Part shown: positions 1 through 64,000 of the stretch, piece by piece
How positions within the stretch are numbered: the first letter of the stretch is position 1
How the letters are laid out: the number at the start of each line of letters is the position of its first letter
Assembly: GCF_036365525.1 (NCBI RefSeq)
Contig: NC_090404.1
Coordinates: 12,924,550 to 12,988,549 of the forward strand
Origin: Heterodontus francisci
Taxonomy: Eukaryota
DNA length: 64,000 nucleotides
Direction of reading: 5' to 3'
Notes under the pieces: generated by a model
Seen by the model: the letters and a program-made list of their open reading frames with translations, nothing else
Database searches by the model: none
What the model was told of the DNA's origin: nothing
Translations under genes and position numbers: made by a program

Positions 1-202
1 CTCAACATATCCTCACCCGAATTACAGCAGTAATGTAGATACATTTTTCGGTTTCCCCACATAAATACATATTCTCTGCGAGACTGGTACAGTCACACCA
101 TTCTAAAGAGCACGGATAAAAGGAGCCTGAACAGTAACTTTGCACTGTAACTGTTTACCGCCATATATCCATTGCAAGTTATTGGCCACAGTGAATTATT
201 TC
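1..202 (-). pseudogene. Possible decayed leaderless 'supporting' TCR-delta V exon of the NAR-TCR cassette, running off the window edge
   Basis: Acceptor CAG at 205-203. One frame reads TVTVQSYCSGSFYPCSLEWC, a degenerate FR1-CDR1-Trp pattern, with stops and frameshifts. It lies downstream of the NAR-TCR J, where a supporting V is expected. Confidence 0.3.
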
Positions 203-1644
203 CTGTAGGTATTGCACATTGTGGTCCCAAATTCAAATGTCCTTCATTCCTTTCACCACATTCATGCACTGAATGAATTGCTCACGAGTTCGGTACTTCA
301 GTGAGATTTATTCAGGTTGTTGGTATAGGGTCACTGTGATAAGAACCTAAGCAATAGGAGCAGGATTAGTCCATTCGGCCCCTCGAGCCTACACCTCCAT
401 TTAAGAAGATCATGGCATATCTGGTTGTGGCCTTAACTCCACTTTCTTGCCTGCCCCACCCCGTGATAACCATTGATTCCATTGTTGATCAAAAACAGAA
501 GAACGTAAGGAATTGGAGCAAGATGGAGACATGGTTAGAGTGGACATGGTGCATCAGACGGACAGAGCTGAGCCGGTGACTTTGCTGAATATGGTGATTT
601 CAATCACAATTTTGAATATTATTCTCAGGATAGTGCTCTATAGCATGAAGGTAATCCAGAATTCTGCTTTGCATCCGGTTGCATTTCTGTCTTAGACCTA
701 TTTAGGGTTGGGAAAAACTGCCATATGAAAGCATGTCAGTATTCAGTAACTACTTTTACGCACAAATATTTGCTCCGAATCTATACCTTGAAACCTTTCC
801 GAATGTTCCAAAGTGCTGCAAAATGAATGATTAATATTGAGGTATAATGGTGATTTGTTTTTAGGGGAAGGGCGCCGAGTTGATCAATACCCGATTGATC
901 CCTCTGCCTTGTATAAGAGACTCTCTCCCATAATCTAGGATTATTAATCTGGTTTGTGCACGGTTCCTATTCCCGCTCATTACCCCGCTATCAGGGGCCT
1001 ACTAACAGGAACAGATAGACGGAGAGACATTTCCGGATCAATAGGTATTTCCCTCTTGCACGAGGGGAAAGGGTCAATTAAGTACCATATTCAAAACAAA
1101 TGATATTTCTCAAAATTTTTGTTCATCGTGTTTCCAAACATTTGATGCTTCTCAATCCATTGATGGGTCCAATCTATTGGTAGACCCACAACCATCAAAT
1201 TTCAAAAATAATTGATAGCTTGCAACCAATTGATATCTCTCGATGTATCAATGATTCCAAAGCTTTCACCACTCCCAATCGATTGATGGTTCTTAATCTA
1301 TTAAAGATCACCAATTCTTTAATGATTCATAGTCCACTGTAGACAATGACCGACTTTGTCCACATGCCTTTGGATTATTTGAAGTTCTGCCTTACCTACT
1401 AAATGATACAGCACAATTCCCAGAATGGCAGAGCTATTCTGGTGTTGGATTTAAGGTCACAACCACAGTCGGTTTCTGTACTACCAGCGGTACTGTACAT
1501 TACAGGGGGATACCTGAGAGCCCAGGACTCAGTCTGATTTAACATTGTATCTATATCTGAAGTTGAACTGTTGAATGCCTGGAGTTCCATTTACCTATTC
1601 TTTTTGATCGATATTTTAATTCGCAGCGACCCTAAATTGTCAGC

Positions 1645-2070
1645 CATAGCTCGGTTGGTAGCACTCTCTCCTCTGAGTTAGCACATTCTAGTTTCAAGTC
1701 CTGCTCCAGGACCGAGGACAAAAATTCCACTGGCAACCCCAGTGGAGTGATGCACTGGCGGCGATATTGCCTTTTAGATGGAATATGAAACTAAGGCGCT
1801 GTCTGCCCTCTCGGGTGTAAAAAATGCCCTGGTGCTATTTCGAACCAGTGCAGGGGAGTTATCCCCGGTGTCCTGATCAATATTTATCCCTCTATCAGCA
1901 TCACAAAAACGGATTACCTGGTCATTAACACATTGCTGTTTGTGCAGCTTGCTGTGCGCAAAATGGCTGCCGTGTTTCCGACATTACTGCAGTGAGGACA
2001 CTTCGCAAGTAGTTCATTGGCTGCAAAGCCTTTGGGACGTCGTGAAAGGCGCTACATAAATACAACGTTT
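1645..2070 (+). mobile_element. tRNA-derived SINE with Deu-domain-like core
   Basis: tRNA-like head (agctcggttggtagcact...ttcaagtcc) and core cacattgctgtttgtg...gcttgctgtgcgcaaaatggctgcc...aaaggcgcta. Related copies at about 17310-17810, 34950-35225 and 57180-57620 (minus). Confidence 0.7.
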
Positions 2071-2384
2071 TTCTTTTGTTCTTTGTATTAACAATAGATG
2101 TACAAAAAAAGAGTTTGGATTGAGCTGGTAAATCATACACTCCTGGAATGATGAAGCTGAGAAGGAGGCCAGTCAGCCTTTCAGGACTGTACCAGCTCTT
2201 TGAAACAACGATCCAATTATTCCACTACTTCCTGCTATTTCCCCGGAGCCGTGCAATTTTTATTCATTAGAAATATTTATCAAATTCCCTTTTAAAAGTT
2301 ATTATTCAATCTGCTTCCACCACACTTTCAGGCAGTGCATTCCAGATCATAACAATTTGGTCTGTCATTTATCTTCCCCCTATA

Positions 2385-2870
2385 TAGCTAGAGTCACAGA
2401 GTTATAGAGTCATTTACAGCACAGAAAGAGGCCGTTCGGCTCATCAAGAACATGCCGGAACTTTAAAGCGATTTCCAGTCAGCCCCACTCCCCCGTTCGA
2501 TCTTCGTAGCCCTGCAAGTCTATTTCCTTCAAGTGGCCAACCAATTTCTTTTTGAAGTCATTGATTGTCTCCACTTCCACCGCTCTCGCGGGCAGCGAGT
2601 TCCAGGACATGACTACCTGCTGCATAAACAACTCCTTTCTCATATCCCCCTGCATCTCTTGCCACAAACCCTCAATCTGTCTCCCATAGCCCTTGTACTG
2701 TTAGTTAATGTGAACAGATGTTCCTTGTCTAACTTACCTCAGCCTGTCATAATCTTGTACATTTCTATTAAATCTCCCTTCAACCTGTTTTGTGCTAAGG
2801 AGAATAACCCCAGCTTTTCCAAACTAACGTTGTAACTAAAATCCTCCATCCCTGGAAGCATTCTGATAAC
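2385..2870 (-). mobile_element. CR1-type LINE 3' fragment
   Basis: ORF 2479-2667 (FMQQVVMSWNSLPARAVEVETINDFKKKL) is the C-terminus of CR1 ORF2. Confidence 0.7.
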
Positions 2871-3054
2871 AAGATGCACTGCAGCAACGCACCGAGGCTC
2901 CTCAGACAGCACCTTCTAAACCCGCGACCTCGACCACCTAGAAAGGGCTCTTTTTTATTTGGAGGGGATTGAAGCGATCCTGATCACAATAATAAAGTGA
3001 TGATGAACATTAACCGGCTCTGTCTGTAACACAGCGGGGTTTGGTGTCTCTTAC

Positions 3055-3106
3055 CGGCTGTGCTAGTCACGACGGCCCCGATCCATCCACAGCACCATAA
3101 GTGACC
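3055..3106 (-). pseudogene. NAR-TCR-type J segment, probable 1-nt frameshift
   Basis: 5' RSS AGTTCTTGT-23 nt-TATTGTG (3145-3107). Coding GGTCACTTATGGTGCTGTGGATGGATCGGGGCCGTCGTGACTAGCACAGCCG, then donor GTAAGA. The DGSG motif and the VVTSTA/phase-1 donor frame are offset by 1 nt. Confidence 0.8.
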
Positions 3107-3466
3107 CACAATAACACCGCTCCCGGTCAGCCCGATACAAGAACTACCGACACCTCAATCTGCCGGCCACACATCACAAGAGTACCGGCGCTACACAATT
3201 ATTCCAGGGGTCTTAGATCAATAAACAATATTTCATGTTTCACAGTCCCTGTCCGTTCAAGCTGTTCATTGTGAGACTCTGAGCTCTTCGTAAAATGGCC
3301 CAGGAACACATGCCGAAGATGGAAGCATCATAGAAATGGAGAAAAATGTCAGAAGGAGGAAATTACAATAAAACTAAACCAAATACAGCGTTACAATTCA
3401 GGACTGGGACCAGGGAATTTATATTTTAATTATACAGAGTTATTTGTTCAGGTCAGTAACACTGGG

Positions 3467-3479
3467 GCAATCCCAAACA
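3467..3479 (-). other. D segment of the NAR-TCR cassette (TGTTTGGGATTGC) flanked by 12/12 RSS
   Basis: V-side RSS CACAGTG(3480-3486)-12-ACAAATTGG(3499-3507). J-side RSS CCCAGTG(3466-3460, CAC mutated)-12-ACAAATAAC(3447-3439). Confidence 0.8.
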
Positions 3480-3864
3480 CACAGTGTTTGAAGTCAACAC
3501 AAATTGGTACTTGGTGAGGTGTAGGGTATCAGTTAAACGGCGTGGACTACGGTTCCCGGTTCTAGCCTTTACAGCAGGATCCCATTTGGTGTTAGGGAGT
3601 TGTAACTGGCATCAGTCATTCCCAATCGCCATTTACTGACATCAATCGCGGGAAAAACATCTTCATCCGCACGCACTCTGCCTCCATGAAACCAGGAATG
3701 TCAACGGCAATAATCCAATCCCATTATAAACTAGATAGTGGGGCAAAGGGTGCGAGGTGGAACTGTGGGCTTTAACTGCAGATTAATTCCGCTTTATCAT
3801 TTGTTTCTGTGATAATCTGCAGTGAGAGTTTTTCTATCGCGGGAAGCCGAGGCCCATCACTGTG

Positions 3865-4143
3865 TGTTTCTGTGCTCAACTTTACAGTAATAGGTGGCGG
3901 TGTCTTGAACTCTCACATCCCAAATTTCCAGCGAAAATGTCTTTTCTGCCGTAATCGTCCTCATATCAAATCGGTCTCGGCTGGAGATCCGCTCCCGCCG
4001 TGTCCCGGTCTGGGTTTGTCTGAAGAAATATCCATTCTCTTAAGTATAACCATAACCATAGTAAACACAAGTGATGGTGAGAGACTGACACGCCTTCCTG
4101 GTCACCGCTCCCGGGGTCTGTGTCACTGACTGACTGAAAGAGC
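3865..4143 (-). pseudogene. NAR-TCR (VNAR-like) V exon with in-frame stop
   Basis: Translates SFSQSVTQTPGAVTRKACQSLTITCVYYGYGYT*ENGYFFRQTQTGTRRERISSRDRFDMRTITAEKTFSLEIWDVRVQDTATYYCKVEHRN. VNAR hallmarks: QTP start, SLTI.C, CDR2 deleted, ERIS..R, YCK. It also has an extra FR1 Cys. TAA at 4042-4040. 3' RSS CACAGTG(3864-3858)-22-AGAAAAACT(3835-3827). Confidence 0.88.
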
Positions 4144-4291
4144 CTGGAAATTAAACAGAGAGAGTTTGATGGGCCATCAGAGCCGAACCACACAACGAGG
4201 CTCAAACCCCAGACAGTGTCTGTAATTCGGATGGACTCGGGCAGCTTTATATTAAATCCACACAATGTCGGTTTGTTTGATCGGTACTCAC

Positions 4292-4334
4292 GGGGTAAAC
4301 AGACACACAGGGTGAAAACAAGGAGGATTCCCAT
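4292..4334 (-). pseudogene. Leader exon of the NAR-TCR V (MGILLVFTLCVCLP)
   Basis: ATG at 4334, 43-nt hydrophobic exon, phase-1 donor GTGAGT, in frame with the V exon acceptor at 4144. Confidence 0.85.
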
Positions 4335-5904
4335 CGTTCTGCTGTCCGGAGCTGATGGTTTATATGACGGAGAGCTGGAGACTGCAGCCCTGGCTGCTCT
4401 GGGAGACTGGACCTCAGAGCTGGACTGAAATACTTTAGGGGTTCGAGTTGATTTGCAGAGGGCAGTGTCCCGGAGATCATTGATGGGCCGCACGTTTCCC
4501 AGGTTTCCGACTGTGTATTGTGTAAATACGTGACAAGGTTAAATCGGGAACCTGCAGTTTTCTGTCGTTTCATTGGGTCTGTGAGTCTAATGCGAAATTC
4601 CCTCCCACATTAGTCTGATGTACAGGGGGTGGGGCTGGGGGAGTTGTTCTGTCAGTAGAAGCTGCCGCCCTCCTTTCCCCCACAGTAATGAGCTGGGAGG
4701 TCGCTCCATGTGTTTTTATTGGGTGGTGTTTGTTGAGGGTGGAATGTGGGCCCAGGACACTGGGAGAATCCCCCATCCCCGCTCTTATTATAATAGTGCT
4801 GGGGATTCTTTAACATCTCCCTGAACGGGCTGGTGGGGCCTCGGTTAAACGTCTGATCTGAAGGACGGCGCCTCAGACCTGGCAGCTTCCCTCAGTCCAA
4901 CAACTGAGGGTCAGGTTACAATATCAGATAGTCCAGTGACATTGTCACAATCCAGGCAGATATACACAATATACACAAATAATAACCTCTCACTGTCATT
5001 TAAACACATGGTTCTTGCACACTCCCCTTCTGTGGCTAACAGTTAAAATGATGTTTCAATTCAGTAATGATTGATTTCCAGGTCTGTAATATTCAGAGTT
5101 TCCAGGTGCAGTGACAGAGAATAAAGCAGCATTCGGAAAGACCAATGGGCATTGAGGGAACTCTGTGCTTGGCTCTTGTTTTGAAGATTACTATCACTAC
5201 ATTGTGAAATCTGTTCATTGTGTATAAACTGTCTCTAAGCCAGCAACACACTTTGATCAATTAAACCCTGTGAACAGGCCGCGGTCCAAGGCTCTGGAAT
5301 CCTGGCAGGGAGGCAGGGGAAGGGCTACTCAGTGCAAAAGGTGACTTCAAAAGGTGCACAGCCCGATGCAAATATGGCCGATGGCTTAATCGACCTGACA
5401 GCACCGCCGGATGGCCTGCGGTAGGGTTCTAATCTTCACCCAGCAACCTAACTCTGTTTGATCTGAACATCTTTAAAGAGCACTCACAAACTGTCTACCA
5501 GATACATAATTGTCGCACCTCAAGCATTTTATTTTTATTCGTTTCATCCAATTGTCTTTTACTTTTGAAAGTTACTGCTGAATTTACTTCCACTGCCCTG
5601 TCAGGCATAACAACTCTTTGCATAAAAATGTTTTTCCTCATGTCTACATCAAAAAAATTGTATTTATGTAGAAGCTTTAACGTAGTGAAGGGTTCCATCT
5701 GCAGGTAGATGCAAAGATCTTCATGAAATGTGATTCCCGCAGAGGCCAATGATGATCAGATAACATTGAGAGTTTATTCGTATTATGTCTGTTCAGTTGT
5801 TTGTTCTGTAACAACAGATACCATCTAGTATGACGGATCTATAAATCACTCCGGCAATATACAGAATCGTCGTTAGTTCACGAGTCAACTGATCGGGAAG
5901 GAAA

Positions 5905-6184
5905 ATATCACGTGAGTCAGTTACCAGTGTGTTGATGGTGAAGCTACTGGAATTTGACAGAAAGAATTGACGCCAGAATAAACCATTACCAATCTCTCGT
6001 TTCCGGTTATCATAACCAGACAAGAATTTCAGACCCGCCCCACGTCTCTAACAGCGGAACCATTCCCCCGATAAGGCCAATGACTGTAGCCCAGTTCGGG
6101 GTGTTTCCATGCACCAGCAGCCAGTTCACCACCTACCGGTCTCACAGCATCACTGGGGACACAAGGAAGTGCGGTGAGAGCATC
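5905..6184 (-). pseudogene. Possible highly decayed TCR-type V exon
   Basis: Acceptor CTCAG at 6189-6185. Frames read PSDAVRPVGGE / C..(16 aa)..WFR.*RRGAGLKFLSGY....GNG.....SNSSSFTINTLVTDS. No YYC, RSS or leader found. Confidence 0.35.
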
Positions 6185-6268
6185 CTGAGACAGCAGATTA
6201 TTGAGGGTGGGGATTAGAACGGGTGTCTTCAAATATTCAACTCCCCTTCTATGGAGCGGACATCGACA

Positions 6269-6314
6269 ATGTGCCTACTCAGCATCTGGGTTGTGTGGGG
6301 GGCATTTCTGACAG
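6269..6314 (+). CDS. Leader exon of TCR alpha/delta V (MCLLSIWVVWGAFLT)
   Basis: 46-nt hydrophobic exon with phase-1 donor GTAATT. An in-frame upstream ATG is also present at 6251. Confidence 0.85.
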
Positions 6315-6431
6315 GTAATTGTGGACTAAACACATTTAATCTTTTCTCTCATTTCCCAAACACAGTTTAAATTTGAATTTCAAACAGTCTTCTGTCTGAT
6401 TTTTTCTCCCCTGTATCAACATGCTTTTCAG

Positions 6432-6738
6432 ATCGGATTCATGGAGATTCTGTCACTCAGCAGCTGTCCTCAGATGTTAAGACAGAAGGAGAAGCGGTGA
6501 CTTTAAGCTGTACCTATGATACTACAATGAGCGTCTATACATTGTACTGGTATCGGCAACACCCAGATGTGCAACTGGAGTTTATACTGGGGAAGGATTC
6601 TAATAACAATGAACATAAAGCAAATTTTGCTCACACCCGTTTCTCTGCTGGGCTCCAGACCATGACTAAATTCACCAGTTTAACCATCTTGGGGCTGCAA
6701 CTGATTGACGCTGCCGTGTATTACTGTGCCTTCAGACT
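6432..6738 (+). CDS. TCR alpha/delta-type V segment, intact and unrearranged
   Basis: DRIHG-DSVTQQLSSDVKTEGEAVTLSCTYDTTMSVYTLYWYRQHPDVQLEFIL...RFSAGLQ...SLTILGLQLIDAAVYYCAFRL, with canonical Cys/Trp/YYC and acceptor TTTTCAG. Confidence 0.93.
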
Positions 6739-6777
6739 CACACTGATGGAAAGTAGTCTCACCCCTGTACAAAAACT
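6739..6777 (+). promoter_or_regulatory. 23-RSS of TCR V
   Basis: CACACTG-23 nt-ACAAAAACT. Confidence 0.92.
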
Positions 6778-8459
6778 GCCTTTGGACTGTGGGTGGGAGC
6801 TCCTGTCTGTTGGGGGTTGTATAGAATGGCGGGCAGATGCAGCCACAATGTGCCGGGCGCTGTCAGCCGCTCAAACACACGCTGAGAGGAAACCAAATTA
6901 AACTCGGATCAAACTGTCACCCAACTGTTTCCAGGAGCAGCCGAGACAAAAAACAGTAGAATCCAATCGGCCAGACAGATCCAACATAGAATCGTATGTG
7001 GAGACGCCCGTCTAACCCCCACCCACAATAATCTGGCCCAGAAACACATTCTGATCAAATAAACGCTGTGAACAGGCTGTGTTCAAAGACTCCGGGAAAC
7101 TAACTGGGGAGATGGGGAAAGTGCTGCTCAATATTGCAGGCAGACAGGGAAAGGGCAGCAAAGGACAAAAGTAAGTTGAAGCGCCACAAGTGGATTTGCT
7201 GAATTTCAATTTTAGCATAAAAACGATTGAAATAAACTGACAGAATTGCACAAGAGGTTCTCACCTGGTCTTGTTGAGTGTTATGTGTTTTATTGTCTCT
7301 AAAGAAGGTCCCCGTGGCTCACACTGTCGAGGCTGAATTATTGCTTCTGTTTTTCAGTGTAACAGTGCATTCTGCTGCGCACTAGTGGGAACTCACAGTG
7401 GGCCGAGCAGGGGGGTGGGGAGGAGCGGGTGGAGGGCGCAGTTGGGCGGGGGTGTTGTATGGGCTCTGTTATATCTCAGTAGCAATGTGGAACTCATGCA
7501 CCAGATGGCCTGCAGCGGTTCAAGAAGGCAGCTCAGCACCACCTTCTCAAGGGCAATTAGGGATGGGCAATAAATGCCGACCTAGCTAGCGACGCCCACA
7601 TCCCATGAAGCAACAAAGAAACAAATGCACATTTCCTAGGAGCAGGATTGGCTGATCTGTCAGAACTGACGACAGTTGACCACCAATCAATGACAATTAC
7701 TTTCTCTGATGGTTTCGTTTTCTCTCTGAGACTTTCTCGGTGTATCTGTCTCTTCGTCTCGGTGTCTGTCTACCTGTCTCTGTCATTCGCTCTGCCACTC
7801 TCTTCGGTGTTCGATGAAAACATAGAGTTTAGAAAATCTAACTTTTTAACCAGAATCTCATTTCAACGAGTTCTCCACACAAAATAAAACAAAAGTGTTT
7901 CATTACTGCTCCATTAATAGTAGCAGTTAAGATGGATAAAAGATACAAACCGGAACTCAGGGAATAGTTGAAAATAGCAGCAGTTTCATATTATTAAAAT
8001 AATTAACAGAATATAATACAATATTAATAATTATATATTATATTAATATTATTAATAGAAAGGCAGAAGCAAATGAAACCTGCGAGCGGGGCTGCCGCAG
8101 ACTGTGTTGTAACAAGGAGTATCCACTTGTCAGGAACGGAATTAAATAATAATCGAGATTTCGAAAATTATACAACTCTGCCTTTCCATAGGAACTGCTG
8201 CACTTTCAAATTCATTACATATTGGGGAATACAGGCTTGGGGCAGAAGTATTGGGATAATAATATTATTCAGTAGTAAGCAAAATCTTCATACATGAAGT
8301 CGGTTTAAACCAGGGATAAATCTATGGGCAACTGGGTTGGATTGGTTCTGAATTAAGGTACAGAGAAGAAACAAAGGTTTCTGTAAATTAAAAACTAGAA
8401 AAGGGAAATGCATACAATTATGTGTAAAGCTTGGAGACAGGGTATAATAAGTAACATAA

Positions 8460-9230
8460 AAGCAAAATACTGCAGATGCAGGAAATCTGAAATAAAGACA
8501 AGAAATACTGGAAATACTCAGGAGGTCTGCCAGCATCTGTGGAGAGCGAAGCAGAGTTAACGTTTCAGGACAGTGACCTTTCATCAGAACTGACAAATGT
8601 TGGAAATGTAATAGGTTTTAAGCAAATAAAGCAGGGGTGGGGTTAAAGAGATAACAAAAGGGAAGGTATTGATAGGACAGAGGGTCACAGAGAATAACTG
8701 ACCAGAAGGTCATGGAGCAAAGGAAAACAGAGTGTTAATGGTGTGCTGAAAGACAAAGCGTTTGTGTAGAGAGGGTGTTAACTGACAGAAAAATTAACAG
8801 CCCTGGCCCAAAGCACAAACATGAAAAAACAATGGGTAGGCACATGGTAAAAAAAAATGATGCAACAATCTAAAATAAAATAAATAAAAAAGAAAAAAAC
8901 TATAAATAAAAAGAGGGGCCCGCCTTGCTCTGAAATTATTGAACTCAATGTTCAGTCTGGCAGGCTGTAGTGTGCCTAATCGGTAAATGAGATGCTTCCT
9001 CGAGCATATGTTGATGTTCACTGGAACACTGCAGCAAGCCCAGGACAGATATGTGAACATGAGAGCAGGGCTGTGTGTTGAAATGGCAAGCAACTGGAAG
9101 CTTGGGGTCATGCTTTCGGACTGAACAGAGGTGTTCCACAAAGCAGTCACCTAATCTGTGTTTGGTTTCCCTGAAGTAGAGGAGAACACATTGTGAGTAG
9201 CAAATACAGTGTACTAAAGTGATAGAAGTA
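8460..9230 (-). mobile_element. Penelope-like retroelement fragment (GIY-YIG endonuclease end)
   Basis: ORF 8945-9280 contains LLYFRETKHRLGDCFVEHLCSV...PVACHFN...H, a degenerate YIGETKRRL..RF.EH motif. Confidence 0.7.
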
Positions 9231-9760
9231 CACTCACAAATCGGCAAAATAATGGAAGGTGTCATTGACAATGCTATCAAGTGGCACTTAGCAATAAACT
9301 TCTCACCGTGCTCAGTTTGTACTGCAGCAGGAATGTGTCAGGGCCCAGAGCCTTTCCTGTATCCAGTGTCTTCAGCTGTTTCTGAACATCACGTGGAGAG
9401 AATTGAATTAGCTGAGGACAGGCATCTGTGATTCTGGGGACCTCAGGAGAAGGCTGAGATAAATCCTTCAATAAGCATCTGTGGCTGAAGATGGCTGCAG
9501 ATATTTCAGTCTTGTGTATTTTTTAGTCACGTACTGGGCTCCCCATCATTGTGGATGAGGATTTTTTGGAGCCTTCTCCTCTGGCTATTTAATTGTTCAG
9601 CACCATTAACGACTAGATGTAGCAGGACCGCAGAGCTTTCATCTGATCCGTTGTTTGTGGAATGGCTTAGCTCTATTATCGCAAGCTGCTTCCACTGTTT
9701 AACATGCATGTAATCCTGTGTCGTAGCTTCAACAGGTTGTCACCTTATTTTTAAATTTTT
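9230..9760. mobile_element. Decayed CR1-clade LINE fragments
   Basis: Peptides such as VQKQLKTLDTGKALGPD. Same family as the copies at 43-61 kb. Confidence 0.6.
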
Positions 9761-10094
9761 CGAGAGCCAGCTGGAAGGAGTTGGGTTTGGCAGTCGCAAA
9801 AGGCCCCTATCTGCGGCCTGGGCCATGCTGCACTCTGGGAGACCGGGCCACACATGCGCACATCCACGACCGGTTTAAACACGGCTTTTTATGTTCTCGC
9901 GCAGACCAAACTTTCACTTTTATAGGTTAATCTCGTGGGGTTATTTTGATGGAAACTGAGGTCAGCTTTTCTTTTAGTCGAGTTGTTCTTTTAAATAAAC
10001 GACAAACTTAAGCACTGTATGGTGTTCCACAAACTTGGGGACGCTGGTTTGCCTTGCATTGATTGACGCCACAATGCTTTCCTCAAGTCACATG

Positions 10095-10800
10095 ATTGTC
10101 AGATCCCTGGGGTGATGTTGAGTTCAGGGAGATGGTATCAGAGGAAATGGAGCAGGGAGAGAGAATCTTACTGGCGATGTTCAGTGAGTTCGTGGGGGGG
10201 GGGGGGGTAATCAGAGGGAATGGAGCAGGGAGAGAGGATCCTTGGGGATGTTCAGTGAGTTCTGGGAGATGGTATCAGAGGGAATGGAGCAGGGAGAGAG
10301 AATCCCTGGGGTGATGCTTAGCGAATTCCGGGAGAAGGTACCAGATGGAATGGAACACAGCAGAGAAAAACGTCATCAGGGAAACTAGTGACAGAGGAGC
10401 ACGGGTAACGGATATAGCAGAAAAAGTGGGGGCAGAAATTCGGCATGTGCATAACAGCAAATTGGAGTGCGTGTGACAGAGCAGGTGGAGACAGTGTGGC
10501 TTGTGTGTATAACAGAAAATGCAAAGATAGAATCTCAGCATCAGATAAGCCTCCGACTCCGGGAATCATTCCCAGTATGTTGCCTCTCCTTTGTCTGATA
10601 GACCCCAGGCTCTCGAAATCATCCCAGGAGTTGTGCTGCCTTTTTTGTCACATAACCTTCAGGCTTTGGAAAATCATTACCAGGGGTTGTCCTCTCTATT
10701 GCGTTAGCTGGGCCCCAGGCTGTGGGAATCATTCCAAGGGTTTGAGCTCCCTGCCTGTCAGATGGACCCCGGGCTCTTGGAATAATTTCCTGTATTTGTA
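10095..10800. repeat. Degenerate ~64-bp tandem repeat: 4 units at 10100-10370 plus older inverted units at 10555-10800
   Basis: Unit atccctggggtgatgtt..gagttc.gggagatggtatcagagggaatggagcagggagagaga. Confidence 0.7.
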
Positions 10801-11299
10801 CTCGATGACATACTGTGTCAGATATGCAACCCGTTTCTGGTTAGTTAGTGCATTTGTTGTTCAAGATTTATTAACAATTTCAAAAGGAACATTTTGCAGA
10901 GAAGTTTTTTTTACAAAAAGGAATGAATATGATAACTGCGTGTCACATTGAGAACAGAACACATGCGGCCTGAGCTGCCAGCTATCTGTAAAACTGTAAC
11001 AGACCAGTGAGAGAAAACAAGGGTTCAACATAAAGGGACGGAACCAATTGTGAATAAGGAATAGTTTCGTATTTACACATGAAGTTCAAACAAAGGTAAA
11101 ACTCGAAGATACATTTACATTCTCGCCACGATTATCTCATACATTTCAAACAGAAAAACGGAAACAATGTTTATGATTTTCTCAGCTACAGATTCGGAAC
11201 CATAAACTGAAGACATTTTACTTTTGGAGATTTTGTTTTCGTAGCATACAGATGTTAGAAATAGTTGAGAAAAATCCATGGCGGCTGAAGTTCAATCCA

Positions 11300-11308
11300 T
11301 CACTTGAC
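11300..11308 (-). CDS. IGHM: IgM TM2 exon (VK-stop)
   Basis: Acceptor TTTTACAG, then GTC AAG TGA. Candidate AATAAA at 10872-10867. Confidence 0.88.
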   Translation of the reverse strand, partial: VK

Positions 11309-11452
11309 CTGTAAAAGAGGGATAAAAGATTGAAGCAGAGATTTCATATCCTGAGACACTCATCAGAGTTTTTTTTTTAATCTATGAAACTTTTCGAGAT
11401 TTGTTAAACAGCTTCAGTCAAATTGAAGCATGAGTGGATTGAATATTCTCAC

Positions 11453-11580
11453 CTTCACCAGAGTGACTGCAGCACTGTAGAAAATGCTCAGGAAGAACAG
11501 GATGATGAATGTGGAAGCGGTTGTCCAGATGTTGCCGCTCTCTTCCTCATTATCATCAATCCAGATGTGGTCTGAGGAAT
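11453..11580 (-). CDS. IGHM: IgM TM1 exon
   Basis: DSSDHIWIDDNEEESGNIWTTASTFIILFFLSIFYSAAVTLVK, with the conserved antigen-receptor TM motif. TAG acceptor and GTGAG donor. Confidence 0.95.
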
Positions 11581-12084
11581 CTACAGGAATGTAGAGGAGA
11601 AGATATACTTAGATCATTAATTAGTCTAGGATATAAGATTGTTATTTTTCATTCGCACTTCTCTTCCTTAAGTTATTATTTTGTTCTCTAATTAATTTTT
11701 CAATTAATATCTATTGGTAACTTAACCACGTTGAGCATTCTATCTCTGATACTAATTCCAGAGCCGTTCTTCCTTTATGATCCTCGTTCAGGTAGTGTTG
11801 GAAAATATGTCCGTTTTTTGTTTCTTCCTTGTCAGACGCTATTTTATTTTGGATCAATTTCGTTCTACCATTAGGAATTAGGGTAAGAGATCGGATGTTC
11901 CAGAGAGAAGAGTTCCAATCTTGTTTGTTTATTTGTGATGAAAGTGATTGGCCATCATTAATTTATCTCAGCTGCTATGTGAGAACATTGCTTCATTTTG
12001 ATTACAGGTCAAATATGCATAATGGAAAGTGATTGAGAGGTTGTCTGTCAAAACGTGCATTTTGAATTCTGCTTTCGTCTATAG

Positions 12085-12980
12085 TCTGGTGTTTTTGTTT
12101 GTTCGCTATAGTGTTTGCGTGTGTGAGTATGAGTATCTCTTGCTTCACATTACTCTGTGTTTGTGTATCCATGCCTGAGTGTGCGCGAGTGTTAGTGAGT
12201 GTGTTTATTTGTTTGTTTGCGTTCCCAAGTGTGAGCGTATTAATGTGTTTGTTTATATGTTGACGGCTATGTGTATTTGCCCATATACGTTGAGGTGTGT
12301 CAATGTGCATTGCTGTGTGTATTTAACTGACCGTGTGTGTGTGTGTGTGTATGTGTGTGTGTGTGTGTGTGTGTGCGCGTGTGTGTATGTGTGTGAATTT
12401 TTGTTTATGTATATGTTTGTATCCCCATAACTTTGTTAATTTAAGTTTCTGTGTTGATGGGTGTGTTTTTGTCCCTGTTTGTTAATGTGTGCTTATGTGT
12501 CAATGTGTTTGTTTATGTGTATCTGTGCATATGTGTGTTTGTGCCCCATAAGTGTGATAATGCGTGTTCATGTGTTGATGTCGACATTTATGTATTATTT
12601 GTGATTATGTGTACATGTGTGCTAATGTATGTGTTTATGTGCATGTTTGTGTATCTATGTGTATGTCAGTATATTAATGTTGGTGTTTATGTGTGTATGA
12701 GCGTTAATGCGTCTATTTATCTATGTATTTGCGTGTGCGAGTCTGTTAAAGTGTGAGTATGTTCGTCCATGTATGTGCATTAATGTGTATCCTATTGTAT
12801 GATTTTATGTCTATGTTTCTGTGTACGTGAGACTGTACTAAGGTGTTTGTTTATGTTTATGTGTGTGACTGTGGGAACGTTTATACCAGTCTTTGGGTCT
12901 GTTCGTGTTTGTAGGTGAATGTGTGTGGTTGTGTATGTGACTGTGTTTATGTGTGTGTTTGTGTCCGTGTGCCTGTGCAT
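12085..12980. repeat. Degenerate (TG)n / GT-rich low-complexity tract
   Basis: Long TG-rich run with a near-perfect (TG)n at about 12334-12394. Confidence 0.9.
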
Positions 12981-13772
12981 TTTTATTATTTATCAATGTT
13001 CCAGAGAGAACCAATATCCCGGTCTGGCCTTGATAGTGTGCATTGTCGAGAATATTCTTCATCGTTCTGTGTATAAATGTATTCTATGCGAGATGCGTTA
13101 TAACATCAGTTGAATGCATCCAGGAATGCAACTGATGGGCCTCAGAAGTATCAGGAACACAAGCGCGAAGAAACATTAGAATTCAATTTGTCCCAATAAG
13201 ATTATCAGGCAAAAGGTTATATTGTACACATATTTTTACAATATGATTTCCATGTGGAAAGTTTAAACCTTCGCACAGTGAGCTAGAAGCTGACTTTGTA
13301 CTGATGGCAACTGAGTCCATGTAACAGAGACCAGTTGTCTTCTCATCTCAGTGTCGGGAGAATGGGAGTATAGTGGGTTAACAAATGCCCTTGCTCCTTT
13401 CACTGTTGGAGAAATTGGGGAGAGGTCTACAGTCGGTTCACCATTACCTTTGCCCTCTCTCTACTGGAGACGTGGAGTTACAATGGATTAAGAATTGCCC
13501 TTCCCTATCTCTGTTTCACGGGGGCACAGTGGGTTAATAAATTGTCCTTCGCCCTCTTTCTGATGGGAGATTGTGGTACATTTCATGTTCATATGTGGCC
13601 CTCACTTAAGCTTCCAGTAGGTGCGATGCTACAACTTAAAGCTGACCCCAATTCAGAATGGGTGGATAACACGGGAAGCAGGAACACCAAGATCCAAAAT
13701 GCATTGCACGTGCTTGTTAGAAAAGGGAAAAGGTTGCATGTTTAAGAATTTAAGTATTTGGAAGAAAACGTC

Positions 13773-13788
13773 TTTATTGGTTTTTATT
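13773..13788 (-). terminator. Two AATAAA polyadenylation signals for secreted mu
   Basis: tttatt on the plus strand at 13773-13778 and 13783-13788, 30-45 nt after the secretory stop. Confidence 0.8.
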
Positions 13789-13816
13789 TAAGAATTGAAA
13801 TGCAATCGAGAGACTC

Positions 13817-14208
13817 TCATTGACATGAATTGACAGTGTCCAACAGTGCAAGGGAAATGTTCACAAAACTGGGTTTACCGCTCGATTTATTAACTGTTCT
13901 GTTGATGATCTTCAAGGGGATCGCTTCATGTCCCACCACACAGGAGTAAGAAGCGCCGCTGGCCCACTCCTCCGCTGCAATGGATAACAGGCTGTAGATG
14001 AAGTAGGAGCTATTGTCGTTCTCCGCCATCACCTCGGTGTTCTTGTAGTTGCCGGAATTCACCGACTTGTCATTGACGGTCCACTTGACGAATATCTCTC
14101 GGGGGGAGAAACCTCTCACTAAGCAGGTGAGGGAGAGGAACCTCTGAGCAGAGACTTCTTCTGCCGGGGGCAGGAGGACAGACACAGACGGTTCCCGCAG
14201 ATGTTTAA
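13817..14208 (-). CDS. IGHM: IgM Cmu4 plus secretory tail
   Basis: [43 protein letters not shown]...[43 protein letters not shown]. Tail has the NIS sequon and a penultimate Cys. Internal donor G|GTAAA at 13879/13878 for the membrane form. Confidence 0.97.
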
Positions 14209-14706
14209 CTGCAGAAAAATTAAAATAAATGTCAATAAACTGGAGAATTCCAGAGACATTGAAACCGGTGGTTACATGTGAGAGGAATGTGCTTTGAGCT
14301 GAACTTTAAAGGTTTTCCTTTTCCCCTCTGGGGCCTGTCCTGTTTTCCAGCCCGGAGCAGAAGCGGAAGCAATCCTTCTCTCTGAGAACTTGAAGGGTTA
14401 GACTGGAACATTGCATAGGATTTACAGCACAGGAACAGGCCATTCGGCCCAATTAGTCTGTGCTGGTGTTTATGCTCTACATGAATCTTCTCCCACCTTA
14501 CTTCATCTCCTATTCTTTAATCTCTCATTTTCTTATTTGGCTTCCCATTAAATGGATCACCTATGGTTCCAGTGGGTTCCATCAGTGGAATGACAATTAT
14601 TTTACCAGAATAATCTATTCGATCACTTAATAGGACGAATTGTCCCTTGCACAAACACGGGAAATAGGCCAAACCTCTCACGTATTGCTTCAATCTCTCT
14701 GCTCAC

Positions 14707-15015
14707 CTTTTTCCTTGTGGATGGACTCTCTGAGAGGAGTCGGCAGATCCTGATGGATCACCACGCAGTAGAACTCAACCTCACTCAGCCAGGATTGTGT
14801 CGAGATGTTTACAGTGCTGATCACGCTGTCGGGATCCTCTCCGGGTTGGACGGCAATCTCTGATTTCAAAGGCTTCTTTTCTTCGGTCCAGGATACGTTG
14901 ACTCCATAAGGAGCATTAGACACGACGCAGGTTAAGGTCACCGTCGCCTCCAGTAAGACCTGTTCTATTGATGGTGGCAGTAGTTTAATTACCGGATCGG
15001 AGCATGAGGGATCAA
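14707..15015 (-). CDS. IGHM: IgM Cmu3
   Basis: [43 protein letters not shown]...[22 protein letters not shown]. 309 nt, phase 1/1, CAG acceptor and GTGAG donor. Confidence 0.97.
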
Positions 15016-15329
15016 CTGTGAAACAGAAATGAGAGTCAGCCAAAGCTTCATCTTCAGAATCAGGACAGTAATATTCAGCCTCCACTGACTTAAGTAAAAT
15101 AATTCACCTTTGAGATATCAACCTCTCGCTCTGAGTGAACCATATCGTTATTTGAAGGATAACGACTGGACAACGATTCTGGGACACTCTTTAAGATATC
15201 CTGTGTATTGTCACCCAGGATCCCCTATAATTACTGTGAAGCAAATTCTCGGCATAATATTTGAATAAATTCGAGTGCAATTGTGTCACACACTGAATAA
15301 CGTTCAATCCAGACCATGGAAGCAGAGAA

Positions 15330-16270
15330 TCACAGAATGTTTACAGGTCAGAAGGAAGTCATTCGGCCCTTCCTCTCAGTGCCAACTCTCTGCAATAGGA
15401 ACTCAGCTCGTCCTACTCCCTTGTGTTTTCCCCGGAGACCTGCATTTTTTCACTTTAGATAATTATCCCTTTGAAAGACACTGTAGCATCTACCTCCATC
15501 ACACTCTCAGACAGTGCATTCCAGATCCTAACTACTTGCTGCGTGAATAAAAAAGGTTTTACTCATGTCACCATTGCTTCTTTTGCCATTCACCTTAAAT
15601 TGGTTTCCTCTGGTTCTCGACCCTTTCATCAATGTGAACAGTTTCTCCATATCTACTCTGCCAATTCCCCTCATGATTTTGAATACCTCCATCAAATCTT
15701 CACTTCCCCTTCCCTTCTCTGAGGAGAACAGCTGCGCTTTTTCCAAACTATCCACGTAACTGAAGCCCCTCATCCCTGGAACCATTCCCTTAATGCTTTT
15801 CTGCACCCTCTCTAATGCCTTCATGTCCTTCCTAAAGAGCGGTACCCAGAAGAGGGCTCAGTATTTCAGTTGAGGCCGAACCAGTGTTTTATAACTGTTC
15901 ACCACAACCTCCTTGTTTTTGTAGGCTTTACCTTTATTTATAAAACCCAGGATCCCATCTGATTTTTGAATTACTTTGTCAATCTACCCCTGCCACCTTC
16001 AGCAATTTGTATAAATGTACCCCCAGGTCACTCCTGCACCCACTTTAGAATTGTATCCTATATTTTATGTTGCCTTTTCTCGTTTGTCCCACCAGAATAT
16101 ATAACTTCACACTTTTCTTTATTGAATTCCATTTGGCTCGTGCCCACCAGAATGTCTATGTCCTACTTAAGTCCAGCACTTTCCTTCTCACAATTCATAA
16201 TAATTCCAAGTATTGCGTCATCCGAAATTTTTGAAACTGTGCCCCGAAACCCCAAGTCTAGGTCATTCAT
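15330..16270 (-). mobile_element. CR1-type LINE 3' fragment in the Cmu2-Cmu3 intron
   Basis: ORF 15528-15824 MKALERVQK...PGMRGFSY...TRGNQFK. Confidence 0.75.
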
Positions 16271-18428
16271 ATTGCACATTTATGTCTACCAATCGATTTT
16301 GTGCCTACTGCATCTCCGCTGATTACAATGGGTCGTCACTTCTGTCAGGAGCTCGACAGAAATTATGCTCGTTCTAAACAAGTGTCAAATGAAGTCCAGA
16401 ATATTAGATGCAACAGGAGACAAAATTAATTTTCTGATGCCTTTTTTGTAATTTTTTTGACGATGGAAATGTGCAGGAGCAAGTGTGTATTCTCAATCGG
16501 GGAGATATAAAATGTCGGGAGAATGGAGTTCCAAGTAGTCTTTTGTAGCACAGCGTAGTTTGTAACGTCGGCGTGAGTGACTTTGCTAAATCTATCTGAG
16601 TGATCATTCCTGATATGGCAGGCCGGTGAGAGAGACTCAGAAGGAGGTATGCCCGCAGAGCAGTCATCTGGAAATGAGGAGGCCATTCCGCCTTTAGAGC
16701 CTGTTCTGCCAATATATTAGACTATGTGTGATCTGTACCTTAAGTCTAATTATCCTCCTAGGTTCTGGAATCCTTGATATCAGTTCCTAACAAAAATCTA
16801 TTCATCACATTTTTAAACATTTCACTTGACGCCCAACCTCAACAATTTTGGGAATGAAAGTTCCAAATTGCCGCTGCCCCTTGTGTGAATAGATCCTTCC
16901 TGACATCATCTCTGCATATCTTACCTGTAATTTTAGGGTTGCAGTCTTTTGTTCTGAACTCACCTTCAGAGGAAATATTTTCTCTCCACCTACAGTATCA
17001 GTTCCATTAATCAACATAAACACCTCAATTAGATCACCCCTTAATCATCTATCCTGAAAAGAATGCAAGCCTAGCCTGTGAAACCTACCTTCAGCGCTTC
17101 TCAAGCTGAACACAGTAACCTAAATAAGGTATTTGCTGACAGTCGGGTCCTGGACAACTGCCCAGTTGCAACCGCATACTACCACTTTGAATATGATCAG
17201 CCAATCTAGGATAAAACTGAGGCCAATGACTCACTGTTCAATCTCAGAACAAAAGGACACCTTATTTCGTGAGGTTATAGAATCCTGAACCCGAAGGAAT
17301 TCTGATGCAGAAAGAATGGGGGTTCAATTCCCACTCCAGATATTTGGAGACAAGTGCAAGCTGACACGTTTAGTGTAATGCTGAGCGAGTACTGCATTGT
17401 GTGAAGTGCTGGTTTTGGGATGAGATGTTAAACCGAGGGCCTGTCTACCCTTTCAGTTGGCCATGAATTTCCTATGGCACTACCTGGAAGAAAACCAGGG
17501 GTGTTCTGTCGGTTATAAAAGCAAAACACTGAGGATGCTGAAAAGCTGGAGCAAAAGCAGAAAATGCTGGAAATACTCAGCAGGTGTGCCTGTTTCCAGG
17601 TCAACAGGCATCCCTCAACAATCATGATGAAACAAAGAAAAATCTGGTCAGTATCATATTGCTGTTTCTGGGAGCTTGCTATGCAGCAATTGGATGCAGA
17701 ATTTTGTACATTACAACAGTGAGTCTATTTCAAAAGTAATCCAATGTCAAGTCCTTTAGAACAATCTGAGGTCGCTGAAGGTGCTTTGTGCAGGAAAGGC
17801 TTTCTTTTGCATTTGCATTGGAAGGAAACAAAAAGGGCACGATTCGACATGAGGAACGAGACTGGGGCGTAGTGGTAATGTCAGTGAACGAGTAATTCAG
17901 AGGCACAGGCTAATATTCTGGGGACATGAGTTCAAATGCCACCATGGTAGCTGGTAGAATTTGAATTCAATTAATTATTTTTTTAAATTGCATTTAAAGC
18001 TATGGTGCCATGCCACTACCATAGATTGTTATAAAACCCCATCTGGTTCACCAATGCCCTTTAGGGAAGTAAATCTGACATCCTTACCTGGTCTGACCTA
18101 TATGTGACTACAGACTCACAGCAATGTGGTTGACTCTTAACTGATCTCTAAAACTTGAATGATCAGCCATGATCATAATGAATGGCGGAGCAGGCTCGAA
18201 GGGCCGAACGGCCTACTCCTGCTCCTATTTTCCTTTTTTCTAAAATGCCTTCGCAAGCCACTTAGCTATCAAGGACAATTGGGGATGGGAAACGAAATCT
18301 GGCCTTGCCAGCGATGTCCACATTTCATGAAAGAATAAATAATTGCGGGCTTTGTAATAATTGTAATAAATTCTTAGCTTTGACTAAGATCAGAATGACT
18401 TGGAAATATTTAGGGTTGTGTCTCTTAC

Positions 18429-18740
18429 CCTGAGATCTGGTGAAGTTTCGGCTTTGGGTGACCCCTTTATGAGAGACCTGGCAGGTATAGACCGTGTTGG
18501 TGAACCATTCCCCAGCGGGGACTGTCACTCGGCTGGTCGCCGAGAAGTTCCCGTTCACTTCATAGGCGGGAGAGTTGACGACGCCCGAATCCATGGGTTG
18601 TCCATTCTTCAGCCAAGTCACATTAATTAATTTTGGACGGAAATCGATGATTGAACAGACGGCGGTTGCAAACCTGCTGCTTGAGATTTCTTCACTGGAA
18701 CTCTGGGTGGCGATAATAGTTGGATGATGTACCACATGAT
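18429..18740 (-). CDS. IGHM: IgM Cmu2
   Basis: [47 protein letters not shown]...[20 protein letters not shown]. 312 nt, TAG acceptor and GTAAG donor. Confidence 0.96.
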
Positions 18741-19455
18741 CTACAGGAAAATACATATTATCGGAAGTTAAATTTGTTGACATTCAAACAATTAACAACT
18801 GTGGAGCGTTTTACATAGACTCTACAAATCAGGGACAGACCATTCGATCCAACTGTTCGATGCTGGAGTTTGTGCTCCACTCGAGCATCCTTTCACTCTA
18901 CTTCATTTCGCTGTATCAAAATAAACTTCCATTCCTTGTCCCCGCATATACTTATCCAGCTTCCTCTTAAAGGCATCTATGCTATTCGCCTCAACTAAGG
19001 TAAGTTCTACATTCTGGCTGCTCTCTGGGTAAAATAGCTTCTCCTGAATTCCCAATTGGCTTTTTAGTCATTATGTTATATGCATGACTTCCAGTTTAGG
19101 TCTAACCTGTCGTTTCGGTCACACCTCTGCCTTCTCTTTTGTAGAGAAAAGGCCACCAGCCTAGTCAATCTTTGACAGTTATAATCTCTCCGTTCGAGCA
19201 TCGTCCTTGTAATAGTTTTTGGTTCCTTCTCCAGTGCCCCTGTATCATTCTCCTAATATGGAGTACTCTATGTGCGACATGGAGACCAGAGCTATATATT
19301 CAGTATGCTAAGTGTGATAGGGAGACCAGGACTATGCACAATTGTCTAAGTCTTGTTTAACCAATTGTGTCTACAATTTGAGCATCAATTCTCTAATTAT
19401 CACCGTTCCACATCATCATCCCCCACCGCCGACCCCTGTGTCCCTCAACACCAAC

Positions 19456-19755
19456 CTGGCATTTCCTTGCTCCAGACCGACTCGCCACGTCGAACCTCGC
19501 AGTAGATTTTGCTGCTTCCCACCTCTGACTCGGTGATGGTTAACTGGCTGCTCAGGGTGTAGGTTCCCTTCTTGTTCAGCACTGACGGGTAAGTCTTCAA
19601 TCCAGTGGTGATCGGCTCGTTATTTTTCTTCCAGGAAATGGCCGTGATTTCAGGGGTGTAATCCATTGCCAAACAACCATAGGCCAAGGAGCCGTCGGTG
19701 TTGGGTTGTTCACAGAAGCCGAACAGGCCGTAGAGGGTGGGGGGAGACGGTGTCG
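19456..19755 (-). CDS. IGHM: IgM Cmu1
   Basis: [44 protein letters not shown]...[17 protein letters not shown]. 300 nt, keeps the N-terminal Cys expected for light-chain pairing. Confidence 0.97.
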
Positions 19756-20164
19756 CTGAGAAGGAATGTCAGAGTTAAAATGTTAGAATCTGTGAACCAT
19801 GCTTACAAAATAACGAGAGAAGTCGAAGTTTGACTACAGTTATAATCTAATTCCAACGTTTTCCGATAAATGCCTTCTTTTTCTGAGTTGAAAGAGATGA
19901 AGTGAATGGTCTTCATGTAACTCCAGTCTTGTACATCAGGGAAGGCACGAGTCTGAAAGAGGCATTCTTTCCCTGAGGCCCGTAATAAGGACTGAATGTC
20001 CAATAATGTATCCTGTACTTCCTCCAGCTCTTGATCCCTTGTTGAGGAACCCTGCTCTCATTCTCCAACCACTTTCACACTAGGTTGCTCCACATTTAAT
20101 CCACTGATCTCCTCGCTATATCCTTTTGCTGTCAACATCCTATTATCAACATAAAACTGGACCA

Positions 20165-21543
20165 TTCAGTCTTATGTCGGTGGTGGGCAAATTATTGGAG
20201 AGGATTCTGAGAGACAGGATTTATGATTATTTGGAAAAGCATAGTTTGATTAGAGATAGTCAGCATGGCTTTGTGAGGGGCAGGTCATGCCTCACAAGCC
20301 TTATTGAATTCTTTGAGGATGTGACAAAACACATTGATGAAGGAAGAGCAGTGGATGTGGTGTATATGGATTTTAGCAAGGCGTTTGATAAGGTTCCCCA
20401 TGGTAGGCTCATTCAGAAAGTAAGGAGGCATGGGATACAGGGAAATTTGGCTGCCTGGATACAGAATTGGCTGGTCCATAGAAGACAGAGGGTGGTAGTA
20501 GATGGAAAATATTCAGCCTGGAGCTCTGTGACCAGTGGTGTTCCGCAGGGATCTGTTCTGGGACCTCTGCTCTTTGTGATTTTTATAAATGACTTGGATG
20601 AGGAAGTGGAAGGCTGGGTTAGTAAGTTTGCCGATGACACAAAGGTTTCTGGAGTTGTGGATAGTGTGGAGGGCTGTTGTAGGTTGCAACAGGACATTGA
20701 CAGGATGCAGAGCTGGGCTGAGAAGTGGCACATGGAGTTCAACCTGGAGAAGTGTGAAGTGATTCATTTTGGAAGGTAGAATTTGAATGCAGAATACAGG
20801 CTTAAAGACAGGATTCTTGGCAGTGTTGAGGAACAGAGGGATCTTGGGGTCCACGTCCATAGATCCCTCAAAGTTGCCACCCAAGTTGATAGGGTTGTTA
20901 AGAAGGCGTATGGTATGTTGGCTTTCATTAACAGGGGGATTGAGTTTAAGAGACGCAAGGTTATGCTGCAGCTCTATAAAGCCCTGGTTAGACCACACTT
21001 GCAATATTGTGTTCAGTTCTGGTCGGATGTGGAAGGAAGGATGTGGAAGCTTTAGAGAGGGTGCAGAGGAGATTTACCAGGATGCTGCCTGGACTGGAGG
21101 GCATGTCTGATGAAGAAAGGTTGAGGGAGCTAGGGCTTTTCTCATTGGAGCGAAGAAGGATGAGAGGTGACTTGATAGAGGGGTACAAGATGATGAGAGG
21201 CATAGATAGAGTGGATAGCCAGAGACTTTTTCCCAGGGCGGAAAGGGCTATCACCAGGGGGCATAATTTTAAGTTGATTGGAGGAATGTTTAGGGGAGAT
21301 GTCAGAGGTAGGTTCTTTACACAGAGAGTGGTGGGTGCGTGGAATGCACTGCCAACGGTGGTAGTAGAAGCAGATACATTAGGGACATTTAAGCGACTCT
21401 TAGATAGGTACATGGATGATAGTAGAATGAAGGGTATGTAGGTAGTTTGATCTTCGAGTAGGTTAAAGGGTCGGCACAACATCGTTTGCCGAAGGGCCTG
21501 TACTGTGCTGTACTGTTCTTTGTTCTATGTTCTATGTTCTATT
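20165..21543 (+). mobile_element. Young 5'-truncated CR1-type LINE (RT and C-terminus) in the J-C intron
   Basis: ORFs 20126-20779 ([23 protein letters not shown]), 20783-21055 and 21007-21441. 3' tail (tgttcta)n. Confidence 0.92.
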
Positions 21544-22939
21544 CCACGGTGTCAAACTTTCGTTATCTCTCCCTTTAAAGATACTGCCGTAAAGCCTGTC
21601 TCTTAAAACAAGTTTTTGCTCAACTGTCCTAGTATGGTCCTATCTGACTGAATGTCAGTTTTTTTTTCTGATTACGCTGTTGTGCATCATCTTGGAACAT
21701 TTTACTATGCTAAAGGCGCTATATAAATGTAAATTGTTGTTGTTTTCAGGGGATACACTGATATAACGCCCACGGATAGATTAACTAGTTGTATTACCTT
21801 TAAACCAAATTAAAGCATGTTTATGAAGCATAACCCAGAGTTATTACCTAATAGAACTTTATAGCACTGAAGGAAGTCATTTGATAACAATCTCTCCACC
21901 AGCACGGCCCAACATTCAGAGCCCAATGTTCTTATCAAACGTTCCATTTTATCCAATCATTTTCAATTCTGTTCGCAGCATTTATTCCAATACGATATCC
22001 CAGATCCTATAACCGTCTGTATGGGAAAATAGATTCATACCCCGCTCCCTTCATTCTTTTGCTGCTGATCTTGAAACTGTTTCCTCTGCGTATCAACTCG
22101 CCAAATTGTTGAAATATGCTTCCGATTTCCTGAATAAAACCCTTTATTATTCAAAACCCTTCTATCATACCTCATATTAACATTCTTTGTGCCCATGTCA
22201 ATAAAGGACTTTTATAATAAATGCGTGGAGTTTTCTTTAAAATGTGGACTGAATAACTTACCGCACAAATTCCAATAAAGAACTCTTGCATCACCTACTT
22301 TCTAAATTTCAAGCTTCAGATGAATTGGGATTGATTCGAGTCTATCACTTTCCTTCTGAGTATTTAAGGAGGAGCTTTGCAGTGTGACCTGTCCCCTATC
22401 CCATTCTACTGAATGAATCTCTCCTGAGTTTCCTTTCACTCTTACTCAATTTAATAGTCTCAATTATGCATTATTCCCAAAATTGATTAATTGGAATTTG
22501 TTCTTTTTGTTCCATTTCAGTTTCCAAAGAACCTTCCAACATCCCGCCAATGAGAACATACGCAGCTTTCTGGGTCGTTAGCCACCTCTTAGTCATAGTC
22601 ATAGAGTTACACAGCACAGAAACAGGCCTGTCGGCCCATCGTGTCTGTGCCGGCCATCAAACACCTAACTATTCTAATCCCATTTTCCAGCACTTGGCCC
22701 GTAGCATTATATGCTATGACATTTCAAGTACTCATCTAAATTCTTCTTAGATGTTATGAGGGTTTCTGCCTCAACCACCTCTTCAGGCAGTGCGTTCCAG
22801 ATTTTCCTCAAATCCCCTCTAATCCTCCTGCCCCTTACCTTAAATCTATGCCCCCTGGTTATTGACCCCTCCGCTAAGGGAAAAAGTTCTCTTGTTGCTG
22901 TTTATACCAAACATGATATGAACTTAGGACAGGTTTCTT

Positions 22940-24125
22940 TTTTTATTCGTTTCATGGGATGTGGGCATTAATGCCAAGGCCAGCATTTGTTGCCCATATC
23001 TAACTGCCCTTGAGAACATGGGGGTGAGCTGCCTCCTTGAGTCAGCAGTCCATCTGGTGTAGGTACACCCACAGTGCTGTTAGGGAGGCAGTTCCAGCGA
23101 CAGTGAAGGAACGACATGTAGTTCCAAAGTCAGTATGGTGTGTGGCTTGAAGGGGAACTTGCAGATTTCGGTGTTCCCACGTATCTGCTGTCCTTGTCCT
23201 TTGAGGTGGAATAGGTCGCGGGTTCGGAAGGTGCTGTTGAAGGAGACGTGGTGTGTTGCTGCAGTGCATTTTGTATGTGGTACACGCTGCTGCCACTGTG
23301 TGTCAGTGGTGAAGGGAGTGTATGTTTATTGGTGGATGGGTCTCTGATCAAGCTGGCTAATTTGACTTGGACATTGTGATGTTTGCTGACTGCTGTTGAT
23401 GCCGCATTTATCCAGGCAAGTGGAGTGCATTCCATCACACACTTGATGTGTGCCTTGTAGATGGTGGACAGGCATTAGGGAGTGAGGAGGTGGGGTATTT
23501 GCTGCAGAATTCCCAGCCTCTGACCTGCTCTTGCAGCCATCGTTCTTATGCGGCTGCTCCAGTTCAGTTCCTCGGCAATGGTAACCCCCAGGATGGTGGT
23601 TGATAGTTGGGATACGGCAATGGTAACGCTGTTACATATCAAGAGGAGATGGCTAGAATCTCTTTTGTTGGAGATTGTCATTGTCTGCCACTTGCGTGGC
23701 GTGGGACTTACGTGCCACTTATCAGCCCAAACCTGAATGTTGTCCTGGTCTTGCTGCATGTGGACATAGACTGCTTCAGTACCTGAGGAGTTGGTAATGG
23801 TACTGGACATAGTGCAATCATCAGCCAACATCCTCACCTCTGACCTTATGATGGAGAGCAGGTCATTGATGAAGCAGCTAAAGATGTATGGACCTAGGAC
23901 ATTACCCTGAGGAACTCCTGCAGTGATGTCATGCAGCTGAGATGATTGGCCTCAAGAACTACAAACACCTTCCTTTGTACTAGGTATGACTCCAACCAGG
24001 GAAGAATTTCCCCCCGATTCCCATTGACTTCAATTTGGCTAGGGCTCCTTGTGCCACACTTATTCAAATAGTGCCTTGATATCAAAGACAATCACAATTG
24101 AGTTCAGCTCTTTTGTCCATGTCTC
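22940..24125 (-). mobile_element. CR1-clade LINE, decayed
   Basis: RT remnants (LADDCTM..., LGVTI...LNW). 3' end caagggca.ttag..atgggcaa..aatgctggc shared with many copies. Confidence 0.8.
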
Positions 24126-24359
24126 CTCTAAATAGTTAATATTGCCATTCCTTAAATATCATAAATCAATTGGCTGTCGGCAGAGTCAATGAATGGAAGG
24201 GCAAAAATTATTTGAGTAGAATTCGGCTTGGGCAGTGGCACAAAGTGAGCACTCATTGGCCACCCATTATCCACGGTGCTGCATATTCAGTTCCATTGCA
24301 GGCAACGGAATGCAGGCCTGGTGCTATAGGATTAGAGAATTTCAAATGCTACACCCTTG

Positions 24360-25610
24360 TTAACAAGAAGTAGGTAAAGATAAACCGAAACCTTCTGTCA
24401 GTCAGTTTAACCTTAATGATGGGAAAACTTTTAGAAACGGTAATCCGGGAAAAACAGTCCCTGGGCAAATGTCAATTACTTAAGGAAAACCAGGACGTAT
24501 TTATTCAATGCAAAAATCTTGTTGAACTAATTTAGTAACGTTTTTAATGAAGTAACTGATCGGGTTGATGACAGCAATGTGGTTGATATGATATACCTGG
24601 ATTTCCAAAAGGTACTTGATAAAGTGCCACATAACAGGCTTTTCAGCAAAGTTGAATCCCACTGAATTAATGGCAATGGCAGCATGAATACGTATTTGGC
24701 TGAGTGACAGGAAACAGAGAGTAGTGGTGAATCGTCGCTTTTCAGACTGGAGTGGGGTTCCCAGGGGTCAGTGCTAGGAGCTCTGCTTTTCTTAATCTAT
24801 ATTGACGACCTATACTTGGATGTGCAAGCCATAATTTCAAAATTTGCAGGTGACACAAAACTTGGAAGTATTGTGAACTGTGAGGTCGATAGTGATAGAC
24901 TTCAAGAGGATATAGACAGTCTGATGGAATGGGCGACAAGTGGCGGATAAAATTTCAGAAAAATGCAGAGAATTATGAAGTTTTGGTAGGAAGAACGAGG
25001 AGATGCAATATAAAATAATGGATACAATTCGAAAGCGGGTGTAGGAGCAGAGGAACTTGGGGGTATCTGTGTATAATTCATTGAAGGTGGCAGGACAGGT
25101 TGAAAATGTGGTTAATATAGCATTTGGGATCCTGGGCTTTATAAATAGAGGCATAGAGTACAAAAGCAAGAAAGTGAGATTGAATCTTTATAAAACACTG
25201 TTTGAGCCTCTACTGGAGTGTTGCGATCAATTCTGAGCACCATACTTTAGGAAGGTTGTGAAGGCATTGGATAGAGTGCAGAAAAGATTCACAAGAATGG
25301 TTCCAGAAATGAGGAATTTCGGTGATGTAAATATATTTGTGAAGCAGGGGCTTCTCTTTAGAGAAGAGTAAGATGAGAGGGGATTTGATAGAGGTGTTCA
25401 AAACCATAAGGCGACTGGATAGAATAAATGGAGAGAAATTGTTTCCGTTGGTGGCAGGGTCAAGTACCGGATGAAACTGATTTAAGGTAATTGGCAAAAG
25501 AACCCGAGGCGACAGGAGGAAAAAAATTATGTAGCGAGTTGTTAAGATCTGGAATACGCTGCCTGCGACTGTGTGGAAGCAGATTCAATCGTGGCTTTCA
25601 AAAATAAATT
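24360..25610 (+). mobile_element. CR1-type LINE, decayed
   Basis: Nucleotide similarity to 20165-21543 across the RT and C-terminal region. Confidence 0.8.
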
Positions 25611-25624
25611 GGATAATTATATAC

Positions 25625-27080
25625 GAACATACATACAAACATACGAATAAGAATCAGGAGTAGGTCACTCGGCCCTTCGAGCCTGTTTCGCCATTCAATA
25701 AGTTCATAGCTGAACTGATTGCTCCACATTTCCACCGATCCCAGATAACCTTCCACCCCCTTGCTTATCAAGTATCTATCTAATTCTGCCTTAAATATAT
25801 TCAAAGACTCGGCTTCCACCGCCTTTTGAGGAACAGAATTACAAAGACTCACGACCCTATGAGAGAACAAAATCTCCTCATCTCTGTCTTAAATGGGCGA
25901 CCCCTTATCTTTAAACAGTGAGCCTTAGTTCTAGGTTCTCCCACAAGGGAAAACAACCTTCCCATATCCACCCTGTCAGGACCCATCAGCATCTTATATG
26001 TTTCAAACACGTCGCCTCTTACTCTTCTAAATTCCAGTGGATACAAGCTTAGCCTGTCCAATCATTTCTCGTAAGACAGCCCGCCTATTCCAGGTATTAG
26101 TCTAGTAAATCTTCTCTGTGCTGCCTCCAACGCATTTACATTCTTCCTTAAATAAGGAGACCAGTACTGTACGCAGTATTCCAGATGTGGTTTCACCAAT
26201 GCCCTGTATAACTGAAGCATAACCTGCCAACTTTTGTATTCAATTCCCCTCGCGATAAACAATAACATTCTATTGGCTTTCCTAATTACTTGCTGTACCT
26301 GCATACTAACCTTTTGCATTTCATGCACGAGGACACCCAGATCCCTCTGTATCTTAGAGCTCTGCAATCTCTCACCATTAAGATAATATGCTTCTTTCTT
26401 ATTCTTCCTGCCAAAGTGGGCAATTTCACACTTTCCCACATTATACTCCATTTGCCAGGTCTTTGCCCACTCATTTAACCTATCTGTATCCCTTTGTAGC
26501 TCCTTTATGTCCTCCTCACTTTCCTATCTATCTTTGTGTCATCAGCACATTTAGCAATCATGCAAAAAGCTGAGGCCACAGCACAGATCCCTGTGACACA
26601 CCACTCGTTACATCTTGCCAACCAGAAAATGACCCATTTATGCCTACACTCTGTTTCCTGTTAGCTATCCAATCTTCTATCCATGCCAATATGTTACCCC
26701 CACACCATGAACTTTTATTTTCTGCAATAACCTTTGACGTGGCACCTTATCAAGTTCCTTCTGGAAATCTAAGTACAATACATCCATCGGTTCCCCTTTA
26801 TCCACAGCACATGTAACTCCCTCAAAGAACTCCAATAAATTGTTCAAACATGATTTCCCTTTCACAAAACCATGTTGGCTCTGCCTGATTACCTTGATTT
26901 TTTTCTAAATGCCCTGCTATAATGTCTTTAATAATAGCTTCTAACATTTTCCCTAAGACAGATGTTAAGCTAACTGGCCTGTAGTTTCCTCCTTTCTGTC
27001 TCCATCCCTTTTTGAATAAAGGAGATACATTCGCTATTTTCCAACCTAATGGAACCTTCCCTGAATCTAGGAACATATTC
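25625..27080 (-). mobile_element. CR1-type LINE
   Basis: ORFs 26822-27154 (NYRPVSLTSV), 26677-26865 and 26062-26451 (PHLEYCVQYWSPY). Tail (gtat)n. Confidence 0.85.
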
Positions 27081-28129
27081 AAAATTGTGAGAACTTTTAA
27101 TAGAGGAGCAAGTAGGGAGAAGCTGTTTCCTCTGCCAAGCAATTCAAAGGCCACAGATTTAACATAATAGGCAAACGAACTGGAGCGGAAATTAAATTAA
27201 AATTTTGATATTGAGGGATGTTAAGTTCGGGAACGCACCAGGTAACCGGATATATACGTGAAGGGGACTACTTTGCAGGGTTACGAGAAAAATGCTGGGG
27301 TTTAGGACTTAATCAGACAGCTCTATTAAAGCCCGCACAGGCACGACAGGCCGAATTACTTCCTACTGTGCGGTAAGATTCGATGATTCTACTCGACTCA
27401 ATGAAATTAATTCTTCAAGATTTCCTTCTAGAAGGGAAGGAAATTATTCATAATTTTGAACATCTCTATCAAACTTGTTTTTATTGTTTGTTCTTAATGA
27501 AAGAAGATTTTAAAATCAAGGGATCTGAGGAATTTGAACAAATGTTAGATTCGCATCACTACAGAGCCCTAAAGAACGTTGTGAATGCAGACCCATTGTA
27601 GGTTGACTGTCTGTCTTTAAATGTTTCACAGAGATGTAGTTGTGACTTTGTGCCTTATGTTGTGACCCAGTCCAATAACAACTCACTCGAGATTGTCCCT
27701 GCATGTTACTATTTTTTTAAAATGAACAAAATAATGGTTTTAAACATAAGGTTCCCATGATGGTTATTGGAGCGGGAGACTACACATTCTCTATTTAAAT
27801 TTTCAGAACTTAAATTGTCAAAATAACTACCAGTCTCCCATCAGATCAGAACTGGCGCTATTCTCTGGACCGTGACATTCACTTCCTGAAACTGTTTGTT
27901 CTGAAGTTGCGCTCAGTATCAGCCCACTCTGATTCAATAATTACCTGATATTCAAAAAGACTAAAGAATTAAAATGTGTGAAGATACGTTATCAGGAAGA
28001 ATGTCAAAATCAATTAATGCCCCTTGTTTCATTTGGCCTGTGGAAAAGTTTATTTTTATGTATCTGCCTAGAGGACTCGCAGTTTATTGGTTAGATTCAG
28101 ATTAATCTGCATTTTCTGCATTACCTGCC

Positions 28130-29240
28130 TGTCAAATCAGGTACATAAAGCACAGTAAAACTCCATTTACACGGCCCTGTGAGGCGCTGCGAGTCAGGTA
28201 CAGCAAGAGTTGATACCGTTCGCACTGCCGGGTCAGACTCAACACGAGTTCAATGGAAAATATAGTTCCCTATGAACTGCCCAGTTAAATATTCACGGTT
28301 CACATACATCAAAAATTAGACATAGAGTAAAACTCCTTCTACACTGGCCGATCAAGGACTATGAGGCCAGGTTATACTCCGTTTAGATACAGAGTATCGA
28401 TCGGATGAAAAACTAGCAGCTTGAGTACAACACAGGCTGGATACATTATAAACATCCCGATAAAATGCCCCCGCAGATTCTTCCAAGTTCGTTATACCAC
28501 AATTATATACATAGTAACGTTTCCTCCACACTGACTCATCAAATTCCGCCAGCTCACCTACTGCACCAATTAGATACAGGATAAATGTATATAGAGCTTG
28601 TCCATCAAACTTACCGCTCTCGTGAAGAACAAATTACATACACAGTGAAAAATCTCCCGCTACACTATCACTTCCAACATTACTAGGGCAGGTACAACAC
28701 GAATTATATACAGAGTCAAACATCGTCTACGCTGGTCAATCAAACACTCCTCGGTCATGCACACCATGGGTTAGACATACAGTTATGCTGCCTCCAGATG
28801 ATACCATCAAGCATTCCAAGGGAAGGTGCAGCAGGGATTAGATACAGAGTAAATCTCCACCCAACTAAATCATCAAAATAACTTCTGGCTTCCATCATAT
28901 CAGAGCAGGCAATGTTTTCTGCATTGTTACCGTTACTTTCTGAAGCTGCTTTGGAAGTGAGCTGAGGATCAGGTCAATCTCATTCAATAATCGTCTGATA
29001 TTCAAAATGTTGAACCTTCATCAAAAATTGGGATTTTTTTTATAGAAAGAAGTTTAATCTCAATTTATGATTTGCTGTTTCATCAAAGCAATGGAACTAT
29101 TTATATATAATCGGGCTCCAGACCTTGCACCTTATTAGTTGGATGAAGCTTAAGGTTCTTTAAACACTGCAGGATAAAAACACTCTCAGGTTAGATACAA
29201 GATAGATAAGTTAGAATAAAGCTCCCTCTGTACTGTCTTT
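28130..29240. repeat. Degenerate ~65-bp satellite (ttagatacagagtaaagctccctctacactgtcccatcaaacactcccagggcaggtacagca)
   Basis: More than 10 diverged units. A better-conserved array of the same unit lies at 55860-56410. Confidence 0.75.
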
Positions 29241-32200
29241 TCATTGCGCTTTAACGTTAGATGTAACAAGAGGTGTAAACTCCGTCTACACTATATTATT
29301 CCTATATATTCCTTCGACAGTACTTTTCAAACCCGCGACCTCTACCATCTAGAAGGATAAGGGCAGCAGATGCATGGGAACACCACCACCTGCAAGTTCC
29401 ATCCAAGCCACACAACATCCTGACTTGGAACGAAATCGCTATTCCTTCACTGTCACGGGGTCAAAATCCTGGAACTCGCTTCCTAACAGCAAGGACTGGA
29501 GCGGTTCAAGAAGGTAGCTCACCACCACCTTCTCAAGGGCAATTAGGGATGGGCAATGAATGCTGGCCTTGCCAGCAATGTGCACATCCCACGAAAGAAT
29601 AAAAAAAACTTCACTTTACGCGGGCCCATCAAACGTCCCCTGGTCAGTTACAGCATGGGCACTGAATAGATTAACGATCCTTCGACACTCTGCCTGTACT
29701 GCTACTGAACTGTTCCTTCTAAATGCCACACACTGGGTTACCGGTGGCATTCCTGAGGTGCATCCTTAAACTTAAAGTCAAAGTTATACCTTTCTCACAA
29801 ATACAAGCTTCTTAAATAAATGGGTCAAACTTCACTCCTTGAAATTCAGGAGAACGAACCAGAAGGTTTAAAACCAATCAGAAGGACTGCTGATTCTCAC
29901 ACAGAGAGCAGGCGCACACAAAGAGAACAGCCACAAACGATGCAACAATCGTGTTCACAGCAGATAGATCTTGTTCAGACTGTCAATTTCAATTAAACCA
30001 ATGTTAATCGATCTCTAATCAATTTATGACCACGTCAACTCTGTACATGCTTCGAAATTAAACTATTAGTTTGAAAATCTCTCTTCGACTTCCAACAATT
30101 GCTCCCTCTCTGTCTACAATCTTCTGAACCCTGTAAGCTTTAGTTTTCCTGAAAACAACTATATCGAGATAATTTCCAGTCGAGGTTCATTTGCTGCTTG
30201 TGACATGGGTCTCAGTGACAGAATACGAATTCATCAAACCAGGAAAGACTTACATTGAAAGGGATTACCCACTGGTTTGGTATATTTCACAATTAAATGT
30301 AACCTATAAAATAATCGAGGCTATGCATGAGATAATAATTTAAAATCTGCGACTACACCTTATTGAGTTGAGCACAGCTGAGTAAGAAAATTTATTGTTT
30401 TCTCAATTAATTTTTGACACAATTAAATATTCTCTGCAATCTGAGATTTTGCACCAACTGTAATCCTGACCAATGCACAACGCAATGGTGGGAGGCCATT
30501 TATATTTAATGAATGAATACTGTATTATATTATAGTGTAAGTTAATATTGATGTTAGCTAATGTATACTCTATTATAATAAAATGAGTTAATAGTGCTTC
30601 GAGACTTGAATCTTACTAGTAGCTTGTGACATATTAGTGTTTCAACCATATTAATATGACACGTTATTAATACTAAATCAAAAACTTCATGTTAATAGAT
30701 CAATACTTTCAAATATATTAATTTTACTTAACTTAAAAACATTTCAATGCTTTAAAAATCATTAGTGACTTCTAATAATGCGATGCTCTCTCTGGACACA
30801 CATGTAAACTTTGTATGTTTCTGACTACTCTGATATAACACAAACTCTGTCTATTCTCAGAGTATATTTCACATGATGGATTTAGGAAAGGACGATGACA
30901 AACTGTTCCAAGTTTAGTCAGGAAGGCATCTGCGTTACGAACGCAGGACGGTAGCATTATGTGTTAACTAAAGCAGGATTCTTGATTTTAACGGTTGCCC
31001 TAAATTGTACAAATGGCCGGGCAGTTTGCGGTCAGTGGCAGAGCCTCCACTATTTAATGGTAGATAAAATATGTTGCAATTTATTCCAGTAATGTTTGAA
31101 CTACAAGCGACAATACCTGTCAGTCTGATCCTGCAACCTGTTACCTGTTAAAGATCAGTTTACTGATAACTGTCCCACTATCTAACAACAAGCAACGTTG
31201 AAAGAACAATATGGTTTCGGCTGCACAATATTAATTTCATAACCCGACAGAAATATGAAATTTACAAAATGAAATTTACAACTCGGATTCAATTGATGAT
31301 TAAATATAATCCGTCATTCTTCTGCATAGAACAGGGCGAAAACAATAAATTAAAAGCGCATCATTAAAATTAATACTGCAGCGAATCAGTATGTTTTAAT
31401 TAAAATAATTTCAGGCATAATCAGAAATTATTGCCAGTCTCTAAATGTTTCCGTTCGCATTAATTGTGCCAGTGCACTGCAGAATTGTGGAAGGCCAATA
31501 TTGTTTAATAAATTAATATTGATACTATTGCATATTTTATTAATATTGGGAGATATCACGGTATTCTAATCGTTTGAGCTATATTAGCCTAACTACCCAT
31601 CAACCTGCAAACTCGATAAATATTTAATTTGTAATTACAGTAAAATTATACGTTTTAAATATAAGCATCCTTATCTATAGATTAATAGTTGTACCTACAA
31701 ATATCACTAAAATAAAAATATTTTCTAAAGTCTCTTTAAACGATATTTGATGTTCAAAACCTGCCTGCTTTCTGCTTACAATCTTATTTTAGACAGTTTT
31801 AATCACTTATAATGTTTGCATTCGATCATAAAACCTGCAGCCGCTTGATCTCACTGAGATTAAATATCGTAGAAACTCTGAACATTTTCACAAACTTTAG
31901 ATATTCAAAGTAAGCCAGGCACACACTCTCCTCGGCAGGCAAACACTAAATCGCATCAGTGAGTAGCTGAATCCCACAGCACAACGTTTTGTGGAACGGA
32001 ATTTTAATTCTCTAAAGGCCTTCAGCAGAATCAAATATAACACTGAAAAAAAAACCTCAATACATATTCCATCGAAGCTGCCAGTCACTGAATGAACTAT
32101 TTATTATGTAAGTATAAATTTAAAATAATGTGAGCAGAATTTAGCAGACAAAACATATTTAATAATTTAACGTTGAAACTATAGCATATTTAGTAATATT

Positions 32201-32805
32201 GGGTGATATTACTAAAGTATAATAAGTGAAATTATATTAATTTAAATCTGAGCAATGCTGAAAATGTGTTAATTATGCAGTTCTTAGTTACAGTAACAGT
32301 TCATGTATTATATATGAGCGTTCATAAGCATTAGATTAAAGATAACAATTTAATTATTACGAATAAAAATAGATTAAAGTATCGTAATGATATTTTGATG
32401 GCTAAAGCTTTCTGCCCACAATCCTATTTGAAACATATTTTAGCACTTAATGTTTGTATTCGTTCAGAAAAGCTGTGGCAACAAAATATCACCGAGATTC
32501 AACAATGTGGAAATGCCAAACTGCTTAACAACATTTCGGTATTTAAAGTAACACAGGCACACAGACTCATCAGCAGATAAACACCAAATCACATAAAACA
32601 GGCACTGAATCCCTCAGTAGCATCGTTTGTAGAGAAACAGCTGTATTCTCTAATCCCTTTGCACCACAATCAAATGAAACATTGCAAACAATTTCAATAT
32701 AAAATCAACCGAACCCACGTTTCAGTTAATCAATGAATGGCTAAAATAAGAGAAATATAGAATAAAGACACAAATAAAACCTTTACTGAATGAGCTGTTT
32801 CTTAC

Positions 32806-32853
32806 CTGCAGTCACCGTCACCATGGTCCCTTGTCCCCAGTAGTCCATGATGT
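32806..32853 (-). CDS. IGHJ: JH segment (IMDYWGQGTMVTVTA)
   Basis: WGxG motif and donor GTAAG. RSS heptamer 32854-32860 (CACAGTG), 23-nt spacer, nonamer ACAATAACC at 32884-32892. Confidence 0.97.
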
Positions 32854-33234
32854 CACAGTGTTACATTCCCTGGGCTGGGTCACACAATAACCGGCTTTGC
32901 ACAGAATAGAGAGAAATCCAACATTAGTTTAAATGTTGCTAAATCAGAGGCAAAGTAAAGCCACGATGGATCTTCATTAAAATATAAGTGTGTTAATGGT
33001 ATTTTTCAATGTTTATAAATGATCCTGACGTTTTATATTGCATCGGGTAATCCATGAACATGCTATCGAAATCAGCAATGGTGAATTAATAATTATCATA
33101 ATTCATCCATATTAAACTGTGCTAGAAGCAAATGCTACTTTATTGCATATACAGCTGGATTGTAAAAGCGAGCAAGGACCCAGATTCAATCAATTAGTGC
33201 AGAGGGACTTTTTGTATTGACAGTAACTGCTGTG

Positions 33235-33247
33235 CCACCCAGTATAA
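33235..33247 (-). other. DH2 segment (TTATACTGGGTGG); V-side 22-RSS, J-side 12-RSS
   Basis: V-side CACGGTA(33248-54)-22-ACAAAAACC(33277-85). J-side CACAGCA(33234-28)-12-ACAAAAAGT(33215-07). Confidence 0.93.
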
Positions 33248-33627
33248 CACGGTACTGTACAGAGCGAGTTTCTTATACAAAAACCCCAGACAGCGGATGT
33301 GCTCAAACCTACGATCTCTACCACGGCAGGAACTTCGAAGGAAATGAGTCTTAAATTGAAGTAATTGCTAGAAGTATTAGAGATTTGTAAAAATGTATAA
33401 AATTCTTCTGGTTTGTAAGTGTTGACTGACATGCAAAATCTGGACAGATACTTTTAAGAGTATTTCAATCTCCTTTGCACATATAATGACCAGTGTGAAC
33501 TGAAATGTCTCACTGATGCACACTTAGGGTAGTCGGAATCAGGTTTCTGAGAACTCTGTGGAATTTAATCTCTGTGTTTTACAGTTAATAGTCCACCTCA
33601 GTATTTGACACGGTGTGTCTCACTGTG

Positions 33628-33644
33628 ATACCCACTGTAGTACC
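33628..33644 (-). other. DH1 segment (GGTACTACAGTGGGTAT); 12-RSS on both sides
   Basis: V-side CACTGTG(33645-51)-12-ACAAATACT(33664-72). J-side CACAGTG(33627-21)-12-TCAAATACT(33608-00). Confidence 0.93.
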
Positions 33645-34019
33645 CACTGTGACACGAACCCGCACAAATACTCTTTCATTGCCATTGTCAGAATAAAATC
33701 GCTCAGTCAACAGAAGGTTTTGCAGATTTTGATTATCCATCTATGAGTTTTTCCTCAGAATGGCGGATTTGGACTAAAATTGGCCCCCATTGATAGAATA
33801 TCAACGATTTCATTGACTCCCTTTTCGCCAATGCTGGGCACTGCAAGCAGTACCCGCGGGTCCTTATCCTTATTAGCTTGGTTAATGTGAATTTTATTTT
33901 AACCTATTTATTGCTGTATCAAATACATCCTTCTAGTCTAAGTTAAAAACATCTCAATGTATATCATACCATTACTGACCGTTAGCTTTGGACGGGATGT
34001 GCTGCAAATTTTATCACTC

Positions 34020-34058
34020 TGTTTCTGTACGAGCCCAGGATTTGCTTGGGTCGCAGTG
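34020..34058 (-). promoter_or_regulatory. 23-RSS of VH
   Basis: CACTGCG-23 nt-ACAGAAACA. Confidence 0.9.
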
Positions 34059-34361
34059 GGTCTCTTGCACAGTAATACATGGCGGTGTCTTCGGATCTCA
34101 GACTTTTGATCTCAATATAGGTTGTGGAAGAGGCTCTGGAAGGAATGATTCGACCTTGGACTCCAGGCGCGTAATAGATGGTATCCGATGGTTTTCTGTA
34201 AGCAAGGAGCCACTCCAGCCCCTTCCCTGGAGCTTGCTTAACCCAGTGCACATAGTAGCTGTCCAGACTGAATCCGCTCACGGAGCAGGAAAGCTTGTGA
34301 GATTCTCCGGGCTTTTTCGTCACCGAAGCTGACTGGGTCAGCACAATATCGGACCGGACAT
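34059..34361 (-). CDS. IGHV: VH exon, intact, IgW-like sequence
   Basis: YVRS-DIVLTQSASVTKKPGESHKLSCSVSGFSLDSYYVHWVKQAPGKGLEWLLAYRKPSDTIYYAPGVQGRIIPSRASSTTYIEIKSLRSEDTAMYYCARD. CAG acceptor at 34364-34362. Confidence 0.96.
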
Positions 34362-34483
34362 CTGTCAGTTGAATGAAACAAATATCATCACATTAGATAA
34401 CATTCAAATCAATAAATAGAAATAAAAACACAATATCTGAAGCAGACTTCTGTTGTGTGACTAAACCGGTCAGGAATACTCAC

Positions 34484-34529
34484 AGGTGAAGCAAGCCAGC
34501 AGCACACAGAGGCACGGGGCAAGTCCCAT
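34484..34529 (-). CDS. IGHV: VH leader exon (MGLAPCLCVLLACFT)
   Basis: ATG at 34529, 46 nt, phase-1 donor GTGAGT, in frame with the V exon. Confidence 0.93.
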
Positions 34530-36529
34530 AGTTCAGTCTCTCGGTATAACTGACTCAGGAACGTGTCTCGATGCCACAGCAACGCCTCCTGATTGTGAAG
34601 TTGGAGCTGAACCGTCCCGCTATTTGTACTGGCTGGAGCCCGATACGAAAAAGCCAACTGGGAACTGGGAGGCCCTCACGCCACCGTCCTCCCCACCCAC
34701 ACACCACCCCGCCCCCAGCAACAGGCTGACTCCTCCTCTGTTTTCCTGTATGAGTCCAGCGATGTAAATAATAATTAACCATTAATAATACGTGGTCTGT
34801 GTCTATTCCATAAAATTACCTTGGCTTTGCCGATTTATAGTTGGGGACTATATACAGTTTCGCCAAAATATATTTCGTTTAAAATTGAATCTCCATGTAC
34901 CTTCCCAATAAACACCTCTCCTTAGCTCGGGGTCCAATTCCTCCCAGGTGGACGGAACATATCCCATGGAATCATTTCAAAGAAAAGCAGGGGAAATCTC
35001 CCCTGTGTCCTGGGGCCGATAATAATCCCTCTACCAACATCAGCGAAACGGATTATTTGATCATTTATCACAATGCAGTTTGATGATCTTTCTTTGCGCA
35101 AATTGGCGACCGTGTTTCCCTACACCACCGCAGTGATTATGCTTCCGATATTTTCATTCACTGTAAAGCTCTTTGAGATATCCTGACGCTCTGCAAGGTG
35201 CGATATAAATGCAAGTCTTTCTTTTATTCCCCCCCCCCCCCCCCCCCCCATTCGCAATTGCTTTTTTTGGGATGCAAGGTAAAAGGACACTGGAGTTGAT
35301 GATCTTTGATCTGACTCTACAGGAGCGAAAGTGAACATTTGGGAATAACATCATTTATTGTTAGATATCATCGATCACAAGTGTGCATCTCCGCTTTAAT
35401 GCAATGTTCCCTGAACCAATCGGTCAATGGATCTCAGCTCAACTGTGTAAAGATTGTTACTTTATTTCACACTAAACAATGGTAAATTGTAAAAGTTGAG
35501 ATTTACACCAATCTGTGTAGGTGTGATGCGACAGCGCAGTTCGCCCGAAACTGCTTGAGAATTAAATCTCGCTGCCTGCCTTTCTAATCGTGGTTATGTT
35601 ACTGTCCTATAGACCATGGGAATATCCGCAACACTGCAGATTAAACAGTATCATTCAGTATAAACCGACTGATGGAGAACTTTCTGGTAGATTTGGGAAA
35701 TCATAAGTTTCAAGTTACATTTTTTTTAATTGCACAAGAAAAGGGAAATCATTAGATCAAATACTTTATTTGATTTTCACTATCGTGTGGTTTGATTCAT
35801 TAACCCAGCTGTGGCTAGCTGTTCTCAAGCTGTACCAGAGCATGTTTCATTTTAAAATATAAAGGCTGCCAGTTAATAATTATACCAAAATCTTAGTGAG
35901 TAACTGGACTTCTCAGTCATGCCCCAGGCTTGTTCTGTAACTCAGCAGAATGCAGGAAATGGAGTCAAGCATAAAATTATAAATGGAACCAAAAGCTAGT
36001 ATTATATCACTTATTGAGATCTTTATATCTGTCCCTCTCTGTGTCAGTCTGATGCCAGCATAGCATACCTCAGGCAGGACTGTGAAGAAGTACTGCATTA
36101 TTCAGAGTAAATTTGGCTTTCATTAATTCATATTTCAAACGCTTTTCAAAGTTCCAATCGTATTTTATTTTGATCTGCACGTGACATACAGGAACATAAT
36201 TTGCTTTAATGTCATACCATAAGAAGTATATTATCGATTGGCCGTGCCTAATGATTCATTAGTTGAGCAGGTAAATGCTAGCTTGTTCCCACACACACTC
36301 TCTGTCCATATCTCCCCCACTGAGCTTGTGATCAAAATCCATCAATTCAACAGCAGGGAGGAGCGAGAACTCACATTGTAATTTACAGGAAACATCTGTG
36401 GGTTCTGTGCAGCAAATTCTTTGAGCTGTTTCCAACTCATTGATCAGAGCTAGAAAGTCAACTGGAGCACCACCTATTATGAATGCCACCTTTTTATAGA
36501 CAAATCTGCCCAGCAACAATATACTCATG

Positions 36530-36850
36530 CAGTCAAATCATATCCCGACTGGTTACATGGAGATCCATTTCGAATGACTTGACAATCCTGCGGATGATTC
36601 TGGCAGCCTGGGCTTTTCTGAATTACCAGGGACACAAGCCCTGGACATAATTCTCGGAGCGTGCAGCCTCTCGGAATTACCCGGGACCCAAACCCAGGGG
36701 GTAATTCCTGGATGCTGGGGAATATGTGAAACATTAGGAAGCACAAGCCCTGGGGATGATTTCCAGATGTTGAGCCTATCTGACACAGAAATACCAGGCA
36801 AAACTAACCGTGGGGATGATTCCCTGCCTGTAGTAGCAAATGCATATCGA
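36530..36850. repeat. Degenerate repeat related to 10095-10800
   Basis: Recurring ccctggggatgatttcc...tatctgacacagaaa units. Confidence 0.55.
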
Positions 36851-37059
36851 AGTTTAAAGGGTAAAGACACTAAATATAGAGGGGTTGGTATTAACAGGCC
36901 GTGAAAGCGTGTGTCCATATATTTTGGAAGATGTTGGAGAGGAAACAGTGGAGCTAATAGTAAAAAGAATAGAAGACTGTGGAAACAAAAATAGCGAGAA
37001 ATTCGTAGAATTGTGCTGTTGCCTCCAAATTCCTGCCCATCTTTCCAAGAATTCCATGT

Positions 37060-38370
37060 TTAAGTTCTTCTTATCAGGTTTCCGACCCTGCCACGCACTG
37101 AAAGGGTCTTTATCAAAGTCACAAATGACATCCTATCTGATTGTGACCGTGGAAAGCTATTCACTGTCATGTTTCTCGACTTGTCTGCAGAGTTTGACGT
37201 GGTTGAACACACCATTCTCCTCAAATACCTCTCTTCTGTCGTCCAGCTGTGTGGGACTGCAATCGCCTGGGTTTCAATCCTATCTATCCAATCGTGGCCA
37301 GAGAATCATCTGCAATGTCTTCTCTTCCTACTCCCAGGCCATTACTTCTACAGACACCCAGGGATCGACCCTTGGCCTCTGCCATTTGTCACCTACATGC
37401 TGACCCTCGGTGATACCAGCTGTAAACACATCAGGTTCCACGTGCACGCTGATGACACCCAGCTCTAACACACCACGGCCACCACCTCTCTCGACACCTC
37501 CATGGTGTCTAAACTGTCACTCTGCTTTCCAACTTCTAGTACTGGATGAGCAGAAATTTCCTTCAACTAAATGTTTGGAAAACGGAACCCCTTGTCTTTG
37601 GTCCCCACGATAAATTACTTTCCCTAGACACTGACTTTATTCCCTTCCCTGGACACTGTCTGAGGCTGAACCAGATCATTCGGAACTTTGGCCTCCCATC
37701 TGTGCCTGTACTGAGATTCTGACCTCAAATCCACTCCATTTCCAAGACAACCTGGTCCATCTTTGTAACATTGCCCGTCTCTGCACCTGTCTCAGCCTGA
37801 CTGCTGCTGAAACCCTCATCCATTTCTTTATTACCTCCAATGCTTTCCTGCCAGCCTCTGATCTTCCACCTTCCATAAATATGAGTTTATCCCAAACTCT
37901 GCTGCTCCCTGTACTAACATGCACCAAATCCTGTTTACCCATCACCACTGTGTTCTCTGACCCACAATGGCTCCCTGTGCAATAATGCATCAAGAATAAA
38001 ATTATCATCGTTCTTTTCAAATCTCTCCATGGCCTTGACCCACCTTACCCCTATAAACTCTTTCACTCCTAAAACCCACCGAGAACTCTGCCCTCCTCCA
38101 ATTCTGGCCTCTTGCACATCCGCGATTTTTATCACTCCACCTTTGGTGGCCGTGCCTTGAGTTGCCTCGGCCCTAAGCTGGAGAATTCGGGAATTCCCTC
38201 CCTAAACATCTCTCCCTCTTTCACCTCCTTTGCAATTCTCACTGAAAGCTGCTTTACAGGTTCATGATCACCTGTCTTAACGTCTCCGTGTCAAATTCGG
38301 TGTTCGAACGCTCCTGTGAAGCTCCTTGGGTCGCTTTATTCCTTTCAAGGCGCTATATAAATGCAGATTA
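37060..38370 (+). mobile_element. L2-type LINE, decayed
   Basis: ORF 37169-37468 (LDLSAEFDVVEHTILL...HADDTQL). 3' end aaggcgctatataaatgc. Confidence 0.8.
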
Positions 38371-39131
38371 CTATTGGATAGTGTTTCATTCATTTACAGG
38401 CGAAGGAACTAATAACTTAGGCAATTACAGATTTATTAACCTCAAATCAGGTACAGGTACATTTTCATTTTTACAGTGTCATGCAGAAATCATCACACAC
38501 GCGTGGTGTCCACCAGGAGCTTCTCTGTGATGCTGAGGTGATCACTAGACAATGAAGCACTGAGACTGGTGGGTAGCTGCTCATTATTCCCAGCCTGATT
38601 ACATTCCTTTTTGCAACTGAGTACTGGGAACAGACAGACCGGCCCAGGTAACGAAATGGTCAGAGTGACATCATTTTCTAATAAGAGCACGGAACAGAAT
38701 GAATTAGCAATAAACGTCAACAGTATTCACGGATTTGCAATTAAATTGTGAATAAAGTAAAATAAAATATTGAGTCATAACTGGGAAATATATTCATGTA
38801 TCTTTGCGGAATGTCCCAAAGGATTTAAAATGGAGCTAATTTGCAGACAGAAATATCAGCAAAAGTGCAAAGTGACTCAATTCCTGTTAATGTATTTTTA
38901 TTGATCTTGGTTGAAGAGAGGAAGGGGGAGATAGGAATTTTAATTGTCCACCTCAACAGTAAAGGTGTGACGAGGAGAGTGTACTGGTTCATGACATCAA
39001 CTGGGTCCTCTTTCAGTTATAAAGCGCTAGATCATGACTCTGTTTATATTACAGCCTCTGTTACTTCTGCATTAAATCATGTCTCTGGTTACATTACCCC
39101 AGAACCTGTATTAGGTGAAGAATGATGTTTT

Positions 39132-39166
<35 letters not shown>

Positions 39167-39679
39167 GCACATACACACAGTGCAGGTTGTGTGTGCTATT
39201 TTCAGTTGTTGCTCTTCAGTGGATGAGAGTTTATGCATTGGGGGGCATTGGGACCCTGCGGCAGCCCATATGACGGTTCCAAGCTCTGTTTAACACAGTG
39301 AGTCAGGGAAAGTTAAATCGAAAACCCTGCAGGAAAACCAATCCTTAACATTAAAAAACTGTGAGCAATGGGCACAGTACGACACAACGGTGCATTTATA
39401 AACTTTAACACAACGTGCAGTGCACTATTGCTCACCTTTTCTCTGTCCCTCAATCCCAGTTCATCTCTGGGAGATTGTTACAAGATTCACCTCTACCTTT
39501 CAACACAAATATTATCCACATAATACCAGAGCAATTAGAAATTACACTCAACTGATTATTAGTATTAACAAGATTAAAGGTCTGCCTCTATTAAAAAATG
39601 ATTGTACCCTGCTCTACGGCAAACATATGTCTTTATTGATATTGATATCCATCTATGCATCTCATAGAGTAGTGCAGTA

Positions 39680-40320
39680 ATCACTGAGGTAGGGGCTAGT
39701 TCAGTATAAAGTGAGGCACCGGCTGGTGCATTAATAACTGGGACAGAGCTTGTGTAAAATAAATAGAGGGCTTGTCTGAGACAGAGCCGAATGAAATATA
39801 AAAAGAGGGATGGCCTCGTACAATAGTAACTGAGACAGAATCCAATGTAATATAAACCGAAATCTTGTTTATTATATTATGACTGAGGCAGGTCCTCCGT
39901 GAAATATAAAGAAATACACGGTCTCGTGCAATTCTAACTCAGACAAGGCCTAATGTAATATAAAATGGGACATGGCCATACGCAGTATTTATTGAGACAT
40001 GGCGTGGTGTAATATAAATAGGGACATTATCAAGTGTAGTAGGGCTGAGATGGGTCCCAGTTTAATATAAACAGAGGCATATTCTAGCGCAGTAATCCAC
40101 GAGGCGTGGGCGAGGTTAATATAAACATAGACACAATCTAGTGTAAAACATAGCGGGCCATAGTCTGGTAAAGTTATGATTGAGGCAGGTTCTCGTATGG
40201 TGGAAAGAGAGGAATGGTCCAGTGCATTAATAGCTGAGACAGAACCTAAGGTAACATTAACATCGGTAATGTTTAGGGCAGTAACACCTAATACAGGTTT
40301 TGGAGTAATGTAACCAGAGG
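39680..40320. repeat. ~27/54-bp degenerate minisatellite (ctgtctcagttattactgcactagaccatgtctctgtttatattacactaggcc)
   Basis: Further arrays in both orientations at about 42940-43155, 46850-47520, 51535-51930, 52060-52570 and 58160-58945. Confidence 0.8.
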
Positions 40321-40363
40321 CATGAGGGAAGGTGGAGATGTGAGAGGGAAAATGGGATTAATG

Positions 40364-42375
40364 TTCTTTTGGGCCTCCTTATCTCGAGAGACAATGGATA
40401 CGCGCCTGGAGGTGGTCAGTGGTTTGTGAAGCAGCGCCTGGAGTGGCTATAAAGGCCAATTCTGGAGTGACAGGCTCTTCCACAGGTGCTGCAGAGAAAT
40501 TTGTTTGTTGGGGCTGTTGCACAGTTGGCTATCCCCTTGCGCCTCTGTCTTTTTTCCTGCCAACTACTAAGTCTCTTCGACTCGCCACAATTTAGCCCTG
40601 TCTTTATGGCTGCCCGCCAGCTCTGGCGAATGCTGGCAACTGACTCCCACGACTTGTGATCAATGTCACACGATTTCATGTCGCGTTTGCAGACGTCTTT
40701 ATAACGGAGACATGGACGGCCGGTGGGTCTGATACCAGTGGCGAGCTCGCTGTACAATGTGTCTTTGGGGATCCTGCCATCTTCCATGCGGCTCACATGG
40801 CCAAGCCATCTCAAGCGCCGCTGACTCAGTAGTGTGTATAAGCTGGGGATGTTGGCCGCTTCAAGGACTTCTGTGTTGGAGATATAGTCCTGCCACCTGA
40901 TGCCAAGTATTCTCCGAAGGCAGCGAAGATGGAATGAATTGAGACGTCGCTCTTGGCTGGCATACGTTGTCCAGGCCTCGCTGCCGTAGAGCAAGGTACT
41001 GAGGACACAGGCCTGATACACTCGGACTTTTGTGTTCCGTGTCAGTGCGCCATTTTCCCACACTCTCTTGGCCAGTCTGAACATAGCAGTGGAAGCCTTA
41101 CCCATGCGCTTGTTGATTTCTGCATCTAGAGACAGGTTACTGGTGATAGTTGAGCCTAGGTAGGTGAACTCTTGAACCACTTCCAGAGCGTGGTCGCCAA
41201 TATTGATGGATGGAGCATTTCTGACATCCTGCCCCATGATGTTCGTTTTCTTGAGGCTGATGGTTAGGCCAAATTCATTGCAGGCAGACGCAAACCTGTC
41301 GATGAGACTCTGCAGGCATTCTTCAGTGTGAGATGTTAAAGCAGCATCGTCAGCAAAGAGGAGTTCTCTGATGAGGACTTTCCGTACTTTGGACTTCGCT
41401 CTTAGACGGGCAAGGTTGAACAACCTGCCCCCTGATCTTGTGTGGAGGAAAATTCCTTCTTCAGAGGATTTGAACGCATGTGAAAGCAGCAGGGAGAAGA
41501 AAATCCCAAAAAGTGTGGGTGCGAGAACACAGCCCTGTTTCACACCACTCAGGATAGGAAAGGGCTCTGATGAGGAGCCACCATGTTGAATTGTGCCTTT
41601 CATATTGTCATGGAATGAGGTGATGATACTTAGTAGCTTTGGTGGACATCCGATCTTTTCTAGTAGTCTGAAGAGACCACGTCTGCTGACGAGGTCAAAG
41701 GCTTTGGTGAGATCAATGAAAGCAATGTAGAGGGGCATCTGTTGTTCACGGCATTTCTCCTGTATCTGACGAAGGGAGAACAGCATGTCAATAGTCGATC
41801 TCTCTGCACGAAAGCCACACTGTGCCTCAGGGTAGACGCGCTCGGCCAGCTTCTGGAGCCTGTTCAGAGCGACTCGAGCAAAGACTTTCCCCACTATGCT
41901 GAGCAGGGAGATTCCACGGTAGTTGTTGCAGTCACCGCGGTCACCTTTGTTTTTATAGAGGGTGATGATGTTGGCATCGCGCATGTCCTGGGGTACTGCT
42001 CCCTCGTCCCAGCACAGGCATAGCAGTTCATGTAGTGCTGAGAGTATAGCAGGCTTGGCACTCTTGATTATTTCAGGGGTAATGCTGTCCTTCCCAGGGG
42101 CTTTTCCGCTGGCTAGGGAATCAATGGCATCACTGAGTTCCGATTTGGTTGGCTGTATGTCCAGCTCATCCATGACTGGTAGAGGCTGGGCTGCATTGAG
42201 GGCAGTCTCAGTGACAGCATTCTCCCTGGAGTACAGTTCTAGGTAGTGCTCAACCCAGCGGTCCATCTGTTTGCGTTGGTCAGTGATTATGTCCCCCGAT
42301 TTAGATTTGAGGGGGGTGATCTTCTTGATGGTTGGCCCAAGAGCTCTCTTCATGCCATCATACATTCCTCTGATG
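40364..42375 (-). mobile_element. Young 5'-truncated RTE-clade LINE with an uninterrupted 649-aa ORF
   Basis: ORF 40416-42365: NYRGISLL, FIDLTKAFD, GVKQGCVLAP, LLFADD, RRLRWLGHV, and C-terminal CxxC..H...C. Short 3' UTR. Confidence 0.95.
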
Positions 42376-43154
42376 GATTTGTATAAATGGGTGGTTGATG
42401 GTCGGCATGGGCTCGTTGGGCCGAAGGGCCTGTTTCGGTGCTGTATCTCTCTATGACTCTATGATTTGATGCAGAAGTAACTGAGGCTGTGATATAAACA
42501 GAATCATGATTTAGTGCTTTATAACTGATAGAGGGCCCAGTTGATCTCATGAACCAGCACACTCTCCTCGTCACAGCTTTACTGATGAGGTGGACAATTA
42601 AAACTCCTATCTCTCCCACACGCTGTCCTTGTCAGCATTCCGCCCGTCAACCAAGATCAAAAAAATACATGAACAGGAATTGAGCCACTTTGCACTTTTG
42701 CTGATGTTTCTGTCCGCAAATCTGCAAATATTACATTTTAAATTCTGTGTGACATCCTGGCGAAGATAATGATCTGGAACACGAGTGAAAGCTGTTTCTT
42801 CATACATTAATTCTATCATTATCAGAAACAGTAACTGACATTGACATTTTCACGATTGGAGCAATGGCAAGCATTGGTCACCAGGGGGCAGTGAAATTCT
42901 GAATGTTTACATGACGAGAAACAGACACTGCCTCAATTATTACTGCATTACAGCATGCTTCTGTTCATATTACAGTAGGCCCTGTCTCAGTCATTTCTGC
43001 ACTAGACCATGTCTCTGCTTATACTACAGTAGGTCCTGTCTCAGTGGCTACTGCACTAGGACAGGTCTCCTTTTGTAACGCGAGGCCCTGTCTCTGGTAT
43101 TACTGCAGGAGAACATGTCTCTGTTCATAATACACTGGGCCCTGTCTCAGTTAT

Positions 43155-45310
43155 TACTTTCTACTCATTCGCCGATGCGTATATTGCTGGCAAGGCGAAT
43201 ATTTGTTGCCCATACATAATTCCCCTTGAAAATGTGGTGGTGAGTTACCTTGAACAGCCTGCAATCCATATGGGTTAGGTACAATCACGGTGCTATTAGG
43301 GAGGTAGTTCCAGGATTTCCACCGATTAACAGTGAAGGAACGGTGATGTATTTCCAAGTTAGGATGGTGTGTGACTTTGAGGAGAACTTGGAGGTGGTGG
43401 TGTTCCCACGTATCTGCTGCCCTTGTTCTACTAGGTGGTGGTCGTGGGTTTGGAAGATGCTGTTGAAGGAGGCTTGGTGAGTTGCTGCTCTGCATCTTGC
43501 AGATGGCACAAACTGCAGCCACTGTGCACCTGTATTCAAGCGAGTAAATCTTTCAGTTAGTGGATGAGGTGCCAATCAAATGGATTGCTATGTCCTGCAT
43601 GGTGTCGAGCTTCTTGAGTGTTGTTGGAGCCGCAGTCATCCAGGCAAGTGGAGAGTATTCCATCATACTCCTGACTTGTGCAGATGGTGGACAGTCTTTG
43701 GGGAGTCAGGAGGTGAGACACCCGCCACAGAATTTCAAGTCTCTGATCTGCTCTTGTAGCCACAGTATTTATGTTTCCGGTCCCGTTAAGCTTTTTGGTA
43801 ATTGAGTGATGTTAATGCCGTCAGATGTCAATGTCAAGGGAAGTTGGTTAGACGCTCCATGGTTGAGATGGTCATTGCTAACATTAGTGTGGTGCGAATG
43901 TTACTGGCCACTTACCAGTCCAAGCCTGATTGTTCTCCAGGTCCTTCTGTATGCTGGCATGGACCGCTTCAATATTTGGGGAGTTGTAAATGGAATGGAA
44001 CACTGCAATCGTCAGTGAAAATCTCCACTTCCGACCTTATGATGAAGGGATGGTCATTGATGAAACAGCTGAAAATGGTTAGGCCTAGGACACTACCCTG
44101 AAGAACTCCTGGAGAGATGTCCTGGAGCTGAGATGTTTGGCCTCCAGCAGATACAACGATTGTGCTAGGTGTGACTCCAACTAATGGAATGTTTTCCCCT
44201 TTTCTCATTGATTTCAATTTTGTTCGGGCTCCTTGATTTCACACTCGGTCAAATGCAGCCTTTATGCCAAGGGTTGTAATTCTCATTTCATCTCTTGCAT
44301 TTAGCTCTTTTGTCCATGTTTGGACAAAGGGTGCAATGATGTCTGGAGCTAAGTGGTTCTGGCGGAATACAAACTGCACATTGGTGAGCAGATTATTGCT
44401 GAGTAAGTGCCACTTGATAGCATTGTCAACAACAGCTACCATCAGTTTGTCGATGATTGAGAGTAGACTGATGGAAGAGTAACTGGCCGGATTGGATTAT
44501 CGTGCTTTTTGTGAAGAGGACATACCTAGGCAATTTTCCATGTGATCAGGTAATGACCATGTGGGAACTGTACTCAAACAGCTTGCCTAGGGGTGCAGCT
44601 AATTCAGTAATAATCCAGCACGTCATCCAGGATGTTGTCATGGCCCAAAGCATTTATTTTATTCAGCTCAGCCGTTTCTGGACATCACATGGAGTGAGTC
44701 GAAATAGATGAAGCCTAGTTTCTCTGATGATGGGAACATCAGGAGGAAGCCGAGTTGGATCCACTCGGCACTTCTGGCTGAACTTTGTTACAAATGCTTC
44801 AGCCTTGCCTTTAGCACTCAGCTGCTGGGTTCCACCATCATTGGGGATGGGAATATTCACGGAGCATCCTCCTTCCTTTAGTTATATAATTGTCTACCAC
44901 TATTCATGACTGGATATGACAGGACTGCAGAGTTTTGATCCAAACAATTGTATGTGTGATCACTTAGTTTAGTCTATAGTATGCTGGTTCCACAGTTTAG
45001 CCTGCATGTCGTCCTGTGTTGTAGTTTCTCTAGGCTGGCCTCTCATCTTTAGGTCCACGTGATACTGTTTCTAGCATGCTGTCCGGCATCAACATTCCCA
45101 ATTGAACTAGGTTTGGTCCCCTGGCTCGTTGGTAATGATAGAGTCAGGGATATTTGGGGCCATAAGGTGAGAGATTGTAATGGAATACAATTCTGCTGTT
45201 GCAGATGGCCCACGGTTCTTCATTGAAACACATTTTCTGGCTGCTAGATCTGTTCTGAATATATCACATTTAGTGGATACAGCACAATGGACGGTGTCCT
45301 CAGTGTGAAG
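43155..45310 (-). mobile_element. CR1-clade LINE, decayed
   Basis: Fragments AAFDRV, QGSVLG..IFSCFIND and the family 3' end. Confidence 0.8.
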
Positions 45311-47009
45311 ACAGCACCTCATCTCCACAACTGCTCATCTACAGGCTGGCACGCGGTCACATCTTCTGTAAACACAACATCAGGCTCCACATGTACCATA
45401 ATGACACTCAGCTCACCTGACCACGACCTTTCTCTACCACTGCCTTTGATCTGTCACGCTGATTGTCCCACTTCCAGTCCAGGAACTAAGTATTTGGAAG
45501 ATTGAAGATATTGCCTTTGGTTTCCACAACAAGCTATATTCCCCAGCCCTTGACTCCATCCTACTCTTGGTTTTTCTCTGAGGCTGAACCAGACCAGTCA
45601 CAACATTTAAATTCTACCTGACCCTGGGATGAACTTCTGACCCCTTAGTGACTCCATGACCAAGATCACCTCCTTCACCCTCCAGAACGCTGCCCGTCTC
45701 TATCAATGTCTCAGCACATCTGCTGCTGAAACTCTCATCAATATCTTTGATATCTCTTCACTTTGAGTATTTCAATTCTGTCCTGGTTGTCCTCCCATCT
45801 TCCAACCTCCATAAACATGAGCCCATCCAAAACTCTGGTGTGGGACTATGTTGTCAGTGGGCAACACGGTTTCAAGTCCCACCACAACAGCTGGTGCAAT
45901 TTAAATCCAATTCATTAAAATCTGGAATTGAAAGCCACTCACTAGTAGTGCCATGAAAAAAAGAGCCATCTGGTTCACTAATGTCCTTTAGGGAAGGAAA
46001 TCTGCTCTCCTTGTCTTATCTGGCATATATGTGACTCCAGACACACAGCAATGTGATTGATTCTAAGCTGCCTTCTGATATGGCCTAGCAAGCCATTCAG
46101 TCCAAGGGAAATTAAGGAAGGGCAACAATGGTTGGTCTGCCAGTGGTGCTCACATTCCATGAAAAAACAAAGCAAAACAAAAAAAAGCAACTGTGTCCTG
46201 TTTGACCATCACCCCTGTACTCACTGACCTTGTATGTTGTAATATCAATGGGGACATAGCCTAGTTTAATATAAATAGAGACAGTGTCTGGTTCAATTTA
46301 ACTGAGTCAGAACACCGTGTAATTGAAATAGAGGCATTGTGTGATCCCATTTGAAGTGATACAGGGTCGAGTGTACTATACAAAGAGACAAGGCCTTGTT
46401 TAATATGAAGAGGGACATGGCCGAATGCACTAGAAATTCGACAGGGCCGTGATGATATCATGAACTATTAATCCCTCCTCCACCTCTTTTCTGCTGATGT
46501 GGATATTAAAGCTTCCATGGCCCCCACATTGTGTCCTGGGCAGCATTCTTCCCTTCAAGAACGATCGACAAAATTACATGAACAGGAATTGAGCCACTTT
46601 GCTCCATTACTGATGTTTCTGTGCAAACATTGGCCACGTTCATCTGGAATTATTTGCACTTTAAATCCTTTGGGACCGCCCACAGAAGGTGATGAGCTGG
46701 TACAATTTGTTTCTTGATACATTAATATCAGAAATAGTAACTGACATCAACATTTTCACAGTAGCTGCAATGGCACTCTTTGTACAGCAGATGGCAGTAA
46801 AACATTTTTTTTTGTACATAACAGGCTTTGCCTCAATTATTATTACACTAGACCATGTCATTGGTTATGTTAACTTACGCACTGTCTCAGTTATTATTGC
46901 ACTCGATCATGTCACCGCTTATATTACACGAGGCACCGTCTCAGATACTACTGCACGAGATCATGTCGCTGTTTATATTACACTAGACCCAGTCTCACAT
47001 ATTATTGCA

Positions 47010-47310
47010 CGGCACAGTGGTTCAGTGGTTAGCACCGCAGCCTCACAACTCCAGCGACCCGGGTTCAATTCTGGGTGCTCCCTGTGTGGAGTTTGCAAGT
47101 TCTCCCTGTGTCTGCGTGGGTTTCCTCCGGGTGCTCTGGTTTCTTCCCACATGCCAAAGACTTGTAGGTTAATTGGCCATTATAAATTGCCCCTAGTATA
47201 GGTAGGGATATGGGATTAGTGTTGGAGTAGTATAAATGGGTAGTTGATGGTCGGCACAGACTCGGTGGGCCGAAGGGCCTGTTTCAGTGCTGTATCTCTA
47301 AACTAAACTA
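47010..47310 (+). mobile_element. tRNA-derived SINE (HE1/V-SINE-like); second copy at 54070-54400 (minus)
   Basis: gcacagtggttcagtggttagcaccgcagcctcac...ggttcaatt head, V-domain-like core, CR1-like tail gggccgaagggcctgtt. Confidence 0.75.
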
Positions 47311-47519
47311 GACCATGTCGTTACTTATATTACACTGGGCCCTGCCTCAGTTATGACTGCATTTTACCCAGTATCTGTTTATGTTACACTAGGCACTGTC
47401 TCAGATATTACTGAACTAGACCCTTTCTCTTCTTATATTACACTAGGCACTGCCTCACTTATTACTGCACTGGACGTTGTCACTGTATATATTACACTAG
47501 ATCCAGTCTCAGTTATTAG

Positions 47520-50500
47520 GTTTCTCCATTCCCGTGATTTGACCATCATTGACAAGATAAATATCTATTGAGAAGGTGGTGGTGAGCCACCTTCTTGAAC
47601 GGCTGCATTCCCTGTGGTGTAGGCACGCCCACAGTGCCGTTAGGGAGGGAGTTCCAGGATTTTCACCCAGCAAGATTGAAGGAACAGTGATATAGTTACA
47701 AGTCAGAAAGATGTGTGACTTGGAGTGGAAATTGTAGGTGGTGGCGTTTGTGGATTTGGAAGGGTATTATTGAAACAGCCTTGACGCGATGCTGCAGTGC
47801 ATCTTTTAGATGGAACACAAAGCTGCCACTATGGTGGAGGGAGTGAATGTTTAAGATGAGGTGCCAGTCAAGAGGGCTGCTTTGTCTTGAATGGTGCGAG
47901 CTTCTTGAGTGTTGTTGGAGCTGCATTCTTCCAGGCAAGTGAAGATTATTCCATCACACTCCTGAATTATGCCTTGTACATGGTGGGCAGGCTTTGGGGA
48001 ATCAGGAGGTGAGTTACTCGCCACAGAACTGCTAGCCTATGACCTGCTGTTGTAGCCACAGCTGGTCCAGTTCAGTTTCTGGTCAATGGTAACCCTCAGG
48101 ATGTTGATGGTGGGGGATTCGGTGATGGTAATCTGGTTGAATGTGAAAAGAAATGGTTAGATTCTCTCTTGTTGGCGATGGCTATTGGCTGACACTTGTG
48201 TTTCATGTATGTTAATTGCCATTTATCACCCCAAGCCTGAATGTTGTCCAGATCTTACTGCATGCAGGCACGGACTGCTTCAGTATCTGAGGGGTTAGGA
48301 TTGGAACTGAACACTGTGGAATTATTTGTGAACATCCCCACTTCTGACCTTGTGATGGAGGGACTACCATTGATAAAGCAGCTCCAGAACGTGTCTCACT
48401 CCTAGCCAAGCTGTTCCAGTACAGCTACAACACTGGCATTTGCCCAGCAACGTGGAAAATTGCCCAGGTATGACCTGTACACAAAAAGCAGGACAGGTTC
48501 AATCCGGCCCATTACCACCCCATCAGTTGATTCTCAATCATCAGTAAAGGGAAGGAAGGTGTCGTTGACAGTGCTATCAAGTGACATTTGCTTACCAATA
48601 ACCTGCTCAGTGACGCTCAGTTTGGGTTCCGCCAGGGCTACTCAGCTCCTGATCTCATTACAGCCTTGGTTCAAACATGCACATAAGAGATACACTCAAG
48701 AAGTGAGATGAGATTGACCACCCTTGACATCAAGGCAGCATTTGACAGAGTATAGCATCAAGGAGCCCTAGCAAAACTGAAGTCAATGGGAATCATGGGG
48801 GAAATTGTCAGCTGGTTGCAGTCGCATCTAGAACAAAGGAAGAGGTTGTGGTTTTTGGAGGTCAATCATCTCAGCTCCAGGACATCACTGCAGGAGTTCC
48901 TCAGGGTAGTGTCCTAGGCCCAACCATCTTCAGCTGCTTCATCAATAACCTTTCCTCCACCATAAGGCAAGAACTGGGGATGTTTGCTGATGATTGCATA
49001 ATGTTCAGCACCATCGTGACCCCTCATATACTGAAGCAGTCTGTGTAGAAATGCAACAAGACCTGGAGAATATCCAGGCTTGGGCTGATAAGTAACATTC
49101 GCACCACACAAGTTGCAGGCAACGACCATCTCCAACAGGAGAAAATCTAACCATCTCTCCTTGACATTCCATGGCATTACCATCGCTGAATCCCCCACTA
49201 TCAACATCCTGAAGGTTACCATTGACCAGAAACTGAACTAGAGTAGCCAGATAAATACCATGGCTACAGAGCTAGGAATCCTGCGGCGGGTAACTCACCT
49301 CCTGACTCCCCAAAGCTTGTCCACCATCTACAAGGCACAAGTCAGGAGTATGATGGAATACTCTCCACTTGCCTGGATGGGTGCAGCTCCAACAACACTC
49401 AAGAAGCTCAATCCCATCCAGGACAAAGCGGCCCATTTGATTCTCACCTCATCCACAAACATTCACTCTCTCCACCACCGACACACAGTGGCAATAGTGT
49501 GTACCATCTACAGAATGCACTGCAGCAATGCACCAAGGCTCCTTAGACTGCACCTTCCAGACCCATGACCTCTACCACCTAGAAGGACAAGGGCAGCAGA
49601 TTCATGGGAACACTGCCACCTGCTGATTCCCCTCCAAGTCACACACCATCCTGACTTGGAACTATATCGCCGTTCCTTCACTGTCGCTGGGTCAAAATCC
49701 TCGAACTCCCTTCCTAACAGCATAGTGGAAGGGGCTGCAGCTGTTCAAGAAGATAGCTCAGCATTACCTTCTCATAGGCAATTAGGGATGGGAAACAAAT
49801 ACTCGCCTAGGCAACGACTCCCGCATCCCATGAATGAATAAGAAAAGTGGAAATGGTTGGGCCTAGGGCACAACCCTGAGGAACTCCTGCAACCTTGTCC
49901 TGGTGCTGAATTGATAGGCCTCCAACAACCACAACCATCTTCCTTTGTACGCGGTATGACTCCAACCAGTGGAGAATTTTATCTTTGGTACGCATTGACT
50001 TCAATTTTCCTCGGGCTGTTTGATGCCACACAAGGTCAGATGCTGCCATGATGTCATGTGCCGACACTCTCATCTCACCTTTGGGATTCAGCACTTTTGT
50101 CTGTGTTTGGACCAAGCCTGTAATGAGATTTGAAGCCGAGTTCCCCTGGCAAAATCCAAACTAAGCATCGGTCAGTAGGTTCTTTCTGAGTAAGTGCTAC
50201 TTCATAGCACTGTCAAACGATGCCTTCCATCACATTGCTAATGATTGAGAATAGACTAATTGAACGTCAATGCGACCGACTGGATTTGTTCTGCACACTG
50301 CACTGTGCTTTAGCCTCAACAGGTTGGCTGCTCATTTTTAGCTATGCCTATTGCTGCTTCTGACCTTCTCTTCTACATTCTTTATTGATGCAGGGTTGGT
50401 CGCCTAGCTTGATGGGAATAGTAGTGAGGGATATGCCGGGCCATGAGGTTACAGATTGTGGTTGAACACAATTCTGCAGCTGTTCATGACCCACAGCACC

Positions 50501-51500
50501 TCATGGATGCTGTTTTGAGCTGCTAGATCTGTTCTGAATCTATCCAATTTAATATGGTGGCCATGCCACCCAACACAATGAAGGGTGCTCTCAGTGTGAA
50601 GATGGGACTTCGTCTTCACAAGGATTGCCCGGTGTTCACGGACAGATGCAGCTGCGGCAGGTAGTGCGATGAGGACCGGATCACACAGGTTTTTCCCTGG
50701 TTTTGACTCTCCTACCACCTGCCGTGGCCCACCTGGTAGCTATATCCATCAGGACTCTACAAATTCAGTCAGTATGCTTCTACCGAGCCATTCTTAGTGA
50801 TGAATTTTGAAGCCCCCACCCAGAGTACATTCTGTGCCCTTGCTACCCTCTGTGCATCTTCCGAGTGGCGTTCAACATGGAGGAGCACTAATTCATCAGC
50901 TGAGACAGCCAGGAAGTGGTAATCAGCAGGAGGTTTCACCGCCCTTGTCTGAGCTGTTGCTGTGAGACTTCACGGCTTCTGGAGGTAATGGTGCCATTCC
51001 ATCCAGATCACTATGCCAACACCTCTGGTGGGTCGATCAGGAGTCCGTTCATTAGATGTAAGGTATGATTGGGTGAGTATGACTATGTCAGGCTGGTTCT
51101 TGACTAGCCTGTGGGACAGCTCTTCCAATTGTAGCAGAAGTCCTCAGATGTCACTGAGGAGGAACTTGCAGGATTAACTGGGCTGTATGTGCCGCTGTAT
51201 GTACCTAGGCTGATGTAAATGTCTGGTGCACTTATATTCACATTATTAATTTTTGTGGCGGTTTGATACAATGGAGCAGCATGGTGGAGCTTTTCAGAGG
51301 GCAGTTCCATGTCAACCATCTTGCCGTTTATCTTGAGTCACATACAAGTCAAACTGGGTAAGGACGTAAGATTGCCTTCCCTAACGTACATTTATAAACC
51401 AAATTTTGTATACCATTCTAGTAGATTCATGCTCACCATTACCAATTTTTTATCGCAGATTTATCTAATTAACGGAATTTAAAGTCTCCAGATGCGATGG
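47520..51500. mobile_element. Cluster of CR1-clade LINE fragments in alternating orientation (minus 47520-48370, plus 48385-49845, minus 49850-51500)
   Basis: ORFs with [23 protein letters not shown] and YKAQVRSMMEYS. Confidence 0.8.
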
Positions 51501-52689
51501 TGGGAATTGAACTCGTAAAATTCCACTAAATTTGTATGTTTTCATTACACTCGAGCGTGTCTCTGTTTTCATTACACTCGGTCCTGTCTCTGTATTTTCT
51601 GCAATCGACCATCTCTCAGTTTCTATCACACATGGCCCTCTCTCAGTTATTACTGCGCTAGACCATGTCTCTGTTGATATTGTATTAAGCCCTGTCTCAG
51701 TTTTTACTGTACTTGACCCTGTCCCAGTATGTCTTTTCTTATATATTATACTAGAACATCTCTTGCTTTATTGCACGAGACCCTGTCTCAGTTATTCGTG
51801 TACTAAACTATTTATATTACTCTAAACTTTGTCCCTGTTCATAATACACTAGGCCCTTTCTCTGTTACTACTACAGTGGGAAATGAGTTTGTTTATACCA
51901 GTTTACACCCAGTCTCAGTTATTTCTGCACTATCTTTGGCTTTGTTCGATAGGTAGATAGATAACTAGAGGTAGAGATATGAATTTGTGTATGTGGAAGG
52001 ATGCAACTTTTGTTTTATACTTTTCATGGGATGTGAGCATTTCTGGTCTTGTTCAGGGACTAATATAATATAAACAGAGACATGGACTAGTCTAGTAATA
52101 ACTGAGACAGGGTCTAATGTATTAACAGAGACATAGCCTATTGCAGTAACAATCCAGTGTAATATAATCAGAGACATGGTTTTATGTAATAAAAACAGAG
52201 ACATGGCCCAGTGCAGGATCCAGTGTAATATAATCAGAGACATGGTTATATGTAATAAAAACAGAGACATGGCCCAGTGCAGTAATACCTCAGAGAGGAT
52301 CTGGTGTAGCATAAACAGAAACATGGTCTATGCAGTGATAATTGAGACAGGGCCCCGTGTAATATAAACAGATATATGATCGATGCAGTCATAACTGACA
52401 CAGGGCATAGTGCAATATAAACAGAGATAGAGTCTGGTGCAGTCATAACTGAGACAAGGACCAGTCTAATATGAACAGAGGTAGGGTCTGGTGCAGTCAT
52501 AACTGAGACAGGACCTACTGTAACATAAACAGAGGCATGGACTAGTGCAGTAATAACAGAGACAGGGCCGATTTATCTGTTTGCTGCCTGCCTTCACCAA
52601 CGCCAGCCACCACCCCCACCCACGCGCCCCCCACCCCACCAACACCCCCCCCCCCCCGCCTCCCCACACCACCACCCCCCCCCGCCCCC

Positions 52690-55600
52690 TTAAATAGAGT
52701 GGTTATATTTGCTACTTTCCAGTGTGCTTGAACATTTCCAGAAACTAGTGAATTAAAAAAAATAGCACCAACGCATCTACTACCTCATTAGCCACCTATT
52801 TTAAGACCCTAGGATGAAGTCCATCAGGACCCGGAGATTTGTCATCCGGCAGTTCCATCAGTTTACTCCGTACCGCTTCCCTGATGATTGTAATTTCACC
52901 AAGTTTCTCTCTTCCTTCCACCTCATGATTTACAGCTATTACTTGAATGTTTTTGTATCCCCTAGAGCGAAGGCACAAGCAAAATATTTATTCATTTCAT
53001 CTGCCATTTCCTTATTATCTATTATTAACTCCCCATTCTCACTCTCTAGAGGACCAACACACACTTTACTTACTATTTTCCTTTTTAAATACCTGTAAAA
53101 CCCTTGCTGTCAGTTTTCTACTAGGAATAGACATAGGAGTGTTTTGAAATATTCTCTTAGATTTCTGAAACTGCTTCTCTATTTACCTATCTCCTAGCCT
53201 AGTAACCCAGTTCACTTCAGCTAGCTCAGCTTTCATGCCCACATAGTTACCCTTATTTCAGGTTAAAATACTAGACTTGGGCCCACTTTTCTCTCTTTCA
53301 AACTGGATGGAAAATTCAATCATATTGTGGTCACTGCTATCTAGAGGTGCCGTTACTCTGAGGTCATTAATTTAACTCTGTTACATTACACAATGTCAAC
53401 TCTAATACAAACCTGCTGTCTGGTTGGTTCCAGAATGTGCTGCTCGAAGAAACTGTCTCGAAAGCATTCTATGAACTCATCATCCAGACTACTATTGCCA
53501 ATCTGATTTTTTCAGTTTATGTGTAGATTAAAATCACCCTTGCTTATTGCCGTTCCTTTCTCACAAGCACCCAATATTTTTTCTCGAATCATCTTCTTCA
53601 TCCCTGGTAACATCCTGATAAACTTCCTCTGTAGCCTTTTAGAGGCCTTTGCATCTTTCATAGAATCACAGAATCATAGATATTTATGGCACAGGAAGAG
53701 GTAATTCTGCCCATCGCGTCTGTGCCGGCCAAATACAAGCTAAACTGACGTCCCATTTCTTGGTCCGTAGCCTATAAGTTACGGCATTTCAAGTGCATAT
53801 CCATGTATTTTCTTTCCAAAAATACGATGAGGGTTTCTGCCTCTACCATCCTTTCACATAGGGAGTTCCAGACAGATTTGGGTGAAATGAATTCTCCTCA
53901 ACTCCCCTGTAATCTTCTGTAAATTGCTTCAAATCTATGGACCCGGTTGTTGACCTCACTGCTGGGGAAACAGGTCTTTCTTGTCCACTTTATCTAGGCC
54001 GCTCATAATTTTATACACCTCAATTAAATCTCCCCTCAACCTCTTCTGTTCCCAAGAAAACAACTCTTAGAGAGAGAGATACAGCACTGAAACAGGCCCT
54101 TCGACCCACCGAGTCTGTGCTGACCATCAACCACTAACCACCCATTTATACCAACCCTACATTCCCTACCACATCCCCACCTTCCCTCAAAATTCTCCTA
54201 CCACCTACGCATACTAGGAGCAATTTACAATGGCCAATTTACCTAACAACCTGCAAGTCTTTGGCTGTGGGAGGAAACCGGAGCACCCGGTGGAAACCCA
54301 CACAGTGACAGGAGAACTTGCAAACTCCGTACAGGCAGTACTCAGAAATGAACCCGGGTCGTTGGAGCTATGAGGCTGCGGTGCTCGCCACCGTGCCACC
54401 CAACTCCTCCACTTAAATTTTCCAGTCCTGGAAACATCCTTTGCAAATCACATTTATCCCTTCTCTAGTGTGACCAGAACTGTATGCAGTACTGTAGCTG
54501 TGGTTTAACTAGTGTATTATACAGTTCACACAAAACCTCCCTTCTCTTATACCCTGTACCTTGCCAATAAACGAAAGTATCCCATATGCCTTCTTAACCA
54601 TGTTATCTATTTAGCTTGCTATCTTCAGCGATTTGTGGACAATGCAATGTGTCTCTGTTCCTCTACACTTCTCAGTATCCTATCACTTATTGCACATTCC
54701 CTTGCCTTGTTAGCATTCGCCAAGTACATTGGCTCAGAATTCCGCAGATTGAATTCCATTCGCCACTGTTACACCCACCTGACCAATCTAGGGCAGCATT
54801 TGACCGAGTGTGGAGTCCGAGTCAAACTGAAGTCAATGGGAATTAAGAGGAAAGGTCTCCACTGGTTGGAGTCATACCATGCACAAAGGAAGATATTTGT
54901 GTTTGTTGGAGGCCAATTACCTCAGCCCCGGGACATCACTGCAGGAGTTCTGAAGATCAAAAGTAGGGATGTTGCTAATGATTGTAAGATGTCCTGTGCC
55001 ATTTGCAACTCCTCAGATACTGAAGCAGTCCGTTTCCAAATGCAGCAAGACCTGGACAACATTCAGGCTCGGGCTGATAGGTACAAGTAACATCAGTGCC
55101 ACGCAAGTGTCAGACAATGATGATCTCCAATAAGAAAGAATCTAACCATCTCCCCTTGACATGATGGCATTACCATCACTGAAATCTGCTACTATCAATA
55201 TCCTGGAGGTTACCATTGACCAGAACATGAATTGCAACATATATGCTGTGGTTACAAGAGAAGGTCAGAGACTGGGAATCCTGTGGTGAGTAACGCACCT
55301 CTTGACTCCCCGATGCCTGTCCACCATCTACAGGGCATAAGTCAGGACAGAGATGGAATTCTTTCCACTTGCCTGGATGGGTGCAGCTCCAACAACATTC
55401 AGGAAGCTTGACAACATCCAGGACAATGCGGCCCGCTTGATCGGCACCCCATCCACCACCTGAAACATTCACTCCTCCACCACCAATGCACAGCGACAGC
55501 AGTGTGTACCATCTACAGATGCACTGCAGCCTCCTTCGACAGCACCTTCCAAACCCTCGACCACTACCACCTAGAAGGAGAAGGGCAGCAGATGCATGGG

Positions 55601-55850
55601 GACACCACCACCTGCAAGTTACCCTCCAAGCCATATGCCATCCTGAACTTGAACTATATCATTGTTCGTTCACTGTCGCTGGGTCAAAATTCCGGAATCC
55701 TCTGCTTCACAGCACTGTGGGCGTACCCGCACCAGATGGACTGCAGCGGTTCAAGAAGACAGCTCACAACCACCTTCTCAAGGGCAATTAGGAATGGGCA
55801 AGAAATGTTGGCCTTCCCAGCGACACTCACATCGATAAAAGATTAAAAAG
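52690..55850. mobile_element. CR1-type LINE fragments (minus 52690-54790 with SINE insertion; plus 54790-55850)
   Basis: KSPGPDGLHPRVLK and family 3' ends. Confidence 0.7.
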
Positions 55851-55859
55851 AAAAATCAA

Positions 55860-56410
55860 AGGCAGGTACAGTACATGTTGGATACAGAGTAAAGCTCCCT
55901 CTGCACTGTCCCATCAAACACTCCCAGAGCAGGTACAGTACAGGTTAAATACAGAGTAAAAGCCCATCTATGCTGTCCCATCAAACACTCCCAGGGCCAG
56001 TACAGCACAGGCCTTCCGTGACCGGTGGGCACTGCAGGGACTGGAGTACATCATGGACACCGAGGATGGCATTTTTTTTTGAGCTTTGTTTTATTGATTC
56101 AATTTTAATAAAGTTATTTTATGAAATGTATATAAGGGGGAGGGGGAGCTGAGGAATAAAGGCCACCTTTAAACAAAACGAGCTAGATCCATAGAAGCTA
56201 TTCTTCAACACTGTCCCATTAAACACTCCCAGAGCTGGTACAGCAAGTGTTAAATACAGAGTAATGGTCCCCTCCACGCTGTCCCATTAAATATTCACAG
56301 GGCAGGTGCAGCAAGTGTTAGATACAGAGTAAACCTCCATTTACACTGTCCCATCAAACGTCCCAGGCTATTGAATGAAAAAAACACAATTTAGGGTAAA
56401 GCTCCTTCTG
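55860..56410. repeat. ~65-bp satellite array
   Basis: gatacagagtaaagctccctct.cactgtcccatcaaacactcccag.gcaggtacag repeated about 6 times. Confidence 0.85.
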
Positions 56411-58959
56411 TGGATTCCCAACGATTTGGTTAGAGGCTGATGAATAGGGCTGAGAGAGAACGTTGTTAAGATGTTGACTTCATATTGTGAGGTAATCACA
56501 ATGACCCGTTCTTGAGAAGCAAGTCATAGGTCACGAAAGGAGAGAGAGGGGCAGCTCGAGAGAAGGTACAGGAAACGTCCACAAAAACACTGCTTTTATC
56601 TCCAGCGATTAAAGATAATCTTTACCAATTCTGAACTTAGGTATCATCTTTGTTTTATTCTCATATAATTACCAGAAATGTTCCAAAAATCAATTGTTAC
56701 TCGAATCCGTTGAGACATTTGCATTTTTCTCTCTCTTTAATTCTGTGGTCTGTAGGTGGGGAAATATTTGTTGTGCTTCTGCTGCTCAAGACTCTAATCT
56801 GGGAATTCTATTTCTGTGTTTATTTACATGAAGGGCTCATTGGTTTCATCTTCGTGTTCATAGCAGCAAAGCCAGATCCACGGTTTCTTCAACTCAAAAC
56901 AAAGGTTTATTTTCAGAATATTGACCGTTGGTACAAAATGAATAGAAACAATTCAAACAGAGAAAAAAAATGAAGAATTCATTTCTGAAAGTTCTGCTGA
57001 CAAAATTAATGGAACATCTCTAAACAGACTGTTATTTCACTGAATGTTCATTTAATGGAATGTTTATCCTGTTTGAACTAAACAAGTTAAAACAGTGACC
57101 ACAGGAGTGGTCTAACAATCACATTAATCTCAGATCTTTCAACATAACGCAGCTTGTATTTATAAATGCTCACATCTGGAATAAAAACACATTTATGCAG
57201 AGCCTTTCAGAACCTCAGGATGTTCCAAAGCACTTTACATTCATTGAGGTATTTGTGTTGAAGTGTAGTCACTGCTATAATTTTGGAAAGACAGGGGGCA
57301 ATTTCCGCACAGCAAGCTCCCACGAATAGAGATGTGATGGAAGGACAGATCACTTGGTTATCAATGATGCTTGATGTGGGGTAAATATTGGCCTAAGACA
57401 CTGGCGAATGCTCACTGTTCTTTAAGAAAGTGCCAGAGATATGTCACATTCGGCTGAGATGCCAATACCATCGCCTCATTTGAAAGATGGCACCGCTGAT
57501 CATGCAATACTCCATCAGCACTGGGTTACAGTCTTGGCTCATGTGCTCAAGACGATGGGATGAGGATTGAACCTATGACCTTTTAACTCACAGTCAAGAG
57601 TGATGTCACTGAGAAAAGACCTGTAACCTCTCGCAGTTTGCTATTTATTTCAGTTCATCTAAACTTCCGGATATGAGACCAGTCTTGCTGGTCTGTTTAA
57701 TTGTCTGGAGCTAGTTCTCTTATTAGCCCAGGATGTTATTCTAGCACTGCTGTAACGGTGCACGGGATTTCCACTGGGTCCATGTAAAAGTGTCACTTTT
57801 TCTGAAAGGAGCATCTGGAAGCACCTGAGGCTAAAGGACTCGAGTTTTACACTGCGTGAGATGCACTATCAGAGCAGCTGGGATTAAACATAAAAAATGC
57901 TGGAAATACTCAGGATGTCAGGCAGCGCCTATGGAGTGTAAAACAGAGTTCACTCTGGAATACCCTCCCTACACCTCTCCAACTTGCTTTTATTCTTTAA
58001 GACACTCTTTATAACCTACATCTTTGACTAAGCATTTGCTCATCTGACCTAATATCTCCTTTAGTGACTCAGTGCCATACTTTGTTTCATAATGCTGCTG
58101 TGAAGCACCTTGGGATGTTATATCACGTTAAAGGTGCTCTATAATTGTAAGCTGTTCTAGGCACTGCCTCAGTTTATATTAATCTATTCCTTGTCACCGT
58201 AATCACTGCACTAGGCCCTGTCTCCATTTACATTAATCTAGACCCTGCATCAGTAATCACAGCACTTGACCCTGTCTCAGTTTATATCAATCTAGGCCCT
58301 GCATCAGTAATCACTGCACTAGACCCTGTCTCGCTTTATTTTAATCTAGGCCCTGTATCAGTAATCACTATACTAGACCCTGTCTCCGTTTATATTCATC
58401 TAGACCCTGCATCAGTAATCACTGCACTAGGCCCTGGCTTAGTTTATATTATTCTAGGCTGCGTATCAGTGATTACTGCACGAGGTTCTGTCTTAGTTAA
58501 CATGAATCTAGGCCATGTATCAGCAATTCCTGCACTAGGCCCAGTATCAGTTTATATTAATCAAGGACCTGTATCAGTAATTCCAGCAGAGCACCCTGCC
58601 TCAGTTTATTTTATTCCAGGTGTTGCAGCTCTATTAGCTTCACTCCGCCCATTATTATTGCACCAGCGAGAGCGTGTGTTTATTATAAAATTGACCATTT
58701 CTGTTTATATTACTGTAGACCATGTCTCTGTTTACAATACACTTGGCCCTTGCTCACTTCATATTCATATGACCATGTCTGTCTTTACATTGCACTAGGC
58801 CAGGCCCGGTCCTACTTTATATTATGCCAGAACAGGTTTAGGTTATTACTGGATTAGACCAAGTTTCTTTGTATTTTACACTCAACGTTGTCCCATTTAT
58901 TACTGCAATAGGCCCGGTACCAATGTATATTGCACTAGGCCCCATCTTCCCGAGGTTTT

Positions 58960-61660
58960 TTTTAATATTAGTTCCTGGGATGTGGGCGTCTCTGGCTCGG
59001 CCAGCAGTTATTGCCCTTCCCTAATTGCTATCAAAAAGATGGTGGTGAGCTGCCTTCTTGAACCGCTGCAGTCCAAGTGGCGCAGGTAAACCTTTAGTGC
59101 TGTTCGGAAAGGAGTTCCAATATTTTGACCCAGCGACAGTGAAGGAATGGTGATATAGTTCCAAGTCAGGATGGTGTGTGGCTTGGAGCAGCACTTTCAG
59201 GTGGTGGTGTTTCCATGCATCTGCTGTCTTTGTCTTTCTAGGTGGAAGACGTTGTGGGTTTGGAAGGTGCTATATAAGAAGCCTTGGTGCATTGCTGCAG
59301 TGCATCTTGTACATAATACACCTGCCACTGTGCATCGGTGGTGGAGGGAGCGAATGTTTGTGGATGTAGTACCAATCAAGCGGGCTGCTATGTCCTGGAT
59401 GGTGTCGAGCTGTACCCATCCAGGCAAGTGGAGAGTATTCCATCGCACTCCTAACTTGTGCCTTGTAGATAGTGGACAGGCTATGGGGAGTCAGGAGGTG
59501 AGTTACTCGCCACAGTATTCCTAGCCGATGACCTGCTCTTGTAACCATGGTACTTATATGGCTACTTTAGTTCAGTTTCTGGTCAATGGACCATGATAGT
59601 GGAGGATTTAGCGATCGTAATGCAATTTTATGTCAAGGGTAGATGGTTAGATTTTCTCCTGTTGGAGATGGTCATTGCCTGCAACTTGTGTGGTGCAAAT
59701 GTTACTTGCCACTTATCAGCCCAAGCCTGGATAATGTCCAGGCCTTGCTGTATTTCTACACAGACTGCTTCAGTATTTGAGGAGTCATGAATGGTGCTGA
59801 ACATTATGCAATCATCAGCGAGCATCCCCACTTCTGACCTTGTGATTGAAGGAAGGTCATTGATGAAGCAGCTGAAGCTGGTTGGGCCTAGGACACTACC
59901 CTGAGGAACTCCTGCAGTGATGTCCTGGAGCTGAGATGATTGACCTCGAAAAACCGCAACTATCTTCCTTTCTGCTCGGTATGACTGCAACCAGTGGAGA
60001 GTTTTCCCCTGATTCCCATTGACTCCAGTTTTGCTAGGGCTCCTTGATGTCATAATCCGTCAAATGCTGCCTTGATCTCAAGGTTAGTCACTGTCACCTC
60101 ACCTCTTGAGTCCATGTTTGAACCAATGCTGTAGCGAGGTCTGGAGCTGAGTGGCCCTGGCGGAACCCAAACTGTGCATCACCGAGGAGGCTCTTGCAAA
60201 GCAAATGCCATTTGGTAGTGCTGTCGACGACATCTTCTATCCCTTTACTGATAATCGAGAGTAAACTGGTGGGGCGGTAATTGGCTGGCTGGACTTGTCC
60301 TGCCTTTTGTGAACAGGACATACCTGGTCAATTTTCCACATTGCCAAGTAGATGCCAGTGTTGTAACTGTACTGGAACAGCTTGGCTCGGGCACGTCAAG
60401 TTCTGGAGCACAGGTCTTCAGTACTCTTGCCGGAATATTGTCAGGGCCCAGAGCCTTTGCAGTATCCAATACCTTCAGTCATTTCTTGATATCACACGGA
60501 GTGAATCGAATTGGCTAAAGACTGGCATCTGTGATGCTGGGGACTTCAGGAGGAGGCCGAGATGTTTCATCCACTCGGCACCTCTAGCAGAAGGTTGTTG
60601 CAAATGCTTCAGCCTTATCTTTTGCACTGATGTGCTGGGCTCCCCCATCATTGAGGATGGAGATATTTATGGATCCTGCTCCTCCAGTTAGTTGTCTAAT
60701 TGACCACCACCATTCACGACTGGATGTGGCAGGACTGCATAACTTAGATCTGATCCGTTGGTTTTGGGATTGCATAGCTCTGTCTATCACATGCTGATTA
60801 CACTGATTGGCACTTACATAGTCCTGGGTTGCAGCTTCACCAGGTTGGCATTTCATTTTGAGGTATGCCTGATGCTGCACTCTTCACTGAACCAGTGTTG
60901 GTTCCCAGGCTTGATGGTAATGGTAGAGTGGGGGATATGCTGATACATGGGGTTACAGATTGTGGTTGAGTACAATTCTGCTACTATTGATGGCCCACAG
61001 CGCCTCATGGATGCCTAGTTTAGCATTGCTAGATCTGTTTGAAATCTATCCCATTTATAACGGTGGTAGTGCAACACAACATGTTGCAGGGTATCCTCAA
61101 TGAGAAGATGGGACATTGTCTCCACAAGGACTGTGCGGTGGTCATGACTACCAATACTGTCATGCACAGATGCATCTGCAGCAGACAGATTGGTGAGGAT
61201 GAGTTCGAGTATATTTTCCTCCTCTTGTTGGTTCCCTCATCATCTGTTGCTGGTGTCTGGCTCGTTGTCTGTAAGGTATGATTCGCTGAGTATGACTATG
61301 TCAGGCTGTTGCTTGACTAGCCGGTGAGACAGCTCTCCCAACTTTGGCACAAGCCCCCAGATGTTAGTAAGGAGGACTTTGCAGGGTCGACAGGGCTGGG
61401 TTTATCATTGTCGTTTCTGGTGCCTCGGTCAATGCCGAGTGGGCCATCTGGTTTCATTCCTTATTGACATTGCAGTGATTAGATACAATTGAGTCGCTTT
61501 CTAAGCCATTTCAGAGGGCATGTAAGAGTCAACCACATTGCTGTGGGTCTGGAGTCACATGGAGACCAGACCAGGTAAGTTCAGCAGATTTCCCTCCCGA
61601 AAGTACATTAGTAAACCAGACAGGTTGTTTTTACAACAATCGACAATGGTTTCATGGCAC
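58960..61660 (-). mobile_element. CR1-clade LINE, long decayed copy
   Basis: ORFs 59628-60053 ([15 protein letters not shown]), 60094-60321 (NYRPTSLLS) and 60584-60880. Confidence 0.85.
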
Positions 61661-62249
61661 ATAACAACATCTCATCGAGATAATAGATGTAGGTATATAT
61701 TTATAGACAGACAGACAGACGGCTAGAGTGATATTATGCATATATCTAAAAGGCAGCGTGATATATTCAATCATTTTAGGTAAAAAGCAAACTTTTAGAC
61801 TTGCAAATAGCTATCAGTTGCTATGTGCAAATTATAAATGTTCTGGTATATGTGGGTAATATTTGTGTTGAAAGGATGGAATAATTCTTGTAACAATCTC
61901 CCAGAGATGATCTGGGATTAAGGGACAGGACGAAAGGTGAGCAATAGTGCAGTGCACTTTACACTCCCTGGTGACAAACTCTGCTGTGTTAAAGTTTATT
62001 AATTCACTATTGTGTTGCTCTGTGCCCATTGTTCACAGCTTTTTAATGTTAAAAATATTTTTTTTCCTGCAGAATTTTATCTTTAGCTTTCACCTGACCC
62101 ACTCATCATGTCATGCAGATTCTGGAACCATACCTTAATTGAATTGGTGCCTCAGGGTCATAATCCCCATTCGGTTAGAAGTCTATCATTGGTTAAGAGG
62201 TGTAACTGTGAACAGCTCACACACAAATGTTTTCCAGAAGATCAGATCA

Positions 62250-62945
62250 TAAGATCATAACCCTTGACTCCCTTGTCAGAAATCAAACACAGCTTTGAAT
62301 ATATTCAATGGCCCAACCTCTACAGCTCTCTGGGGGAGGGAATTCCACAGATTAACCACCCTTTGAGAGAAGAAATTCCTCCTTACATCTGTCTTAAATG
62401 GGAGACCCTTTATTCTGAAACTGTGCCCACTAGTTTGAGATTTCCCCAGAGGGGAAACATCCTCTCAGCATCTGCTCTGTCAAGTACACTCAGAATCGTA
62501 AGTGTTTCAATAAGACCACCTCTCATTCTTCTAAACTCCAAGGAGTATAGGCCCAAAATGCTCAACATTTTTTCATGAGACAACTCCTTCATCCTCGGAA
62601 TCAGCTTAGTGAACCTTCTCTGAACTGCCGCCAATGCAAGAATATCCCTCAAGTAAGGAGACCAAATTGTACACAGATACTCGAGCACGGGTCACCAATA
62701 TCCTGTACAGTTGTAGTCAGCCTTCCTTACTTTTATACTCAACGCCCTTGCTATAAACACCAACATTCCATTTGCCTTCCTAGTTATTTGCTGTCCCTGA
62801 ATGCTACTTTTTTGTGTTTCAAGTACAAGGACAGCCAGACCCCTCTGGACCACAGCATACTGCAGTCTTGCTCCATTTAAATAATATTCTTCTCTTCTAT
62901 TCTTCCCACTAAAGTGGACACCCTCACATTTTCTCACATCATACT
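62250..62945 (-). mobile_element. CR1-type LINE 3' fragment
   Basis: ORF 62410-62688 (LEYLC..WSPYL...VQRRFTKLIP). Confidence 0.8.
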
Positions 62946-63234
62946 ATATGTGAGGGTATGTAGATATGTGTGTGTGTGTGTGTGTGTGTATGGTTGTGTC
63001 TGCGTGAATGTTTGTGTGTGTGCTTAGAAAGGTTGAAGTGCATTGCACCAAAATAAGTGATTACCTCCACTAAGTATTTTTCAGTATTTAATTTTCATGT
63101 ATTCAAAATGTAATAACATTGTAAATCATTTAATAACAATAACAATTATTCACAACACATTCTGTTGTGTGTTCTTGTTTGGAAAGAGATCTCACACTGG
63201 CCATTCCATTACCAAGGCAAGCACGTCTGTCACC

Positions 63235-63845
63235 GAACTCACTGAACCCCTCTCATTTCCCCTCTCTTAGACTTAACTCACTGAACCTCTCTCCTCTCTC
63301 TCAAACTGAACTCACTGAACCCCTCTCCTCTCCCCTCTCTTAGACTTAACTCACTGAACCTCTCTCCTCTCTCTCAAACTGAACTCACTGAACCTCTCTC
63401 CTCTCTCTCAAACTGAACTCACTGAACCCCTCTCCTCTCCCCTCTCTTAGACTTAACTCACTGAACCTCTCTCCTCTCTCTCAAACTGAACTCACTGAAC
63501 CTCTCTCCTCTCTCTCAAACTGAACTCACTGAACCCCTCTCCTCTCCCCTCTCTTAGACTTAACTCACTGAACCCCTCTCATTTCCCCTCTCTTAGACTT
63601 AACTCACTGAACCTCTCTCCTCTCTCTCAAACTGAACTCACTGAACCCCTCTCATTTCCCCTCTCTTAGACTTAACTCACTGAACCTCTCTCCTCTCTCT
63701 CAAACTGAACTCACTGAACCCCTCTCCTCTCCCCTCTCTTAGACTTAACTCACTGAACCTCTCTCCTCTCTCTCATACTGAACTCACTGAACCTCTCTCC
63801 TCTCTCTCAGACTGAACTCACTGAACCCCTCTCCTCTCCCTTCGA
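63235..63845. repeat. Young minisatellite of alternating 34- and 36-bp units
   Basis: aactcactgaacctctctcctctctctcaaactg and aactcactgaacccctctcctctcccctctcttagactt, about 17 near-identical units. Confidence 0.95.
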
Positions 63846-64000
63846 TTCCATCGAACTCAGTGAGCCTCTTTACTCTCGCTCTCTCTCTCAGACGAGCCCT
63901 GACTCACTTAAAATTTCATATTTTCTGAACATCCTCTTTGAAGAAACTGCATTTTTTTAAATTTTCCCTTACTTCTCCCAGTGATAATCCTCAGTCCATC

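Follow-up and report, generated by a model that had tools for sequence, protein, structure and literature searches.

A 64-kb stretch of DNA from Heterodontus francisci, the species in which a shark IgM cluster was first described, was analysed as a single window. It holds an unrearranged IgM minicluster on the minus strand (34529-11300), in which every exon is open and bordered by proper splice sites and recombination signals, together with a TCR alpha/delta-type V on the plus strand and a NAR-type V-D-J cassette on the minus strand. As assembled, the minicluster spans 23.2 kb, and the stop codon of its last exon, TM2, lies 4.5 kb from the end of the TCR V RSS and 7.0 kb from the ATG of the NAR leader. 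The NAR-type cassette and the IgM minicluster share a strand, whereas the TCR V and the IgM gene lie on opposite strands and converge, tail to tail. These are the only three V segments in the whole 64-kb window, and no TCR D, J or C was found within it.

A complete IgM gene among TCR-type V segments

The first-pass annotation described an intact L-VH-D-D-JH-Cmu1-4-Sec-TM1-TM2 cluster, and all of its elements are in place, open and in frame. Leader exon 1 (34484..34529) begins with the ATG at 34529, ends at a GT donor at 34483 and is in frame with the V exon (34059..34361), which holds the leader end and FR1 to CARD. This exon matches the Pfam V-set domain (6e-13), and its best matches in the PDB are antibody VH domains. 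It is of an IgW-like VH type, closest to a catshark V (P0002; 83% protein identity), with 68% identity to the Heterodontus IgW V region W26. The RSS scan placed a 23-RSS directly behind it (34020..34058; CACTGCG, 23-bp spacer, ACAGAAACA), followed by D1 (33644-33628; 33600..33672 with its RSS), which has a 12-bp-spacer RSS on either side, and D2 (33247-33235; 33207..33285 with its RSS), which has a 22-bp 5' RSS and a 12-bp 3' RSS. JH (32853-32806) carries a 23-RSS (32854-32892), ends in ...MDYWGQGTMVTVTA and has a GT donor at 32805. The spacers (V 23; D1 12/12; D2 22/12; J 23) fit the 12/23 rule for V-D1-D2-J. Matches to the promoter octamer ATGCAAAT number three in the window versus 4.3 expected, with none near the VH promoter.

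Beyond a 13-kb J-Cmu1 intron that contains LINE fragments, the constant exons follow on the same minus strand, each in frame: Cmu1 (19456..19755; C1-set 5e-12; AG/GT boundaries), Cmu2 (18429..18740; C1-set 4e-18), Cmu3 (14707..15015; C1-set 1e-8) and Cmu4 with the secretory tailpiece (13817..14208; C1-set 1e-22). The tailpiece is of the mu type, with a penultimate Cys, and runs to ...NSCQ and a stop; Cmu4 and tail match human IgM Cmu4-tailpiece chains end to end (residues 3-128). Within Cmu4, position 13879 provides the donor for the TM splice. TM1 (11453..11580) is an open frame with a hydrophobic stretch, an AG acceptor and a GT donor, and TM2 (11300..11308; Val-Lys-stop) is the sole candidate that we found behind a pyrimidine tract and AG acceptor, and it is in frame. 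Searches were run one exon at a time, and the joined gene model was translated in a script only for stop counting; joined in this way, J-Cmu reads through 453 aa in the secreted form and 478 aa in the membrane form, with one terminal stop each. The antibody gene at 34529-11300 is whole.

The TCR alpha/delta-type V (6269..6777, plus strand) is likewise open, as the first-pass annotation had it at about 4.5 kb from the IgM cluster, but it faces the other way. It has the traits of a TCR alpha/delta V segment: a split leader (first part 6269-6314), a V-set domain (V exon 6432-6738) and a 23-RSS (6739-6777; CACACTG / ACAAAAACT). Among single-domain matches in the PDB, TCR alpha and delta chains rank highest, and the proteins nearest to this V are shark and chimaera V domains.

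The NAR-type V (3827..4334, minus strand) consists of a leader (4334-4292), a V exon (4143-3865) and a 22-RSS (3864-3827). It is of the short, single-domain type that has no CDR2 strands and is most like VNAR; the best PDB matches that cover its two pieces almost completely are shark VNAR domains. In the assembly sequence, its reading frame is broken by a TAA at 4042-4040 that is in frame with both the leader and the YYC, at a position where its relatives P0131 and P0132 (71-72% identical) have F or L. Judged by this sequence, the NAR V is a pseudogene. Between V and J, a relaxed RSS scan of 3050-3900 found a single D-like element flanked by paired RSS, whereas IgNAR carries three D segments. 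This single D (3479-3467; 3439..3507 with its RSS) has a 5' 12-RSS with the heptamer CACTGTG and a 3' 12-RSS with the off-consensus heptamer CCCAGTG. The J (3106-3056; 23-RSS 3107-3145; GT donor at 3055) reads ...GWIGAVVTSTA, without the usual G-x-G motif.

In the 3 kb that remain after the J (1-3050, minus strand), we found no V-like open frame or V motif that could represent a supporting V-delta. One open frame below the J resembles, by eye, the RT-derived ORFs of the window and has no match in Pfam. The plus-strand TCR V was also weighed for the supporting role, but a split leader of its own, a position upstream of the NAR V and the opposite orientation speak against it, and we rejected it. 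Because of the in-frame TAA in the V, the off-consensus 3' heptamer of the D and the lack of a supporting V-delta in these 3 kb, the cassette looks dead, a decaying and presumably inactive relic. The position of this cassette about 7 kb from the IgM cluster and its shared direction had been reported correctly, but the TAA and the CCCAGTG heptamer mean that it is no longer an intact V-D-J set.

Transcription of the VH type

Transcript data came as contigs from runs of the assembled individual whose RNA status was guessed, and RNA is the likelier reading because the leader intron is spliced out in the contigs. The leader-V splice (34484 to 34361) is exact, with 100% identity over 192 and 205 nt, and the contigs that match at 100% include the 5'UTR and leader (34484-34585) as well as CDR1/CDR2. 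In run X5, contig depth is ~1,900-4,900 in the V body versus ~19 at the germline V-RSS flank, a drop of about 100 times. The V type of this cluster is transcribed and leader-spliced.

The same runs contain many V-(N/D)-J joints and a J-to-Cmu1 splice, in contigs too short to tie this VH to its own J, to Cmu or to TCR delta. The last ~27 nt of FR3 are common to other, more abundant VH genes, with a depth of ~62,700 there versus 2,800-4,900 in the V body; the majority of the listed V-J joints therefore belong to other clusters. With a V side of only 22-29 nt and a non-unique FR3 end, we set these joints aside as proof that this cluster rearranges. The loose end of the J-to-Cmu1 contig differs by 2 nt from Cmu1 of the cluster at 34529-11300, which starts with CCCCCCACCCTC, versus CCCCCAACCCTT in the dominant transcript.

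A probable self-contained antibody gene in a shared region

We consider it likely that the window represents part of the elasmobranch antigen-receptor complex (AgRC), that the IgM cluster in it is self-contained, and that the juxtaposition of this cluster with TCR-type segments came about by duplication and shuffling rather than as a device for dual use. The region would consist of IgH miniclusters with TCR alpha/delta-type V segments and NAR-TCR cassettes scattered among them, and its history of duplication and shuffling would account for the neighbours seen here. The IgM cluster would act as a B-cell gene in its own right, in which V (23) joins D1 (12/12), D1 joins D2 (22/12) and D2 joins JH (23). 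The resulting VDJ exon would then be spliced to the Cmu1-4 exons of this cluster, and use of the donor inside Cmu4 would decide between the secreted and the membrane form. We infer such intra-cluster rearrangement for the copy at 34529-11300. The TCR V would be an intact, oppositely oriented segment whose D, J and C partners lie outside the window. By analogy with nurse shark, occasional long-range joining of this VH to a TCR-delta D is possible.

The first-pass annotation went further and held that a whole working antibody gene shares the TCR locus. Completeness of the gene, transcription and splicing of its V type and its place among TCR-type V elements are all borne out; the sharing of a locus rests on those neighbouring V segments, because no TCR D, J or C was found in the window.

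From this followed the proposal that the VH serves two receptors: besides its use in IgM, its 23-RSS would join in cis, by deletion, to a TCR-delta D further left or to the NAR D, giving VH-TCR-delta chains in T cells. Several observations agree with such dual use. The VH shares its strand with the NAR D, the V 23-RSS is compatible with the 5' 12-RSS of the D and its perfect CACTGTG heptamer, and the V type is transcribed. Joining of IgM/IgW V to TCR-delta D has been reported in nurse shark (PMC12227049; PMC5931798), where it was attributed to proximity in cis (PMC12227049), so the idea that proximity underlies such joining is already in print. Against it, TCR-delta D, J and C are absent from the window, and none of the contigs holds a V-to-TCR joint, although they are too short to hold one. 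The NAR D is the sole 12-RSS D to the left of the VH cluster inside the window, and its cassette is broken (V stop, CCCAGTG, a J without G-x-G and no V-delta within 3 kb); a VH joined to it would probably give no usable chain. We regard dual use of this VH as unlikely.

A broader form of the proposal is that IgM clusters headed by this IgW-like VH type are a special subset within the TCR V field and the germline source of shark VH-TCR-delta chimeras, with joining in cis over megabases. If true, selection in the B and the T lineage would act on one shared germline V. We find this quite doubtful.

A further possibility concerns the transcripts: the cluster could be intact in sequence and yet silent, with the matching RNA coming from a near-identical paralogous cluster. 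One X7 contig, which has 1 mismatch in 127 nt against the VH and whose junction does not resemble the local D1 and J, points in that direction, and part of the VH expression could stem from a paralogue. Complete silence is improbable, given the several contigs at 100%, from the 5'UTR and leader to CDR1/CDR2, and no visible defect in any exon, splice site or RSS. Finally, a misjoin of the IgM cluster to the TCR and NAR segments somewhere in 6.8-11.3 kb is highly improbable: long-read assemblies are known to have trouble with Ig loci (PMC12090573), and the interval is non-coding with a 66-bp tandem repeat at 10210-10354, but the window has no N or gap, no long repeat was found in the interval and a similar neighbourhood has been reported in four other species (PMC12227049).

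Read as a self-contained cluster within a shared region, the window provides a base-level example of the published picture of one chromosome region shared by IgH clusters and TCR alpha/delta V segments. It leaves that picture unchanged. It also names one VH, of a V type that is expressed, that could be tracked in thymus and spleen repertoires to ask whether VH-TCR-delta chimeras arise in cis.

Comparison with known receptor loci

The term TAILV denotes a solitary IgH-like V that lacks D-J-C partners of its own and is used only with TCR delta. The present VH resembles the TAILV segments (Deiss 2019, cited in PMC12227049) as an IgH-type V among TCR alpha/delta V segments, but it heads a complete D1-D2-JH-Cmu cluster, which sets it apart from them.

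NAR-TCR, described by Criscitiello et al. 2006 (cited in PMC12227049), is a doubly rearranging form of TCR delta. The cassette in the window shares its short NAR-type V, split leader, 22/23-RSS, single D flanked by 12-bp-spacer RSS and J followed by a splice donor, closely spaced on one strand. It departs from NAR-TCR in the V stop, the CCCAGTG heptamer of the D and the J without G-x-G, and no leaderless supporting V-delta was found in the 3 kb that the window still covers after the J.

The classical Heterodontus IgM minicluster (Hinds-Frey et al. 1993, PMC2191167) is ~18-20 kb long and arranged VH-D1-D2-JH-Cmu. The present cluster has two D, four Cmu exons, a tailpiece and two TM exons in the same order, and, as in the classical case, its V, D and J segments would be expected to join only with one another. 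It differs in its length of 23.2 kb, which follows from the LINE fragments in the 13-kb J-Cmu1 intron, in its D spacers (D1 12/12, D2 22/12) and in its V, which lies outside the large VH family and may belong to the 'monotypic second family' mentioned in PMC2191167.

The window as a whole resembles the AgRC, the linkage of IgM, IgW and IgNAR miniclusters to TCR alpha/delta (Flajnik et al., Sci Adv 2025; PMC12227049). In that description, TCR-type V exons are placed between the IgH clusters of a chromosome that also carries the TCR alpha/delta D-J-C genes and PSMB5, the region includes NAR-TCR V segments, and IgM C genes near TCR V and NAR-TCR were found in four species other than this one (PMC12227049). 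The window matches it in having an IgH minicluster with a TCR alpha/delta-type V exon alongside and a NAR-type V in the same neighbourhood, and it goes beyond the description in giving the spacing to the base, an IgW-like V on an IgM backbone and an adjacent NAR cassette that is broken. The mixing of antibody and TCR genes was thus already published for other sharks in 2025, and the window adds a further instance of this known organisation.

The IgM minicluster and its V segment

The minus-strand minicluster at 34529–11300 is most likely an ordinary IgM cluster within an antigen-receptor complex: it would be a self-contained unit, and the intact convergent TCR V and the NAR-TCR relic beside it would be products of the region's duplication and shuffling. 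The first-pass annotation had described a complete, working IgM gene amid TCR-type V elements, and this description stands insofar as all exons, recombination signal sequences (RSSs) and frames were found and the gene appears to be working. Along the minus strand, a leader exon (34529–34484) and a 122-bp intron precede a VH exon (34361–34059; Pfam V-set) that ends ...YYCARD and carries a 23-RSS (heptamer CACTGCG, 23-bp spacer, ACAGAAACA). D1 (33644–33628) has a 12-bp RSS at either side, D2 (33247–33235) has a 22-bp 5' RSS and a 12-bp 3' RSS, and JH (32853–32806) has a 23-RSS that fits the consensus, plus a GT donor; the 12/23 rule is obeyed at every join. The D1 12/12 and D2 22/12 spacers (33207–33672) would allow direct D1–J joining and forbid V–D2 joining. 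In the usual depiction of classical horn shark clusters, D1 has 12/22 spacers and D2 has 12/12.

A 13-kb J–Cmu1 intron follows, containing LINE reverse-transcriptase fragments, such as that at 20126–20776 (RVT_1, 4e-32), which more RT-like ORFs adjoin. Beyond it, also on the minus strand, lie Cmu1 (19755–19456), Cmu2 (18740–18429), Cmu3 (15015–14707) and Cmu4 with its tailpiece (14208–13817), each a C1-set domain in Pfam, and then TM1 (11580–11453) and TM2 (11308–11300). The Cmu4–TM1 intron contains a (GT)31 microsatellite (12333–12395) in a broader TG/CA-rich stretch, and 2.2 copies of a 66-bp tandem repeat (10210–10354) lie downstream of the gene. When exons were joined by script for a frame check, the ORF from J to the end gave a secreted form of 453 aa and a membrane form of 478 aa, each with one terminal stop. 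In database searches, which used single exons rather than the joined gene model, the V matched antibody VH domains, and human IgM Cmu4-tailpiece chains aligned with Cmu4 and the tail over residues 3–128.

The leader and VH (34059–34529) are IgW-like in their protein matches, although they sit on an IgM D-D-J-Cmu backbone. The closest protein is a Scyliorhinus torazame V (83% identity) with a similar leader; the Heterodontus 'IgW heavy chain V region W26' is 68% identical to the VH, and no Heterodontus IgM VH is among its 120 best protein matches.

Neighbouring TCR-type segments

Scanned for motifs in its six reading frames, the 64-kb window yielded only three V segments and no TCR D, J or C. 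From 35 to 64 kb there were no Ig or TCR motifs; the sole long ORF scanned there, on the minus strand at 40416–42365 (649 aa; RVT_1, 3e-33), is apparently an intact part of a LINE ORF2. The 64-kb stretch is gap-free, and on its sequence a misassembly that brought the IgM cluster together with the TCR and NAR segments seems unlikely.

The TCR alpha/delta-type V is intact and lies 4.5 kb from the TM2 stop, as previously annotated. Its leader (6269–6314), V exon (6432–6738) and 23-RSS (6739–6777; CACACTG/ACAAAAACT) are on the plus strand and thus convergent with the IgM gene's tail. The best single-domain PDB matches of this V are TCR alpha and delta chains, and its nearest proteins are unnamed V domains of bamboo shark and elephant shark.

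The NAR cassette is, again as annotated, 7.0 kb past TM2 and on the same minus strand as the IgM gene. It comprises a V (leader 4334–4292, V exon 4143–3865, 22-RSS 3864–3827), a single D (3479–3467) and a J (3106–3056) flanked by a 23-RSS and a GT donor. Shark VNAR domains match both V pieces at near full length, and the presence of one D only, even in a relaxed RSS scan, fits NAR-TCR better than IgNAR. The cassette is damaged and, from its sequence, looks like a dead relic. Its V has an in-frame TAA at 4042–4040, where two relatives (71–72% identical) have F or L; the 3' heptamer of its D is CCCAGTG, off consensus at position 2; its J (...GWIGAVVTSTA) lacks the G-x-G motif normally present; and no supporting V-delta was seen, with no V-like frame or V motif in the 3 kb between the J and the window edge. 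Outside the single TAA (region 4037–4048), the V retains the conserved family stretches (ECQSLTITC-like, FFRQTQTG and DTATYYC) of two intact relatives, so its inactivation looks recent.

Transcripts matching the VH

A run search found 98% of the V-to-J stretch contained in four DNA runs, and it also found four runs of the same sample that are guessed to be RNA. Contigs of the latter four (labelled X5, X6, X7 and X12) were compared with 32000–34800 at a likeness of at least 97%. Two contigs, of 192 nt (X5, depth 2,124) and 205 nt (X12), show an exact match that starts in the 5'UTR (34573/34585) and continues across the leader into V, and both lack the intron at 34483–34362; the runs therefore contain RNA, and this type of V is spliced. 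Exact V-body contigs reach depths of about 1,900–4,900 in X5, whereas the contig that passes from V to the germline RSS flank reaches a depth of only about 19; nearly all V transcripts have therefore left the germline configuration. An X5 contig of depth 19 covers the germline V–D1 spacer and omits 48 nt (33813–33860), which might reflect an indel between alleles or a paralogue.

V-(N/D)-J joints number in the hundreds (34060–34067 to 32845), with J spliced to a Cmu1 start. We discounted them as evidence for this cluster because each has just 22–29 nt on its V side and because further observations speak against crediting them to it. The last part of FR3 has a depth of about 62,700, far above the V body, and a loose end at 34092 runs on into a different FR3, so other VH genes, of higher abundance, share this FR3 end. 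Compared with the cluster's own Cmu1 start, CCCCCCACCCTC, the dominant one in the runs differs at 2 nt. Finally, an X7 contig has one mismatch in 127 nt and then a junction differing from the local D1 and J. A paralogue may thus contribute to the VH transcripts. In X6, the FR3 end of another VH (...GACACCGCGATATATTACTGTGC) is joined to the D1 region at 33649 and continues in germline sequence; this looks like a partial V–D1 joint transcript that arose either in a paralogous cluster or by joining across clusters. The contigs are too short to reveal V joined to TCR delta.

Relation to known shark antigen-receptor loci

The earlier interpretation, in which one VH could serve both a B-cell and a T-cell receptor by joining in cis to D segments further left, proves half right. 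A whole antibody gene does lie among TCR-type V segments, but the sole 12-RSS D leftward in the window belongs to the apparently dead cassette, and the true TCR-delta D, J and C are at best far from the IgM cluster. The cis dual-use idea is already published. Flajnik et al. (2025; PMC12227049) treat IgH miniclusters linked to TCR alpha/delta (AgRC), in a main text from which Heterodontus is absent by name, and nurse shark chimeras are cited in PMC5931798. For horn shark itself, the IgW-like VH may represent the 'monotypic second gene family' of VH described by Hinds-Frey et al. (1993; PMC2191167).

Follow-up and report, generated by a model that had tools for sequence, protein, structure and literature searches.

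An inverted D1-D2 spacer in an IgM heavy-chain cluster of the horn shark: probable germline hybrid joining by RAG

Introduction

Two horned shark V-D-D-J-C clusters were described by Lewis and Wu (2000) as being related by an inverted, signal-terminated D1-D2 sequence (PMC2193153). According to the same paper, which cites Kokubu et al. 1988, hybrid joints predict this inversion exactly, its origin by RAG is "almost certain", and it shows how 12 and 23 signals can swap (PMC2193153). It is a textbook case of such a swap in evolution, and could account for the differences in signal layout between antibody and T-cell receptor loci.

The window, by which we mean the whole stretch of 64,000 nucleotides analysed here (G000:C34:12,924,550-12,988,549, in a 6.0-Gb genome), contains a cluster with the same inversion. 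A sequence-only reading of the window had cautioned that a similar case might already be described. This was correct; the inversion is published, which removes its novelty. Since its description dates from 1988 and its interpretation from 2000 at the latest, confirmation adds little, and what the genome adds is polarity and a working gene.

The gene reported by Kokubu and colleagues in 1988 is said to have the layout 12/12, 22/12. We take the variant inverted cluster to be both clone 1113 and the monotypic second VH family of Hinds-Frey and colleagues (1993). The text index of that Heterodontus paper (Hinds-Frey et al. 1993; PMC2191167) has one occurrence each of the window's 12-nt D1 end, of its 13-nt D2 and of the word "inverted", and 30 of "1113". 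Because both D sequences are indexed there and were absent from the paralogues examined, the window cluster is, on the strength of the index, very probably the gene of the 1993 paper; we infer from the same index that its D sequences belong to clone 1113.

The IgM cluster in the window

On its minus strand the window carries an IgM heavy-chain cluster that is complete and expressed. It comprises a leader, V, D1, D2, J, four C-mu exons, a secretory tail and a transmembrane region. All of its exons are open, and together they make up a shark IgM cluster unit. The features are as follows, in the order of transcription:

34484..34529, minus: leader exon, with ATG at 34529 and a GT donor; spliced contigs connect 34484 to 34361
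34059..34361, minus: VH exon, open, of a divergent family (64% nucleotide identity to the main family, 85% to cluster L031)
34020..34058, minus: V 23-RSS, heptamer 34058-34052, CACTGCG-23-ACAGAAACA
33645..33672, plus: D1 5' 12-RSS, collinear with paralogues
33628..33644, minus: D1, 17 nt long; AT at the new junction is added to the usual 15 nt
33248..33627, no strand assigned: inverted 380-bp D1-D2 spacer including its two signals, defined by reverse alignment to paralogues and a breakpoint scan
33600..33627, minus: 12-RSS now 3' of D1, CACAGTG-12-TCAAATACT; in paralogues the D2 5' signal
33248..33285, plus: 22-RSS now 5' of D2, CACGGTA-22-ACAAAAACC; in paralogues the D1 3' signal
33235..33247, minus: D2, 13 nt, first base T, which is A in most paralogues
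33207..33234, minus: D2 3' 12-RSS, collinear with paralogues
32854..32892, plus: J 23-RSS
32806..32853, minus: JH segment IMDYWGQGTMVTVTA with a GT donor; contigs depart from the window sequence at 32806
19455..19760 (approximate ends), minus: C-mu 1 exon
18420..18730 (approximate ends), minus: C-mu 2 exon
14720..15010 (approximate ends), minus: C-mu 3 exon
13820..14200 (approximate ends), minus: C-mu 4 exon and secretory tail
11445..11585 (approximate ends), minus: transmembrane exon 1

Among 63 protein matches to the window VH the best is catshark P0001, with 84% amino acid identity, and no horn shark record is found among them. A third member of the V family to which the window and L031 belong, L032 (12.776 Mb), is interrupted and retains the leader and V start only. 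Tail to tail with the IgM cluster lies an open T-cell receptor alpha/delta-type V exon (6440-6777, plus strand) with a 23-signal at 6739. A LINE-type reverse transcriptase open frame of 680 codons occupies 40419-42458 on the minus strand, and many shorter LINE fragments are found elsewhere in the window. Between V and D1, 48 nt (33813-33860) are missing from one X5 contig and present in an X6 contig, a difference which probably represents a second allele in the V-D1 intron.

Signal layout and inversion of the spacer

The sequence-only reading gave the signal layout of this minus-strand cluster as V-23 / 12-D1-12 / 22-D2-12 / 23-J, and all six signals lie where it placed them. The standard layout, D1 12/22 and D2 12/12, is that of the paralogues; the window has 12/12 and 22/12. 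No usable D1 3' nonamer is present at long spacing, as had been stated: the positions 21-24 nt from the heptamer show mismatches at 6-8 of 9 bases. Likewise, no nonamer lies 12 nt from the D2 5' heptamer (8 of 9 mismatches).

The 380-bp D1-D2 spacer is inverted in the inherited genome. In the comparison which the sequence-only reading had proposed as a check, 33248-33627 matches the paralogues in reverse at 74-80% identity (E values of 4e-81 to 4e-53), whereas the D1 5' signal and the D2-J intron are collinear with them in local alignments against 29 paralogues. A genome search with 32800-34100 gave the same picture, with window positions 33630-33248 on the opposite strand from their flanks in cluster after cluster. 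The DNA between D1 and D2 is thus inverted between collinear flanks, and the swapped signals form a 12/23-compatible pair with exchanged coding ends; both features are those of a hybrid joint.

The likeness between the D1 3' RSS and the D1 5' RSS, to which the earlier reading had pointed, is real, but the stronger clue is the D2 5' signal of the paralogues, since that of L018 and L025 agrees with the window D1 3' signal letter for letter. Duplication of the D1 5' signal was considered as a source of the 12-signal 3' of D1 and rejected, given that the reversal covers all 380 bp and that this signal is matched by the one 5' of D2 in the paralogues.

Spacer copies in the genome and polarity of the inversion

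A genome search with the spacer alone found at least 29 copies, which lie on a single contig from 4.0 to 13.8 Mb, and all 29 candidates were scored. The swap is shared by none of the 28 other copies found, so that the window is the sole instance, one in 29. Twenty-seven of the others are in the standard direction (26 full-length and one, L033, partial). The remaining copy, L039, lies inside a larger inversion and still has its 22-signal at D1 and its 12-signal at D2. The two outcomes that had been named as speaking against an inversion are therefore absent: the spacer does not align collinearly, and a 12/12, 22/12 layout occurs in 0 of 28 other copies.

The closest V relative of the window is L031 at 13.76 Mb (G000:C34:13,761,700-13,762,630), a germline-joined VD-DJ cluster whose spacer is in the standard direction. 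Since both this sister and the main family are standard, the inversion in the window is derived. The pairing of the window with L031 rests on unrooted trees, with support of 0.85 for the spacer, 0.84 for the intron and 0.94 for V, which is modest outside V. Identity to the main family is 77.2% for the spacer and 77.6% for the J-C intron; this equal divergence argues that the spacer is native and was flipped in place, and import from another cluster was rejected for the same reason.

Breakpoints and junction bases

The block had been described as bounded exactly by two heptamers. The inversion does end at the heptamers, within 0-3 nt, but the exact edge is one mismatch worse. When the block was flipped back in silico and compared with 13 paralogues, the best score (268.2) was shared by four tied pairs of ends lying 1-3 nt outside a heptamer, against 266.3 for the exact heptamer edges and 12.5 for no inversion.

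Paralogous D1 segments are mostly 15 nt long and D2 segments mostly 13 nt. At the new junction the window D1 is longer by two bases (AT), which are the reverse complement of the usual first two bases of D2, and the window D2 begins with T instead of A. These extra bases and the changed first base are probably marks of end processing. Bases are lost and added at hybrid joints (PMC2193153, Fig. 1 legend), and the bases at both junctions would fit hybrid joints with small losses or additions and also a short staggered break. The two heptamers at the block ends are inverted repeats at six of seven positions and have a common TCAC flank. No 5-bp target duplication is present at the block flanks, where only a 4-bp match with one mismatch was found (GTAT / TTAT).

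Origin of the inversion

We consider it most likely, with a probability of about 0.8, that the spacer was inverted by RAG cutting at the D1 3' 22-signal and the D2 5' 12-signal in an ancestral germ cell. In such a cell RAG would pair these two signals and cut both, and each signal end would then be rejoined to the coding end of the other D, giving two reciprocal hybrid joints. This mechanism had been proposed in the sequence-only reading and is the one already published (PMC2193153); our results support it, while RAG as the enzyme and a germ cell as the cell type are deduced from the sequence. The block ends coincide with a legal 12/22 pair, and the heptamers have been kept. In the same locus of this one assembly there are D1-D2 coding joints (L026 and L037) and V-D-D joints (L007, L029, L030, L038 and L040). 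D2 is shortened on the side of the same 12-signal in seven of 26 free D2 segments, to 10, 10, 10, 10, 9, 9 and 7 nt, and by the trees these fall into about four lineages. Because the locus holds these other RAG products in the assembly, a germline RAG origin of the inversion is favoured.

An ordinary germline inversion without RAG is unlikely. It would have arisen from staggered breaks and end joining, or from a template switch between the near-palindromic heptamers, and would have survived with its signals intact. The best-scoring breakpoints include ends outside the heptamers, the added AT mirrors the usual first bases of D2 as it would after a staggered break, and the inverted heptamer repeats with their common flank could guide a template switch. 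Pure template switching, however, predicts zero added bases. Moreover, both ends lie at a 12/22 pair, in a locus with exact signal joints (see below) and many coding joints, all of which RAG explains directly.

More doubtful still is transposition by RAG, in which D1 and D2 were joined after excision of the spacer, which was then reinserted in reverse into that joint. The 4-base flanks, matching at three of four positions, are possibly a decayed 4-bp target duplication, but a duplication of 5 bp (sometimes 3-4 bp) is expected and the 5-bp form is absent. Two steps are required, with insertion exactly at the fresh joint, and site-specific recombination is favoured for this inversion in PMC2193153.

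It is very improbable, and largely refuted, that the layout reflects an error of assembly or a somatic event picked up from lymphocytes. The DNA runs containing the stretch may themselves be what the assembly was built from, but the cluster-unique D1 end and D2 sequence occur in the text index of the 1993 paper (PMC2191167), a genomic clone with this layout has been reported (PMC2193153), and two rearranged contigs carry the AT end of D1.

Rearrangement and D usage

The window cluster rearranges and is spliced, as contigs from one sample contain its leader-V splice and three in-frame V-D-J junctions with its V end and J. That the sample is RNA is a guess; it possibly comes from the animal of the assembly, and no run containing the stretch is recorded as RNA. 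At 90% likeness the contigs mixed the junctions of all clusters and were unusable for D usage. At 100% likeness, among the junctions listed (12 of 20), nine with the J ends of other clusters were dropped. Read by hand, the first junction of the window cluster contains 12 nt of D1, including its AT end, followed by 5 nt of D2, and the second contains 10 nt of D1, including AT, with D2 not recognisable. The third is G-rich and undecidable, with a 6-nt match to D2 and one of 5 nt to D1.

Under the 12/23 rule, a standard cluster permits V-D2 joining by deletion and forbids D1-J joining. By the same rule the window cluster permits D1-J joining, and V-D2 joining by deletion is barred. The functional consequence suggested earlier, that D1 is obligatory for deletional joining and D2 can be skipped, is consistent with the three junctions, which test it weakly. 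As D1-D2 joining is still permitted, the effect of the inversion on the repertoire is probably small. In nurse shark the end products listed in the accessible part of PMC2435157 are VD1D2J, which suggests that D skipping may be a minor route. The inverted gene keeps all of its signals and is fully rearrangeable.

Other RAG-type products in the locus

Fused heptamers with a 22/23 spacer behind them were sought by pattern; seven matches resulted, and none in the control. Five of the seven are exact 12/23 signal joints in the IgM locus. The other two, on other contigs, lack nonamers and were rejected as chance-like.

One signal joint lies at 4.25 Mb (L039 / L047, G000:C34:4,251,200-4,252,800), where the D1 5' 12-signal is fused exactly to the J 23-signal. 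The D1-D2-J-intron block is inverted here, and the corresponding coding joint consists of reversed D1, the 2-nt palindromic insert GG and full J. Here the assembly shows an inversional V(D)J event in full, and its V could still be able to join the reversed D segments.

The remaining four (L048-L051, G000:C34:6,700,545-6,730,153) are identical copies in alternating orientation (+ - + -), in each of which an exact signal joint comes after an IgM V. This joins an IgM D1 5' 12-signal to a 23-signal with 97% similarity to that of the T-cell receptor-type V at 6,856,305, and its sequence suggests germline recombination between IgM and T-cell receptor segments. If true, the joint would represent germline recombination between two receptor loci. 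The four copies could result from palindromic amplification or from misassembly. The coding partner of the joint was not found in the 110 kb around it or among the five members found of that V family. In the accessible part of PMC12227049, IgH is linked to T-cell receptor alpha-delta. At 1.44-2.02 Mb on the same contig (L041-L043, G000:C34) there are Ig-type V clusters in which a D with the IgM D2 core is followed by a 23-signal, as in T-cell receptor delta; L042 has two such D copies.

The shortened D2 segments (L011, L013, L020, L022, L023, L027 and L034) measure 10, 9 or 7 nt, and in each of them the missing bases are those of the 5' end, next to the heptamer. They are possibly germline open-and-shut joints, judging by where they are shortened; in L013 an AT repeat that slipped could also account for the loss. 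IgM clusters that are joined in part or completely, a known class, are L002, L007, L026, L028-L030, L033, L036-L038, L040, L044 and L045; their forms are VD-D-J, V-DD-J, VDD-J, V-DJ with a deletion, and VDDJ.

We lean slightly towards the view that the inherited locus keeps all four outcomes of RAG activity: coding joints, hybrid joints, open-and-shut joints (D2 shortened by 3-6 nt in about four lineages) and signal joints, including that between the IgM D1 12-signal and the T-cell receptor V 23-signal. The signal joints, coding joints and trimmed D2 segments were all read from one assembly. Germline signal-joint events are listed as postulated, without shark evidence, in PMC2193153. In a search that reached a minority of the shark literature, no paper was found that describes signal joints in the shark germline or shark D segments of the open-and-shut kind. 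If germline and unpublished, the signal joints and trimmed D2 segments matter more than the inversion.

Comparison with known systems

The closest system is the variant horn shark cluster (Kokubu et al. 1988, as discussed in PMC2193153), which has the same inversion, the same signal swap and the same proposed mechanism; no difference was found. The abstract of Hinds-Frey et al. speaks of a "monotypic second gene family" (PMC2191167), and the window V is likewise far from the main family. In the assembly, however, the family is not strictly monotypic, as it includes the germline-joined sister L031 in the standard direction. This sister and the genome-wide count, one inverted spacer among 29, are what is new here.

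In the hybrid joints of V(D)J recombination (Lewis et al. 1988, as cited in PMC2193153), 12- and 23-type signals swap their coding ends with inversion of the intervening DNA, and small losses or additions of bases are tolerated. Such joints are normally somatic and rare, whereas the inversion in the window is fixed in the inherited genome. Inherited RAG-type cuts at signals, with trimming and P additions, are described for the germline-joined shark immunoglobulin genes, such as the NS4 light chains of nurse shark, in the accessible part of Lee et al. 2000 (PMC2193156). Those genes, as presented there, are coding joints from which the signals have been removed, whereas the event in the window has kept every signal.

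Follow-up and report, generated by a model that had tools for sequence, protein, structure and literature searches.

Background

Why does an IgM gene cluster of the horn shark, Heterodontus francisci, carry a leader and a VH exon that resemble those of IgW? The question was raised by a stretch of 64,000 nucleotides (hereafter the window), which corresponds to positions 12924550-12988549 of NC_090404.1 (C34) in a 6.0-Gb genome. From its letters alone, the original prediction described an IgW-type leader and VH on IgM D, J and C segments, and attributed the combination to germline V exchange between IgW and IgM clusters or to a retained ancestral V lineage. It also cautioned that the cluster might be a divergent-VH cluster already reported in horn shark, with its location as the new point.

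The caution was right. By-eye comparison with the printed lambda-1113 gene (Hinds-Frey et al. 1993, PMC2191167) showed that the V of the window is identical in 287 of 288 letters, the remaining letter being illegible in the scan. The D1, D2 and J segments agree in the same way, and the RSS layout, the inverted D1-D2 spacer, the CDR2 insertion and the FR3 deletion are common to both. The window cluster is thus lambda-1113 (1113 below), an already known horn shark IgM gene published in 1993. In the available portion of that paper, lambda-1113 represents a second VH family, presumed to be monotypic, with a V approximately 61% identical to the main VH family, a D1-D2 spacer in inverted orientation, 3 nt inserted in CDR2 and 6 nt deleted from FR3; three cDNAs have a C1 matching the cluster. 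Affinity to IgW is without mention in that portion, and the available portions of PMC2435157, PMC5192425 and bioRxiv 2022.06.22.497154 added nothing on lambda-1113. Searches of PDB, of longer proteins and of Atlas with the 1113 V returned generic VH matches only. A divergent VH family of nurse shark, reportedly described by Rumfelt et al. in 2004 as orthologous to the horn shark monotypic family, is likely the same V lineage as 1113. Neither a placement of lambda-1113 with IgW nor a second family member was found in print in a limited body of literature, which does not establish absence; the IgW affinity of the 1113 V is supported here but may already be in print.

Layout of the lambda-1113 cluster

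The leader exon, the open V exon and every motif quoted in the original prediction were present on the minus strand. The features of the cluster are as follows, with positions given in the window:

34530..34830, minus: promoter and 5' UTR, resembling only the related clusters L002 and L006
34484..34529, minus: leader exon, IgW-type by nucleotide identity; splice seen in contig
34362..34483, minus: leader intron, 122 nt, GT-AG; splice seen in contig
34059..34361, minus: VH exon, open; the lambda-1113 V (second VH family) by Fig. 5 of PMC2191167 and by trees
34020..34058, minus: V RSS, 23-nt spacer, 2+2 mismatches to consensus
33673..34019, minus: V-D1 spacer; weak similarity to main IgM clusters over the first ~200 nt, none to any sequence tested over the remainder
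33628..33644, minus: D1, flanked by 12/12 RSS; letters equal to the 1113 D1 in Fig. 1 of PMC2191167
33248..33627, plus: D1-D2 spacer including its two RSS, in the orientation opposite to that of other IgM clusters (alignment to 18 clusters)
33235..33247, minus: D2, flanked by 22/12 RSS
32854-32892: J RSS, 23 spacer
32806..32853, minus: JH, IgM-type; matches the printed 1113 J and is unlike IgW J
19456..19755, minus: Cmu1
18429..18740, minus: Cmu2
14707..15015, minus: Cmu3
13817..14208, minus: Cmu4 with secretory tail
11453..11580, minus: TM1 exon
11300-11308, minus: TM2

The RSS layout is V23-12D1 12-22D2 12-23J, in which the 5' spacer of D2 measures 22; under the 12/23 rule D1 would therefore be obligatory and D2 optional, giving V-D1-D2-J or V-D1-J. 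The inversion of the D1-D2 spacer reported for lambda-1113 is also present in the window cluster: the spacer was found in the opposite orientation at 74-78% nucleotide identity in all 14 clusters that gave a match (18 tested), and matched none of the three IgW clusters or the VDD-joined L006 among those tested. The leader-V splice of 1113 was seen in one contig of sequencing run X5, with 90 letters on the shorter side. V-J and J-C1 joints at 85% likeness were not counted as specific to 1113 because of their short sides, and runs X7 and X14 were set aside for short tiles and foreign flanks. Splicing of the 1113 product to Cmu was documented by the 1993 cDNAs (PMC2191167).

Repeats also occur in the region. 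An open 680-aa reverse-transcriptase-like frame of LINE type lies upstream of the V at 40419-42458 on the minus strand, and shorter LINE-type pieces lie inside the 13-kb J-C intron. Matches of this intron to IgW regions were dismissed as repeats, being scattered and in both orientations.

The IgM backbone

The predicted IgM backbone was borne out by the spacers, the RSS layout, the J and the C exons. For the Ds, the assignment held for their spacers and RSS layout and not for the D2 core, which is common to IgW D segments; the IgM diagnosis therefore rests on spacers, RSS layout, J and C exons. The IgW Ds have the same core as the IgM D2, yet they are flanked by 12/23 RSS and by different spacers. 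The cluster has four C exons, a secretory tail, TM exons, and J and spacers of IgM, and the features of IgW genes (IgW J, 12/23 Ds and IgW C exons) are absent from it. We take the isotype name IgM from the layout in four domains and from general knowledge of the isotype.

The C exons of the window are 85-98% identical in nucleotides to those of 22 other IgM-type clusters, and 19-44% identical in amino acids to the C exons of three IgW clusters. Genome searches scored the best 150 of 967, 298, 583 and 1301 candidates, and the counts they give are lower bounds. The C1 search yielded at least 69 matches, at least 53 of them near full length at 76-100% amino acid identity, and all near-full-length matches listed are on C34 at 3.6-13.9 Mb.

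Somatic switching between IgW and IgM is known in nurse shark (PMC4279169), which lends some plausibility to the idea that the cluster is a captured switch product or, failing that, an assembly chimera. Against both, the cluster is unrearranged and matches the 1993 genomic clone and cDNAs (PMC2191167), and the 1113 V stands on no IgW cluster among the assembly matches listed. A chimera of the assembly is refuted by the independent clone, and the probability of this explanation as a whole is negligible.

Relatives in the same genome

Among the matches listed, the 1113-type V clade occurs on three IgM clusters (1113, L002 and L006) and on one IgW cluster (L003), all on C34. The cluster L002 (C34:13753100-13763099, ~13.76 Mb) is a second member of the 1113 VH family and lies 0.8 Mb away. 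Its V is 80% identical to that of 1113 in amino acids, with frameworks at 83-88% in nucleotides. It has germline-joined V-D1 and D2-J, a D1-D2 spacer in normal orientation and IgM C exons. A 583-nt contig (97% likeness) runs from the leader through V, junction and J to C1 with zero mismatches to L002 in the three listed pieces. All nine listed V-J rows with known inserted letters are in frame (eight distinct), a further joint whose letters are unknown being left out of the count. The read evidence comes from four runs of one sample whose RNA status is presumed; the GT-AG joints fit spliced RNA, and L002 appears to be an expressed second member. Thus 1113 is not the only member of its VH family: monotypic in the 1993 paper (PMC2191167), the family has at least two members in this assembly.

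L006 (10.04 Mb, in the region C34:10.02-10.04 Mb) is a VDD-joined pseudogene on IgM C exons: its V contains a stop, and its C1 and C4 are frameshifted. It has a promoter of the 1113 type, a leader of its own and a V that is sister to the IgW V W26. The C-exon tree, in which 21 of 23 clusters were kept, was star-like, and tests gave p 0.135 for a clade of 1113 and L002 and p 0.038 for a clade of 1113, L002 and L006. In the tree of D1-D2 spacers, 1113 and L002 fell together, outside 13 main clusters (90/85). A recent hop of the V between IgM backbones was dropped in view of the star-like C tree and this pairing.

Three IgW clusters, L003 to L005, lie at C34:1.44, 1.85 and 2.01 Mb. Their label derives from the grouping of L003 with W26 (Swiss-Prot P83907, a horn shark IgW V) and from the J type of W26 shared by L003 and L004. 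W26 belongs to the same V clade as 1113, with a short FR3 and a similar CDR2-FR3; it differs in its IgW-type J and matches L003, which has IgW C exons and 12/23 Ds, whereas 1113 has the IgM backbone. Compared with L004 and L005, L003 is 94-100% identical in leader, intron, FR1 and FR2, against 55% in CDR1 and 44% in CDR2-FR3a; by this comparison the L003 V is a mosaic. The three clusters have near-identical promoters, leaders and frameworks and two very different CDR2-FR3 types. In L005, J, C1 and C2 are seemingly missing. No published description of L002, the L006 pseudogene or the IgW mosaic was found in a limited literature search.

Affinity of the V to IgW

The 1113 V is 61-63% identical in amino acids to three IgW-cluster Vs and 52-55% identical to three main-family IgM Vs. 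In the main V tree (64 rows, 97 columns), the 1113, L002 and catshark Vs formed a clade (99/89), to which L006, the IgW L003 and W26 (99/94) were sister. The six-row clade had support of 100/92 in this tree, 96/92 under a mixture model (45 rows), 100/96 with eight more IgW-like rows added (53 rows) and 100/99 on the CDR2-FR3 half alone. Nineteen rows were dropped from the mixture-model tree and 19 from the 53-row tree as long branches or near-copies, and five of the added 'IgW' rows (P0286, P0292, P0307, P0371 and P0383) were labelled by V or leader likeness or by automatic name. On the FR1-FR2 half the clade was lost, and 1113 had no starred link to IgW. Nesting of the 1113 clade inside all IgW V was weakly supported in the 64-row tree (85/83) and without resolution in the 45- and 53-row trees. 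By AU tests, a single clade of all IgM-linked V was rejected (p 0.005), as was one clade of the main and second families (p 0.025); an IgW-only clade without 1113 was not rejected (p 0.16).

The phylogeny that the original prediction had proposed thus placed the 1113 V with the W26-type IgW V, and neither in the main IgM clade nor in the TAILV-like group. The motifs it had quoted as IgW-type fared unevenly: the leader and CDR2-FR3 carry IgW signal, and the FR1 motif is also found in gecko and sturgeon VH, so that it is not IgW-specific and cannot polarise the tree. The leader of 1113 type is also the one found on IgW-like proteins from skate, rays, sawfish and bamboo shark. The catshark V, known as a protein only, is 84% identical to the 1113 V in amino acids and branches before the split of 1113 and L002; the V lineage would therefore predate the divergence of those shark orders.

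The 1993 paper explained the divergence differently, by drift of a main-family IgM V once the D1-D2 inversion had freed it from gene correction (PMC2191167). The inversion is real. L002, however, has the same V type with an uninverted spacer, so the family is not monotypic and the V diverged without inversion, which largely refutes the model. The AU rejection of a joint clade of the two families and the early branching of the catshark V also stand against it, and we regard it as very unlikely.

A different proposal reverses the flow: the V family would be an old one borne on IgM, and gene conversion from an IgM donor resembling L006 would have supplied CDR1-FR3 to one IgW cluster, of the L003/W26 type. 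Three of the four listed clade members in the genome are on IgM, the IgM-linked L006 is sister to W26 and L003, and the mosaic L003 combines frameworks like those of L004 and L005 with a divergent CDR1 and CDR2-FR3a. The mosaic fits recent framework homogenisation among IgW clusters equally well, however, and the IgW-like leader and FR1 of 1113 (72%) are left without explanation. We consider this proposal unlikely, if worth serious attention.

Segment-by-segment comparison

Alignment of the V-D1 spacer and the 5' flank, which had been expected to map a crossover, revealed no sharp junction: the leader and FR1 are only ~72% identical to IgW, and the promoter is of neither isotype. The leader is 72% identical in nucleotides to IgW against 54-63% to eight main IgM clusters (the three IgW clusters share one identical leader, which is taken as a single observation), and FR1 71-72% against 56-63%. 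CDR1 is 79-83% identical to the main IgM cluster L008 against 48-70% to IgW, whereas neither FR2 nor late FR3 separates the isotypes. In CDR2-FR3a, L006 (72%) and L003 (65%) stand apart from the other IgW and main IgM Vs, which reach 49-51%. The leader intron was IgW-like in pairwise alignment (z 5 against z 0-1), a signal that disappeared in multiple alignment (44-45% against 42-43%). The V RSS resembles that of main IgM clusters (z at least 4 in seven of eight), and the next 155 nt had z 4-5 in five of the eight and z -2 to IgW, one unjoined IgW spacer being comparable. These values suggest that the switch from IgW-like to IgM-like sequence can be bracketed between the first half of FR3 and the V RSS.

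The last 120 nt of the promoter are 78% identical to L002 (z 15) and 70% to L006 (z 13), with z 0 to IgW and z -1 to 3 to the eight main IgM clusters. A promoter of its own type is one of the observations that agree with a retained ancestral lineage, according to which the V descends from a cluster older than the IgM/IgW split, the main IgM family is derived and no exchange is needed. The FR1 motif in sturgeon, teleost and gecko VH and the deep nodes without resolution in the 45- and 53-row trees agree with it too. The clade, however, rests on CDR2-FR3 characters seen only in elasmobranch rows, and none of 17-19 bony-vertebrate rows fell inside it. Moreover, the IgM-linked L006 is nearer to the IgW W26 than to 1113, so that this explanation would still require one exchange or more, or else another, hidden duplication. 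A retained lineage is in our judgement improbable.

Location and neighbouring receptor segments

The location did not prove to be the new point. The search for TCR alpha/delta V segments gave at least 94 matches on C34, at least 92 of them at 3.65-13.9 Mb amid the IgM clusters, and IgW and IgM clusters are linked on this sequence; mixing of this kind is already published. In four further elasmobranchs, Flajnik et al. 2025 (PMC12227049) described loci linked and interspersed in the same manner, with IgM, IgW and TCR alpha/delta linked in an antigen receptor complex and TCR V between IgH clusters as here, and proposed that linkage favours chimeric genes (NARTCR, TAILV). A germline V lineage common to IgM and IgW clusters is not described, and horn shark not mentioned, in the available portion of that paper.

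Several neighbouring segments were observed. An intact TCR alpha/delta V with leader and 23 RSS lies at 6269-6777 of the window on the plus strand, ~4.5 kb from the IgM TM exons. On the minus strand, positions 3860-4320 are occupied by a NAR-like V that is interrupted by an in-frame stop and has a 22 RSS, with a J-like piece near 3056-3110. The best single-domain PDB matches of this V are shark VNARs, and it is presumably a NARTCR-type pseudogene. An array of lone Ig-like Vs with 23 RSS and no D (L051-L057) was found at C34:3.36-3.43 Mb, where a divergent long-branch V at 3.377 Mb groups with nothing. We take these lone Vs to be TAILV-like; they form a separate clade, and 1113 is a complete cluster. 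At C34:13.87-13.90 Mb (L070, L081 and L091-L092), an IgM J-C unit has TCR V segments upstream, with no VH within ~23 kb upstream of J and no D detected. At several further Cmu sets, the 20 kb covered likewise contained no VH.

Discussion

The most probable explanation, to which we assign a probability of roughly 0.6, is that the 1113 V came to stand on IgM when linked IgW and IgM clusters recombined in the germline long ago. Ectopic recombination between such clusters would have put the V lineage on both isotypes before the horn shark/catshark split. Later duplication would have given rise to 1113 and L002, after which the D1-D2 inversion would have struck 1113 only. The C exons have probably been homogenised since with those of other IgM clusters, as the star-like C tree suggests, and no sharp junction would therefore survive.

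The direction from IgW to IgM is the weakest step of this explanation, with about even odds. It is preferred because the leader type occurs on IgW-like proteins across sharks and rays. On the other side, a single move from IgM to IgW would be as cheap or cheaper, and reverse flow and a retained lineage keep some standing because most listed clade members here are on IgM. The broader statement that IgM and IgW clusters exchanged germline V segments on more than one occasion, in a lineage older than the horn shark/catshark split, is tentative, and we place it a little below even odds.

A somatic counterpart, which speaks in favour of the preferred explanation, exists in nurse shark, where switching between IgW V and IgM C has been reviewed (PMC4279169, citing Zhu 2012 and Zhang 2013). 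As in 1113, an IgW-type V is expressed with Cmu; that process is AID-linked, somatic and between rearranged clusters, whereas the arrangement in 1113 is germline and fixed.

The gene itself is a 30-year-old result. In the light of the genome around it, two earlier statements need correction, namely that the family is monotypic and that its divergence came from the inversion. The finding is relevant to comparative immunology and is not a new kind of system. The histories of V and C are decoupled across isotypes. If the proposed exchange is true, it would parallel somatic isotype switching in a form that is fixed and inherited, and would mark a step on the way to the V pool shared in the translocon. 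If it is true across sharks, germline exchange of V between IgM and IgW would make it testable how the isotype-bound Vs of clusters turned into the common pool seen in bony vertebrates.
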